Part shown: positions 1-64,000 of the stretch, in pieces
How positions within the stretch are numbered: position 1 is the first letter of the stretch
Layout of the letters: each line of letters opens with the position of its first letter
Source: Ruditapes philippinarum
Lineage: Eukaryota
Length of the DNA stretch: 64,000 bases
Direction: 5' to 3'
Assembly (NCBI RefSeq): GCF_026571515.1
Contig: NW_026858894.1
Span: 1-64,000 of the forward strand
Notes under the pieces: generated by a model
Seen by the model: the letters and a program-made list of their open reading frames with translations, nothing else
Database searches by the model: none
Told to the model about the DNA's origin: nothing
Program-made: the position numbers and the translations under genes

Positions 1-3000
1 AAAAAAATGAGCCAATCAATGGCATGCTTGGAGTGCGGTAACTAATACCCGCCACTCCAGTTAACGCACTGTGCATGTATATGTATACGATTTTAACCCT
101 GACACATTTTCAACAGAAAGGTCTCCGAACTATGATACAATAAGTTGCTTTTTATTTGCAATAATGTATACATATTCCTGCTTAAGGTTTTTCTTTTATA
201 TAATTATTATTTTAAAAGATACACTTATTTTATATTTGAGATATCTTACGAACATGCGTATTTTTTGGATATATATTTGATGAATTCATTTTTCTTTTCT
301 CATCACGGATATAAAGAATAGCAGGCTTGTGTATGATATCATAAAATTTATCAGGCAATGCTCAGAAGACCCTCGCCGAGCCCTTCATTTTTCTTGCCGA
401 TCCTGATAAAAAAAAATTGACAAGCGTTTCTTTCTTTAAATATAAAACCTGTGAAGAACCTCTGGAGTTCATGCCCCGTGCAGTAAATATGCTTACGGTC
501 AAAATTTCTGTTCGTTTCAAAGTTTATGAGTATAATATTTTCAAACTAATAAAAGGAAAAAGTATTACATTCTCTTCATTTCAATAAGTATTGATGAGGT
601 GTCGGATAAAGATGAGGAGGACTGATCAAACTGAATTTATTAGTCATGCATTTTATCTACAGAAATCAATTATTATAATGAAACAAACTCTAAAAAAATG
701 ATGAAATGATATTGGTTGTCTTGTGTAAGATATTGATAACTTTTTATATTGAGCGCATGTAGTTGGCCAATAGATGTCAATGAAACAGGATTTATTCAAC
801 ACTACAATTTACATAGATAGATCTGTTTATCAATGTAAAACTTTTCTTTAAGAGAAAAAACATTATTTGTTTATGATATGTTTAAAACGATTAGACCGTT
901 ATAATGTACACGCCCATATATTTAACAATCTCATTGATAGACACTTTCAGACAATGTCACTATTCTAATAGCTTATTGAGCTTTGTATTTAGCTCTTGTT
1001 TGATTGGCTAATGAGTCTACTTACTAGTTTCACAACATTATGTACAACAGTTTCTGTATTAAATACATCCAAAGTATGTGTTGCCGTGAGGGAATGCTCC
1101 ATGATATCAAATTTCTAATATAATACCTTGAGGGAAATAATGAATATGCCAATTCTTTGAAATAAGGAAGATAATATCAAACAGGTAACCATTATTTCTA
1201 AAAATACTTCATTGTAAGCTCTTAGAAATTTGTTTGTTTGTTTGTTATGATTATTTTATAGTGTGAATTGATTTTAACATCACTTAATTTAAACTTGTTA
1301 CTTATCTAACGATTTATTTTTAATCACAACCATGATAAAAACAATATGATTATGGGAATAATAAAATTTAGAAGTAACTACTGCAAAGGGTATTTGAATA
1401 ATTAAGCTGAATGAACTTAAGGTTCTAATTATTATAGATGGATGTTTCCATAGATATATGGATGCATGTAGAAGGGGGGAGCGTGGATGGGCGAGTTGAT
1501 TGCTGATGAATGCATTTGTAGATGAGTGTATGTATGGGTAGATGGTTGCAGGCACCATGTAACGATGCAAAAAATTGGTAAGGGTTCGATGGATGGATGG
1601 ATGGATGGATTGGTTTTTGTTTTCGTGTCGCAAATGCGCTAAGAATTTAACACGTTCAAGAGTAATAAGTACATGTGATGATATAGTTTTATCTTCTTGA
1701 AAACACTGGTTAATACAGCCAAGCAAAGATGAATTAAACACTAGTAATTTTCTTTGATCAGAAAGAATTTAAATTCGATACAAAATCTCTTCATTTGAAC
1801 AGTAGATTTTAAAACTCACCTTTATGTTACCAACGCTTCGAAAAGTTAGTTTGTTTAATTCAAATACATGTACACATATATTATTTTGAAATTTAAGAGG
1901 AATGGGACTGTTTTATTTCAATACTTTGCTTTTAGTAAAATAAACCTTAATGATTTTTTGTATGGCGAAAAAGATCTTTTTTTATATCTATTTATTTGTA
2001 TTTATTTATTTGATATTCAGATATCTTACAAAATGTTATATTGGTAATTGAAGTTTTTAAAACAACTTATTTTACCCTTTAACAATATTATCATTTCCTT
2101 TATTTCAGGAAATACATTGTTCAGTAGAAACGTTTCATTAGAACGATACATTTGAAGACACTCAGGCCATTCTTAAATGTTATTTAAGGAAACAAACAGC
2201 CAAAACTCTATTTATTAAATTAAAGGTTATTTACACATAAATTTGCAAACTTTTAGAATAGAATGTACAGCCAAACAGCCGACTGAACTGACTATTTCAA
2301 CATGGAAATAATAACTATTTAATTCGAATTAAGATACATCTGCAGATGTGTTCGAACAACGGTGGTAAGGGGATGTGTGCTCTCTTGCAATTCGGTGCAA
2401 TTAGTCGTATGGTCCTAAAGTATAAACGGAAGTGCTCTTAATGTGGACAATTCGCAGAACTAAACAAAATGGGAATTTGAAAGACGTTCAGGTGTAATAA
2501 AAAATCACCAAGTTATCAAGTAACAAGAACGTTTCTGTTGTTTGAAAAATATGATAATGTCGAATAGATTTAACGAGCTTTGTCTGATTTGTCAATATAT
2601 ATCATCAACGGATTCTGATTCTGACCCAAAAGAAAGCTACGAAAACTGTTTTTATGTCATGACCAAGTGGATAAAATCCGCCTATTTGCTGGGAGCAGCA
2701 AGAAAAATTCATTGAACATGAGACTTGCGAATAAAAACGTACTTACTTATACATATAGCTATAGTAATTTTTATTATTACAAAATATTGACAATTGTTAA
2801 AAAGTAAACGGTGTGATATAGTTCGAGATAGATGAATGTAATTGTTATTATATATTTATTCTTCCACTATTCTCTGCATAGGTGATCTTACATTTAAATT
2901 AGAATTTTAAAGGCGATATTGCTTAAGTAGTTTTCCTCCAAATATTATTTCTTCTTCTCTTTCAATAAATGTTCTTGCTACCATTTGCAATACAAGTTTC

Positions 3001-3292
3001 TTACTAATAAGCGGCCATGCCTAAGGTAAACCATACGCCAGTAAATAATGCATTATAAAAAAAAAAAGATCTTTGTAAAACAATCTTGTCGTGGAGAAAC
3101 ACCGGCAACCGTTGTCGCTAATTTGATATAAGAAATACAGTTATTCAACGTTTTACAATAATTATCCAACACAAAATACACAATGGGAGTACAATATAAG
3201 TTTTAAAAGGGCTTTGGTATGTATTCATTAGTTGCATTGTCTCAATAAATAGTTTATTATCGTTATAATCGTTGTTAAAATGTGTGAAATCA

Positions 3293-6200
3293 AAAGAATT
3301 ATGATAACTATTTATAACTTAAAATGCACTTAATTTGGATAAACATGTAATCATTATTAATGTTTTGCAAGTAGAATGATTATTCAAATAAAATTATCAT
3401 CATAGAAACAAGTGACTTTGCTTGCTATATCATTGATTTATTAATGTAAGGTATTTCGAGTTTCGTAAACACAAACCAACATGCACGCTCTTTCTATGAA
3501 GATTATATTTCCTTATTATGCGCGTTTTTATTGAAAGAGTCCATATAATTATGTATTTAAGTAGAAAGATCATGATAAGTATTGAAACAGTATTGAAATA
3601 GTCTATACGTATGCATTTATGAGGAAAGATCACGGAAAAACTTAAAATCAAAAGGAACATGACGGCCCAAATCGCTTAACCACTCCATGAAAAAGAACAT
3701 TTGAAATAACTTTCATTATTCTTATACAGTATCATCTGGTCATCGTAATCTTTAAACATGTGTCTCAGGAGAAGATGCCATTAAAAGCATAGTTTTAGCC
3801 TTTGCCCTAGACGATATCTCGTTCAGACATGATTAATTATTTGATTTTTCTTTTATAAAATGGTTGGGGATTATATAATCTATTTAACAGAGCATGACTG
3901 CTATCAATGAGTTTAAAAACACAACAAAAATATAAAAGTGGATTATGAAGCGAAATTGCTAAAATGTTTTGCAATCTTTTGTTTTAGCCATTTTAAAATT
4001 TTCCCACCAGATCGGGTCAATACACACGCAAGTTGTTGTTTGTTGAATAATATATCTTAGGAATTGTTTCTTTGCATGTCATTAACAATTACATTTACGA
4101 AAGTATGTAATAGGTTTAGCTATCATTCCACAAAAAAAGCAAAAGTTCTTCTTTATTGAGTTAAACGACGTTTCCTATCATAGAGTATTCATCTTTCAGA
4201 AAGAGAATAGAAAAGGAAAATAAAACTAGCGAAAAGAACTTAATAATTGATAAGTCTTAAATTAAACAAATTCATAAAAAATGAAACTGATGATCACGGT
4301 CCTACGTTTTGCGTATTATTCACCAGCTAGTGAGTCCTTTAACATTTTTCGATCATCTCCAAGAGAAAATAACTTTAAATCAACCATACCGATATCTTTT
4401 TTCATTTCAAATTATTTTCAGCAATTTATAGCTGTTACAATTCCATCCAACATATATACTCGTATTTGATTTGCTTTGTTTAGTAAACCTACTACAATAT
4501 CTTCAAAACAAACGGGGAATTACTGAAATAAATCACTTTTCATATAAAACTAAAGAATAATACATGCTTCAATAAATTTCAGCATATGTTTCTTCATGTC
4601 GTGGACTAAAGATATAAACACGAATTTGAAATCGAGTTAGATATTGCTTGTTACAGTTTTGAATTATATGCATGCTCAAGAAAATGGACTTAAATCAGGC
4701 ACAAACTCACGTTCAAGGGCAGATAACTCAAGAAGTAGGACCGAGACCCCTTTCTTTTATAAAAAAGTAAATTGTTTCAATAATGAATGAAGTTCAGAAC
4801 CTTCTAACTACTAGTTGTCCTTCTTTGCCTATGATAAAAGTGAAAAAATAAGAAGCGTCAATAAAGCTTCTGAAAAATGTTATGGCAGAAGATGGCGTTT
4901 CAAGTTTTTGTTTTTATATTTTAAGTTCAGGTTTTATCATATTCTGCAGACCAGAAATATCGTAGCTAGTACAGGACCGTGCAAAATAATTCTTCTTGAT
5001 TCTCTATCTGCTATACTGTACAACATACTGGACTGATGTAGGCTACTTCTTATAAGACTTACCCAAGATGTTTTCCTTTTTCTTCACTATAGAACTTCAT
5101 TTCAATTTTGAGGGGTTAGGAAGAAGATAACATGTCAATAGCATGATACCAGAGTGGAATATTTTCAGTATATTTGTAGAGAGTCATCTAAAGATTATTA
5201 TCTTAAATTATTTTGTTTTATCCAGTTGCCCAAATAGTTTAGTGGATAAGTTATTTTATGTGGGATTTAACGTAGACGACGGATGAATGATTACGGACAA
5301 ATGCCGGTCAAACTCAAACGATTATGCTACTGTATGGATGTTCATTTGAAAAAAAAAAAAAAAAAACATATCAATATACAGTAATTAACTTATCATGCTA
5401 TATCAAACATATGTTATTCGTGTAGTCATGCAACTGCACTGAAACAACACTTAACAATTGTAAGACGTCAAACTAAATGATCAAGTCACTCAACATGTCT
5501 AACAAATGTTTTATAAAGTGATTTAAGACGCAAACATTAATGACATCATCACTCAAAATGACAAACAAAACATTGTAAATTAAAGTCAAAGCTTCAATCC
5601 TTGTCATGTTAAATGATTCTGTTGCAACACATGCTGAGGCAGGCATTGTTTGATTACAACAACTGAAATTGCAAAAAGTGAAAATTTCAAAACTAAGTTT
5701 TATTAAATAAAGTGTATTTGAATATACATCATACGATAATACTAAAGAAAACAGGTACAAAGTCCCGGTATATACATATAAAAATAATTACGTAATGGAA
5801 CATAACTATATAGGCCAATGCATGATACAACTTAAATCTTCTTAAATTTATACATACAACGATGCCATCTCTATATAACACTTTATGTACACCAGGTTCA
5901 TCATAAGAATTTCTTATTTATTTTATTTAAAGAATTATGATAACTATTTATAACTTAAAATGCACTTAATTTGGATAAACATGTAATCATTATTAATGTT
6001 TTGCAAGTAGATTAATTATTCAAATAAAATGATCATCATAGAAACAAGTGACTTTGCTTGCTATATCATTGATTTATTAATGTAAGGTATTTCGAGTTCC
6101 GTAAACACGAACCAACATGTACGCTCTTTCTATGAAGATTATATTACCTTATTATGCGCGTTTTTATTGAAAGAGTCCATATAATTATATATTTAAGTAG

Positions 6201-7988
6201 AAAGATCATGATAAGTATAGAAACAGTATTGAAACAGTCTATACGTATGCATTTATGAAGAAAGATCACGGAAAAACTTAAAATCAAAAGGAACATGACG
6301 GCCCAAATCGCTTAACCACTCCATGAAAAAGAACAATTGAAATAACTTTCATTGTTCTTATACAGTATCATCTGGTCATCGTAATCTTTAAACATTTGTC
6401 TCAGGAGAAGATGCCATTAAAAGCATAGTTTTAGCCTTTGCCCTAGACGATATCTCGTTCAGACATGATTAATTATTTGATTTTTCTTTTATAAAATGGT
6501 TGGGGATTATATAATCTATTCAACAGAGCATGACTACTATCAATGAGTTTAAAAACACAACAAAAGTATAAAAGTGGATTATGAAGCGAAATTGCTAAAA
6601 TGTTTTGCAATCTTTTGTTTTAGCCATTTTAAAATTTTCCCACCAGATCGGGTCAATACACACGCAAGTTGTTGTTTGTTGAATAATATATCTTAGGAAT
6701 TGTTTCTTTGCATGTCATTAACAATTACATTTACGAAAGTATGTAATGGGTTTAGCTATCATTCCACAAAAAAGCAAAAGTTCTTCTTTATTGAGTTAAA
6801 CGACGTTTCCTATCATAGAGTATTCATCTTTCAGGAATGAATAGAAAAGGAAAATAAAACTAGCGAAAAGAACTAAATAATTGATAAAGTCTTAAATTAA
6901 ACAAATTCATAAAAAATGAAACTGATGATCACGGTCCTATGTTTTGCGTAATATTCACCAGATAGTGAGTCCTTTAACTCTTTTCGATCATCTCCAAGAG
7001 AAAATAACTTTAAATCAACCATACCGACATCTTATTTCATTTCAAATTATTCTTAGCCATTTATAGCTGTTACAATTCTATCCAACATAATTCTATTTTG
7101 ATTTGCTTTGTTTAGTAAACCCTCTGCAATATCTTCAAAAAAAGACGGAGAATTACTGAAATAAATCACTTTTCATATACAACTAAAGAATAATACATGC
7201 TTCAATAAATTTCAGCATATGTTTCTTCATGTCGTGGACTAAAGATATAAACACGAATTTGAAATCGAGTTAGATATTGCTTGTTACAGTTTTGAATTAT
7301 ATGCATGCTCAAGAAAATGGCCTTAAATCAGGCACAAACTCACGTTCAAGGACACATAACTCAAGAAGTAGGACCGAGACCCCTTTCTTTTATAAAAAGT
7401 AAATTGTTTCAATAATGAATGAAGTTCAGAACGTTCTGACTACTTGTTGTCCTTCTTTGCCTATGATAAAAGTAGAAAAAATAAGAAACGCCAATAAAGC
7501 TTCTGAAAAATGTTATGGCAGAAGATGGCGTTTCAAGTTTTTGTTTTTTTATAATTATTTTAAGTTCAGGTTTTATCATATTTTGCAGACCAGAAATATC
7601 GTAGCTAGTACAGGACCGTGCAAAATAATTCTTCTTGATTCTCTATCTGCTTTACTGTACAAATTGCTGGACTGATGTAGGCTACTTCTTATAAGACTTA
7701 CCTTAAGATTTTTTCCTTTTTCTTCACTATAGAACTTCATTTCAATTCTTAGGGGTTAGGGAGAAGATAACATTTCAATAGCATGATACAAGAGTGGAAT
7801 ATTTTCAGTATATTTGTAGAGAGTCATCTAAAGATTATTATCTGAAATTATTTTGTTTTATCCAGTTGCTCAAATAGTTTAGTGGATAAGTTATTTTATG
7901 TGGGATTTAACGTAGACGACGGATGAATGATTACGGACAAATGCCGGTCAAACTCAAACGATTATGCTACTGTATGGATGTTCATTTG

Positions 7989-8020
<32 letters not shown>

Positions 8021-8581
8021 ATATCAATATACAGTAATTAACTTATCATGCTATGTCAAACATATGTTACTCGTGTAGTCATGCAACTGCACTGAAACAA
8101 CACTTAACAATTGTAAGACGTCAAACTAAATGATCAAGTCACTCAACATGTCTAACAAATGTTTTATAAAGTGATTTAAGACGCAAACATTAATGGCATT
8201 ATCACTCAAAATGACAAACAAAACATTGTAAATTAAAGTCAAAGCTTCAATCCTTGTCATGTTAAATGATTCTGTTGCAACACATGCTGAGGCAGGCATT
8301 GTTTGATTACAACAACTGAACTTGCAAAAAGTGAAAATTTCAAAACTAAGTTTTATTAAATAAAGTGTATTTGAATATACATCATACGATAATACTAAAG
8401 AAAACAGGTACAAAGTCCCGGTATATATATATAAAAATAATTACGTAATGGAACATAACTATATAGGCCAATGCATGATACAACTTAAATCTTCTTAAAT
8501 TTATACATACAACGATGTCATCTCTATATAACACTTTATGTACACCAGGTTCATCATAAAAATTTCTTATTTATTTTATTT
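3293..8581 (+). repeat. Near-identical tandem duplication, two units of ~2.64 kb (3293-5928 and 5929-8581)
   Basis: AAAGAATTATGATAACTATTTATAAC starts both units (offset 2636). The units are colinear to TTCTTATTTATTTTATTTA, with scattered SNPs and small indels. The duplicated spurious ORFs (5473-5760 vs 8126-8413) agree. Confidence 0.95.
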
Positions 8582-8678
8582 ACGATTTAATTTTTAAAAG
8601 AATTTGATTTAATAACTACAAGAAGCATGAAATCTGTTAAAGAAACAGTGCAATTAAAAAGAAAAATTAAATTATCAG

Positions 8679-9551
8679 CTAGTTAGACCATAAATTGAAG
8701 TTTTTGAAACGTGCAAGCTTGTTGTCATGTCCAATTATAAAGTTGTTGTGTACTACAACGACGTGTTGGCGTTGCTTGTAATTTTGGTCCTGAAAGAACC
8801 GTTTTCCTGATGCAAACATATCTGGATCTAATATTTTCACACTTAGGTTCGAAAACTTCTGTATCAGTAATCTATTCAAAACGACTTGATCAACCTCTTT
8901 TTTATCTTGTCTCTCTAAAATCTGTTTCCATGCCAAAATTAACTTCCTTGATTTAGCGCTATTTTGTACAGCCATGAAACCTGGACATACATTGTTTTTA
9001 CCATCACTTTGAATCCATATATCATAGTCTCCTTCCAGATGCTGTAAAGGGTTTTGAAGCCAAACAGTATCTGCATCTGTATTGATAATATTTAATCCAA
9101 TATTTAACAGATCACTGATATATAATGACCGTCTTGATATTAAAGAATTGTATGGTTCAGAATTATACTTTACAGCCTTATCTATAGACGGAAGGTGAGA
9201 ATGGACAATATTTATTGCACCAGAATAATTCAGAATCAATTTGTCGTAAACATATTTATCTTCCGCAATGGCAATAACCGGTGCATTTATGCCAAGTTTT
9301 TGAAAATAAAAATGCCAATTTTGGAAAAAGTCATAAAAACCATTATTCACGGTGATCATTACTGTCCATTGATTGTGTGGTATTTTAAGTCCGTGGTTTC
9401 TAATATAGCTCGTCAAATTTGTTATTCCTGTTTTCAATATTTCCGTATCGTATGGTAATATAGTTTTTGTATTTAGATAAGTGGAAAGAAAAGCTATTCC
9501 AAGAATAAACATAAATGGTATGGCATGTTGTAAGTATAGAAATATCTTCAT
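8679..9551 (-). CDS. Nucleotide-diphospho-sugar transferase (Nucleotid_trans / CAZy GT77-like; RGXT-type xylosyl/arabinosyl-transferase family), type II membrane, 290 aa, single coding exon
   Basis: First ATG at 9551 (the ORF-track start at 9563 is a TTG). N-terminal TM helix (IPFMFILGIAFLSTYL), DxD motif in TDADTVWLQNP, CPGFM, DQVVLN, and C-terminal VHNNFIIGHDNKLARFK..NLW, all typical of GT77. Stop TAG at 8679-8681. Confidence 0.88.
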   Translation of the reverse strand: MKIFLYLQHAIPFMFILGIAFLSTYLNTKTILPYDTEILKTGITNLTSYIRNHGLKIPHNQWTVMITVNNGFYDFFQNWHFYFQKLGINAPVIAIAEDKYVYDKLILNYSGAINIVHSHLPSIDKAVKYNSEPYNSLISRRSLYISDLLNIGLNIINTDADTVWLQNPLQHLEGDYDIWIQSDGKNNVCPGFMAVQNSAKSRKLILAWKQILERQDKKEVDQVVLNRLLIQKFSNLSVKILDPDMFASGKRFFQDQNYKQRQHVVVVHNNFIIGHDNKLARFKNFNLWSN

Positions 9552-10139
9552 TGTCGGAATCAAGATTAATTACTGATATGTTTTTACCTTCCTTAGCATT
9601 AATATTAATATTAAAGTACATATTGGTTATTCAAAATGTTTTACAAAAATATACAAGATTATATTCACGTTGGTATTGCGTTTGTCTTGGCTTAGCTAAA
9701 GACGTGGCAAAATATCAACAAATTGTAATAGATATAACTGTTTTAAATATATACATGAACATATTGTGTAAACATTTGGACGTGATGTCATTGTTAGATA
9801 TACAGAAGTTATTGTTTTACTATTTAGGTTTATATTTAAAGTAAATGTAATTACATAGAATTGTCGTCATTTTGACAGAACTTTAATAAACATGGTATTC
9901 TTATAGTTTGATATCTTCGAAGAAAAAAGGAAAATGTATTCATTTCTAATTTCTAATTCATCAATTAAAACTCTATAATCATTTTTATCCAAGAAATTCT
10001 CTTTTATAAGAAAACCAAAATAACACATTAATTCATTAAATATATATTTTAAAAATCAGATGAAGACCGATCTACCTTAACATTTGTGCCCTAGTATTCA
10101 GTTTTTCCATATGCGTTATTATTTAAATTATTTGTAATC

Positions 10140-10750
10140 AACATTAAATATAAGTTCAAAGTTGTAATACTGTCAGTTATTTTATGTATTTGTTGTTGAC
10201 GCTTGTACATTATAAATGGAAACTCATCTTGCATATTTTACTCACTTTTTGAATTCTGCATTCTATCAACGTTTGACAAAATCAGTCATGGCCTGCAAAA
10301 TTATTAGGTTGCCGATTTGATATTTCTTGAATTTTTTATTTTCAATATTTAATTATCATTTTAATATACGTGTACCTTTTTTGGAATACATTTGGACAGC
10401 TTCAAAGTATATGTTATCGAAGAACCAGTAACCAAACACCAGTCGGATCAAGTTATCGATGAAAAACAACAACAGTTAGTTAGTAGGCTTAATAGTTTTT
10501 TATAAAATAATAAAAAAATCTTCAAATTTCTGGGATTGACATACTTTGTTTCTTCGTGTAAGTCAACAAAAATCTTTTATGAACAGTGATACTCCACTAT
10601 TTGTAGAAAATGTTGACTGGAATCATTACTATAGAGGTTTTCAGAGAATATATTGCAAGTATTAGAATTGTAATATTAAACCAAACATTGGGTAATTTCC
10701 ATGTTTATTTTATGCATCAAAGGTAGATGACTTAGACGAAAGTAAACATA
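10140..10750 (+). pseudogene. Inverted, degenerate paralogous copy of the 5' part of the CHST15-like locus (40370-41110)
   Basis: TATTTGTTGTTGACGCTTGTACATTATA, GAATACATTT..AGCTTCAAAGTA, TCGTGTAAGTCAACA and CATCAAAGGTAGATGACTTAGA all occur in the same order in the reverse complement of 40370-41110. Confidence 0.75.
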
Positions 10751-11161
10751 TATATTTTCATTTAATGTACTCAAATTTCTCAACGCTCTTATTATTTATT
10801 TGCTAACGGATAATCGAACTGATTTTATGTCAGCCAATTATCTATTGAATAAAGTTCTCAAATATGGATAAATTGTTCATTTCAAAACATAAAGGGTGTA
10901 TACTTTTAGAAATGCAATTTTGTTACAAAACCTCTTTCCATTTCTTAAAGATTTCAAATGGCCTTGCTGGATCGAGAATAATATTTATGATTCAAAACTA
11001 GTGTGAGATGTTTATCATATTTCTATCTGGAAGGAATGCTAAAATGCAGGACATGGCATTTAATACGCAACTAAATAAGTTTTTTATTGATGTTCAGATA
11101 TTCCTTTTAAAATATACACGACGAACACATAAAAGTATGTATATAAAAAAAGAAAATTATC

Positions 11162-11240
11162 AGGCTCAGTTTTATTGAGCCTGTTCATGGACAGTACTGG
11201 AAGTACAAGCTACCGTCCACGACCCATAGTATCTGGCTTA
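11162..11240 (+). repeat. ~80-bp double-hairpin interspersed element, copy 1 (other copies at 55011-55090 + and ~39735-39805 -)
   Basis: AGGCTC-N9-GAGCCT followed by TGGAC(A/G)GTA...TACCGTCCA and ending GGCTTAA. Three recognisable copies in the window. Confidence 0.75.
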
Positions 11241-12805
11241 ATTTTAACATAACTATGGTGAGAATTGAATTAAGAAAAATCCGCAAATGTGTTCATACGG
11301 CGGTTATTATGGTCGAACGGCGAATTCCAGTTTTACTTGTGGATGAAGACCTCAGGTGCTTAAACAATATAACGAGACCAAGTTGATTGGAGATTTTAAA
11401 AATATCTATTTGACCATTTTCATATACAATATTTTATATTATGTTTCAAGAAATAACGGTCAACACATAAATATTTATTCGAGTACTTAATTGACTTTGC
11501 ATAGTTGTCATAGAAAAAGTAATGCATTGTAGATGTAAACGATGGTACACCTCAGTATTATCTTAGATATTATCAGCATATTTTTTTATTAGTATTTGCA
11601 TCAAATCAAAATGTTCTTTCTATCTGGCTTCTTTAATATATTATTATTATCTGGACGTGCATCAAAATTGGAGGCTCATGTAAGCTACATTACTTTAGTA
11701 TTTATTATGATAGTTACGCTTATTAAAGGCATAGTCATTTGATAGTTGTGAATTTTAACGTAATATTTGTTTCTATAATCAATCTAATTTGTCCATGTCA
11801 GTTGAAAACACATAACCGGTAAAGAAAATATGAATAAAAATTAAAACAAGAAACATAATGTCAGATACATAAGCAATGCATTACAGTTGTTTAAACAAGC
11901 ATGCTTTTTGAATAATGCCAACAATGAAGACTTAAATTACATTCTGTACCTTTTGAAAAGTGTTATCAAAACAATATGATATTGAATAAAGACAATACAA
12001 ATGAAGTAAACTCTTCGGGCAATCTTTATTACATACTTTGATTAAATCATTCAGTTGTTTACAATTTTGTATATTTGCGTTTTGAATTTCTTGACAAAAT
12101 TATGCGAACTAAATGATGTAAGGGGAAATATGTACTACACACACTTCATTGCAATTTCTTTTCTATGATTGTTGAATTGAATAAAGTATTGTCTTGAATT
12201 GGGAAATTGAATAAAGTGACAGGATAAATTTAAATTTGGATTGAAATGTAACATATCAACTACTGATCTCAAATTTCTGTTGCATATCAAAGTAAGTAGG
12301 TATATTTAAGGCGTGTTGTATTCACATTTCCATAAGTTGGTTTAAAACTCGTGCAAAATGACAGCAAACACTTTTAATATTATTATAGCTATTTTTACTG
12401 CGTGGTATTAGTAAGTATGACTTGTTATCATTTGTATTTCTTTCTCTGCCTGTTTTCTTAGATTGTCGTTAAAATCATTGAAACATTTTTTTATTAAACT
12501 GTCCGCAAACATTTGTAAACATTTTGGGATTTGTAATGTAAACAATAACAAGTATTTAATAAAAGGTTATACTCAAACTTGGCTTTTTGTGTGGGTCTGT
12601 ATTGTCTCCATAAACTTGTAACTAACACTCTATTGAATGGATGCTTTATTATCATGTTTAAATCAATGTGTGTTTAAGTGGTTCATGTTTATTTATGCCA
12701 TTACGTTTAATAAGTATTTCTATTTTTACATTACGTATATACTTTATCATAAATTACACTATAGATAGGGTGTTTTATAAATTATAGTAAACAATATTTA
12801 AAGCA

Positions 12806-14130
12806 ATGTTTATAAAGCAACGGAAAGAAAGAAAAGGGAAAAATAGATTAATTTTGATTTTGATATTACCACAAATGATTTACTTACTGATATACTTTCG
12901 TATTTACGGCGATTTTAAGTTTGATTTTTGGAGCATAAATCAAAATATTTCGGTAAGTAACAAGGGTGTGAAAGTCAAAGATTAATGATTGCACATATGA
13001 TCTATTGAAAGAAATAAAATGTTTCTGCTTGCATCGTCATGAAATTGACAATCTATTTGCATTGGAAATTTCCATGGATAAATTTTGATATTAATATTAT
13101 GTGCTTTTAAATCTTTATTTTATAGGATCAAACAGAATCCAAAAGTAAGTATAACAAGACTAACGTGCACTCAGAGACGTTTAAATTACGTGTAAACATG
13201 CATGCAAACTTTCTTGAAAACGTCAAAAATGATGTGCAAGAGCATAAAGTAAAACTCAGAAATGAAACAATCGTTGCATTGGAGAAATTAAAATCTGAAA
13301 TAATGAGAAGCGATACTGAACCTTTGTTAACATTATTCACGACATGGAATAACAATCCAGTCAAAAATGCTGTTCATAACATCACTTTAAGAAACTGGAT
13401 GACACTGCGTCCGTATGTGGTGTCGGTTATTTTCTTAAATGATACTTTGACGAAGCAATTTTTGAAACAGTATGGTTGCGAATATTTGACCATAAATAAA
13501 ACAGCTGGAGGCGGGATTCCTATTTTGAAGTATATGTACATAGATGTCATGCGATTTTTTAAATCAACATTCTATGCATACAGTAATGCTGACATATTGT
13601 TTACCGACACTCTGATTTATACATTATTTTCTCTTAAAGAATATATGAAACATTTAAGCATGCCTATTCTTATTGTAGGCAAAGGACATAACGTCAATTT
13701 TCTTACTATGTCAGAAGGGTTATCTTGGAAAAGTATAACACAAGTAGCTCAAGTGCGCGGTAAACTTTTCAATGGTTTTGCAGAAGATTACTTTATAACA
13801 ACTCCCGAATATCCTTGGAGTGATATAGAAGATGTTGTCATTGGACGGCGGGCCTATGACAACTGGCTAGTATATCGATCAAGAAAATTACAATTTAATG
13901 TAATTGACAGCACAAAAACAATTCTCGCTGTACATCAAACTACAGGTGCTGGTAACTACGAGGGGCATAAACAAACCAATTCAAATTATAATCATAATTT
14001 ACTTGTAAAATTATATAAATTTATAGAATATAAAACTGGATTTATCGAATGTATTGAAAAATATACAGACTACAAAAATGAAATACTTCTTGTAAAAACA
14101 AGGATTGTGGAGAAACAGTGCACGGTATGA
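12806..14130 (+). CDS. Uncharacterised GT-A-like type II membrane protein (putative glycosyltransferase, similar to the N-terminal domain of plant RAY1), 383 aa; exons 12806-12952 and 13126-14130
   Basis: Exon 1 (missed by the ORF track) reads MFIKQRKERKGKNRLILILILPQMIYLLIYFRIYG..., a basic tail plus TM helix, and ends at GTAAGT (12953). A polypyrimidine-TAG acceptor at 13125 joins in phase 0 to the long ORF. Motifs: LRNWMTLRP, GIPIL, YAYSNADIL, EDYFIT, IGRRAYDNWLV, IDSTKTILAVHQ. Confidence 0.82.
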
Positions 14131-15159
14131 ATAAAGATATTGATCCATGAAGAGTATATAGTTTTCTTCAGTGTCCTTAATTTATGGATATGCTTTAAGC
14201 TTAATTCCATGTTGTTGCTAGACTCGATTAATGTCTGGTGCAACGACACCAACCCTTAGCGGGCTTGACAATATGTATGAAGTAACCATTCTCAACTTCA
14301 AATAAACTTGTATGAAATGCATTATCATTTATTGCACTTAATGCTTTTGTTCAGTCTAATTATTATTATTATTTTCAATTATGGCTGAATGCGACTAATT
14401 TGTACTCCTTTACATGGATTAAAATAGTATTTGACACCGTATTTGAAATATTCATATTACAAATTAAATACTTTTGTGATCAGTATCAAGCATTTCCTAC
14501 TATATCACAATTTCTCTTTCTCTTTTTTTCTTTTTTATAATTATAATAAAACCGAATCATTTTCATACTAGTATGTACATTAGTTAATTCTTAAAACACA
14601 AAGAAAATTGTAAACTAACGCAATAACCACAATCAAATTTAATTTAAATTATTACAATACGGAAACAAGATTTTCAGTCCCGTTTTAATTAGTTTCCAAT
14701 TTATGAAAAAATTATTCATATCTCCTGAATGAAATTCCTAGTTTAAGATATTTTTACATTTCAAAGTTAGCAGGCGAATTAAAATTACAAACGAATAATG
14801 ATTTTGTCGAATGTAAAATATAAGAAACAGGCAATATTGTACAAAGCATGCATGTCTTATGTTCGGAGGCAAAGGACCTGTTTAAATAGGCTGTGTCAAC
14901 CCTCAACTGTATTATCACACAGCAATTGTTTTGATTTCGAACTTCAATATATAAGCCCTTGCCCTTATTTGCACAGCATCATGTATCATTAAAACATTTT
15001 TCTTTTGTTTAAAAAGTGATAGATTTGATGATAATTTTTGATTAATCATTCTACACTGAATCACTTTCAAAGTTCTTTGCATCTGAAATTGTAAATCGTA
15101 ATGCATTGATTGTTTATAATAATGGTATCATTATATTGGCAAAACGTCTTATAAAAGCT

Positions 15160-16560
15160 TTGCTAAAATGCACATTGGACTTGCATATATTCTTATTTAA
15201 GCTTCAAGTTACATTTATCATTACCTCTGAAATCTGCTGTCAATTATTTTATAGTCAACATGAGCATCAAAGTCACAATGAATGACACTCATTTATGTTA
15301 TTAAAAATAGTATCATTAAGTTGTACGTTTTGAATAAATGTAAAACCGATATTTTTGTCATTTTGAATGATATTTAATCATAAACGTCAACATCTCAAAC
15401 AATTTCGAAACGTTTTGCTGGGAATGTTGAGTGACACACCATTGATTTGTGCGTGTAAATGGAATCTTGTTACGTTTGCTTGTCCTGGTGACTGGCATTG
15501 TTATTAACTTCTTTATTGTTATCAATGTTTAAAACAGATTACTTGGCATGATGAGTGCCATAACCGTTCATTTATTCTTTTTTTCAATTCTAAAACGTGT
15601 TGCTTGTTATATCTTTAAACATTTAACTAGACATGTTGAGCGATAGAAATATTAATTCCTGCACCTTTTATACATTTTAAAGTGTCAGTTTTAAATGTTT
15701 AAGTGAAGTTGCTGCTAGAGTAGCATGTGTTTGGCACAATACGACATAATTATTTGTATAATATCTTCCAATGATATTTGTGTTGTTTCTGGATTACATG
15801 CACAATACAGCAACATCTTAATTGAAGAATTATGTCATTCATCTGCTAGCATACACAAGAACAACCAGAAAAGGAAATAAAAGAAATAGTATATGCAAAA
15901 TATGGGTTTTCAGATTAACAGCATACATGACAAAGCAATTCATGTTTTAGGTAACCTCAAGGTAGCCATTTATCAATTAATCACGCCCGCCATCTTACAA
16001 ACCAATACATATTGAGCCAAAGAAGCTATTCTTCTGCTTTTGATGTAGGAAATGAATTTTTGTAGCTTTGTTTAATGAAATATTCAACAAAGAAAACGTA
16101 CAACAATTAAATAGTAAGGCATTTTTTAAATCATTAAATAAATTTAGTCTACATATAGCCTAGATCAAAACTTTTCAACAAAAAAATAATTTTTATAATT
16201 ATAATGATAAAACATGAATAAACCAGTTATTATTATTAAAAATAAATGAGCATGCGTCAATCAGCTTGGCATTATATTGGCAAATATTAAACCCTTTCTT
16301 TCAGTTGTTAATGTATCTAACCCTGGATTTCTTTTTTGGTTCCTCCGTCCATTAAACTTTTTACATGGATCAAAATACGAGAAAATCATTGGACACTGAG
16401 TCTATTGCCTGAGATACATTGCTAGTAAGGTTCACAATTCTCTAACTGAAAAATAAGTAATAATGTCACATTTGATGTGCCATTTTGACCCAAGCTGCTT
16501 AATTCATAAGATAAGGTGAAGACGTCTTCCGAGAAATGCCTTTTTAAATATATCAGTTCT
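15160..16560 (+). repeat. Locally repeated non-coding module containing several GCATG(T/A)TGAGTGA-type subrepeats; related copies at ~34330-35400 (mostly -), ~56420-57000 (+), ~5400-5600 and ~8050-8250 (-), ~46420-46520 (-)
   Basis: TGTCCTGGTGACTG(G/A)CATTGT at ~15480 and ~56613. ATTTAGTCTAC..TAGCCTAGATC, ATGCGTCAAT.AGCTTGGCATT and TGTCACATT.GATGTGCCATTTT match the reverse complement of 34330-34710. Confidence 0.7.
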
Positions 16561-17009
16561 TCAATCAAAAAAAAATCCAAAGACATATGTATCTTTTATG
16601 TAAGCCTATATTAGCGACTTAATCCTTGAAAGAATCGGTTTTGACCCGATGGGAATACAATGATGTCTTTTGAAGTGAAAGTGTAAATAAACTAAATCGC
16701 CCTCGGAAGTTTGGGCTTTTTTTAGATGACTACAATGTGATGATTCATGTCACATATATACATTTGCACATTGAAGTTTAGAAGTGAACTTTAAATTGTC
16801 TATGTTAACTATGTTGCTCCTGGACTTTGACCTTTTTTCCTCCACATCATGAGTCCTACAACCTATCTTGATATTATCTGGTTAGGAGATTTTCAAGACA
16901 TATTTACTTTATAAATCCTTAGCAATTTTAGACCTGATGTACATGATTTACATAACTTTATTACAATACAATGTTATATACAAAATCTGAATATCATATT
17001 ACACAGTTA

Positions 17010-17860
17010 GGTTACCGAAGACATAAATGAATAATTGTCGTGTCACTCATATGTTAACCGTTTATTTTGTTTTGTAGTTTTTGCTGACCCCAAGGTGACC
17101 ATCTTTCTATTATTATAAGAGGGGAACTCACGACTCCCTTTTGCAAATCATTAACTTATACTCTTTCCAAATAATCAATAAATATATGCAGTTACCAATG
17201 GCTATAGTTATCATAATCATTATGGTTGAGGTAGTTATGGACCCTATAAAGTTTAAAACACAGAAATTATTAATACTTTTAAAAAGCATCAAAATGATAT
17301 CATGAATAGCTTTTATTCATTTTATTTTTATTTGATAGTTTAAAAATATAATAAGTACAAGGTAAAACCTTTTCTCAATTCAATTTAATTATTAAAAATG
17401 AGATAAATAATGAAAAGTGATTTTAAGAATGTGACAATCAATTTGAACTTNNNNNNNNNNNNNNNNNNNNNNNNNNNNNNNNNNNNNNNNNNNNNNNNNN
17501 NNNNNNNNNNNNNNNNNNNNNNNNNNNNNNNNNNNNNNNNNNNNNNNNNNNNNNNNNNNNNNNNNNNNNNNNNNNNNNNNNNNNNNNTTGGTTTGCAGGC
17601 CGTCGGTCTGAGTTTGAACCCGTAAAACGATTGACGGATGGCCACCTTGAGGTTAGCAAAACTCAAAAAATAAACAGTTTCTTAGAGAGATGATTGACGT
17701 GAACATCGTTTACTTATGTAATATTTTCAATAACTGTCAAGAAGACAAAGGACTCATTTCGTAACATCTCTGATAAAGTAACACATGTTGTATACATTTT
17801 CTGTATGGTACAAGTATCATATTTTGTTGAAAGTGTATAATTAGGCTGTATGTTTGTTTT
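17010..17860. repeat. Inverted pair of a tRNA-like (A/B-box) repeat flanking an N-gap; the same inverted pair recurs at ~43480-44550 and a single copy lies at ~29190-29520
   Basis: TTTTTGCTGACCCCAAGGTG at ~17078 and ~43603. The inverse arm (GCCA.CTTGAGGTTAGCAAA) is at ~17641 and ~44339. Best-preserved head at ~44258: GCTCAGTGG...GAGTTCAAACC. Confidence 0.7.
17451..17587. other. Assembly gap (N run)
   Basis: Run of N. Confidence 1.
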
Positions 17861-19307
17861 CCTATATAATACTTTACAAACTCAAACACAAGCTTAATTG
17901 CTATGTGTTTTATAACGATATTCAAACTAGGGTTTATAACGGTCCTGAAAAATTGAATGTGAAAACATTACAGCAACTGCTTCGTTCCCTAATTTTAACC
18001 TTTTCAATTTTGCAAGTTTGCAATTTGTTATGTATGTCATGATTTATATTCTAAGATATCTTCGTACGGGTACAGAAAAAGACACTAAAACAATAGAGGT
18101 ATTTGTACGAAATAGCACCAAACTTTTTGGATAAGAAGTCTTTCTTGTTCTTAATGATAATTGAATTGTATACATGGTATTTATATATGTGCCATTGGAG
18201 TGAAACTAAAGTTTACCAATCACATATAGCGCCTTACATGTACCACAATATTATGATAAACTATGGATTTGTTTGAACATGGAAGATGTAAATTGAAGTG
18301 TTACATACTATGCTTATATTATAAAAAGATATTCGAAAAGGGAAGTGTTAATATACAAACAATTCATGTGTAGTAACAAATAAGTATTTAGACTAATAAA
18401 ATAAACATTTGTTTAAACAATAAGTAAATAAATTTTTTAGAATAATGGATAGATGGATGGAGGAATTGGGTTAATAATTGATTTGGATGTAATTTGGGTT
18501 GGTCGATAAAAATGGATTGATGAAAATATTTATAGCACAATTGATGGTAAGAAATTAAGGCATGGAGAAAAGAAGAAATATGGTTTGTTACCTGACTCTA
18601 TAGATAGACGGACGGCTGAATTGGTGGCATTTGTAATTTTTATGATGATAGTAATAAATAACAATGGTGATAAGTATAATAATGATAAAATCTCATAACG
18701 ATTATAATAATTTAAAGAAACCGGTAAAAAGTTATCACTTTTATAATAAAAAAACCTGCATTGATAAATAAAGGTGCTGGCTCCTTGCTCTGTTGCTTAG
18801 CAATGTAACTTTCTTGATTTCGTTTCTAAGGATGTTTTTAAAGGTATGCAAAATTTATTGTCGGCAACTTTATTATTTTTTTAAATAATTTTATTATTAT
18901 TTATAAACAAAATGAGCGTATATATTGCGAATCATTGTGTCCAATGGTATGTATCAAGTAAAAGAAGTATGCAAAATTCATATAGTAAGGTAAACAAATA
19001 CAGAAATACCCAATTCATATTGATGTTCACTGTTGTCGTTTTTGAGGATTTGAGTGATTTCATATAGTTTTCACGTCACAACTATGTTAAAATGTGTATA
19101 GACAGAAATTACCACAAACATATAACGTTGACGCTTTAAAATACTGACGTTCAGGATACAAGTATTGTTATTTGAATTTCAGTCTATAAGCGCTTTTTAT
19201 CAGCTCGAATTAACTTGATGGCATAAAACATACAGTGTATCACAAAATATAAACTAACAGAACGAAAACTGTATAAGATTTTCAGCTATTACCAACATTA
19301 TAACCAG

Positions 19308-22300
19308 ATGGTTCAAGACACTAACAGAGGAGTTCAGTCGAGAACTAAAACACGAATAAAAGTGAATCGGCTTTTCTTTGTGATTGGACTATTAGTATTA
19401 GTATGTATTTTTGATGTTGTTCATCAACGTAAAACGTTTATGGTAAGTTTAGATGCACTTCGTGTGTACAGTTTTCCATACATAAAATCACGTTACTTTT
19501 TTCGTTTGAATAATTCAAAATTTGTGTTGTTACTCTTTACAGGGTTTTTATTCAGAAGTAAACGGAGAAAAAGATGTAAATGTTGGAAATGACAAAACAT
19601 TATACGAATTTCAATAAATTATAAAATAACAATAAATCTTTCGAGACAGAAACAAAGACTCTTGCTGAAAATATTAAGAAAATGCGATACATTTACCAAT
19701 TAGCGCTTTTCCAAAAAGTTAAAATTCAAAAATTAAGAACTATCGTTAGTAAACATGTAAGGACAGGCGGCGAAAACATATACTATAATTATTATCTTAT
19801 CAGTTGATAAGTATTATCAATGTCGTATTCAGATGCAGATGAAAAGTAACAAAAGTAGATGTGAAAAGGTGATCGACGAAATGAATTTATTTCAAATACC
19901 TGATGAGGACATCATAGACAAAATGGACAACAATGCTTTGTATTTATTGTTTGACACGTGAGTATTGTTCAGTTTTATTGATAAGCTTTAAATGAACAAT
20001 ATTACAAGAATTAAACCAGTCGATACCCGTTCAGTCCTGCTTTCTAATATATTAATATATTATATAATGTTTCTTCGAACGAATTATTAACACTATACGA
20101 GTATGCACGTATGTATGCATGTTTTTATTCTAGTCATTGGCATTGTCGAAATGTCGAAAATTTACTTCCTCTTATTATCATCGTTATACTGTTTTACACA
20201 ATGCAGTTGATAAAGTATTGATTTATAACAATACAACTTTTTTTGTTTAAAAAATGATATTGTGCATTTAAACCTTTTGACAGTAACTCATTTCAAATTT
20301 GGATTTATGAATAATAAAGTGGCATTATGTCCATACAAGTATTTACAGTAATTTAATAAGTAAAAGTTAAATAACTTGATATTTTGCCATAATTGTACTA
20401 TGAGATAAAATCAATAATCAATAATCCGTGTGACCAAGGCATTTTCTTATATTTCGTTAATATAGTTAGCAAGATATATTAATAATTGTTACAGCATTTA
20501 AAATTCCTTTTTAAAAACTACATTGCTTAACTTTTAAAGTTTTTGTAGCTTTGAATTTATAAGCAATAGTATTTGAATCATTTGAAAAGATTGCAAAGGA
20601 TATCCGTTTTAGGATTTAAGTTGTGTTAAACTTCTATTTTTAAAAGCTGTGATTCAGTTGTATGTAGTAAAACACAAAAACTTACTTGTATTATATCCGT
20701 TGAAATCAATACAATATGTATGTGTGTCACAAGGTATGTTAATCTACAACAATACCACTGCTGCAATTTAACCAGACAAGGTCCGAAACAGTCATCAGGA
20801 AAAAATATATGTGAAGATTATTTTTTCAAACCAGGATCAAAATGCATAGTTTACTCTTTTGGGTAGGTTGTTTCTAATTTGATGAGTGTTTTATCTAGAT
20901 TACTTGTTTAAGCCTTTGTAAATTATATCAAAATTTAAAAAAATGTATTAATTCTGTTTTAAAGCTTTCAATAATGCATGCAATATTTTTGTTTTCATTC
21001 AGCATCATTAGATAGAAACATATTTTCTAATGAATCAGAAATCAAGATTAAACAGTTTCTGACAAATAAAAGTATTAGATTGATCTGAAAGAACCATTAT
21101 TTTGTTTTCTCGGAAACTAGAACATTGCAAGTAAATAAATCTAAATTAATAAATATTTTAATTCCTGTTCTCGATAAATTAAAGGTCCCAGTTAAATTTC
21201 GACTTCGAAGAAAGTATCTGGAGATCTTTCAAGTGTGAAATCCACACGTTTGATCCAAGGTTTGTTACGTTATTTGAATCTTTAATAATTTACTTTTTTC
21301 ACACTGAATAAAAAACACTTTTCTTATACGAGTACGTATTGGAAGCTCGACAACATCTATTTGAGGTAATATAAATATAAAAATATAAATATCTGGGTTG
21401 TGTTTCACTGAGAGTCCTAAGTCTAGAAACGGTCTTAAGACAAAAACCGATTCAGTTTTGTTTTTCAAAGAAAGATTTCCTCCTTACGTATGACTCTTAT
21501 GAAACTACTTGTTCAATTTCTTGATAGCCCTGTAGATAAGCATGACGAGATTGTGGGTTAAAGTTTATGTCATTTTACCTCTTATCATTTCTCAGGGGAA
21601 TGGAATTGGTTAATGTTCAAGTCTTTGACTAAAGATCAAATATTTGTTAAAAGGTCTCGAGTTATTTCTAATTTACCAATTAGTCCTCGGACTTATGATA
21701 CAATTAGGTCTTTGTCTTTATATGAAACGCAGCCCTGATCACTAAGTGTATTAAGTATTATTGATAGATTCCTATGTTTAAGATATATCTTAACATCTGT
21801 TAAACATGAAGATTTTATTAAACAGTTTAATATAATTAAACAGGGCAGAGTGTCTAAGTGTCGTTTTAAGTCATGCTTTTGTCATGTTTCAGAGTAAGGT
21901 AGCAATTTATAAACGCATCAATTTTAGACATAATATCTTAGATATGACAAACTAATATAGAAAATATAGAAAGTTATTTAATCTTATTCATTCAGCATGC
22001 CAGTTGAGGGGAAGACATTACCAACGTTTATAGATTATCATCTAATTGGTCTGTCCGGGAAAAATTTTATTCAAACGGAACCAGAAAAATGGAGACACCA
22101 CGATAATCCTTTGCTGAAAACATGGAAAATGCAAACCCTTTCATCAATCATGGACACGCTTAACCATTCAGTAGTACGTAATGCATACTTGATACTGTGG
22201 GGTGTTTCTATAGTTTTAAAGATAATCACATGACTCATTAACTGAACGTGACATTTTGTAAAATATTCGATTTTGTAGCTTCCTTTATAACTTATAAATC

Positions 22301-22806
22301 TGTAAAGGAGAAGTTTAAGAGATCATATAATATTCTCCTTGATTTAGAAAAATATATGTACGTAGTCTGTCAAGTTTAATGTGCCAAAATCATAGTTGTC
22401 TTGTACATTTTTTGTTGTTTTAAATTCTAATGTCATGTATTTTACTATATTGCAGACGACAATTGACATTTTGAAAATAGACATTGAAGGATGGGAATGG
22501 AACGCACTCCCTGATATGATAAAGACAGACATTCTACGTCATGTGAAACAACTCTGTATTGAACTTCACTTTGGATATAGCTTCAAGTATCAAACAACAA
22601 ATGGACGTATTAAACCAGTTTTTACTAAAAATACGTGGGGAAATGTTCCAATAAAGAATCAAATAAAGCTTTTGAAGCAGTTATTCAATAACAGCTTTCG
22701 AATAGTAAGAAATGAACCATTGAATTGGGGGACAATAAAAATTGAAAACAAGGTTATAAGAATTCTAAATGAATAAACACTTATAAATCTAAGATTTTTG
22801 CCCTGA
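19308..22806 (+). pseudogene. METTL24-like (Methyltransf_22) type II membrane methyltransferase, disrupted; exons 19308-19442, 19543-19756, 19833-19957, 20734-20862, 21185-21259, 21996-22173, 22456-22806
   Basis: All introns are GT-AG and phase-compatible. TM helix LFFVIGLLVLVCIF. Family motifs KNICED..CIVYSFG, CEIHTFDPS, IDILKIDIEGWEW, VKQLCIELH. Exon 2 (214 nt) has a frameshift and stop. An in-frame TAA at 22774-22776 precedes TLINLRFLP-TGA. Confidence 0.8.
21396..21734. mobile_element. MITE with imperfect TIRs and CTG target-site duplication (PIF/Harbinger-like), inside a METTL24-like intron
   Basis: CTG|GGTTGTGTTTCA ... TGAAACGCAGCC|CTG. Confidence 0.6.
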
Positions 22807-23159
22807 AATGGTCTAAATTTGGTATACAAAGTCAAAAATTGTTTGTTAGAGAAGATATCGGAAGTTTTAAGTTCTTGAATAATTTAATTTGGGTTCCATT
22901 TAAATCATGTAAATGGTATATTTTCATAAAGTCAAAATAGCTATGAACCATATAATATTATCATTGTTCATTTTGATTTATACTGCAATTTATTTACCTA
23001 AATATGATAAAGATACATACAACTTACGAAATATTGTGATTGTTATTGACCTTTTGACTACGTTCCTTGAATCAAGCGAATTGCGATTGCGATAATGTCA
23101 AACTTGAGGTGTGCTGCTGTAGTGAAAAACGGCCAACACTTTTCATTCCAACATCGAAA

Positions 23160-23410
23160 ATGGATTCCGAGAGGTCTATTATTTAGCGAATTTCACATTT
23201 AAGTTACTTTTATGGCCTTTAGTAAATATGTAGGGAATGAGAAGCAAAAGTTTCCTCAACGATCAATGAAAGTCGATTTGATTGATATTTACGATTCAAA
23301 TACGAATCAAAATGAACAATGATAATATTAATATATTGTTTCGACAATGGATACAGTAAATTTGAAACTGTTAGAAAAATATATCCTGAAAGAAAACTAA
23401 ATGAAATATA
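23160..23410 (+). pseudogene. Degenerate inverted relic of the last exon of the WSCD-type sulfotransferase
   Basis: Translates with indels to FREVYYLANF-TFKLLL..SKYVGNEKQKFPQRSMKVDLIDIYDS, versus FREVYHLANF..TFKSLL..SKYVEKEKRQFPNQAMEVDLFDIYDS at 31651-32015. Confidence 0.8.
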
Positions 23411-23644
23411 TTATTTTCATTACTTTTGCATTTTTCAAAATCATTATGTCATTAGGTTTTATGCGTCAATAGCCATGGCGTCAGTAAATACATTTTTAAC
23501 ACAGTGACTTATTTATATAACAAAGATTTTAGCAAAGATATTTTATTACAACAACAAATGATTGACGTAAAGAGAAAGACATGTAAGTATACTTATTTAA
23601 GATGCTTTATTATTCCGGTACGGTTAATATAACTAAAACTCATC

Positions 23645-25050
23645 TTTCGATCATAGTGGAGGCTGTAAAGTATAATTCTGAAATATATCATTGTTAATAT
23701 CAAAATGGTCTTAATATTTCAGTGATCTATTGTATATTGGTTTAAATATTTAAGGTAAATACACAATATGTGTCCGAGTTTCAAGGCAGTAAAAACTCAA
23801 ATAAGTTAATGCTGTTACGGATACAGATTAAAGAGGGATGTGATAAAATTATAGATCAAACAAGACGTTGAAAGAGATTATAAAAGTTTTCCTTCGAGCG
23901 TATTTGTGAAGGTTTAAGATCTAAATTGCAAGCAACACTAACACATTGTGGGAGTATACAGCAACTATATGATTGGACACGAAAGACTTATTGCAAAATT
24001 TAAACAATTCAATGTCTGGGCTAGTAAGCATTTTATTTCAAAATTTTAATGAGGCATTGCATTTCATCTAAAATATGTTTTACCCTTTCTGAAATTAGAT
24101 TGTTGAATCTCTAATTTATGTATCAATATTTACACTGTTTAATATAGACAATATTACTGTAAGTAATTCATGGTCTTTGTAGTATATCACTACATTCACG
24201 TTCCCCACAGAATTCTGACAATACCACACCGCATTATATTTTGAAATACAAATGTATAAAGAAAAAATCGACACAATGTATAAGGCATTCTGAATTCACA
24301 TTAGAAATGATTCACCGATGAAATAAACAAACTAAAGATGTGACGTAGTTTAACGATTGATTAATTACAATTCTTGGTGAAAATGTTAAACCAACGAAGT
24401 TTAAGCTTGATAAAAGTTATATGTTCATTTCGCTATTCGATCATAAATGAGGATTCAAAGTATAATTCTGAAAGATGTTATTTTTAATATGGCCTTTATG
24501 GACGGTCTTTATATCTAAGTGACATATTGTTCAAATACATAATATGTGTCCAGGTTTCAAGGCAGTACAAAATCAAGAAAGTTATTGCTGTAATGGATAT
24601 AGATTTTAGAGGGACAAGATAAAAAAAAGCGATAACCCAAGGTATTTGGAAAAGATTAAAAATGTTTTTGAGAGCCTAAGTGTGAAGGTATAACATCCAG
24701 ATTACAAGCAACACCAACACGTTGTGGTACATGTTGTTAATAGCAACTACTATATGATAAGACAAATGAAAGATTCAAACAGTTTATTTTTATGAGCTAG
24801 TTAGCTTTTAATATAATCATTTCAATATGACATTTTATGTTTAACCCTTTCCGATATTAGATTGTTGAATCTCTATTTAACTTCAATATTTATATTGTTT
24901 AATATAAACAATTAGTAAATATTGATCTTTGTAGTAAATCACCTCTATCACGTCCCCTTTATAATTATGACAATACAATACCGCATAATAGTGTGAAATG
25001 CTAAGAAAAAATACGTTCCGAATTCACATTACATTCACATTCACATTACC
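23645..25050 (+). repeat. Older diverged tandem duplication (~790-bp offset; ~23645-24310 vs ~24435-25050)
   Basis: TCGATCATA..GAGG..AAAGTATAATTCTGAAA, AATATGTGTCC..GTTTCAAGGCAGTA, ATTAGATTGTTGAATCTCTA and ACCGCAT recur colinearly. Confidence 0.75.
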
Positions 25051-25075
25051 TGGTTAAACTAACATAAACAAAATA

Positions 25076-26254
25076 CAGTAAAGTCTCTCTATTGAGACCA
25101 CTTTGGCGTCCTGGTAAAAGTGGTCTTATTTTCGAGTCGGTCTTAATTTGGTGACCTAATGTTTACTATTATATGTATTCTGGTATAGGAGGTTATCTTA
25201 GCGATTGGGATCGTTGAAACATAAACCAATTAACGTGAGTTTTATATAACAAAAAATATGATTTATTTATTGAAATTATCACATTTATGCACCATTTTAA
25301 ACAACTAAAAAAGACATCGAAAATGTTCTTCAGATTTCACAACAAAATTTCATTTTAATCATTGTTGTTCAGTTGTTCAACTTGTTGAGTTCTGGTGATC
25401 TCTTGCATACTCATTTTTGTTGAATGCATTATTCCCCCACCCATTTAAATGCTCATCATTTTGTTTCAGGACTATCCGGACCTAAAAGTAAAAAACAAAT
25501 ACGTTTTTTAGTTAAAGTAAAAATAAATCGTATCTGTAATTGTTTTTAAAATCTCTATTGCCATTTAAAACTTCATGAATCAATTTTATTTATTTTTTTG
25601 TTCTGAATTAATTATTTTTCGATTATGATTCTAAATTTTATTTCAAAAGACAATTGTTATTAAATTTGCAAAAGCGGTAAAAGTTCTGACTCCGAATTGT
25701 AAAATATATATTTTTATTTAACATAGACGAAATAACCTACCTATCTGAAAGTGTGTGTTGTTAACACATCGGTCGTCTTTCTTTGATTCGCATCGATCCA
25801 AAATAATAATTGAAAGGAACATTGACACGCTTAATCCCAATCCTTTTAATGACAAACTGCTAATCTTATTGATAATCTCACCTGTAGACACTTTAGTTTC
25901 AAACTGTTAATTGATATCTTAAACGTCTCTTCCGTGTACCGCAAAGCGGTCACAACTTCATGGCGGTTGTCGTTAAATGTTGTAAAATTACTAGTATTTG
26001 TTTATTGGAGATAATGGGTGGCATGTACAAGTTAGCGAGCAGGGTTAATTAGTGGTCGTTTTATTGGACCCATTTTGCATTGTTAAGTGAGAATTTGGCC
26101 CTTAAAAAGTGGTCGTAATACTTAGTAGCGGGTCAGTCGTAATATCGGGCCTTACGACCATTGAATTATAGGGCAAAAAATCGGGACCGGAAAAAGCGGT
26201 CGTAATATCGAATTGCCCGCAATTTAGGTTCGGTCGTAACGCGAGACTTTACTG
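25076..26254. mobile_element. Non-autonomous Tc1/mariner (pogo/Tigger-like) DNA transposon
   Basis: TA|CAGTAAAGTCTC ... GAGACTTTACTG|TA, with subterminal GGTC(T/G)TAAT repeats at both ends and no ORF. Confidence 0.8.
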
Positions 26255-26530
26255 TATTCAAAATTGCTATCATCAGTTTTAACTTGCTAAACAACATCGA
26301 TAAATTGCGCAACACACCTTGTAAAATATATGAATTTGCGTGATTTTTTAAAATAAATTTGTCTTTTATAGTCAGTATGACTTTGTGATATGAAAATTAA
26401 TTAATCAATATTCAAAAACATATCCTGTTAAACGGTCAAAGGTTCATTTCGGATGTATTTTTCTACCTTTTATTCTTATTGTTTTCGGCTGATTTTCATT
26501 TTAGATTATTGTTCAAATAATTAACTGATT

Positions 26531-27792
26531 ATGAGCAATATAGCAAATATGAAAGTATCTCTAAATATCGCTTTAGTATCCTTTACGATGGTGTTACTTA
26601 TCAGTGTTAAACACAGGTTTTGGAAGGATAAGCTTACATATTCGAATATTCAGGATTCACAAAACAGTTATGTAAGCCGCCGGTTAGATCCATTATACTG
26701 CAAACGAATGCAAGGAAATTTTTTACGTATACATGACAATAAAACATACAATTTACGCATTATCGTGATTGTTTTTGATAGATATGAATCGCTCTTAAGA
26801 TTACTGCGTTCATTAAATCAGGCAATCTACGACGGCGACACTGTAAAACTTGAGGTATGGATAGACAGATCAGAACAGGGTGTTTTGGATGAAGCTGTAG
26901 TAAATACGACCAACACATTTTCATTCCAACATGGTGATTATGAGGTTATACCACATTTTGAGCATGTAGGTCTTCACGGACAATGGATTTCTACGTGGAT
27001 GCCAAAAAGAAACAGTTCTGAAATAGCTGTCATTTGCGAAGATGATATCACCGTTTCAATTTATTTTTACAAATATCTAAAATATGTACATAAGAAATAC
27101 GACAATTATTCAGAAATTAATGGCTATGCCTTACAAGGATATTCTATGAAACATCATGTGAAAAATACATCCCCTCTTGTAGGACCAAATGGTAGCATTG
27201 TGTTTCTGTACCCAGTCGTCGGATCATGGGGATTTTCTCCAAGCAGAGATAATTGGATACATTTTCAAGACTGGTACACTTCGGCTTGCAATGATGACAC
27301 AAATGATTTATTTATACCAAACAATATAGCAAGCAAATGGTACATACAATTCAAAAAGAAAGGAAGCCATAAGAGCTTATGGACAATATGGCATATGTAT
27401 CATGCTTTCATCAATTCGGAGTTCACGCTTTATACAAACTTACCAGGTTTGAAATCATGTTTCATAGCTTTTTTGACGATCATCACACATTTTAATGGAA
27501 AGATATATGGTATAAATTTTAATATTTTAGTCACTGTTTGTCAAAATGTTTAAATTACATATACTTTTTTCCCTTAAATTACGTATACATTTTCCCTTCA
27601 ACATGTATAATTAATTCTCGCAAATTCATTTTAGGTCATATTGGACTTTCGACTAATTGGCGCGAACAAGGCTTGCATTTTAAAAATTTTGGAGGAAAAA
27701 CAAACGAATTGTTACAAGTGTGGAGACAGGAATTTGAAGATCTGCCAACAAAACCAGTGCATGTTGACATTTCAGGGAAAGTCATTCAATAG
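26531..27792 (+). CDS. Putative GT-A fold glycosyltransferase (GT2-like, EDD motif; family better known from plants and fungi), type II membrane, 357 aa; exons 26531-27446 and 27635-27792
   Basis: TM helix SLNIALVSFTMVLLISV. Motifs LRIIVIVFDRYESLLRLLRSL, VWID, GLHGQW, CEDDITVS, GSWG. A phase-1 GT-AG intron (27447-27634) joins NLP-G-HIGLSTNWREQGLHF. Confidence 0.82.
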
Positions 27793-30700
27793 TTACTGAC
27801 GTAACCATAACATAAAAACATTTTTTAACATTCAATTTTAGCTATTTTCATTGCAGTCTCTTTCGTTATTTGATATTTCTAGCTGTTTAAATAGGACGAC
27901 AATTCTATTATCTATTTCATATCCCTACCATTGCGTTATAATGTTTGATTTTCTAACAATAGATACAAAGGGGAATATTTTAAGAACTTGATACAATATT
28001 TGACTTCTAATTGTGTCATAAATTTCTTTTCAATAGCACATTTTCACAAAAATAATACCTAATTATATTAATGCTATGAAGTATTTGTGATGCTCGAATG
28101 AAAATATGGGCAACCACAATGGTTTCTTGCATACAATTAAGATCGTTTAAAATACAACCACATACTTTGATTTATACAGAGATACTATTGCTCTGTTATT
28201 TGTAACTTCAAAGGTATAACACAAATAATAACTGCAAATGTTCGACGTCTTCAAAATTATTTACAACACACATTTTGCTTTCTAAAAGTCCAAGTAAAAC
28301 CTTTACACAAAAATTACAAATTTTACACACCACTTTACCGTAACACAAATCATTCGATTCACCCGCTTTTGTTTCGACCCAGGGCATTTAAAAAAAAACA
28401 TTATCAACGTTGAAAACAATTCCTAGATCCAAGCATATCGAAAACTCTTTCACCAGGCTGTCATTCAGGATAAAACAGATTAAGTCCCTACAAAATATTC
28501 CATATGCAATACCTTTATATATCTTTTGTCAGAATGGTTCCTTTCTTTCTTTTGTAATAACACATTCGTCATTCTTAATGACAGTTTTATACTGAGTTTT
28601 GTAATTCTTATTTTATGGAATTTGGTTACGGTATATACAATTTGATCCATTCATATCAGTGAACATTTTCACGATTTATTATGAATTTGTTATGTCTTAA
28701 TATTTTGAAATGCAAATGAATGCAAACTCCTAAAACTATAATAATAAGAAGTAAATGTTAAATCATGATGCAGATATAGAAATTTTGACTTGAGCCAGTC
28801 TTTCCGAAAAGCATCCATTTATTCCTATGGGCGAGTATAAAATATATTATTTTATGTTGCATTAATGTTTTGTATAAATAGAATATTTGTTCGGTTGGTT
28901 TGAAGAAGGGTAGACATAAGACTTTATAAAAGTATTTTACTTGTTCTTAAAACTGATTCAGTTGTGCAAACACGTGACAATTATAGAAAGAATGGTAAAT
29001 TTGTAGGTTTCAAAAGTAGCATAAAAATGAGAGGGAGTTAAGAGGCCTTAAGAATAGATGAGACAACAATAATAATTATGTTAAATGATATTTTTGTTTA
29101 CTTGATGTCGCCTGTAAGGTATTCTTACAAACTATGAAAAGAATATACAGTCTAAGTATTCACTTCTAACGTAAGCATAAACGTTCACCAAATAGAAGAT
29201 GTATACAACATGTGTTACTTTATCAGAAGTGAAGCGAAATAAGTAATTTGTTTACTTGACAGTTATTGAAAATATTACATGAATGAACGATGTTCACGTC
29301 AGTCATCTCTATTAACAATTGATTTGTTTTAAAGTTTTTGCTAACCTTAAGGTGGTAATCCGTCAATCATCTTACGGGATTAAACTCAGACCTTCGGCCT
29401 GCAAACCAATAAACACAATGCACTTCATCGCTGAGCCATATAAGCCATTCCTTGACGCAGTTGTCAAAGGTTATTAGTATAATTATTGAGGTAGGCATTA
29501 GATGTAGCTTGAAAGCTAAGACAAATATTAAATAAATAAAGAATGATAATATACTAAATAACTTTTTATTATTCATCATTTTGATTAAATATTATTCAGT
29601 TAATAATTGGGATGGAAGAGAGTTTAAAATTGTACTTTTTATATACTTGATTTTTTTTTCAACTAAATTAACAAAAATAGCATCGTTATTATTATTTTCT
29701 TTTATTTTTTTAATGAATTATGTTTCAGTGTTTTTAACTTTATACGGTCCATTAATGCCCCAATTATCATCATCATAATAACAACATCCTTTCGTAACTT
29801 CATCCAATTACTGATTTTATTTTGACAATGGGCATATTATGTTTATTGGTTTGCAAAATGACTTCGTGAGTTCTATTCTTTATTACGTTTGCAACTGTTC
29901 ATTATAATTAGTTAAACAAGTATGGCAAGGAAGATGAAGATGACGGAAGAACAGGTCAATATGTACGAATGAAAAAATAATTTTGAAGATTTACTCGAAA
30001 CTAACAGATTTAAACTAAAGGCGATGAAAAAATGGACTTTTTAGGGTTTCTTTCTGACAATAATACAATATATAAGGCAAGCTAAAACATCAAAGTTAAA
30101 TTTATGCATCTCGAACTCACTTTTTTAAAGATGAAAATCACCAGTTTTGACGAGTGTTTTTTGGCATATACAAAAGTTTTCAAACGAATTCAGTCCGTAA
30201 CAATTCGTCAGATGTCCAATGCTTCGATATTTGGACTTTTTAATGTCTATATTGTATGATATTGGTACATTTTTTCGAGTTTCCTTCATTATATATTCCT
30301 ATTGTCACTCTATCATAAAAATTCGTAAAACTAAAGAAAATATTTATAACTTATAGTTCACTGGCGTACTCATATACAAATTGCAAACTTGAAGTGAGGA
30401 TTGCTTCACATTTATAATGATTCGAGAATTCAATTTAGCTGTTTTAACGAAGGTTTCTTCGTGAAACCGAAATAAGTAATACAATATTCAGCTTTGTTTT
30501 TATTATTGAACAAGAATTCTAAAAGGATCGTCTGCATTATCCCGGTTTTATGAAGCATTGTAACCAGGTTTTACTTGTTCCAATTCCGGAATTATCAAGT
30601 CATGGCTGGACGGAAAAGATAATGATATGGTAAACAAAAAAATCAATATGACTTAATCAGTTAAGATATAAATAAAACTTCTTTCCTTGCTGCATGTTTG

Positions 30701-31650
30701 TTATATGCATGTGAAAATTATGTTGCAACTTATAAAATGATAATTTCTATCATCTATATTTTTACATGACGATACCGCAAAAATTAATTTACTATTACTT
30801 CGATATCTAATGGAAAAAATACAAATTGACAACATGTTACATTAAAAGAAACAGAAACAATGAATAGATAGTACACCATTCAACAGACAAGACTAACACA
30901 TAAAAACTTTTTTATGTATTCCGTATCGTTTCTAGAGCAAAATATCAATAGAATTTGAAAACAACAATTGTTTTAGGAAGTCTAGACAACTCAATGTTCT
31001 TAACAAAGATGATACATTTTAGCAATCACTTACTCTTTATGCAAGCCACTTTATTGATTGAACTACATTATAGCATTGATTGCAACAAAATGCAAATGTT
31101 TAAAAATATTCGAATTATGTAAGAATATTTAAAGTGACAATCAAACAAAAATATTGCGGAAGATTTTAATCGATCTCAAAATTAACTCTTTATCGACTAC
31201 AATTATAATCATTCAAAAACAAAAGCCAACTTTATTCAAATGGGGTGACATGAAATGTTTATCAAGAATGGGAACAACTTTATGCCATTCTTTGGTACAT
31301 GTAGTACCATTCAAGAACAATGAGCATAACTGTAGTTTTACATTACATAATGCACTTTTTATGAAGAAAAAGAAATAAAACAATATCTTTTATTTTAGTC
31401 TATAATTTGTTGCTGTTGGCAGTACAGTTAAAATTATTTACTTTAGCTAAAAGCATTAGTATTTACATATCAAACTTTGCTTTAAATCATCTACTAATGA
31501 CATGATAACTACACATATAATTTAACAAAACAGTAAAGCTTACACAATCAACGCAAGAGTATTAGATCTAATGCGTCAATAATCAACATCATAGTACGAA
31601 CGTATAGTGAAATCATACATAGGAAAATGCAAACATGAAAAAGTGATATT

Positions 31651-33678
31651 TTAAGAGTTCTCTTTAAGAATATAGTTTTTTAACTGTTTTAAATATACTG
31701 CTTTCATTGTCGAAACAATAACACTGTTAATTTTACTTCGCATACCTGAATCATAAATATCAAACAAATCTACTTCCATTGCCTGATTAGGAAACTGTCG
31801 TTTTTCCTTCTCTACATATTTACTAAAGGTACATAAAAGAGACTTAAATGTAATATTTACGCCTATAAAATTTGCTAAATGATACACCTCTCGGAACCGA
31901 TCTTTTAAAATATTTTCGTAAAAAAGTATATGTACTGGTTTCTTATAGGAATTTATCCAAAAAATCGTCGTTTCTTTCCAACGTATTGTTCCGTGTTCAA
32001 CAAATTGCTTCCATCCTGAAATATTGATATACAAAAAAATTGTGATTTGATTTCTTTTTATTTCGACAAGTCAACATAAATAAACTTATATTCTACTTAT
32101 CCAAACATAAAATAAACAAATGAAGCACTAAATTCTTCAAATAGGAAACAGTATAATTTCTTGTATAAAGAGTTACGATACCTCATCTAAATAAACACTA
32201 GGTTCAGACAAAGATCAAAAATAAAGTAATATTCATCACATCCTTACAACTAACAATTTATGTCTTATGAAATGTATGCCCCTTAAAATGTACGACATCT
32301 TAGATAATTAAAACAATACAAAGGAACGTTTCACCATTTTAACACTTTCAAATTGGATATTTTAACATAATACAAAATAAAAATGTTTCCTTAATTTTAC
32401 GTTTCGTGTATTTGTACCTTGTTCCAACGTTTAACTTTATTAAATAAGACCTTATTTTATGAAACTATGTCCAATATCTATAATATTGATTATATATTTT
32501 CCAAACAATCATGTTCAGTAGAATAAAACTTTTCTATATATTTATGAAATCCTACTGCCAATGTTTCAACATTGAAATGGTAAACGCATGTGTGCGTTAT
32601 ATTCTTGTCGCTTCGTCTTCTTTCTTTTAACAAATATAAACCTATATTTAAAGTACTTATACTTACTTTCTCCGAAGTAAGTGCCATTAGAAATCAGAGG
32701 TATTTGTGTCCCTTGCAACTTATTACTTCTGTTATATTCGGCTAACATAGCTTTATACGGATTTCGGATTATGTAAATCGCTTTAAAGTAGTTTAGACTT
32801 TTTACGTTCAAATTCTTACAATCATCGCCCCCAGCTTTAAAATTTGTTGCATGAGTTTTGATAACAAACGAAAAGCCGCTTGATGAGCATTGTGTTGAAA
32901 TATGGTTTGTTGCAACTAATATGCCTACAAGAAAAACAAAGACATTCTTTTAAGTTAATGAATTCTTAATAAGCAATGCCAAATATATTGCTTCATTTTA
33001 GTATGTTAAATACATTTTTGCTATGACAATCGAATTGTCAGCATATGTGCACTGGTGTTTAGGAAAACTTTATTGTGATTGAATTATTCTGCAAAACAGG
33101 ATGTGACTATGAAAACTATCAGCTGTTAATATTTTGCACACATACATAAACAGAATTGTAGTGTTAAGTTTCCACGGGTCCAAAATATCATATATGGGAA
33201 TATAGTAGTAACTGTCTTGCGCTTTTATGTCCGCTATTCATGTGTGCATTTATTAAACACTATTTCGCAATGAGATTAAATTAGAAATATATAATACCTG
33301 TTAATGATTCAATAATCCTCCTTATCATAGTATTTCCTGAGCCAGGAAAACTAGCAAGGGCGACAAGTGGCTTTTTATTCTCCATTAAACCTGCTGAAAG
33401 TGGCATCCTAGAATAGCAGCAAACTCCTTATATATTGAAATGATCCGATCAAAATGATGTTTTTGGTCACATTCAGTCAATAGTTTATTTAAACGGTAGT
33501 CTGTAACCTGATATTTCAAGGTATTATGTATCGCAATTTCGCATTTATTTTGTTTTAAACTAAGTTCCTGTTGAAAGCCGACATGTTTGTTTCTTAAGGA
33601 AATGAAAAGTAAATTAGACAGAATTATTGAGCTTATAAGTAGCACAAATACATAAAGACGGTAATGCTGTGATTGCAT
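31651..33678 (-). CDS. WSCD1/2-type sulfotransferase lacking WSC domains, type II membrane; exons 33678-33298, 32924-32667, 32015-31651; one frameshift at ~33397
   Basis: TM helix LYVFVLLISSIILSNLLFISL. 5'-PSB loop VALASFPGSGNT..RRIIESLTG, VIKTH, 3'-PB motif AIYIIRNPYKAMLAEYNR, HILFYENI. Splice sites are GT-AG and phase 1. The frame breaks at a short T run just before the PSB loop, so this is either a pseudogene or an assembly indel. Confidence 0.8.
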
Positions 33679-36199
33679 ATCCAATTCGAAGCGTTAAACA
33701 TTTATAAAACTTCTTTTCCGATTAAATATTAATTCCTTTCTTATTCAAGTCAATCAAACATATTAATGTTTATTCTTTTGTATTTTCCAAACCAATAATA
33801 TTAAATAAAGCGCTGAAAACGAAAGCAATTTTGACATAATATCTTGTTTCTCTTTGTCTCATTTGTTGATGTAATTGCAACTTGCAGTTTACTTGATTCT
33901 TGGTTTATTAAAAGTGTCTTCTATATTTACTATGTTGTTTCTGTGAATGACAGTGTTACTTACACAATATATTTCTAATAAGTTTTCTATCTTTCTTTTC
34001 ATTTATGTTGGAAATTTTCATCTAAACCTTTTGTTTATTTCAACTTTCAATAAAAATTAATTTTTTAAAAATTAAAAGGTTAAAAGTCGACAAATGTGAA
34101 TACTTGACGGATGACACTTTGTGGTAAGTAAAGAATTACCTGAAAATCTTTCATTCATGAAGTTTTTTTTCAACATTTTCAAAGTTAATTTTACAAATTT
34201 TATCATTCATTACATTTCTGATAATGAAGCATATTGAATGCAATCTTATAAATGTTATAAAGATTTATATTGGATACATATGCCTTCAGTGTTCTTGTTT
34301 GAATAACTTATATATTTGGTTAAGCAATATTTAGAAGACGACTTCACTTATTCGCACTTATCTTATAAATCAAGCAGCTTTAGTCGAAAATGGCACATCG
34401 AATGTGACAATATTACTTACTTCTGCATTAGAGAATTGTGACCTTTACGAGTAATCTCAAACGATCGACCCTGTGCCACCATGACTTTCACCTACTTAGA
34501 TCCCTAAACATAAAAAAAGTGATTGGACAAAGGAACCAATAAAAATATAATTGTATAAAATGCCAAGCTTATTGACGCATCTCATTTATTTTAAATTTTA
34601 ATGACCTTTTATTCATAAAGTTTAACTATGATCATTATTATTATAAATATTACTTTCTGAAAACATTCGATCTAGGCTAAAGGTAGACTAAATCTATTAA
34701 TAAATATGTGTTGTTATTAATTGTTGAATGTTTTCTTTGTTTAATTGTTTTTTAAACAAAGCTGCAAAAATCATGTCCTAGATCAATAGGTAGAATTAGA
34801 ATATTTGATAATGCGTTAGATCCTTCGTCACTATTGATCCGAGATCCCATATTTTATAAACATTATTTCATTTATTCTTTTTTTAGTTGGACATATGCTA
34901 GAAGATAAATTATATAATTTATCAATTGAAAATGTTTTAATTTGTATTTTGCTTTGAATCTAGAAACAACACAAATACCAAAGGAAGGAATTAATATATA
35001 AATCTGTTGTCGTGTCTTATTCTTTGTTTAATTCTTAAACATTAGGCCTTGTACAAAAACTTTTTACAAGACATGCTGAGTGATATAAACATTAATTTCT
35101 GAGTCTTTGATGAATGTCAAAACGTTCTGTTTTGCATGTTTTGTAAAAGGTACTACTGAACTTTTTGGTATTCTTCAAAGGCGAATTAATTAACGTTTAT
35201 ATCACTTAACGTGTAAAATGTTTTAAGAGACAAAGCTTCATGTTTTAGAATTAAAGACGAATGAATTATTCCACTCATCATGCCAAGCAAACGATTTAAA
35301 CATTGATCAACATGAAGAAGTTAATGGCCTTGCCAGTCACAAGGATAACTAAAACGTCACATAATTTGATTTAGACCCACAATCGAGCTCTGTCTGCCAA
35401 TATCAGTCAAGCCTGCTAAAATTGATATCAAAATACAGTAGTATAGATTTATAGAATCAAGCTCTCAGTGATCGCAAATACGAAAGTATTTCAGAAATCC
35501 TATGTATCAATATTAAAATCAATGAAAATCCCCTGTTTCTTCCTTTCCATGGCTTTATAATAATTCTTTAAACTATTGTTTATTTTATATTACGAAACCC
35601 CCTATGTGTAGTGTTATTTGTGATAAGCACATTGTCTCTACGTTGTTATGGTGGATATTTTTTGTAAAACTGTAAAAGAAAATATGTAATATGATCATAT
35701 ATATATATATCCAATTATACTGAATCTGTAAGGAGAACAACTTATTAAACGTAAGGACTTTAATGATCATGTAATACTTAAACACAAATCGGATCTTAAC
35801 AACATAAAACAGTGTTCGATACAAGTTAAAGGCACACAACTCCCAACACTCTTAATAATTATAACAATTTCTTCAGTATTCTTGTTTGTTTTCATAAAAA
35901 GTCCCAAATATTTACGAAGCTTCTTGAACAGTTTAAAAATGAAATAATAACTGAAAAAAATAACGACAAATTAAGGACAAGGGCAGATGTCAAAGGACAA
36001 ATGACGACCATTAAAACATATTAGAACAGTACTTGCCTTTTTTACAGGAAATTCCGAGAATTATGTGTATTAAACCATTTAGTCTAGAAATTCAAAGAAC
36101 ATAATTGTTAACAAAATTAAGATGTAATTAAAGCTGTGTTTAAAAGTTCGTCCAAAAATTTGGGAATTTAATATTTATCAATACGACTTTTTTTGATAT

Positions 36200-37420
36200 A
36201 AACAAGCAAAAAACTTTTACATCTCCAGTTTAAAAAAATTTAGTTTTTGGGCCCTTTAAAAGGAAACAGTCTTTTAAATTTTATATAAAGCGGTTTTTTT
36301 GTTTTTTTGGGAAAGGGCCCCTTTCCCATTTCCTTTAAAAAGAAATGAGTCTTTGCTTTTATTTTTAACAAATCCTAATTTTTTTTCTCTATCCCCAAAA
36401 TATATATTTTAATTGACTTTCCCGGACCAATTTTCGTTTGCCCTTTCCTTTATTTATCTGGGTTTATATTTTTTTGTTGTATTAAATAGGGTTTTTTTCA
36501 AGAAACCAGGTTTGGTTTTAACGAATTAAAGGAATTTTCCGGGACTCTTACCCAATTTATATTTTTATTTTGGTTTTTTGTTTTAAACCCAAATTTTTTA
36601 ATTTTAAAGTCATTATCTTAAGACTAAATGGGAAAAATTCACTGTACCAATCCAACACAAAGATTGCTGCAAATGTTCGAAAGCTAAAAAAGGCATGGTT
36701 TGTATAATAATATATTATATTAAATTTTTTATCATTTTTCGTTGTCTTTTTTAACATTTTTTCAAACCGACATCGACACATATTCTTTTTTATAGAAACA
36801 TTTGACATTAATACATGTATTACAAAACATGTATTACATTGAAATTCACATACCATTAAATGAATATGCCTTTAATATGAATATCAACTAACACGAGCCT
36901 CTAATTTTTATTCATATTCAGGTCTTTTGTCTATTGATGATACTTCACAGAAACCAGATAAAGATAAAAAAAAAACTTGATTTGATGCGATAAAAATACT
37001 ATAAATTGTCATGAATACTGGACGTGTACCATTTTACTAAAAAAGTAAATCGTTGTTTTTATAGCAAGGATGCAAAAATCCCAAAAGACTACAGTAAAAC
37101 ATTATTTTTTGATTTTTTTTAAAAAATCTTATCTAATCCCTTTACGTGGGCTTTTTGATTTAATACAAAAGTACTTCCCTTCCCCTTTTTTTAAGATACA
37201 ATTTACTTTTTTTGATAATTTTTCCTTTTTTTGACATAAAACTATGCAAAAGGGACATACAAACAACAGATGCAAACTATTTTTTTTTTTTAAAAATTTA
37301 CCGTTTGATCTTTGGGAAAACTTAAACAAACCCCCTTTTAAAAACCAAAAACTCATTTTAAATTCCCCAATTTTTGGGGCTTTTTAAAATTTAAAAAAAG
37401 TGCTTAGTCCCGGCCCAAAA
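36200..37420. other. Probable low-accuracy consensus (homopolymer-inflated sequence)
   Basis: Abrupt excess of A/T/C/G runs (TTTTTGGGCCCTTTAAAAGG, CCCCAATTTTTGGGGC), and the adjacent exons carry dense 1-bp indels. Confidence 0.6.
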
Positions 37421-40400
37421 TCTACCATTTAGAAACGTACTGTTTGTGGTTTAAAACTTTTTTCTTACCAAGAGCCAAGATTGCTGTCATTATTTCCTCC
37501 GTTGAATTTTCTGTAAAATGCAAGGATAGTAATGGTATTATCTTTTTGTATTTAATGCTGTTGTTGTTTTTGCTGCTGCTGTTGCTGCTTTTTTAATATC
37601 CAAATTTCAGTGAAAAATGAAAACAATTTATCTCTGATAAAATGGTTTTTAAGTTTATGCTTTAATTTTCTTCATACTTGCAATTAATATTCATGAACAA
37701 TCGTTCTACGTAACCGATTCTACAAAACTCCTAAAGACATCTGCAACAACAGCTTGGCATATTCGTAGAAAAGTTTTCTGTTTTACGGAATATGCACTTG
37801 AATCTCGTGGGAAAGACACTAAAGTAAATCTTCTACGGTACACGGGTATATGAAACTTCAAGCCCTTACTCCCTTGACAAAAAATTTGCATGATGTAAGA
37901 CAAATTGAACAATCGTATTATCTTTATTATACCCAACATTGTATATCCCCGGACAAAATTCCCAAAATCTAGAAACAATTTACGTAGAAAGCTTCATATT
38001 GTGTTGTATGAAGATGTGTGTGCAAGAACAATATAACATTATATTTCAAAACTATGATAAAGCATATAACTTAACCTCGGCTGACATAAAAATATGAGCA
38101 GTATTGGAGGCAATGCCTCTTTAAACAATACCAATCGTCTCTGTACTGGCGGCTTTGATCTTGCGGAAAATCACTAACTTTGCCCCATTCCCAAAATAAG
38201 TATTTCTGACTAAATCGTTTCTATGGATAAAATTCTGAAACAATGAAATATATTTTCCTACAACGTAAATGTTGTCTATTACTGTTAAAAAATGTCATCG
38301 CTTTAGTACAGGTTTTGTTATGTGGTTTGTTATTTATTTAAATATATTATAAAAATGTTACTTCATTTGTTCTCGCACAATCCTGCACTTGTAGATTATA
38401 TAAATTTAAAAAAAGATGAACCTTTTCACTGATTCTTAACAAGAATATGATCTTTGAAGTTTGGGTTCAGTTTAAATATGACATCAGCAAGAGTAAACTG
38501 TGGGTTTGATCCCTTCTGACGGCAGTCAATTTATTAACATTTTTCTGTTGTCCCAATACGTGCCAGCTGAAAACCTTAAAAAGACAAAAAATTTCACGAA
38601 AAAAAAAAGTTTTTTCAAATTTTTTATCTTTCAGATTTAACTTAATTAAAAAAAATCATATAAAACTAAGCAAAAATTCTGCAATAACGTATTCATAATT
38701 CTCATATTTCATTTCAAAATGGGTTTTACAGTATAAAGAAGATTGTACAATAAAAATTTATTAAATGAAACACGTTGACTTTCAGAACACTTGTCCGTCA
38801 GCCTACTGTTTTATTTATTTCGGAGAGCTGCATTATGTTACAAAAGGGAAATATCTTACATACACAAACTGATGAAAATATATAGTGCAAACTTAGATGA
38901 CACTAAAGACCTGATATAAACAGCGTTTCGAGAGACATTGTATAATAGATGCACAGTTTCCCCCCATTATTCTTCACCCAAGTTAAACACATGATATTTT
39001 CAAAAATCCAAATCCGAATTGTCTGTCTATATCTTTTAATTGGATGGCACTATCTTGAAATGAAATAAAAAGACCTGTTAACCTCAGTCAAAAATGAACA
39101 AACATTTAACGATAACTTTAATGCTAGTTACAATGTTACGTACCAAAAATTCCGTTGTAGCTTCCATCCGCCTGTTTTGATTTCAGAACATCTTCCTTTA
39201 CTGAACTGTCGTAGAATTGAATATAACTTGATAGTTATCTATATTTACCTGTAAAACTCAATATTATGTATTCGGTAATGTACATAGCGTTAAAGACATT
39301 TTATATTAATTCAAAATTGAAATAAAGTGTGCATTATATGTAGCCAATCCGAATCCTATAATGTTATTTACAGTTCCGCAGTTAAAAAACAAAATGATAT
39401 GTTTTTACTGTTTCCACCAGAGAGATGAATCGTTTTCTACATATTATTGTTAAGAATTGACTACATCTTCACCCTTGGTTCGAATTCCGTCAGCGACTTT
39501 TGATTATTTCATGTATGGAGTATATCTACAAAACGCAACGTCGGAAATTCATTCCTCTCTCAGGTGTCAGCTCGTGCCTGATAAAATTCCCGAAGGGCAC
39601 ATGAGTTTTAATCCACAAATAAAGATGCAAAGTCGTCATATAACCTCTTCATTATCGGTGCGGCCATGATAACACATTTGCGGGTGCTTCTTGTATTAAC
39701 TGTCATCATTGTCATGTTTGGTCTTGGATTCTGCTTACGCTGGAGCATAGGGGCGTAGACGGTAGTTTTCAATACCTTCCATAACAGGCTCGTTCGTTTT
39801 AGGCATTCTTAGGGATTTTTTTATTATTCAAAAACAGACACATATATTTGACTTATTATGAAACAAAACAAAAGTCTTATTTGTTCCTCAGGTACTAGTA
39901 TATTGTAGAAGAAATATCTAAATATCAAATTAAAACAAACTTGTATTTACTAGATGTCGTTACCGTTAATGTTAAACCGTCTCCTCGAAAACCAATGTGT
40001 TTCTTTTTTAGATTTATTAGAAATTGATGGGTGATAGGTGATTCTACTGAAAAAGTCTGTTGTCCCGCATTTTGGCATTCCTACCAGATAGAAATACGGT
40101 AAACATCTCACCCGCGTGGCCGAATCGAACGTATTCCTTTCGATCCAGCAAGGGCATTTGAAATCTTTAAGTAAAGGCGGAAGTTTCTGCAAACAAAATA
40201 CAAATTTAATATATAACACACTTTAAGCTTTGTAATGAATTTTTTCTTCAAATGTTAATACTCTATTCAACAGAATAGATAAAATGGTTGACATAGGGTC
40301 ATCATGATCATTCTTTAGCAAATGAATGAATAATACAACGAAAAAGGTAGATCAATACGTAAAGACTCTATTTAATTTCTTCTAAGTCATCTACCTTTGA

Positions 40401-40779
40401 TGATGAAAAAAAACTTTAAAATTACCCAATTGTTGGTTGAATATTATATTTCTTATTCTTTCAATATATTGCCTAAAAAGCTCGTCTTCAAAAACGATAT
40501 TAATAAAAATACCTCAATAAGATTTCAGAATCTATAGTTATGATTCCTTTCATTAATTTCTAAAACAAGTGGATTATAGAAGATAAGTGTTGACTTACAC
40601 GAGGACAAAAGTATGTCTTTCCCAGAGATGTAAAGAATAATGTTATTATTTTATAAGATCACTTACTGTTTTTTCTGGTATATCGTCTACTCGATTGCTT
40701 TGACATACTGGAGTTTGGTTACGGTCTTCTCTCGGCTTTTCATCGGTAACATGTACTTTGAAGCTTTTTAAATGTATTC
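37330..40779 (-). pseudogene. CHST15 (GalNAc4S-6-O-sulfotransferase)-like sulfotransferase, disrupted; exons 40779-40667, 40186-39964, 39248-39144, ~38574-38421, ~38234-38077, ~37865-37715, ~37510-37330; a possible further 5' exon at ~40950-41110
   Basis: CPCW..RVRCLPYFYLVGMPKCGTTDFF..HP..KKETHWFSRRRF. Downstream exons give SAGTYWDN, PQFTLADVIFKLNPN..KIIFLLR and SVFPRD once indels are allowed. In-frame TAA in the 39248-39144 exon. Confidence 0.78.
39440..39670 (+). mobile_element. Degenerate tRNA-derived bivalve-type SINE
   Basis: B-box GGTTCGAATTCC, CAGGTG..GCTCGTGCCTGA core and AAAGTCGTCATATAACC tail, shared with 53251-53460 and 57510-57655. Confidence 0.6.
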
Positions 40780-43479
40780 CTAAATGAAGCACATAATTAT
40801 ATTTTAAATCAATTAACATCTTCTCAAATTGTAATTTCTTATTACACAAAAGAGTATTCATTACGTATTTAAAGATTTAATCCATTATATTAAAAATGTG
40901 ATTAGGAGAAGAAGTTAAATAAGAGAGTGAAATGAATATTTTAGGGAACCTAAAAAAGTTGCAGGCTATAATTGATTTTGTCAAATTTTCATGGAATGCA
41001 GAATTCAAGATTTGAGCACAATATGCAAAATCAGCTTCCGTGTATAATGTACAAGCGTCAACAACAAATAAATAGGATAATTGACAGTATAACAAGTTAG
41101 AGCATATACTTAAGGATAATTATAAAAGTTTAAAGCTTTACACCACAGGGAAAAAGTGAATACTTTAAAACCACAAGGAAAGAACTGAATACTATGGTAC
41201 AAATGTTAAGGTTGTTCGGTCTACAATAAGCAAATATCCGTAAAATTTTTAATTACTGATAGTCTTAAAAGATGCAATTGTATCATTTTGGTATTTTGTT
41301 AAAATATTTCCTAAATAATTGGAAAATGTTGACAGAGTATATTGTGATTTAGTATGAGCATTTGTTTGATGAATAATACTAATAAATTAAATACTATTCT
41401 GCTACAGAACAATTAATCTTATTTAACTGATATGTAAAGATACGTCATGTGCGATCATGTATATTACACTTACAACATCCTTATATGTATTGTCATTTAT
41501 GATACAGATAACAGACGTTACATAATGGACCAATTTATTTTAAGACAATTTACATTTTGTCTTTTCCTAGGATGTAAAATATACTTGATAATAATGTTTC
41601 ATACATTGATATATATCTTGTTAGATATTTTGCACTTGAAGGATGTTACGGCGAATGTGAAATAATTCGTTACAGAAGTAACAAAAAATAAACAAAAATG
41701 GTATTTTGACTCCAAACAAAATCACCATAAATGTAATATAGTAAGACTATGGGGTTTACAACAAATGACCAACCAATGATACATCCAACTTTTGAAAAAA
41801 AATAACTGGACATTGAAATTTAAAAGAATGTCTTTGAGAATAAAGATTTTAAAGCATTTATGTAGCTTAATGGATCGATTAACATTAAAAGTATAACAGT
41901 TTAGTTATAACTCTCCACATGAAAGTGCTGTTTAACTTTGAATGCACTTTGCCCCAAGTGCCACTTTGTGAAAATATGGCTTCGGGTAATAAACTGTTTG
42001 AAAATGTATTATGATTGTACGTATCGATATAATTATATTTGTGATGCATTCTCAAATTCACTCCAGAAATTAAAATTGCAGAAGTATTTCACTTACCAAA
42101 CTTTGCAATGAATGTGCATGAAAACACAAATGCTAGGATTATCAATTTAAATACCCAAGACGAACATCTTTCATGAAAATCCATAACTGATTAAATGATT
42201 CTAGGCCGTTGACCGTTCGCTTTGAATATATCAGATTTGTTTCTAAATTCCACAAAGCATCATTAGACATAAAAAGTCACTTAAACATATGCATTTAAAC
42301 CTGAAACATTTATCATCGCCTTAAATAATTTGTCAAATGCATGAATGGCGCGGCAAAGACAAAGAAACACGACTTATTCCATTTAATTAGGTCCACATAG
42401 TTCCAATTCGGCAAATATTTACGAATTCAACAGTGTATCTACTTGTAAATATGTATTTAACACATTACCGTTTCCGCACTAAATATATTTTAATTGTAAT
42501 AAAAAGATCTAGCAGAACTTGCTCGCACAAACCTATCGTATGAAATTTGAAAAGTTAAAAGCACCAAATAAAGCATTTTTATTGATTTATTATCCTTAAA
42601 CTGATTTTTTTAAAAGGACTCTACTAACACTTTATTGCTTAAATAAAGAGGATTTGATCCAGTCGTTGGCATTTTTGTTATCGAGGCAGTCATAAAATAC
42701 ACGATTACACGACACATATATCCACTATCTTACTGTCATCTGAATTGTCCAAATAGTTTAATTTTTTCGAGACTTCTAGTAATTTTTCTCTCATATAAGG
42801 TAAAGAAACAAATATAGGATTTCAGGAATCCAACTGTAAAAATATCATCTGCGTAACTGTACTTTGAAAATGACGACAACTTTAAGTTACGTTATTAATT
42901 GTCTGTTTTTTATTGTTCTTTATATGTTCATGCGGCTTTTATCTATTTATGTATTATCCGTTCGTCAGTTCAAACACCTATATTAGGGTTTAGGTATAAT
43001 ACAGTATAACGATTAAAGAACAGTATATTCATTATGTGTCATGAATAACGAACAAAGGTCCAATATGTCACAAGGGAACAACAAAAGAAAAACACTTAAG
43101 ACATTTGGCAACAATCGACACCATCAATCTATTTTTTCATCACTTTAATCATGGTAAATCCGTCATTGTTAGAGGTTACATATAATAAGAATATAAACCT
43201 TCTTTACGTAACAACCGAGTAAGGTGTCATTGCTCAATTTTCTGTTAAAGAAAGTAAAACATAAACTGGTCCAAAGTTTATTTATTTCATGTAGGAAACG
43301 TCAGATAAGAATAAAAGGGAAACGATTAGTAGGGGTGACTCTAAAAGTTGCGTCATCAAAATATGTGAACTAATTGTCATATTTGTAATGAAAGTTTTTT
43401 ATACATAACATAGTCAGTAAAACATTCTACCAACATGTGAAAATGCACAGTAAAATCTAAGTAGCTGAAATTGCATTCA

Positions 43480-44700
43480 GCATGTTACATTTTCAGAGAT
43501 GTAACGAATTGAGTCGTTTGTCAACTTGAAATATATCTAATAAGATTTCATAAATGAATGATTTTGTGCCATTCATCTGTAAACAACTCATTTATTTTGT
43601 AGTTTTTGCTGACCCCAAGGTGGCAATCTGTCAATTATACTAGATAAGAACTCACGACCGCCGTCTTGCAAGCCATTAAACATAATGCACTTTACCACTC
43701 AGCCAAAAAGTCCATTACTGGTTACAGTTGCCAAAGGTTATATTTATAATGATTAAGGTAGTACTCAACACTACGCAGTTAAAAAACTAAAACATATAAT
43801 AAAAACAAAAAAGAATTTGACTTAAAACGAGGATAGCTTAAATTTCTAATTTTATTAAATTGTTAGTTTTTAAGTATATTATTAGTCCAAATAACACTCT
43901 TGTACCACTAAAAAATTAAATATATAAAAATAAATAAATATAATAATAAATAAATGAATAAATAGATAAATACATGGATAAATAAATATAATAATGTTTA
44001 TGTTGTCTAGCTTTACTGGGTTTTATTTATTTATCTATATTGTCAACAGAAACGTTTACAATGTCTTTAAATATCATTTTACATTCGCCTGGTAACTGTA
44101 CGGTTTATGCGGCAATGATTGTTCTATTTATCAACATATTTATTATTAATTCTTTCTTACTTAATACATATGTGCTTCAGTTTTCAATTTAGAGTCCAAC
44201 CCTTCCTCAATTATTATTCTTATAATCCATTGCAACAGCGTCGCAGAATGACACTTTTGCTCAGTGGTATGATGCATTGTGTTAATTGGTTTGAAGGCCG
44301 ACTATCTGAGTTCAAACCCTTAAGATGATTGACGGGTGGCCATCTTGAGGTTAGCAAATACTTCAATACAAAACAGATGTTTAGACAGATGATTGACGTG
44401 AACATTGTTCATTTATGTAATATTTTCAATATTTGTCAAGTAGACAAATTACTCATTTCGTTACACCTCTGATAAAGTAACACATGTTACTTTTGAAAAA
44501 CGTTTTAGCTTTCGTTTAAAGAGAGTAATTAGAATGTATTTGTTCATAGTTTGATCGAATTCCTTTACAGACGATATCTAGAAAATAACAAATTCTTTTT
44601 ACATACTAATAATTCATTTATTCTGTTTACACACTGCAACTCCTGAACACTCTCTCATTTTTATACTGTTTGTTCCTATTCATATGTATTGCTTCTTTTA
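43480..44700. repeat. Second inverted pair of the tRNA-like repeat with an AT-rich spacer; the right arm extends homology to the reverse complement of ~28960-29520
   Basis: Arms at ~43480-43800 and ~44170-44490 are reverse complements of each other. CTCTCATTTTTAT at ~44652 matches the reverse complement of ~29020-29035. Confidence 0.7.
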
Positions 44701-47519
44701 TATGACCAACAACGAAATAACACAATTTGATTTTCATAGTGTCTAATAAACTATGTTTTCTTTTTTTTGGATTTGGAAGAAAGTATAATTGTATGCATAA
44801 AAGAAATGTATGTCTTTAGAAAATCGGCAAAGGTCAAAGAATTGTCAGGTTTTGATAATACAGCCTTGAGGTTTGGTCATAATGTTTATTGAGCTTCCAG
44901 TCAGACATTAACAACATTACAACACATTTACGATCTAGGTAGGTGTTGACTTCAGTGGTCTCAATATCGGCCTTCGTGATTATATTACTACGCATTTGAA
45001 CTCAAACCGTGCATTATTCTACAACAATGTACTCAGAATTGACATCTATTTCCTAAGCAAAGCGGAAAAAAATTATTTCCTTTCCACCGGTTTTAGAGAG
45101 GATGTTGTTTAATGTTGTTTTTTTAATCTAATTTTAGCTCCAATGCTAGATTTCTTCAAGAGACTGTGTAACTTATATAATTGATTATACATGTTTTTGA
45201 AAAGGACAGTTTATAGAACGTTTTTGTCGAGTTTCATCCATTTTTAACTTCCAATTAGTTGAAATGTCTTTTGAAAGTTTTTTTCTGTTTCAAGTTCCGA
45301 TTGTAATTGTATTCAGCAGATCGTGTCAGCTTGAGCCTTTTATGTGCAATAGTACTTTAAGATCTTTCATGCAAATCAGACTTTACACAGCATGTGACCA
45401 GGATGAGTCATTAAAAGTGTATTATACCCTGGCGGATAATTACTGCAGCTATTTTCTAAAAATAGAATATTTTTATCTCAATAAAATTCTAACAATGTGT
45501 TTAAGGTGGAGATTTTTTGCAAGGGAGCATCAAAGATGATTTTCGTACTAAATTCCTTCATAATCTACTCACAGATTAGAAAGGAGATGCCGTTTTATGC
45601 TTATTTCTATTGCTATTTCTGCAATGACTTTTATCAAAGTCTGCCCGGCAGTTGAAGAGAAGTTGATATTCAAGCTTTTCTCTATGTAAGTACATTCTTA
45701 TTCAGCAGAGCGGATATATTTATTTTCTATCTACCTCTTTATAAAAGCATGCTGTTTTAAGTTTTGTATAATAATAGTAGCTTCAATAAAGATCTTGCTT
45801 AGCAGATTATATATACACATGTATTTTTATTAAAGGGCAATTCAAGGATCAATCCTACTGAGATTAATTATATTCGTCTGAGCTGCTGAGAAGATGTTGA
45901 TTTAAAATTTAACTTCCCTTTAAGGCCCGGTGACCATCTTAATCGGCTATTTTTGTACTGGAATTATCATTTTTTAGGTTAATTATAATCTGCCTTGTAA
46001 TAGAAGTGTCGTTTCAAGGTTATTTCTATTTTCAAATCCTATAGCTGGTTTGTTCAATAGACCGTAACGATATAAGCAGTTTTTTGTTAGATGCAAGGCT
46101 TACTCGTTTGAATTTCTGTCCAGAGTTTGCGAAGAGGTTTCGTTTAAATAATTGTGTAATTCTAGCTTAGGCGGCAATATTTGTCATCAGAGTGAAAAGA
46201 CATTTGAAACAGTTGTTAACGAAAAATTAGAAATTATTCCTGTACAAGTTTACCTCATTTCAAATATTGGTTCAGGAGGAGATGATGTACACTGGGTGAT
46301 GGATAACGCCAATTATAATACAAAAAGACATATCAATATGTTATATCATTTAGTTTCATGTTATGTTATAGTTGGTAACGACACATACGATCTGATATAG
46401 ACATTACACTAGCAAACACGCATGCCAGAGTAAACGTTTGATAAATTATAAGACAAAGAAAAAAAATGAATGATTATATCATTCAACATGCCAAGCAAGT
46501 CGTCTTGAAAATTGATTAAAATGTAAAATATATATTCTTAAAAATGTCGAAGAAGATATTTCTCCGTGAACTTAAAAATCCACAGAAGTTTTTTAGGTTT
46601 AAAGAAGTCATTCAATTCTATTCTGAAATGTTTAGATACATTTTACTAAATAGTGGAACATGAAGTTATTTTTCTAAATTTACTTGGCTCAAAGGATGGT
46701 TACATAATTGGTGCAGCCGTCTATCATCTGGACTGATGCAGCCTGATTGAGTTCACAAGCGAAGCCATTAATCTAGCATTGTCATGCATTTCACAGAATA
46801 ATAGTGATTTTTTTCAGATTCACCCCCACCCCCCGTGTTATGACAAGTTAAACACCGAAAGTCCGACAATATCAGTATTTAGGTATTCCTTTACATGACA
46901 TTTCAAACACTAGTCAAATTACTAAATTGATTATCAACATCGTTTAGAAAGATGATGATAAAATAAAGTATTTGAAATAGAGACATACTTCTATTTTTCT
47001 CAAAGTCTGAATGACGACATTTTAGCATTTTTATTAGAAACTCTCGTTAGGAAATGATACAAACAAAGATGAAGAAACTATATCAAATATGTCTATGTTT
47101 ACTTTCCGTAATCAAACGTCAGAGAAGAAGAACGTATTTCCGTAAACGAGATGCGTCTGCTCCAAAAGGTTAGTAGTAATTTAAATCAGCATTGTTACGT
47201 TCCATAATAATGTTTATTTTGTATGTAAGTAGTGTTTAGTTTGGCTATAAACATCCGATAGTAATCACTTTCTCAAATAAAAAAAGTTAATTTAAATCTT
47301 CTTCAAACGAAGTTGCATGAATTATAGAATTGGAAAGGATTAAATGTAATGGCATTCAAAGTTTGTATAGTATAGTTCATCTATGTCGATTAGGGATGAT
47401 TAATAAAGCTTTTCTTTAGATTAATTCACAAATTGTTTCGAAAAACAAGCTTCTGAAGTATTATTAATTAAAAAACACATTATTTATCAAATAGGCAAAA
47501 AACACTTCTATTTTTAGGG

Positions 47520-48290
47520 TCAACCTGTCATTTGAATGATTCCGGGATAACATGTCGCTTATTGCCGTTGGCTGTTTTAAGTGTACTGATGATGATAATA
47601 AGAGCGCATACTATATCAAATAATGTCACACCAGTCTTAAAATATGCATATACATTTTCGAACACTATATTTAAATCAACTATATCAGTGCAAGAACCCA
47701 GAATTCAGACTTTATTTCGGAACAAAAGTGAAATATGGAAATCCAATGTTAAAAAGGTACGTTTGACAATACTGACATAACTGTAAGATGTGTTATGTTC
47801 CGCTGTGTAACATATAAAAAGAATGTGTGTGATACCATCTTAAGAATGATGAATATGTTATTACAAAAGAAAGAGAAGTACCATTAAAACATAAAATCTA
47901 TAAAGGTAGTGCATAAGGAATATTTAGTAGAGAATTAATCAGTTTCATCCTAAATGGCAGCCTGGTGAAAAACGTTTTTGATCTAGTTAAATGATTCGCT
48001 TGAACCTGAGGAATTATGCTTTTCCACTTTAAGAATGTTTCCAAATGCCCCGGGCCTAAATAATAGCGGGTCATTCAAAGGCAATTCATATAAAACACGA
48101 GCAATTTCGTGGCAACCAAATATTTTGTGTTACGACAAAGTAATACGCAAAATTTGTATTTATGGTGTCAAGGATTTACTTGGAGTTTTAGAAAGCAAAA
48201 CGTTTATTGCTAATAAATTCTATGAAGAATTTGAACCTTTGAGTTTAGGTTGTATAGAAATTGAAATGTAAAACAAACTTTTGACGAGGA
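47520..48290 (+). pseudogene. GT14 core-2/I-branching beta-1,6-GlcNAc-transferase (GCNT-like) relic: putative TM/stem exon plus the C-terminal catalytic half
   Basis: 47840-48270 reads KIYKGSA*GIFSRELISFIL ..(frameshift).. NDSLEPEELCFSTLRMFPNAPG..RAISW..C...IRKICIYGVKDL..FIANKF..LGCIE, the canonical GCNT C-terminus. It carries stops and a frameshift, and the N-terminal catalytic half is absent. The link to the TM exon (47520-47756) is inferred. Confidence 0.75.
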
Positions 48291-49094
48291 AAATTTTATA
48301 CCCTTGTCCCGAATTCCGTGTCTGTAAATCAAAAATTCAGACAGTAGAGAAAGTAGGTAAACCGGTATCAAAATATCAAAAGTAGGTCAGCTGATATCAA
48401 AAATCGATTTGGCATCAGAAATTAAACTTCTGGTCCAAAATTAAAATCTGTATGTCAAAAAAACAAGAAAGACTGTAAAATGGTGTCAATAATATCAAAA
48501 GTAGGTCAGCTGATAACAGCTAAACTGATATCAAAATTCAATTGTGCATCAGGCTCAACAGCGTGTGTCAAAATTTATTGAAATGTGCTTTCTGCAAGTT
48601 TGAATCTAATTCGACAAAGATTGAAAAAAATACAATTTTTAACAGAATTCAATAAAAAAGAGCAATCAAACTAATCTCTGTCTGTAAGGTACAGGAAACA
48701 AATGTAATCTTACTTTAGGCCTAAGTTTACTTTCTGGGTAAAAATTTCACACTGACCTTCAAATGACCCTACAGAAAGTTAATGATGCAATGGGTATGCC
48801 AATTCTAGAGCTGAAAATTATTTGATGACGTTATGCTTAACAAGATTGTATTTGTGAAAAAATCAGAATTTATATTTTTTTACTATACAATTGAACTTTG
48901 CCATAGTGCATGTTTAGTGAATTTTGGGGTCAGGGTCTTATTTTAGCATGAAAATGAAAAAACTATGTGCAGATATGTTTTGACCAGATACAAAACGCAT
49001 AGTGTAATAATTGATAAAATGTAAAAGTATTCTTACTTGACAAAAAATAAGTATTTACTATAACATAGCTGTATACTATCTTTTCAATTAAGTA

Positions 49095-50547
49095 CGAGGG
49101 GTGTCCCAGAATTACGTGGACTTTTGCTGTAACTCAAAAACTACTGAAAATAAAAACAAACAAAATTAACATGAACAAAATGCAACTTTATTGCATTAGT
49201 ACAAAAAATTTCAAAGTTGTCCGGCAACTGGATCAGTGTCTGTGGGCAAGGTAATGAGACAATGGGTAGCGGGTGCGGGGCAGTTCATTCCGACGTTACG
49301 ACGTCATTCCGGTGGCGTCGCTAGTTGTTAATAAATGCGTGGCGTCGAATGTCAGTTTTTCTCAACATAGTCGCCGCCTAACTCAATACACCTATGGTGT
49401 CGATATATCCACTGGTCGTACACCGCCCTGTATAATAATAATAAAGCATACTATTAACTTTTGTTACGATAATAGTGTTAAAGACGACGGTGNNNNNNNN
49501 NNNNNNNNNNNNNNNNNNNNNNNNNNNNNNNNNNNNNNNNNNNNNNNNNNNNNNNNNNNNNNNNNNNNNNNNNNNNNNNNNNNNNNNNNNNNNNNNNNNN
49601 NNNNNNNNNNNNNNNNNNNNNNNNNNNNNNNNNNNNNNNNNNNNNNNNNNNNNNNNNNNNNNNNNNNNNNNNNNNNNNNNNNNNNNNNNNNNNNNNNNNN
49701 NNNNAGACAATGTGCATTCACAAGGGAAATAACCTATCATGCGCACTGCTTACTATAATAGCAGTTTGAGTTCACTTTCTTAAAAGCTGAAGCGGATAAA
49801 TTGCGTTTAAAATAATAAATTGTGATTAGCTTAATTTTTAAAAATCATTTTTTTAGACACAAAATTATTGCTTACTCTTGAATAGTACTCAGCATTGCAA
49901 CGCCTGTCCCGATCTATGACGTCCTTGACTTCCTAATATTGACGCCGCAGTCAACGTTGACTTTCTCCCACGACCCTTGTCGTCTTCAATATCCTCCCGG
50001 CCGTCTCGAAAACGCTTATGCCACTTGAAAACGAGTGATCGACAAACAGGAGGTCTCACTTTTGCAGTCTCCAACATTTCCTGCGTCTGTGTTGGCGTCT
50101 TCCCAAGATTAACACAAAACTTGATGATAGTCCGATGTTCCGCGTAGTCCGTGGACGTCATTTTTTGTTAAATATCCAAGAGCAACGGTTGTTAGTTGTC
50201 CGCTGGTAAACAATAATGGAAACAGCTATGACGTCAAAATTTCAATCGAACGTTCATATGACGTCACTGCATATTCTTACGACGTCGCGCCATTTTTTAC
50301 GTATAAATACGCAAGATATACGAAAGTAAAGACAACTTATTAATACAAAATATTGGACTGCCCCGCCCTGCGCATACTGCGTTACTATAGCGACGTAAAA
50401 TATAGAGAAGCAATGTTAGAAATTTAGAAATAATGGACATATTCATTAAGGATATGTTAAAGGTATTGTGTACAAATTTGCTAAAAAAATGCATTGAAAA
50501 ATAAAAAAGTTATAGCAAAAGTCCACGTTATTCTGGGACACCCCTCG
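49095..50547 (-). mobile_element. Mariner-family DNA transposon (internally deleted, contains N-gap 49493-49704)
   Basis: TA|CGAGGGGTGTCCCAGAATTACGTGGACTTTTGCT ... AGCAAAAGTCCACGTTATTCTGGGACACCCCTCG|TA. Confidence 0.92.
49889..50161 (-). pseudogene. Truncated mariner (Mos1-type HTH) transposase N-terminus
   Basis: EHRTIIKFCVNLGKTPTQTQEML..VFKWHKRFRDGREDIEDDKGRGRKST. No catalytic DDD domain follows. Confidence 0.88.
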
Positions 50548-51149
50548 TATTACCCATTTTTGAAAACATTTATGATTTAAAATCATCATTATAAAGTTAT
50601 TATATGAGTAAAAGGATGTTGTTAACCATTATATCCTTATAATGTGCTCAAATTATTTCATAAATATCAATCTATCTCTTGCCAGTCTTGGTCATGACCT
50701 CAAATACTTTCATCAGCAAACAGGTTATTTCTCCCAGCTATGGAATATTTTTTAAGGAAAATTGCATAACATAACACATTCCAACATAAGCTGTTTCTCT
50801 TTCATTCAAGAATATACTATGCTCAAATTTCATATTTGATAATATTTTATAATTGCTACACAGGGTCTTTGTAAATATAAAATAAATATGTTTTAACTCT
50901 ACACAAAGCTGTGTTTTAAATTATACAAACTATAGGTGGTTACAAGATGAATATGTAGTGTTATTAAAAAAGTGGCAGTTTTTTTTAGAAAAGACTAATT
51001 GTTCTCGACCTGTAATAGGGCACACAGCTTCCTATAGATAATTTATTCATTCATTTGTTCAAATTAGAAATACTTAGTAAAAATGACAAATATTACAATA
51101 AATCTATGTGATAATGATATTTTACGCAATGATGAACATAGTGTATCTT

Positions 51150-52022
51150 TAAACTACAATTTGAAGAAATGCCATGTCCTGGGACATTTAACTTTTAGCG
51201 CTCCCTAAAAGGGCAATCTTATTAATATGAGCAAATTTGAAAGAAGACTACATAAAACTACTACAGACAAGTGTCGCCGATCATTCATCATTTACATCAG
51301 TACAAACTATAATTTAAATACTTTTCTAATTTTAGCTATAGAGACCCCAAAAGGGGCCAATCAAATTAATATTAGCAAATTTAATAAAATCATTTATTAG
51401 GTCTGAAGGAGACGTTATAAGGCTAAAAAGGGCCAGTCAAATTGATATGAGCACACTTGATAAAATACTACCTAAAAATGCTACAGACAAATTTGGTGAT
51501 CATCCATCTATTAGTTCATTAGAAGATGACGATTTCTTTTTAGCTTTAGCTGCTCCTAGAAGGATCCAATCAAATGAATATGAGCAAATTTGATAAAAGA
51601 CTACCTAAGAAAGCTACAGACAAAGTTTGCTGATCATCCATCTATTAGTACAGTAGAAGAAGACGATAAAAGTTTTTTTTCTCTATTTTTATCTTTAACG
51701 GCCCCTAAAAGGGTCCAATCAAATTAATATAAGCAATTTTGATAAAATACTACATAAGAATGCTGCAGACAAAGTTTGGTGGTCATCCATCATTTACTTT
51801 TAAATTAGTAGAAGAAGGTGTTTAAAAGTGTTTCTTTTTTTAGCTCTTTTGATCCTTACAAGGGGCCTGTCTCAAGACTGTCACAAGAATGCTACAAACC
51901 AAATCTTAGGTAAATCTTCCCAGCAGTTTCAAAGAAGTAGAAAACAAATGATGACGGACGCCGGACCATCCCCCTTTGGTACTAATAGCTCACCCTTAAC
52001 CTTCGGTTTTGGTGAGCTAAAC
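51150..52022 (+). mobile_element. Helentron-associated (HINE/pearl-like) element with an internal tandem array of ~120-150 bp units
   Basis: About five repeats of CCCCTAAAAGGG..CAATCAAAT.AATATGAGCAAATTTGA..CTACAGACAAA..GATCATCCATC. Terminal palindrome TAGCTCACC...GGTGAGCTA at ~51987-52020, preceded by GACGGACG. Confidence 0.7.
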
Positions 52023-53250
52023 ACGTATAGTAAACAATTTGAAAAATATTCTTGTTCTATGTCATTGAAACACTTATATATGAGCATATGGCACTTTAAC
52101 TTTTTAATTTGAAAATAAAAACAAATTAAACTCTTCTTACATAGCTTTGTAGAAAATAACAGTAGTTTCTTCTACAAACTCACGATTTAAAGCTTTTAAA
52201 TATCTATTTAAATACACTGTTTTCATTCTAAAAACTCTATAATTATATATTTTTATATATATCTTATCATCCTCTTATAAGAGTTTTACAAAGAGTGTTC
52301 ACTAAAAAGATATTGCATTTTCAATGTTTCATTTATTGTTTGTTTTCTAATGACCCTAGACATAGATCATTATTAGAAAGGCACTACTTCAAAGAGTAGC
52401 TAGCAATGTAAACGGAAATCCTATTGTTTATGGTTATTTTAGTTTGGTATTAATCTAATGCTGTTATCTTTCTAAAGAAACTTTAGACTGTGTGCGTATT
52501 ACTGCCCTACATATGATCTTAAACATTAACGGACAAGGAACATCTGACTTCATCCATACTATGATTCTTTTTCCAAGCCATGTCTGTTTTAATTAATGAA
52601 GGAGAAATTAAACAGAGATACGGGTCTTATTTTGTACTTATTTCTACTATAAAATCCCAATACGGTTTATTGATACTGATATACTTGTAGTTTTGTAATT
52701 TTAAATGCGGCTTTAACAATTCATATATTTCAATTTGAAGCATAAAAGATCGTTGAAAAAAAAATCAAAAGTATAATTCATTGTTTGTTATTGCTACAAC
52801 GATTTGTACAAATTTGATAAATAACAATTGCGGAATTGGTTCCATTGAACCTGGTCTTTATTATTTATTATTACAAATATTTTACCAATATTACAATAAG
52901 ATTGCATACTTGCTAGATTAAAACAATGTCGTAGAAGAGATAGATGCCATTAACATATTGTGGTTAGATATGATTCACAGATCATCAATAAGCATGTCAT
53001 GAATTATAAAATATTTTGAAGAACTACCATCAAATGTGTTAATGATGCCAAAAATTAGCTACTTAAATACAACAAACAAATATATGGGCTTTATTTATTT
53101 TGATTATAGTTAAAGATTTAAAACCTAACATACCAAACCAAAATCAACCTATTTCACCTTTTTTACACACACATGTGTATAAACGCACACGCTGCATTAC
53201 AAAAGTCCCAATTATGTTGTTTCCAAAATAAGATTTCTACAGAACATCTT

Positions 53251-53460
53251 AGGGGTGCCAGTGGCACGGTGGATAATGACGTTGACTTCAAACCACTTTC
53301 CCCTCACCACTGTGCTATCTAGCTAGCTTACTTAACTTACTTCGGCCATACTACTGAGGTGCCTGCCTAAAATAATACATGCAAGGGCATCTGAGGTCAT
53401 TCTCTACCAGTAACGCTGAACGTCGCCATATGACATATTGGTGTGACGTAAAACCCAACG
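53251..53460 (+). mobile_element. tRNA-derived bivalve-type SINE (internally deleted)
   Basis: A-box-like GTGGCACGGTGG, CCCCTCACCACTGTG, CTAGCTAGCTTAC, GGGCATCTGAGGTC, and tail GTCGCCATATGAC..GGTGTGACGTAAAACCCAAC. Confidence 0.7.
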
Positions 53461-54379
53461 AGAAAAGAAAAGTATTAAAAAACAACCGTCTTAATCATTA
53501 TATTTGTTTATTTTTATAATACTACTATTGAGCAATTTATTTCTCTATAAACGTTATTAATATCTGCATATATATTACGAATCGTCAGATAAGAAACAAT
53601 TGTTCAATTCATAGCACACATGTTTCGTTTTAAAGTTGTCATTCAGTATTTCTTTGCACCGTTTTCAACAGGAACTCTTCAGAAATTATTTCTCAATCGA
53701 ATATTGCGATTGTTCAGTTACCGGATTTTATCGCCGATTATCATTGAGTTACATTTAAATGGTTGAAACCACAAACGCCAAAAGACATTGACAATTTTAC
53801 TGATATGTTTAGAATCTATGTAATACATAATCATTCTAGATATTTTACAATGGAATTCCTTTTAAAAATACACGTGTAATATCAAAGCCCATGCCCTTGC
53901 CATTATTTGAACGGTGTTTATACCCAATAATAAGTAAAAATTGATACATACATAAAATAAGTGATCAAAATCAATAAATCTATAAGTATCAACCTTTGTT
54001 GTTCTTCTTGATATGCAAGTTTTCTATCTACAATGAAACTAGAATATCATTGAAACTAAAATACCTTTTATAAATTCTAAAAAAAAATAAAACTACATAC
54101 TTATCTGTTGAAAAAATAATAATATTGATATTCTCTCAAGGAGACAAAAGTAGAATTTTCAGGACGAGGTTGTTGTTCTAGAGATAGAATCTCATATTTA
54201 CCTAACGAAATACTTTCTCGATAGAAAGAAAGCTTCGAATAAACTTGCTTGCAATAGAAGATATTGCAGCAAAATCCATTTAAACAGTTTGTGAGATAAT
54301 TAAATGTGCAAAATATAATAAGCAAAGGACTCCATCAAAGATTACAGAGTATTCGTGATCAAACGTAGTGGACTAGTTA

Positions 54380-55479
54380 CGAGGGTGCTTCAAAACGTAA
54401 TGTTTCTTTTTATATGTGTTTCCTTACTTAAAACTAACGTGTTGGTTGAATAATTCTATTCAGGTATGTAGTCTGATCACAAGCACGAAATCAAAGTACA
54501 TATTGCTTCAAAATAATAAAGATATTCACTTGTATATGTGTGTGACAGTTTGCAGATTTGTTAAAACATTTCAAGCTGGTATATCAAGCATTAAAGATGC
54601 AGGTCGAAAAGGTCGCCCAAACACTCATGTTACCAGAAAGAATGTGTCTTCGGTTGAGGTACTTGAAGAAGAAGATGGGCGATACACAGTGGAAGAGATA
54701 GCCAGTAAGGTAGAACTCTCAAATAGAATAGGAGCGCTCATATTCTGACCCAAAATTTGGGAATAAAAAGATATGTACTCGCTGATTCCCCCAATCACTG
54801 ATCAGAAAAACAGCGCAATAAAGTTTTGTAAACATTTTTCTTTAATTGTTCCGGTACAGTGGTACAAACAACTTCAAAGAAAGAAACAGCTATTACTGGG
54901 TAGTTCATAAAGTGTAGAACAACATAGAATATATACTAAAAAAATGCTCCAAAATAGAGAAAGCAAGAATCCCTAAAGAAAGTCCAACACAACATGATTG
55001 AAAATGTTGCAGGCTCGGTTTAATTGAGCCTGTTCATGGACGGTACTGTAATGTGCAAACTACCGTCCACGCCCCCTAGCACCGGCTTAAGCAGAAGTCA
55101 ACATTTAAAATGAAATGAAAACCCATAAAAGTTTAATTGTCGTAGACTTTCTGATCAAACAAAAAGGTAATATCTTAAACCACCTTCCCTACTCTACTGA
55201 TTCAAGTTCACGTTATTTTTTTTTTCCGGCGGCTCAAAAAAGATCTTTTTGGGCGGAGATATAATAACAGGAGTGCACTTTGGGGCGCAGTGCATCATTG
55301 TCTAACATTGATACCAAGGAAAACAACTATGGGGCTTTTAAGCCATGGATTTTTAGATAAACAAAGTAAATTTCGGTTAAGGGGGCAGATTTCGAAGGGT
55401 TCAAATAAATCATTTTGTGGCACTATTAGCTGTCTTCAATTTTATTTATCAAGAAACATTACCTTTTGAAGCACCCTTG
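54380..55479 (+). mobile_element. Degenerate mariner transposon with transposase relics
   Basis: TA|CGAGGGTGCTTCAAAACGTAATGTTTCTT ... AAGAAACATTACCTTTTGAAGCACCCTTG. Relic peptides FQAGISSIKDAGRKGRP..EDGRYTVEEIA and HLPYSTD (cf. the mariner YSPDLAP motif) at ~55180. Confidence 0.85.
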
Positions 55480-57509
55480 CTTAAAGAGGTCGTTCGCCCG
55501 CTCATCAAATTGATGCAGAAACCATAAAACCTGGAATTCGATTTGTCTATGCTCTGTTCAGGGTTGATCACCTTTGGAATAGATTAATTGTTGTATCATT
55601 CAAAGCCTTTGATATAATAACTTAATCTGCAGCAGCACAATTTTACGCGACATGACGATAATCAAAATTTATTGTTTTTTCATCTGACATAAATAAACTT
55701 ATAAAATATATTTAAAAAAAAAAATAAATGAAAAAGTAAAAAAAAAAAAAAAAAAACATTAAATGGAATCGCAGCAAATTGATAACGTTATCCGTTCTTT
55801 TGTGTTGCTTCTCCTACTCCATCTGTATACGCCAAAACCTAGTCTCTTCTATAGAGCTTCGTTTACCTCACTTGTCACGTTTGAAAATTTGTTGACAAAT
55901 AAGGAGATTTTGATGAATAAAATCGCGTTACTCTTTTTCTTTAACCCTATGGCAGATGAATGAATACTTAACCACAATGAAAGAAGTTCATGAAAAGTGT
56001 ATAGATAAAGTTGTTCTTAAGTTCGAGTTCAAAACGCAATTTTAGGCATGCATGCAAAATAAGCTAAAATTCTAATTAAAGGACATTTAATATTGGAATA
56101 AATAAATCATATATAAATTCAGTTAATAAAATTATTCTTTTATGGCCATCAATTTGATAATATGTTCTACACGGAAACTGCTTCAACGATGAATGCGTGT
56201 TAAATTGCAAATCGTAAGACATTAAATTGTTTAGAATATTTGCGCCATGATTCCGAAAAGTATTGCGTAAATGTTATATTTATATTCACTAAATATTCTT
56301 TTTGATTTAGGATACTTATAGCATAACCGTTTCTGCTACCGACCATTCCGTGTCGAACTTTATTTACAACAAAAATGGTAAGCTCGTGCATCTGGTGCAC
56401 CAGTTTAATTACAAATGACAATGATGTATGCTTTAAGATATAAAATCATTAAGTTCTGTGTTTTGAATAATTTTCAAAACGATTTGCTTGCCATTTTGAG
56501 TGACATAACCATAAATTTCTCTACACAAATCATTATCCAAACGTTTTGTTTGGCATGTTGAGTGACACAACATTTGTTTGTGTATCTTAATCAAATCTTA
56601 AAACGTTTTGATTGTCCTGGTGACTGACATTGTCATTAATTGTTTCATCTTAATCAATGTTAAGAACGTTTTGTCTGGCATGGTAAGTGACATAACTGTT
56701 AATGCATTGTTCTTAATCAATTCTAAAACAAAACGTTTTGCTTTCCAAATTAAGTCACATTCCTATTAACATCGTCAACATATAAAATGTTAAAGTAATT
56801 TACTAGAAGTTTTGAGTGATATTACCATGAATTTGTGCGCCTCTAATACATTCTACAACGTTTAGTCTTGCATGTTAAAGCCAAATAACATGACTGCTGT
56901 AGAAACACGTGTTTGACATCCATTATTACTTGTGTTCTTTTACGGGCCATTTTTTATTTTTCTAAATTACAACAGCATAATAACACTTTGAACTATTATA
57001 CTATATCTGCTTGCATAGGACATGTAAGAGAAAGGAATAAAATCAAGCTACACAGTATCTTCGGAATGATACTGATTGGGACAATGGTAAAAACGCACAA
57101 ATTTGGAAAGCATGGAGAGACGAACCAATTTATGATAGATGAATACCTACGTGTTAGTATTCAAACGATGATTTGTTGATACTTAAATCCAGTTTTTAAT
57201 CACATATTTCTTTCTGATGTGAACATTTATTTACAGGTCCTTGTATTATAATTGACTAAAGATATAACATATTCTATTAAATATTTTTTCCAAATGAATA
57301 TTAAATATATATATGATTGTCTATACATATATATATCGTAAATAAAATTTCAATTCAAATTGTGTTTGATTTTTAGACTTATCTTGCAAAGGATTGGAAT
57401 TAAAATAATTCGGACGACAAGACAGTCTAAACAAGGGTTAGTGAACTATATATTTCGGAGGAAAATGTTTGTTTGCTAGTTTATTTCTCAGGTTTTAAGT
57501 TTCTAGAAA

Positions 57510-57655
57510 GGCCATAAGGTGACTACACAGCGTACATGGTTGATTTAAACTTCAGGTGCCCATCTACGAATAAGCGGGCACCTGAGCAGAACCACCGACG
57601 TTTCATAAGATGGTTTTCTTATGAGAGAGAATCAAAGTCATCTGCCACAAATGAC
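57510..57655 (-). mobile_element. Degenerate copy of the same bivalve-type SINE, next to a poly-T tract (57667-57721)
   Basis: The reverse complement contains ACGTCGGTGGTTCTGCTCAGGTGCCCGCT..GGGCACCTGAAG. Confidence 0.65.
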
Positions 57656-57663
57656 CAGATGAG

Positions 57664-57722
<59 letters not shown>

Positions 57723-57959
57723 TTTCTTTTCAAGCCCTTTATATTCTCGATATTTTTGTGTTGTTTCTGTTAGTAATATTACAATTATTTGAATTGGGTC
57801 TTTACGTATTTCTCAAACCAACCTTATTTGAAAACTTAAAAACGGTTACAAAAATGAGCCAAGTTGTCATAATATCCTAGAACGTGAGTACACTTTACTG
57901 TTGCTCTTTCTAATATGAATAATTAACAACGCTCTAATAAACGCTCGAAAAGATTTTGG

Positions 57960-58720
57960 CGTATATTGTGATACACCGATCGTCCGTTTGTCCGTCTGTT
58001 AGCACTTTTCTTGTCTAGTCTATATCTTTTGAACCGGAGGATCTTGGCAGACATGTTTACCATAGTGAGATAATCTGCAGAGCGAAGGTTTGATCTTTCT
58101 CATGTCAAGGAAACACTTAGCCATTTTGTATCAATTTCATAACTTGGTGTCTATAGAAAAATTAAACATTGTAGGCAAAACATAATATATTATTAAGACA
58201 GTGTTTAGAAAACAGGTTCTGGCTTCCCGAATCAAAGTTGGACCCGGTCGGGGATTTCTATATTTATAAAGACTTATTTAGGAGTTTGCGTCTCCGGTCT
58301 GTATCTTTGAACTGCTGGAATAAAATTGAAACTACTTGGCAGAAATATTAATCATAAAGAGGTGATGTGCAGAGCGCAGGTTTGACCTTTCTGAGGTTAA
58401 GGTTAACGTCACACTAGGTCATTTTGTTATGTTACAGTTTCAAAATTTAGTGTCCGCTTTGTATCTTATGAACCAAAAAAATTACAACATTTTGGCAGAA
58501 ATATTACTTAATTTAATGAATAAATGAGACGGTGTTGAAAACACAGGTTTGGGCTTCCTAATATCAAAATAAGCCCCACCCTGGGGTTTACATATTGCTA
58601 TTTAATGATATTTATATAGACTTATTTAGGAAACAAATTTAAATACATTTTGTGAAACTACAATGTCTAGGGTTTAGATATTAAGCATGTAGCACTACCT
58701 TATTGACCTTTACAAAATTG
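57960..58720. mobile_element. Degenerate HINE/MITE-like element with internal duplicated units
   Basis: TATTGTGAT..CGTCCGTTTGTCCGTC head. Repeated TGTATCTT..GAAC..TTGGCAGA..TGCAGAGCG.AGGTTTGA.CTTTCT and AAACA.AGGTT..GGCTTCC blocks. Confidence 0.5.
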
Positions 58721-59773
58721 GTATGAACGTGCCGGCGATATGCATAACTAAGGATGGGTATCAAACCAGCTAACTAATTAATCACGAAGGGGCTCATGGG
58801 GTCACCGTAAGTAAAGCTCGGACGTCTAAAAATAAAATGTCTTAAAACGTTACCAATTAGTCAACCGGACTATTTTATTCACTTTTCATTCAAAACCTTA
58901 TCTTCTTAATGCAAACTTGAAATTTCTTTGCGTAAATTAGTTTAAGCATTTATATATAGATTTATTGATATATTCAACCCCTTTTCCCATCGGCAACATT
59001 ACATAACAGTATATCGAATCAGTTTAAAATAAACAAAATCAATTTAAAGAAGACAGGGGAAACAAAACAAATATTACATTACACATTTTCTAATATTCAA
59101 ACTTCGAATTATGATACCAAGTACTTAAATGATTTATTGTAAGGGAAACATGACAAGCTTTTTTTAAAATGTTAGTTTTTTTCACATACTTTGTCCATAT
59201 GTCCTGATAGCTGAAATTATGCCGGTACACTAAAACAACTTTGATATATTACTTTTTTATCGATAAATAAGCTATCCTAATAATGAGTATACACTTTGAT
59301 ATATAAAACAGATCTAGCATTAAGTCAAAGACTTTAAGACAACTTACTGTATATCTTACTAAATGTAAAAAGAACACATTTAGCTGAATGCATTATCTAA
59401 AACATATTAAAATTTCTCTGATTCATTGCATCACAATTTAAACAATTACATCCTCTTGCAGTGTGTTTAACATGAGATGGTTTCTTTTCAATAATTCAAC
59501 AGTATGTACAATATTGTTAGTTATAATTTTTAAAGAGGCCTTAACGCGAAAATAGCCTAAATGATAAGGATTACTAGTTGATATGCTGTACCAAGGCTAG
59601 TGAATGTAAAATTTAGCTGTTATGGAACACGTAGCAATTCATTATATATCGATTAATAGGTATTATTAAAAACTACCCTCTAACTTTTCTTCTCGTAACA
59701 TCAGTAAAATAAAAACAAGTGATTTTTATTATTTTATGTTTTCTATCTAGGATAGGATTTCAAAGGTGGAAAT

Positions 59774-61772
59774 ATGAGACTGTATACCGTTAGTTATGTA
59801 GCTAGTACGAGCGTTCTAATTTACCTCGTTTATTTTATATACAAGAACCAGTCTTTGCAATTCTTTGACAAACGTTTCAGCCATAGAAACACACCTGATG
59901 ATAAAACTGAAGTTGTATGGCAAGGTGTATTTCCACATGACCGGACACATGTTGTGCATGCAGAAAATATCAAACCTCTGACTTTATCAATAAAAAGAAA
60001 CAGCTCGTTTGATTACAAAGCTGCCATGACGAAACTGAACGAAGCGAGGGTTAGACAGGACGACCCACGATTAATAAAGTTGATAAGGGATTACTACATT
60101 GAACCGCCATCAAAAACACCATATAACCTCACGAATCCTGAACAATTAGAATTCTCAAACGGACAAACGCCATTTGTTGACAGCAGGCTAAATTATATGG
60201 TAAGACAAATTAGTTGAAATTTCAAGATTTCTTATGTAAAGTTTTCCCCTGTTAGCCTCTGCGACTGAATGCAACTAAGAAATGACTGAATTAAAAGGCA
60301 TTTGCATTCTCAAATTCTGCAGTTAAGGTTGTCTATTATACCTGAAACTTTACTATGTGCACCATTTTCCATTCTCAACAAATTCGGCTGATATTCTCTG
60401 CTTAACCGAAAACAATTGTTCCGAATCTTGCAAATACTCTTTAAAGTAGAATTTCTCCGGATGCATGTTCATTTCATTAAGACTTCAAATTTTAGATTTT
60501 TGTATTTGAAATTGAAATGTATTCACACATTGCAAACGGCACATACAAGCCACGTTAGGTACTAAAAATAGGTAAAATATGCAAGAATAGCCCTTAATGC
60601 GATAGTCATGTAGATAAATTATGTTGAAAAATACCAAAACCAGTCACTTATCGCAAATATAAATATTATAATGTTATACTAAAATATCTGGAGTCATGCA
60701 ACATTCCAAATGCAGCTGCTTTACAATATATTTAATTGAAACCACTTTAATGATAAAATTAAAAATATTTAAGGCTCTCCTTTTTTACTGACGATGTGGG
60801 ACATCAGCAAATTGAGAACGCGTCACTTAAATATAAAAAATGTATACAATTGGTGTCAATTTAAATATAATCTAACACTCAAATGCCGACTTTCCAGTTT
60901 TTAATTATTCATAGAAATATAGCAGTTATGAACACGATATAATTGACCAAAAAAGATGAATAGTAAGATATATGATTTATCGCAATGTAAATTCCTTAAC
61001 AAATTATTCTTCAGGAGGGTGGATTTTACATTGAATGTGGAGCTTTGACTGGGGAAAAAGGATCAAACACCCTCTTTCTTGAAAAAGTACGGAAATGGAA
61101 TGGTTTACTTATAGAGGCAGATCCAGAAAACTTTAAAGTTTTAAAGACTAAGAACAGAAAGGCCTTTACTATGCACGCTTGTTTGAATACAAAACCATAC
61201 CCAGCAGTGGTAGGTACTTTTCACTACATGATGCAAACAAAACTTGACAATAAGAAATCCGTTATTACATAAAAGGCGCTGATTAAGATCCACTTTTAGT
61301 CTAACATTAGAAAGTATCATGTTTTGTGCTCTCACATAAAAATGATAACCATGTATTTATTTCATAATTCCTTTAGATGACGTTTAACAAAGCTTTTAAC
61401 AGAGGCCGAGTCGTCCACAATCAAGAAGCCAAGAATTGGATCAAGAGACATAATATCACAAAAGATGAAGTTCTGGTCCAGTGCTTCCCCCTCTATTCAA
61501 TCCTCCTAGCTTTAGGTCAGGTGAACGTTGATTTTTTAAGTCTAGATGTAGAAGGAGATGAGTTAAATGTTCTGAAGACCATTCCATGGGATAAAGTTTA
61601 TATGAAGATGTTGACAGTTGAGTATGTTCATGAAATAGGTTCATCGGGTGAGTTAAAGAAATATGTAGAAAAACAAGGGTACGATTCACTGTTGCAAGTG
61701 TCAAAAGGTGGCGGAGGTGTTAACGATATCATTTTTAGAAAGAAAGGGCTGACACATAAATATATCATTTGA
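59774..61772 (+). CDS. FkbM / Methyltransf_21 family (Drosophila Star-like) type II membrane methyltransferase, 338 aa; exons 59774-60199, 61015-61209, 61377-61772
   Basis: TM helix VSYVASTSVLIYLVYFIY. Motifs QDDPRLIKLIR, FSNGQ, SAM-binding loop GGFYIECGALTGE..SNTLFLEK..WNGLLIEADP, VQCFPLYSILLAL, DFLSLDVEGDELNVLKTIPW, LTVEY. Two phase-0 GT-AG introns and an intact frame. Confidence 0.9.
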
Positions 61773-62543
61773 AAATGTGTGTAAATCAATTTCATTTGTA
61801 TAGGCCAAACAAAATTAGCAAAGTTGTTGCATAATAATGTAATGGACATTGTGATGAATATTTTAAAGCTTATGTTGGTTGAAGGAATAATTTGTAAAAT
61901 ATTTGACATCATAATTGTGTGTGCATGGAATATTCTTTTGAATATTGACACATGTAAAGGTAAAAGTCAAGTTGGGAAACCAGCCATGTGACGGTAGAGG
62001 ATATATTTCTAAATATACAGTTTAATAAAACATTAACAAGTTCAGCTAAGCAATTATTGTTGAAAATATGATAGATAAAAATTATTATCTATTAAAGGTT
62101 GATTGACATTGTCTGACGGAAAATGGTGTCGGATGTACCTTTTTCGGTACTATGTTTTAGTACAAACAATCTAATTATATTTTGATATGATACTGCTTTT
62201 AGTCAAATCGTTTTCTTATTACAAATTGTCTGAAAACAAACAAATCTCTTAAAACGTTTAACATTCAAGAACGAAAGCATCACATTTCCTTCGGATGTCT
62301 ATTAGACTTTCTGACGAAGAGTTAAGATATCCATGGCATTCAAGAACAAACAAAAAAATGTTTTTAAATCAACAAGACTTAGTGTTTTTTAGTGTTTACC
62401 ACAGCAAGATATTTAATTGTATTTCAAGAAGTCGTTTTGGTTAATCGTTAAATAAAAACATTTGGGATCCTTTTACAGGACTGTACTTTATCGCATTTTA
62501 TCTTTTTAACAAACATGTCATGCAGCGCGTCAAACCATTATGT

Positions 62544-62733
62544 NNNNNNNNNNNNNNNNNNNNNNNNNNNNNNNNNNNNNNNNNNNNNNNNNNNNNNNNN
62601 NNNNNNNNNNNNNNNNNNNNNNNNNNNNNNNNNNNNNNNNNNNNNNNNNNNNNNNNNNNNNNNNNNNNNNNNNNNNNNNNNNNNNNNNNNNNNNNNNNNN
62701 NNNNNNNNNNNNNNNNNNNNNNNNNNNNNNNNN
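62544..62733. other. Assembly gap (N run)
   Basis: Run of N. Confidence 1.
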
Positions 62734-63792
62734 AATTATTTGAAATTGGATGACTATGAAAAGAAGTTAGGTTCAGCATATATACAGTATAGCAAAAGGT
62801 AACTTTACCGGATTTGACATTTTTTCAAGACAGCAAAGTAGTATTATCTGAAAAGTTTTGATAAAGTTAATTTTTTGCTGTAAGAAATGAAAAAGAATGG
62901 TATATCAGTATTTTTGACCCTGCAAATGATTTAGCTTTGATAATGTTGTCGTAACTTTGGGTGTTTGTGGACGGATGGTTGTATGGTTTTTAATCGGAGT
63001 AACTGTTTACTTTGATTTCTTTACAAGAAGTATCGAAGCAATAGGAACAAAGGAAGAATATTTTCAGCCGAGCTAAAAAGGCCTTCGTTAAAAAAGACTG
63101 TTTTGACAACATATGTCCAATGTTTCATCGATACCGTTAAGTTGTAATACAGTAGTTTGTCATATAATGAAATGCAATGATGTTCAATGCTTTTATATTA
63201 ATAATTATATGGAACAACATTTTCTTTAAAAATTTATTACTTTATCGTACTTCCATTTTTAGCATATCTGCTATTCAAAAAATGTTGTGAATACACATTA
63301 TGTGTTTTAATACTTGAAGAGTATTGTTTGAATTGTAGCATTACCTTATACTAGGAGATAAGTATGTTCCATATTGAAATAAAATACGTTTGCTGTTTTA
63401 ACTACACTTTCATCTACACCTTCCTCATCTGACCTGTCACTTAAACATGACCTCAAGTTTAATACTATCGTAGTTATAGATTGCCTGATTTAATGAATGT
63501 ATGTAGCAGCTATAATTATCCTTACAACTCACAATAGCACGTAATATCATATCACGTCATATCATGTGTATTTGTCAGAATAACGTTTATTATTTTCATT
63601 CGTGTACACTATCATAAATCTAACATATGGTTTACATAACTGGTTTGTGATTTGTAAATTTTTATAAGAGTTTGTTCCTCAATCTCCAGATTCAAACACG
63701 TGTTATAATTTTAATGCATCAACGAACTTTTTAACTATGAGAATATCTTTGTTTCGATCTTTTTTTCGACCGGTCATCAATGTTTGTTGATT

Positions 63793-63980
63793 TTAGTTTC
63801 GTCGTGGAAACTTGTATCTCACATATCCCATTAATGCAGCCATATCTTCGTTGAAAGATCTATAAAAGGCATACAGCAAGTCATCCGTCTCTTGTTTAGC
63901 CGGCCAAGTACAGTTTTCTTTTGAAACATTTTTCTTTCTCAAGCTTAAAATTGTATGAATTAACGTGTTATCAACTTCAC
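63793..63980 (-). CDS. Terminal exon of a second CHST15-like sulfotransferase extending beyond the window
   Basis: Acceptor TTTTTATATTTAAG, then an open phase-1 exon: (G)EVDNTLIHTILSLRKKNVSK..KQETDDLLYAFYRSFNEDMAALMGYVRYKFPRRN-TAA. This matches the ET..LL..FY.PFN..LA.LL C-terminus of the family. It is absent from the ORF track. Confidence 0.72.
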
Positions 63981-64000
63981 CTTAAATATAAAAACAACAT

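What the first reader, a model, noticed from the sequence alone, without database searches (positions are those of the whole stretch)
8679..63980. Candidate metazoan glycan biosynthetic gene cluster: eight non-paralogous Golgi enzyme families side by side
Seen: every recognisable host gene in 64 kb is a glycosyltransferase (GT77, RAY1-N-like GT-A, GT2-like, GT14), a sulfotransferase (WSCD-type, two CHST15-like) or a SAM methyltransferase (METTL24-like, FkbM/Star-like). Where the N-terminus is visible they have type II membrane topology, and I found no unrelated gene in between. Established: animal gene clusters are usually tandem paralogues, whereas mixing backbone and tailoring enzymes is the layout of bacterial polysaccharide loci and fungal or plant BGCs. 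Mollusc glycans are known to carry O-methylated sugars, xylose, fucose and sulfate. Inference: the locus is a co-inherited pathway for one decorated glycan (mucus, shell matrix, gamete coat or immune epitope).
Basis: partly seen in the sequence, partly recalled or inferred. Interest (0 to 1): 0.95.

Follow-up and report, generated by a model that had tools for sequence, protein, structure and literature searches.

The report
Mixed glycan-enzyme gene island in clam
A Manila clam contig holds, side by side, working and decayed genes for about eight different kinds of Golgi enzymes that add sugar, sulfate or methyl groups; the grouping is far beyond chance and recurs elsewhere in the genome, but it looks like a fast-turnover duplication island, not a proven single-pathway cluster.

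Summary
The observation largely holds. The window is the first 64 kb of a 166-kb Ruditapes philippinarum contig. Every recognisable non-transposon gene on the whole contig is a glycan-modifying enzyme.

- **In the window:** GT77, an unassigned GT-A family, a GnT-I-like (GT13-like) transferase, two subfamilies of membrane sulfotransferase and two FkbM-type methyltransferases.
- **Beyond the window:** GT11 and ARSB-like sulfatase exons.
- **Corrections:** the "GT2-like" gene is GT13-like. GT14 is present only as relics. One CHST15-like gene is truncated and the other mostly lies outside the window. About eight further units are pseudogene fragments.
- **Structure:** the contig is a patchwork of inverted and direct multi-gene block duplications with reciprocal decay.
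- **Genome-wide:** excluding this contig, unlike glyco-families lie within 64 kb of each other 25 times, against 2.7 expected, on 14 contigs. A C1q control gives 4 against 2.9.

The clustering is therefore real and recurrent. "One pathway for one glycan" remains untested: the tools for expression and cross-species synteny were closed, and only a weak hint from Potamilus was found. The best reading is a birth-and-death island of glycan-tailoring genes.

The scan noted a GT92 birth-and-death cluster elsewhere in this genome, but no mixed cluster like this one.

The parts
8679..9551 (-). GT77 (Nucleotid_trans) glycosyltransferase gene: single exon, 290 aa, N-terminal signal anchor, intact
   Evidence: PF03407 E 2.3e-31. 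Own gene call P0121. Invariant D159 and D161. KD 1.90 at residues 3-21.
10353..11053 (+). Relic of a CHST15-like sulfotransferase (exon 2-3 fragments), upstream of ORF2
   Evidence: tblastn of P0174 and P0175. Paralogous to contig 149.4-150.5 kb.
13165..14130 (+). Large 3' exon of a mollusc-wide, unassigned GT-A-fold family (about 390 aa when full length). The N-terminal anchor exon was not located.
   Evidence: 283 homologues. Homologues align from residue 86-111 onwards. AF2 pLDDT 87 with GT-A fold hits. No Pfam family.
19308..22773 (+). METTL24-like / FkbM-type methyltransferase gene. Candidate exons: 19308-19592, 20630-20863, about 21150-21240, 21982-22230 and 22396-22773. Integrity not verified.
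   Evidence: PF05050 24.7 bits and PF13383 21.5 bits on the last exon. Signal anchor in exon 1. Frame reading.
23209..24025 (+). Two adjacent relics: a sulfotransferase fragment (23209-23397) and a GT77 fragment (23575-24025)
   Evidence: (55% identity, 3 stops).
26531..27792 (+). GnT-I-like (GT13-like) GT-A glycosyltransferase gene, RefSeq LOC132754585, 357 aa. Exons 26531-27448 and 27634-27792. Intact.
   Evidence: P0128 is 100% identical. Foldseek 1FO8 1.2e-9, POMGNT1, GnT-II. Invariant E170-D171-D172.
27958..28691 (-). GT14 (Branch) relic, tail-to-tail with the GT13-like gene
   Evidence: blastn to contig 86.4-87.4 kb. tblastn 46-65% identity.
31654..33693 (-). Three ORF-exons: 33388-33693, 32569-32949 and 31654-32070. 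Looks intact.
   Evidence: PF00685 E 5e-4. Atlas 0.97 to Sulfotransfer_1 clusters. Signal anchor KD 2.53.
38432..42184 (-). CHST15-like sulfotransferase copy A, LOC132754587. Exons 42184-42095, 40798-40607, 40186-39962 and 39258-39142; the 3' half is degenerate, so the gene is truncated.
   Evidence: 145-aa model. The distal copy at 147388-152904 keeps seven exons.
45755..48295 (+). GT14 relic: the N-terminal exon and the C-terminal part remain; Branch positions of about 1-140 are deleted
   Evidence: No PF02485 hit in the window.
29210..53530 (.). One arm of a large inverted segmental duplication. Its partner is contig 164,747-134,304, at 80-91% nucleotide identity.
49889..54748 (.). Mariner-like HTH remnants (49889-50161 on the minus strand, 54416-54748 on the plus strand), and assembly gap 2 just upstream (49493-49704)
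59774..61772 (+). FkbM-domain methyltransferase gene. Three ORF-exons: 59774-60217, 61000-61269 and 61377-61772. Signal anchor present; looks intact; single copy on the contig.
   Evidence: PF05050 E 1e-8, 35.9 bits..
62802..63088 (+). GT11 fucosyltransferase relic
   Evidence: tblastn with the contig GT11 ORF, 38-54% identity
63369..63671 (-). GT13-like relic
63796..63981 (-). Last exon of CHST15-like copy B, which continues to about 68.6 kb, outside the window
   Evidence: exons at 64273-68582. (81.8% identity to the last-exon region of copy C).

Best explanation
The locus is a real, non-chance neighbourhood of unlike Golgi glycan-tailoring genes. It has grown by repeated local duplication and inversion of multi-gene blocks, followed by reciprocal decay of the duplicates: a birth-and-death 'glyco-island'.

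Shown:
- The intact members carry type II signal anchors.
- They belong to GT77, an unassigned GT-A family, a GnT-I-like family, membrane sulfotransferases (CHST15/HS3ST-like and a second subfamily) and FkbM-type methyltransferases. GT11 and ARSB-like exons lie further along the contig.
- The same unlike families also sit together on many other contigs of this genome.

Inferred:
- Each enzyme adds a terminal sugar, sulfate or methyl group to glycans in the Golgi.
- Linkage arises because blocks are copied as units, and it may be reinforced by a shared regulatory domain.
- The island supplies a fast-evolving repertoire of glycan decorations. It is not the steps of one fixed pathway.
For: - **Family identities:**
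- **Signal anchors:**
- **Whole-contig content:**
- **Block duplications:** window 29.2-53.5 kb matches contig 164.7-134.3 kb, inverted; 22.4-28.7 kb matches 91.7-86.4 kb, inverted; 45.8-48.3 kb matches 83.8-86.9 kb, direct; 10.1-15.7 kb matches 149.4-156.2 kb.
- **Reciprocal decay:** the window keeps the second sulfotransferase and ORF2 but has a truncated or relic CHST15-like gene. The distal copy keeps a seven-exon CHST15-like gene but has a broken sulfotransferase and an ORF2 relic.
- **Relics:** at least eight in the window.
- **Lineage-specific turnover:** paralogues are 77-91% identical, Mercenaria homologues 44-58%.
- **Genome-wide co-location, excluding this contig:** 18 observed against 1.35 expected pairs within 30 kb; 25 against 2.7 within 64 kb (simulation maximum 9 in 2000 runs), on 14 contigs. 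The C1q control gives 4 against 2.9.
- **Recurring block:** GT11, GT13-like and GT14 occur in the same order and orientation on C11885 and at C7381 86-102 kb.
Against: - No expression or regulatory data could be obtained, so a shared regulatory domain and a 'repertoire' function are inference.
- Family counts from the six-frame genome search are lower bounds, and contigs are short.
- Some co-locating contigs may be recent duplicates or haplotigs of each other, which inflates the count of independent events.
- There was only one control family.
- GT77 with GT11, and GT77 with sulfotransferase, recur at five or more loci. In the one family where it could be measured, the sulfotransferase copies at three of these loci are only 31-33% identical to the window's. 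This could equally mean selection for linkage, which favours the pathway reading.
- The GT13-like copies on C8235 and C2961 are discrete 1.85-kb single-gene duplications, not blocks.
Confidence: 0.55

Rival explanations
1. It is a true BGC-like pathway cluster. The intact members are co-regulated and act in sequence on one glycan, for example a fucosylated, sulfated and O-methylated epitope of mucus, shell matrix or gamete coat. Linkage is kept by selection.
For: - After all the duplication and decay, one intact-looking copy of nearly every family remains on the contig.
- Unlike families recur together at loci with distant paralogues: GT77 with sulfotransferase on C15124, C9849 and C14609, where the sulfotransferase is only 31-33% identical to the window's, and GT77 with GT11 on C14609, C9093, C10293 and C10729.
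- In Potamilus streckersoni a GT13-like gene (CHS0354_037231) and three ORF2-family genes (CHS0354_037207, 037211 and 037217) share one 4.88-Mb scaffold, 14-24 gene tags apart.
- Gene 'bundles' of unlike enzymes are now documented in animals (PMC12833800).
Against: - There is no expression, product or orthology evidence.
- No intact GT14 survives on the contig.
- No nucleotide-sugar synthesis, PAPS or transporter genes are present.
- Intact copies are spread over 150 kb among relics.
- The closest cross-species homologues are far more diverged than the paralogues.
- The Potamilus spacing is loose and is a single observation.
- In Mya the two families sit on different chromosomes.
Confidence: 0.2
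2. It is a neutral neighbourhood. A few glyco-genes happened to be neighbours long ago, and local or segmental duplication multiplied the arrangement. Linkage has no functional meaning.
For: Block duplications account for most adjacencies on this contig. C6377, C13730 and C11885 look like copies of parts of it. Relics are abundant.
Against: - Seven different families co-locate on 14-16 other contigs, at about 9 times the expected rate, while the C1q control does not.
- Several associations involve old paralogues.
- CHST15-like exon 3 is 97% identical between duplicates whose flanks are about 86% identical, with dN/dS of about 0.3. At least some duplicated members are therefore under constraint.
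Confidence: 0.2
3. It is an artefact: a chimeric scaffold, collapsed or uncollapsed haplotigs, or foreign (viral or HGT) DNA.
For: Three scaffold gaps lie in the window. The assembly has 15,874 contigs. Some genome-wide hits occur in near-identical pairs.
Against: - The remaining 102 kb of the contig has no gaps and shows the same mixture.
- The flanks of gap 2 abut in an ungapped paralogue.
- Each gap-free piece but one is itself mixed.
- The genes have introns, host-like GC of about 30%, RefSeq models and homologues across bivalves, gastropods and annelids.
Confidence: 0.05

Closest known systems
Bacterial polysaccharide loci and plant or fungal biosynthetic gene clusters
   Same: Unlike 'backbone' glycosyltransferases and tailoring enzymes (sulfo- and methyltransferases) lie side by side within tens of kb.
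   Different: The genes are monocistronic animal genes with introns. There are no precursor, transporter or regulator genes. About half of the units are pseudogene relics. Co-regulation and a common product are not shown. The structure is dominated by recent block duplications.
Animal biosynthetic 'gene bundles' (sponge oro alkaloid bundle, PMC12833800)
   Same: Animal-type enzymes of unlike families are collected in one chromosomal region that standard BGC tools do not recognise.
   Different: The sponge bundles were defined by conservation across species and validated biochemically for a small molecule. Here conservation is untested and the presumed products are glycans.
Small outlier chromosome of Mamiellales algae (bioRxiv 10.64898/2026.02.10.705097)
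   Same: A low-GC, transposon-rich, fast-evolving region with few orthologues, enriched in glycosyltransferases, methyltransferases and sulfotransferases. This works-like analogue fits a glycan-diversifying island in an arms race.
   Different: It is a whole chromosome in a unicellular alga, with a demonstrated transcriptional switch linked to virus resistance. No phenotype or expression data exist here.
Birth-and-death tandem arrays of glycosyltransferase paralogues (the GT92 array noted in this genome, s1-803930; vertebrate FUT3-5-6, from my own knowledge)
   Same: Local duplication, pseudogene relics and lineage-specific expansion.
   Different: Those arrays hold one family. Here at least six superfamilies are interleaved and are copied together as blocks.

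Membership tests
GT77 (Pfam PF03407 Nucleotid_trans) | Domain match over the curated cut-off | tested here: met
   109.8 bits against a cut-off of 22, covering profile positions 6-208 of 208
GT77 (Pfam PF03407 Nucleotid_trans) | DxD metal-binding motif and type II anchor | tested here: met
   D159 and D161 are invariant in A3. Anchor at residues 3-21.
GT13 (GnT-I / POMGNT1) | Fold most similar to GnT-I, with the EDD motif | tested here: met
   Foldseek 1FO8 E 1.2e-9, TM 0.45-0.50, then 5GGI. E170-D171-D172 invariant.
GT13 (GnT-I / POMGNT1) | Sequence-level membership (Pfam or PDB sequence match) | tested here: not met
   Only a sub-threshold GT25 hit. POMGNT1 phmmer E 0.58. I therefore call it 'GT13-like', not a member.
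   No Pfam Glycos_transf_2 hit. GT13 and GT16 structures rank above the GT2 structures.
GT14 (Pfam PF02485 Branch) | Intact Branch domain in the window | tested here: not met
   No window hit in the genome-wide search. The window copies lack Branch positions of about 1-140 or are degenerate. The contig copy at 86.1-87.0 kb has in-frame stops.
Carbohydrate sulfotransferase, CHST15-like (PF00685/PF13469) | Sulfotransferase domain with the 5'-PSB motif; homologues named CHST15-like | tested here: met
   Exon 39953-40222 carries the PKCGTT motif. Homologues carry PF00685 at E 1e-12 to 2e-21. RefSeq names. PDB HS3ST and NDST hits.
Carbohydrate sulfotransferase, CHST15-like (PF00685/PF13469) | Complete catalytic domain (3' half) in window copy A | tested here: not met
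   No exons match beyond about residue 175 of the 253-aa homologue P0175. The RefSeq model is 145 aa.
WSCD-type sulfotransferase | WSC domains plus specific similarity to WSCD1/2 | not tested
   Only generic PF00685 similarity was shown. No WSCD reference was available.
FkbM-type methyltransferase (PF05050/PF13383) | Domain match over the cut-off | tested here: met
   61377-61772 scores 35.9 bits against a cut-off of 22.7. 22396-22776 scores 24.7 bits for PF05050 and 21.5 for PF13383, just under the 22.4 cut-off.
Biosynthetic gene cluster (pathway cluster) | Three or more non-homologous enzyme families physically adjacent, beyond chance | tested here: met
Biosynthetic gene cluster (pathway cluster) | Co-expression or co-regulation of members | not testable with these tools
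Biosynthetic gene cluster (pathway cluster) | Conservation of the mixed cluster in related species | tested here: inconclusive
The only evidence is locus-tag proximity in Potamilus.
Biosynthetic gene cluster (pathway cluster) | Members act on one product | not testable with these tools
   Needs enzymology and glycomics.

The most novel reading that the evidence does not exclude
Bivalve genomes carry conserved, co-regulated cassettes of unlike Golgi enzymes (GT77, GT11, membrane sulfotransferase, GnT-I-like, an unassigned GT-A and FkbM methyltransferases). These cassettes together build lineage-specific decorated glycans such as fucosylated, sulfated and O-methylated epitopes. They would be the first glycan biosynthetic gene clusters in animals, and they would point to the long-sought glycan O-methyltransferases of molluscs.
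Probability: 0.18. Interest if true: 0.85.

Novelty: new variant of a known kind. Interest (0 to 1): 0.6.

Why it matters
Animal gene clusters are mostly tandem paralogues. A statistically solid, genome-wide tendency for unlike glycan-tailoring enzyme families to sit and duplicate together would be a new kind of genomic organisation for glycosylation.

It would also give a physical short-list for orphan activities. These include mollusc glycan O-methylation, unusual sulfation, and the substrates of animal GT77 and of the unassigned GT-A family.

It would offer candidate loci for rapid glycan diversification at mucosal surfaces, which matters for pathogen and virus binding in farmed clams.

Even under the neutral reading, the locus is a clean example of multi-gene block duplication with reciprocal gene loss.

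Tried and rejected
- **Chance:** rejected by simulation and by a C1q control.
- **Viral or HGT insertion:** rejected. GC matches the flanks, the genes have introns, and homologues occur across bivalves, gastropods and annelids.
- **Homology among GT77, ORF2 and the GT13-like family:** none by hhalign, probability below 1%. The two methyltransferases are not BLASTP-similar either.
- **'RAY1-N-like' label for ORF2:** not supported by anything I could test. There is no Pfam hit, and only generic GT-A fold hits.
- **Pfam on 20 unassigned ORFs and Rfam on the window:** nothing beyond transposon remnants.
- **PF13383 genome-wide:** only four weak hits, none on this contig.
- **GT77 homologue search:** only seven hits, useless for locus-tag synteny.
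- **Literature searches:** no description of mixed glyco-gene clusters in molluscs.
- **Spliced models:** joined models were not built or searched. All searches were exon by exon.

Full report
**Source and context**

The window is G000:C7381:1-64000, the first 64 kb of a 166,323-bp contig in a 1.41-Gb assembly of 15,874 contigs. Names attached to identical or near-identical proteins identify the organism as Ruditapes philippinarum, in its RefSeq-annotated assembly. GC is a uniform 28-34%. I fetched the rest of the contig. It has no gaps other than the three in the window.

**Gaps, tested first**

The gaps lie at 17451-17587, 49493-49704 and 62544-62733, all between genes. No exon or relic that I mapped touches them.

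- **Gap 2:** the sequences on either side (window about 47.6 kb and 51.36 kb) abut at contig position 136,624 in an ungapped inverted paralogue. This supports the order and orientation of the join.
- **Gaps 1 and 3:** I found no such support.
- **Consequence:** three of the four gap-free pieces contain unlike families, so a chimeric join would not remove the observation.

**What the genes are**

- **8679-9551(-):** an intact single-exon GT77 gene (PF03407, E 2e-31; own gene call P0121).
- **13165-14130(+):** the large last exon of a family found throughout molluscs (283 hits). It has no Pfam family. The AlphaFold model is confident (pLDDT 87) and matches GT-A glycosyltransferases only generically, such as K4CP, CHSY3 and LARGE1. 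Full-length relatives are about 390 aa and align from residue 86-111 onwards, so the anchor exon must lie upstream. I did not find it.
- **26531-27792(+):** RefSeq LOC132754585, two exons, 357 aa. Its model (pLDDT 85) is closest to GnT-I, POMGNT1 and GnT-II, and the EDD motif is invariant. It is therefore GT13-like, not GT2-like. By sequence it is not a GT13 member.
- **31654-33693(-):** a three-ORF membrane sulfotransferase (weak PF00685; Atlas 0.97). The label 'WSCD-type' was not verified.
- **CHST15-like family:** full-length homologues carry PF00685 and PF13469, match HS3ST and NDST structures, and are named CHST15-like by RefSeq.
  - Window copy A (38.4-42.2 kb) has four 5' exons and a degenerate 3' half. 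Its RefSeq model, LOC132754587, is only 145 aa.
  - Copy B has only its last exon in the window and runs to 68.6 kb.
- **Two FkbM-type methyltransferase genes:** both reach the PF05050 cut-off. They are not BLASTP-similar to each other.
- **GT14:** present in the window only as two relics.
- **Further relics:** CHST15-like at 10.35-11.05 kb, sulfotransferase at 23.2 kb, GT77 at 23.6-24.0 kb, GT11 at 62.8-63.1 kb and GT13-like at 63.4-63.7 kb.
- **Topology:** six genes have an N-terminal hydrophobic anchor after a short tail.
- **Other ORFs:** twenty unassigned ORFs gave no Pfam family, apart from mariner and RT remnants. Rfam found nothing.
- **Homology between families:** GT77, ORF2 and the GT13-like family show no profile-profile homology.

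The honest count is about six superfamilies, or eight subfamilies. One of these (GT14) is represented only by relics.

**The rest of the contig shows the same mixture**

- CHST15-like copy B (63.8-68.6 kb).
- A mariner transposase (70.5-71.3 kb).
- A stop-interrupted GT14 (86.1-87.0 kb), tail-to-tail with a GT13-like pseudogene (88.2-88.9 kb), and a METTL24-like relic at 91.4-91.7 kb.
- ARSB-like sulfatase exons (95.1-97.5 kb; E 1e-21 to human GalNAc-4-sulfatase).
- An intact-looking GT11 ORF (101,356-102,267; PF01531, E 9.5e-32).
- CHST15-like copy C (107.6-114.4 kb).
- A LINE reverse transcriptase (126.7-128.6 kb).
- From 134 to 165 kb, an inverted copy of window 29-53 kb.

**Architecture**

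Self-comparison shows several duplicated multi-gene blocks:

| Window (kb) | Contig partner (kb) | Orientation | Nucleotide identity | Content |
|---|---|---|---|---|
| 29.2-53.5 | 164.7-134.3 | inverted | 80-91% | sulfotransferase, CHST15-like, GT14 relic |
| 22.4-28.7 | 91.7-86.4 | inverted | 67-81% | METTL24-like, GT13-like, GT14 |
| 45.8-48.3 | 83.8-86.9 | direct | 71-86% | GT14 |
| 10.1-15.7 | 149.4-156.2 | direct | 66-80% | CHST15-like, ORF2 |

Decay is reciprocal. The window keeps the second sulfotransferase and ORF2, while its CHST15-like copies are truncated or relic. The distal block keeps a seven-exon CHST15-like gene, while its sulfotransferase is broken and its ORF2 is a 58-residue relic.

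CHST15-like exon 3 is 97% identical between arms whose flanks are about 86% identical, with dN/dS of about 0.3. The last exon of the sulfotransferase gives about 0.7, with indels.

Some GT13-like copies elsewhere (C8235, C2961) are discrete 1.85-kb single-gene duplicates with identical boundaries.

**Copy number and chance**

The families are strongly expanded. These are lower bounds from six-frame searches:

| Family | Matches |
|---|---|
| GT77 (PF03407) | 69 |
| PF00685 sulfotransferase exons | 154 |
| GT14 (PF02485) | 61 |
| CHST15-like exon | 42 |
| GT13-like | 36 (about 20 loci) |
| FkbM (PF05050) | 29 |
| GT11 (PF01531) | 25 |
| Second sulfotransferase subfamily | 17 |
| ORF2 family | 16 |

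I collapsed hits into islands and excluded C7381. Unlike glyco-families then lie within 30, 64 and 100 kb of each other 18, 25 and 31 times, against 1.35, 2.7 and 4.2 expected under uniform placement (maximum 6, 9 and 13 in 2000 simulations). These pairs fall on 11, 14 and 16 contigs. Pairs with the C1q control family match expectation (1 against 1.4; 4 against 2.9; 4 against 4.5).

C7381 is the richest locus. Five other contigs hold three families within 64 kb: C14609, C13730, C11885, C6377 and C4778. C11885 repeats the order and orientation GT11, GT13-like, GT14 seen at C7381 86-102 kb.

Some of the co-locating contigs are, however, copies of parts of this one.

**Relatives**

From source names, Potamilus streckersoni has a GT13-like gene (CHS0354_037231) and three ORF2-family genes (CHS0354_037207, 037211 and 037217) on one 4.88-Mb scaffold. 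This is a loose, single hint. In Mya the two families sit on different chromosomes.

Within-genome paralogues (77-91% identical) are much closer than the homologues in Mercenaria, of the same family Veneridae (44-58%). The expansions are therefore recent and lineage-specific.

**Expression**

The only indirect evidence is the existence of RefSeq models for two genes. Joined spliced models were neither built nor searched.

**Interpretation**

The best-supported reading is a birth-and-death island of Golgi glycan-tailoring genes that duplicates in multi-gene blocks. It is part of a genome-wide habit of these families to sit together.

- The relics, the reciprocal decay and the recent lineage-specific copies argue against a fixed pathway cassette.
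- The recurrence of GT77 with GT11, and of GT77 with sulfotransferase, at loci carrying old paralogues argues for something more than neutral copying.
- The single-pathway reading stays alive at roughly one in five.

The closest analogues are animal 'gene bundles' (PMC12833800) and, for how it may work, the glycosyl-, methyl- and sulfotransferase-rich hypervariable outlier chromosome of Mamiellales algae (bioRxiv 10.64898/2026.02.10.705097). I found no published description of such mixed glyco-clusters in molluscs.

**Verdict**

The pathway interpretation is unproven. The finding is moderately to highly interesting as a new variant of functional gene neighbourhoods in animals.

Noticed in passing
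window 4815-8413: A tandem duplication of about 2.65 kb. The ORF pairs 4815-5036 / 7415-7675 (+) and 5473-5760 / 8126-8413 (-) are nearly identical. No Pfam family was found.
   Followed up: partly
window 29074-29540 and 44022-44570; contig 71.6-72.1, 80.8-81.9, 116.1-116.5, 145.0-145.4 and 164.4-164.7 kb: A short interspersed repeat of about 460 bp, 73-79% identical, with at least seven copies on the contig. It carries a conserved pseudo-ORF and flanks gap 1 and several duplication breakpoints. It is probably a MITE or SINE, and might mediate the rearrangements.
   Followed up: no
contig C7381 95,144-97,464 (L012:1144-3464): Exons of an arylsulfatase B-like (GalNAc-4-sulfatase) gene, with E 1e-21 to human ARSB (1FSU). 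They lie in the same island as the CHST15-like genes, whose vertebrate namesake acts on GalNAc-4-sulfate.
   Followed up: partly
contig C7381 101,356-102,267(-) (L012:7356-8267): An intact-looking GT11 alpha-1,2-fucosyltransferase ORF (PF01531, E 9.5e-32). Relics lie at window 62802-63088 and at contig 106.9-107.2 and 132.7-133.1 kb. Genome-wide, GT11 sits near GT77 on four other contigs.
   Followed up: yes
G000:C6377 11-33 kb (L006-L008): A unit of about 10 kb, repeated three times: CHST15-like fragment (-), GT77 (+), GT13-like fragment (+). Its GT13-like fragment is 95-96% identical to the window's GT13-like gene. It is a recently amplified relic-plus-gene cassette.
   Followed up: partly
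G000:C8235 and C2961 (L002, L003): GT13-like paralogues were duplicated as a discrete 1.85-kb unit (gene with its intron), with identical boundaries equivalent to window 26358-28167. This suggests a specific single-gene duplication mechanism.
   Followed up: no
window 49889-50161(-) and 54416-54748(+); contig 70,537-71,340(+): Mariner-type transposase remnants. The contig copy has PF01359 at E 8e-20. A non-LTR reverse transcriptase lies at contig 126.7-128.6 kb.
   Followed up: partly
window 57,640-57,700: A long homopolymer run that reads as poly-F or poly-K in ORFs 57518-57877 and 57606-57812.
   Followed up: no

What the first reader, a model, noticed from the sequence alone, without database searches (positions are those of the whole stretch)
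59774..61772. Star-like FkbM protein as a candidate for the unidentified molluscan glycan O-methyltransferase
Seen: an intact type II membrane FkbM-family gene embedded among glycosyl- and sulfotransferases, with SAM loop IECGALTGE (Thr where I recall Asp as usual). Established: bacterial FkbM-family members such as rhizobial NoeI O-methylate fucose. O-methyl sugars are common in mollusc glycans, and to my knowledge the enzymes are not identified. These animal proteins are normally annotated only as 'Star-like'. Inference: this is a lumenal sugar O-methyltransferase.
Basis: partly seen in the sequence, partly recalled or inferred. Interest (0 to 1): 0.8.

Follow-up and report, generated by a model that had tools for sequence, protein, structure and literature searches.

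The report
Clam Star-like FkbM methyltransferase gene
This is an intact, expressed Manila clam gene for a membrane-anchored methyltransferase-like protein of the animal "Star-like" family; it is a reasonable but unproven, and far from unique, candidate for the still unidentified enzymes that put methyl groups on mollusc sugars.

Summary
Window 59774-61772 (+) carries a three-exon gene (59774-60199, 61015-61209, 61377-61772). A spliced transcript contig confirms the splicing. The 338-aa product is letter for letter the NCBI protein "protein Star-like isoform X1 [Ruditapes philippinarum]". It has a 3-residue cytosolic tail, one N-terminal membrane helix, a disordered stem and a confidently modelled class I methyltransferase domain (Pfam Methyltransf_21/FkbM, 47 bits). 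Every near-invariant family residue is present, and these residues are shared with bacterial relatives. dN/dS against in-genome paralogs is 0.05-0.15.

The Thr in IECGALTGE is real and rare: Asp 80%, Asn 16%, Thr 2% in the family. The gene's own bivalve clade and all four close paralogs carry Asn, not Asp. From memory, Thr is the usual residue at this position of the general SAM motif I, so it is probably harmless.

The sugar O-methyltransferase reading is only partly supported.
- The gene is one of at least 16-29 paralogs.
- Two other lumenal methyltransferase families occur in this genome.
- The family also occurs in bees, crustaceans and a brittle star, and no nematode or flatworm member was listed.
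- No substrate evidence exists.

The scan noted the same idea for a paralog elsewhere in this genome. It is a new member of a known kind, of moderate interest.

The parts
59586..59773 (+). 5' untranslated region (minimum extent)
   Evidence: Contig record 1 of run X1 covers 59586-60199 without a break.
59774..60199 (+). Exon 1, residues 1-142: cytosolic MRL, membrane helix about 4-24, disordered stem about 28-60, then the N-terminal helical part of the lumenal domain (DDPRLIKLIRDYYIEPPS, GQTPFVDS)
   Evidence: 100% match to P0179 residues 1-142; AF2 helix 3-25 and pLDDT under 50 at 28-52; donor GT at 60200.
60200..61014 (+). Intron 1 (GT..AG)
   Evidence: Joint 60198/61014 in contigs of X1 and X2.
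61015..61209 (+). Exon 2, residues 143-207: strand beta-1, the SAM loop, strand beta-2 ending in Glu176, Arg190 and Cys198. NCBI isoform X2 (P0203) skips this exon.
   Evidence: 100% match to P0179 residues 143-207; Pfam profile positions 1-45; secondary structure.
61030..61056 (+). Motif I, IECGALTGE (Ile148-Glu156). The Thr154 codon ACT lies at 61048-61050.
   Evidence: Sequence; position statistics D 210, N 43, T 5; all four close paralogs read GALNGE.
61210..61376 (+). Intron 2 (GT..AG), retained in one X1 contig
   Evidence: Joint 61208/61376 in X2; X1 record 5 runs 61060-61405 through the intron.
61377..61772 (+). Exon 3, residues 208-338 plus stop: the rest of the methyltransferase domain, with Cys243 and the hallmark VDFLSLDVEGDE
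   Evidence: PF05050 E 1e-8, profile positions 90-172; 100% match to P0179 residues 208-338.
61545..61562 (+). Asp264-Val-Glu266-Gly267-Asp-Glu269, the acidic motif at the end of strand beta-4 and the presumed active site
   Evidence: Invariant or near-invariant across animals and bacterial relatives; strand 257-263 in the model.
61773..62300 (+). 3' untranslated region (minimum extent; contigs run on beyond the laid stretch)
   Evidence: X1 record 6 and X2 record 8 cover 61376-62300 and run over the end.

Best explanation
The gene encodes a type II membrane protein of the secretory pathway whose lumenal domain is an active SAM-dependent methyltransferase of the 'Star-like' branch of the FkbM family. 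The proposed mechanism has four parts.
1. A 3-residue cytosolic tail and a signal-anchor helix (about 4-24) place a flexible stem and the catalytic domain (about 61-338) in the ER/Golgi lumen.
2. SAM, supplied by an MFS_5 (SAMT-1/GoSAMT-type) transporter, binds at the loop Glu149-x-Gly151-Ala-Leu-Thr154-Gly155-Glu156 after strand beta-1, and at Glu176 at the end of beta-2.
3. The acidic cluster Asp264/Glu266/Glu269 after beta-4 positions or deprotonates the acceptor.
4. The acceptor I consider most likely is a hydroxyl group of a glycan or glycoconjugate passing through the Golgi. This gene would then be one specificity variant in a large, old paralog family.

Shown here: gene structure, expression, family membership, fold, residue conservation and purifying selection. 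Inferred: topology, SAM binding, catalysis and, most weakly, the sugar acceptor.
For: - Gene and transcript.
- Family: PF05050 at 47.1 bits over the whole profile.
- Fold: AF2 model with pLDDT 90 and pTM 0.82, a membrane helix, a disordered stem and a Rossmann-type domain. Fold search finds class I methyltransferases. The only solved FkbM entry, 2py6, scores Z 12.2, rmsd 2.4 A, 163 residues aligned, 20% identity.
- Conservation: all near-invariant residues of 124 relatives are present (E149, G151, G155, E156, S159, N160, E165, W170, G172, E176, R190, C198, C243, D259, S262, D264, E266, G267, E269). The same constellation is invariant in bacterial relatives without a membrane anchor, which argues for retained chemistry rather than a pseudo-enzyme.
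- Selection: dN/dS of 0.05-0.15 against four in-genome paralogs, and 0.06-0.08 in exons 2-3.
- Lumenal signs: 4 N-glycosylation sequons and two near-invariant Cys. 169 of 202 full-length-like relatives have an N-terminal hydrophobic segment.
- SAM supply: MFS_5 genes are present in this genome. The C. elegans orthologue SAMT1 has been proposed as a Golgi SAM transporter needed for methylated glycans (preprint 10.1101/2021.07.06.451061).
- Sugar link: a bacterial relative in Stieleria lies between a Wzx flippase, GT4 glycosyltransferases and an acyltransferase. 45 of 80 bacterial loci have a GT2, GT4 or Wzx-like ORF within 6 kb. NoeI methylates Nod-factor fucose. The same PANTHER family (PTHR34009) is expanded together with carbohydrate sulfotransferases in Alvinella (PMC12403961). 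Transferase genes lie in the same window.
Against: - There is no biochemical or genetic evidence for any substrate.
- The family is widespread where O-methylated N-glycans are not reported: Apis and other Hymenoptera, hemimetabolous insects, crustaceans and a brittle star. No nematode or flatworm member appeared in the listed hits. Those lists are truncated at 120 rows.
- At least 16-29 paralogs plus two other candidate families dilute any claim for this one gene.
- The bacterial neighbourhood count has no background control, includes many related Rhodobacteraceae, and shows no decay with distance. Two other bacterial loci that I annotated did not look like polysaccharide clusters: one held no glycan gene and the other only a single GT2.
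- The nearest Pfam-supported transferase gene in the window is about 28 kb away.
- The protein scores below the TIGR01444 cut-off (31.7 against 37.7 bits).
- The founding family member, Drosophila Star, is known as a cargo chaperone, not an enzyme (my own knowledge).
Confidence: 0.38

Rival explanations
1. It is an active lumenal SAM-dependent methyltransferase, but the acceptor is not a sugar hydroxyl. Candidates are a protein side chain, a lipid, a secreted small molecule, or an amine such as the aminoethylphosphonate or phosphoethanolamine substituents of invertebrate glycans.
For: All the evidence for an active enzyme applies equally. FkbM itself methylates a macrolide hydroxyl, not a sugar (my own knowledge). 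The family occurs in insects, crustaceans and an echinoderm, which suggests a substrate more widespread than O-methyl sugars. Methylaminoethylphosphonate occurs on gastropod N-glycans (PMC6935376). The Paramylibacter relative (L055) sits next to an aminotransferase, a flavin monooxygenase and another methyltransferase, which looks more like small-molecule metabolism.
Against: No candidate substrate is indicated by any data here. The co-expansion with carbohydrate-modifying enzymes, the Stieleria polysaccharide cluster and the neighbouring transferase genes point towards glycans.
Confidence: 0.3
2. It is a non-catalytic Star-like cargo receptor or chaperone. Like Drosophila Star, it would escort a membrane-bound ligand out of the ER, with the methyltransferase fold serving only as a binding scaffold.
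For: NCBI names it 'protein Star-like'. PANTHER groups this Pfam domain under PTHR34009 'PROTEIN STAR' (PMC12403961). It has the same type II layout.
Against: SAM-loop and acidic residues are near-invariant across phyla and identical in soluble bacterial relatives. The cytosolic tail has only 3 residues, whereas Star has a long cytosolic region (my own knowledge). At least 16 paralogs is odd for a dedicated chaperone. I could not retrieve Drosophila Star itself to compare its motifs, because of the length limit and truncated lists.
Confidence: 0.12
3. It is a redundant paralog drifting towards loss of function. The unique Asn-to-Thr change in the SAM loop and the exon-2-skipping isoform would be early signs.
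For: Thr154 is unique among the close relatives and paralogs. Its branch is somewhat longer than those of its sister and of the Mercenaria orthologue (0.19 against 0.13 and 0.05). One close paralog, on C15341, has a stop in exon 2. NCBI isoform X2 lacks motif I.
Against: The reading frame is intact and the splice sites are canonical. Spliced transcripts appear in runs of several studies. dN/dS is about 0.1. All other conserved residues are kept. Thr is the consensus residue at this position of the general motif I, (V/I/L)(L/V)(D/E)(V/I)G(G/C)G(T/P)G (Kagan and Clarke 1994, from memory). No exon-2-skipped contig was seen in the runs laid.
Confidence: 0.05

Closest known systems
Drosophila Star and the animal 'protein Star' family (PANTHER PTHR34009, Pfam Methyltransf_21)
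   Same: Both are type II membrane proteins with a lumenal FkbM-like domain. NCBI names this very protein 'Star-like'. The family-to-Pfam link is documented in PMC12403961.
   Different: The cytosolic tail has 3 residues instead of a long cytosolic region. The gene is one of at least 16 paralogs. Nothing links it to EGF-ligand export. Star's motifs could not be compared here, because its sequence was not retrievable.
Bacterial FkbM-family methyltransferases (FkbM of FK506 synthesis; NoeI, the Nod-factor fucose 2-O-methylation gene; structure 2py6)
   Same: Both match the Pfam family above its threshold and have the class I fold, with 2py6 among the best structural matches. A bacterial subgroup shares the whole motif set, including the S-L-D-V-E-G-x-E variant.
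   Different: Identity is only 24-29%. The bacterial proteins are soluble, with no anchor or stem. The protein scores below the TIGR01444 cut-off. I did not align NoeI or FkbM themselves, because no sequence was available in the tools. That NoeI belongs to this Pfam family is from memory.
Other lumenal or membrane-anchored methyltransferase-like genes of the same genome: the METTL24-like gene (window about 19308-22806) and single-exon membrane-anchored FkbM genes (L013, L014)
   Same: They are predicted secretory-pathway class I methyltransferases with a PF05050 or PF13383 match, and are equally uncharacterized candidates for glycan methylation.
   Different: There is no detectable BLASTP similarity to P0179 (E 0.11). 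They carry the classical D-x-G-x-N-x-G loop rather than E-C-G-A-L-x-G-E, and have a different exon structure.

Membership tests
Pfam PF05050 Methyltransf_21 (FkbM domain) | Full-length match to the family profile above the gathering score | tested here: met
   47.1 bits against a 22.7 cut-off, E 3.8e-12, residues 149-310 covering profile positions 1-172. Exon by exon: exon 3 gives 35.9 bits and exon 2 gives 12.4 bits.
Pfam PF05050 Methyltransf_21 (FkbM domain) | Class I (Rossmann-like) SAM-methyltransferase fold | tested here: met
   AF2 model with pLDDT 90. VIA-align top hits are all class I methyltransferases at Z 11-13, and 2py6 (FkbM) scores Z 12.2, rmsd 2.4 A, 163 residues. The rows are tied, so this shows the fold, not the subfamily.
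Pfam PF05050 Methyltransf_21 (FkbM domain) | Glycine-rich SAM loop after beta-1, an acidic residue at the end of beta-2, and the D-x-E-G-x-E motif after beta-4 | tested here: met
   E149-C-G151-A-L-T-G155-E156, E176 and D264-V-E266-G267-D-E269 sit on strands 146-150, 171-175 and 257-263 of the model.
NCBIfam TIGR01444 fkbM_fam | Score above the curated cut-off | tested here: not met
   31.7 bits against a 37.7 cut-off, E 1.9e-7. It is related to, but not a member of, that mainly bacterial subfamily model.
Animal 'protein Star' family (PTHR34009) | Type II membrane protein with a lumenal FkbM-like domain that groups with proteins named Star or Star-like | tested here: met
   Identical to NCBI 'protein Star-like isoform X1'. 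In the tree it lies inside a bivalve clade of such proteins. Atlas neighbours are 'protein Star-like' clusters.
Animal 'protein Star' family (PTHR34009) | Function in ER export of EGF-type ligands; long cytosolic N-terminus as in Drosophila Star | not testable with these tools
   The function cannot be tested in silico. The tail here has 3 residues. Star's own sequence was not retrievable, so the comparison rests on memory.
Golgi glycan O-methyltransferase (functional class) | Catalytic domain faces the ER/Golgi lumen | tested here: inconclusive
   Predicted only: N-terminal helix 3-25, Arg2 on the short side, 4 sequons, and conserved Cys198 and Cys243. The best 19-residue hydropathy window scores 1.53, which is moderate. 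No signal-peptide or topology predictor was available.
Golgi glycan O-methyltransferase (functional class) | Methyl transfer from SAM to a sugar hydroxyl | not testable with these tools
   This needs an enzyme assay or glycomics after knock-down.
Golgi glycan O-methyltransferase (functional class) | Phyletic distribution follows that of methylated glycans (molluscs, nematodes, planaria) | tested here: inconclusive
   The family is present and expanded in bivalves and annelids. It is also present in Hymenoptera, Hemiptera, crustaceans, rotifers and a brittle star. No nematode or flatworm was listed. Lists are cut at 120 rows, and natural methyl groups are lost in standard permethylation analyses.
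Golgi glycan O-methyltransferase (functional class) | A route for SAM into the Golgi lumen exists in the organism | tested here: met
   PF05631 (MFS_5, the SAMT-1/GoSAMT family) matches at 242 bits on C1230, and there is a multi-exon copy on C12178. This is not discriminating, because humans also have MFSD5.

The most novel reading that the evidence does not exclude
The animal Star-like branch of the FkbM family, including this clam gene and its many paralogs, would be the long-sought set of Golgi glycan O-methyltransferases of invertebrates. Paralog expansion in molluscs and annelids would supply the different sugar and position specificities. Drosophila Star would be a derived, possibly non-catalytic offshoot of an enzyme family.
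Probability: 0.25. Interest if true: 0.8.

Novelty: new member of a known kind. Interest (0 to 1): 0.45.

Why it matters
O-methylated sugars are a hallmark of mollusc, nematode and planarian glycans and are targets of innate-immune lectins. No animal enzyme that makes them has been identified: PMC7614267 said so in 2023, and I found nothing later in the library.

This work turns a vague annotation ('Star-like') into a concrete, testable candidate set. It is a lumenal, conserved, selectively constrained methyltransferase family that shares its catalytic residues with bacterial relatives, some of which lie in polysaccharide clusters. It also tempers the claim: this gene is one of many paralogs, and the family's distribution does not match methylated glycans neatly. 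A positive assay on any member would open animal glycan methylation to genetics. A negative one would redirect attention to the METTL24-like and single-exon FkbM genes.

Tried and rejected
- Sequence searches of the PDB with exon 2, exon 3 and the family profile found no solved relative.
- Foldseek against the PDB gave only generic methyltransferases with low TM-scores. The VIA-align wide search was more useful.
- Retrieving Drosophila Star, nematode or flatworm relatives failed. The word search lists only the best 120 hits, and these were filled by arthropod and mollusc proteins of about 300 aa. The representative library carries no names.
- Literature searches for an identified animal glycan methyltransferase, or for a link between Star and methyltransferase activity, found none. 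The Staudacher 2012 and Wohlschlager 2014 papers are not held.
- The bacterial gene neighbourhood was mixed. Stieleria shows a clear polysaccharide cluster. Roseibium and Paramylibacter do not. The 45-of-80 count lacks a background and shows no distance decay.
- Small ORFs at 33-55 kb of the window gave no Pfam matches. The PKCGTT sulfotransferase-like motif at 39950-40219 is seen by eye only.
- The idea that Thr154 marks a dead enzyme was rejected on conservation, selection and the general motif I consensus.
- The joined three-exon sequence was never typed or submitted. Exons were searched separately, and the identical database protein P0179, returned, was used for the family scan, the alignment and the fold.
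Full report
**What is there**

ORF listing and the raw sequence give three coding pieces on the + strand joined by canonical GT..AG introns:
- 59774-60199, 142 codons, ending NYM|gtaaga.
- 61015-61209, 65 codons, beginning EGGFYIECGALTGE.
- 61377-61772, 131 codons plus stop.

Public runs were laid on 59200-62300. One 1805-nt contig of run X2 contains both joints, 60198/61014 and 61208/61376. A contig of X1 shows the first joint, and another X1 contig retains intron 2. Raw RNA-seq reads of X21 lie on exons 2-3. Fourteen runs from five studies hold about 0.1-0.43 of the sampled words, as expected if they hold exons only, against about 0.75 in runs that hold the whole stretch. The transcript reaches at least 59586 to 62300.

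**Identity**

Exon 3 alone matches Pfam Methyltransf_21 (E 1e-8) and exon 2 matches weakly.

A search of the 1.84-billion representative library with exon 3 gave 2222 relatives. The best full-length one, P0002, was then used for a word search. That search returned P0179, named 'protein Star-like isoform X1 [Ruditapes philippinarum]'. P0179 is 100% identical to the three exon translations in order: 1-142, 143-207 and 208-338.

The window is therefore Manila clam DNA, and the gene is already annotated, though only by resemblance. P0203 (isoform X2) skips exon 2. The full protein matches PF05050 at 47.1 bits over the entire profile. It falls below the TIGR01444 cut-off.

**Anatomy**

An AlphaFold2 model built on 124 relatives has pLDDT 90 and pTM 0.82. 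It shows:
- a helix at 3-25;
- a disordered stretch at 28-60;
- a globular domain at 61-338, with the strand and helix order of a class I methyltransferase.

A Foldseek-independent search of 48,161 chains returns class I methyltransferases at Z 11-13. The structural-genomics FkbM entry 2py6 scores Z 12.2, rmsd 2.4 A, 163 residues and 20% identity. That is the longest alignment, the lowest rmsd and the joint-highest identity among the first ten rows. The rows are tied, so this shows the fold only.

The family alignment has near-invariant E149, G151, G155, E156, S159, N160, E165, W170, G172, E176, R190, C198, C243, D259, S262, D264, E266, G267 and E269. The clam protein has all of them. On the model they fall where class I enzymes bind SAM (the loop after beta-1 and the acid after beta-2) and where they hold the acceptor (after beta-4).

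The protein has four N-x-S/T sequons and three Cys, two of them near-invariant. This fits a lumenal domain. The topology is inferred, not shown.

**The Thr**

Among 264 motif instances in the retrieved relatives the position is D 210, N 43 and T 5. However, every member of the gene's own bivalve clade, and all four close in-genome paralogs, read GALNGE. The change in this gene is Asn to Thr.

In the general motif I of SAM-dependent methyltransferases the residue before the last Gly is most often Thr or Pro (Kagan and Clarke consensus, from memory). I regard Thr154 as compatible with SAM binding.

**Family and selection**

The clam genome (1.4 Gb) holds at least 29 PF05050 matches and at least 16 exon-1 relatives. 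Many sit in tandem on the same contigs and share the three-exon plan.

A maximum-likelihood tree places the window's protein as follows:
- It is sister to a second Ruditapes paralog, P0164 (support 100/95).
- Next comes Mercenaria P0162 (100/99).
- Both lie inside a 21-member bivalve clade (97/94).
- Several other bivalve clades and an arthropod clade lie outside.

Exon-by-exon Nei-Gojobori estimates against four paralogs give dS of 1.0-1.4 and dN/dS of 0.05-0.15, falling to 0.06-0.08 in the catalytic exons. These are old duplicates kept under purifying selection. One paralog, on C15341, has a stop in exon 2.

**Relatives outside animals**

A scan of one genome per prokaryotic species found 501 relatives carrying the same [YF][FL]SLD[VI]EGxE word. 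Three of them, aligned with animal members, share every invariant residue, including the S-N pair, W-x-G, E-x-x-P and the upstream G-Q/D motif. They lack the anchor and stem. This is the strongest argument that the animal proteins keep an enzymatic function.

The gene neighbourhood of these relatives is mixed:
- In Stieleria the gene overlaps a Wzx flippase and is flanked by GT4 transferases, a sugar oxidoreductase, a second FkbM gene and an acyltransferase.
- In Paramylibacter and Roseibium the neighbours are unrelated or suggest small-molecule metabolism.
- 45 of 80 loci have a GT2, GT4 or Wzx-like ORF within 6 kb. There is no background control and no decay with distance.

**Does it methylate sugars?**

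In favour:
- lumenal placement;
- retained catalytic residues;
- a SAMT-1/GoSAMT-type transporter family in the genome;
- bacterial relatives in polysaccharide clusters;
- NoeI as a documented sugar-methylating precedent (that NoeI belongs to this Pfam family is from memory);
- co-expansion of PTHR34009 with carbohydrate sulfotransferases in Alvinella;
- transferase genes elsewhere in the window;
- an open literature gap.

Against, or unresolved:
- There are no substrate data.
- The nearest Pfam-supported transferase is about 28 kb away, and the flanks hold transposase fragments.
- There are many paralogs.
- Two other candidate families exist in the same genome. One is a single-exon membrane-anchored FkbM type with no BLASTP similarity to this protein. 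The other is a METTL24-like gene at about 19-23 kb of this window.
- The named distribution covers bivalves, crustaceans, hemi- and holometabolous insects (including Apis), springtails, annelids, rotifers and a brittle star. No nematode or flatworm was listed.
- Methylated N-glycans are reported from molluscs, planaria and nematodes. The same review warns that natural methyl groups are lost in standard permethylation, so absence in other phyla is weakly established.

**Verdict**

My estimates are:
- about 0.7 that this is an active lumenal methyltransferase;
- about 0.38 that its acceptor is a glycan or glycoconjugate hydroxyl;
- about 0.12 that it is a non-catalytic Star-type chaperone;
- about 0.05 that it is a decaying copy.

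It is a new member of a known kind (an annotated Star-like, FkbM-domain protein). Its value lies in the testable hypothesis, not in the sequence. The scan's notes show the same idea was raised for a paralog on another piece of this genome (s1-804115).

**Limits**
- No model coordinates were available to measure the Cys198-Cys243 distance or to dock SAM.
- The N runs at about 49.4-49.7 kb and 62.54-62.74 kb were left untouched.

Noticed in passing
window 22396-22776 (+): This ORF matches Methyltransf_21 (E 2.9e-5) and Methyltransf_22 (E 1.9e-4). It is part of a METTL24-like gene that the scan noted at 19308-22806, and is a second, unrelated lumenal methyltransferase candidate in the same window.
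   Followed up: partly
L013 (G000:C4322:63500-67000) 714-2069 and L014 (G000:C8867) 202-3096: These are single-exon genes with an N-terminal hydrophobic segment and a classical FkbM domain (DLGCNIG / DIGASFG; PF05050 at 31.5 bits for L013). They show no BLASTP similarity to the Star-like protein. L014 carries a long Q/N/E-rich repeat region before the domain.
   Followed up: partly
L099 (G000:C15341:42000-51999) about 8470-8634 (-): A close paralog of the window's gene has an in-frame stop in exon 2 (…ENYKI*DQKRKK…), and no exon 3 was found in the fetched stretch. It is probably a pseudogene within the family.
   Followed up: partly
P0001 (representative library hit, 3928 aa): The best hit of exon 3 is a 3928-residue predicted protein with 13 separate FkbM-type stretches. 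It is probably a tandem gene array merged by a gene caller, or else a true multi-domain protein.
   Followed up: no
window 61210-61376 and exon 2 (61015-61209): One X1 contig retains intron 2 (61060-61405). NCBI also lists an isoform, X2 (P0203), that skips the in-frame 195-nt exon 2 and so lacks the SAM loop. No skipped contig was seen in the runs laid.
   Followed up: partly
Literature: PMC9125321 (Ruditapes philippinarum, Vibrio challenge): A 'methyltransferase FkbM domain' gene is reported as up-regulated after Vibrio anguillarum infection, and the authors discuss it as DNA methylation. An FkbM-domain protein is unlikely to be a DNA methyltransferase. Which paralog it is remains unknown.
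   Followed up: no
window 49889-50161 (-) and 54416-54748 (+): These are weak Mos1/mariner-type HTH matches (HTH_48 at E 0.014, HTH_32): transposase remnants between the transferase genes and the Star-like gene.
   Followed up: partly
window 39950-40219 (-): The ORF contains GMPKCGTTDF, which resembles the PAPS-binding loop of carbohydrate sulfotransferases. It gave no Pfam match on its own and is probably one exon of a sulfotransferase gene.
   Followed up: partly
L039 (Stieleria magnilauensis NZ_CP036432.1) 458-12366: This planctomycete polysaccharide cluster holds two FkbM genes. One of them, of the Star-like motif type, overlaps the end of a Wzx flippase gene. The cluster also has GT4 genes, a heparinase II/III-like gene and an acyltransferase.
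   Followed up: partly
G000:C1230:71405-72295 (-) and G000:C12178:231188-244124 (-): Two MFS_5 (SAMT-1/GoSAMT/MFSD5 family) genes are present. One is apparently intronless (466-aa open frame, 242 bits) and one is multi-exon.
   Followed up: no
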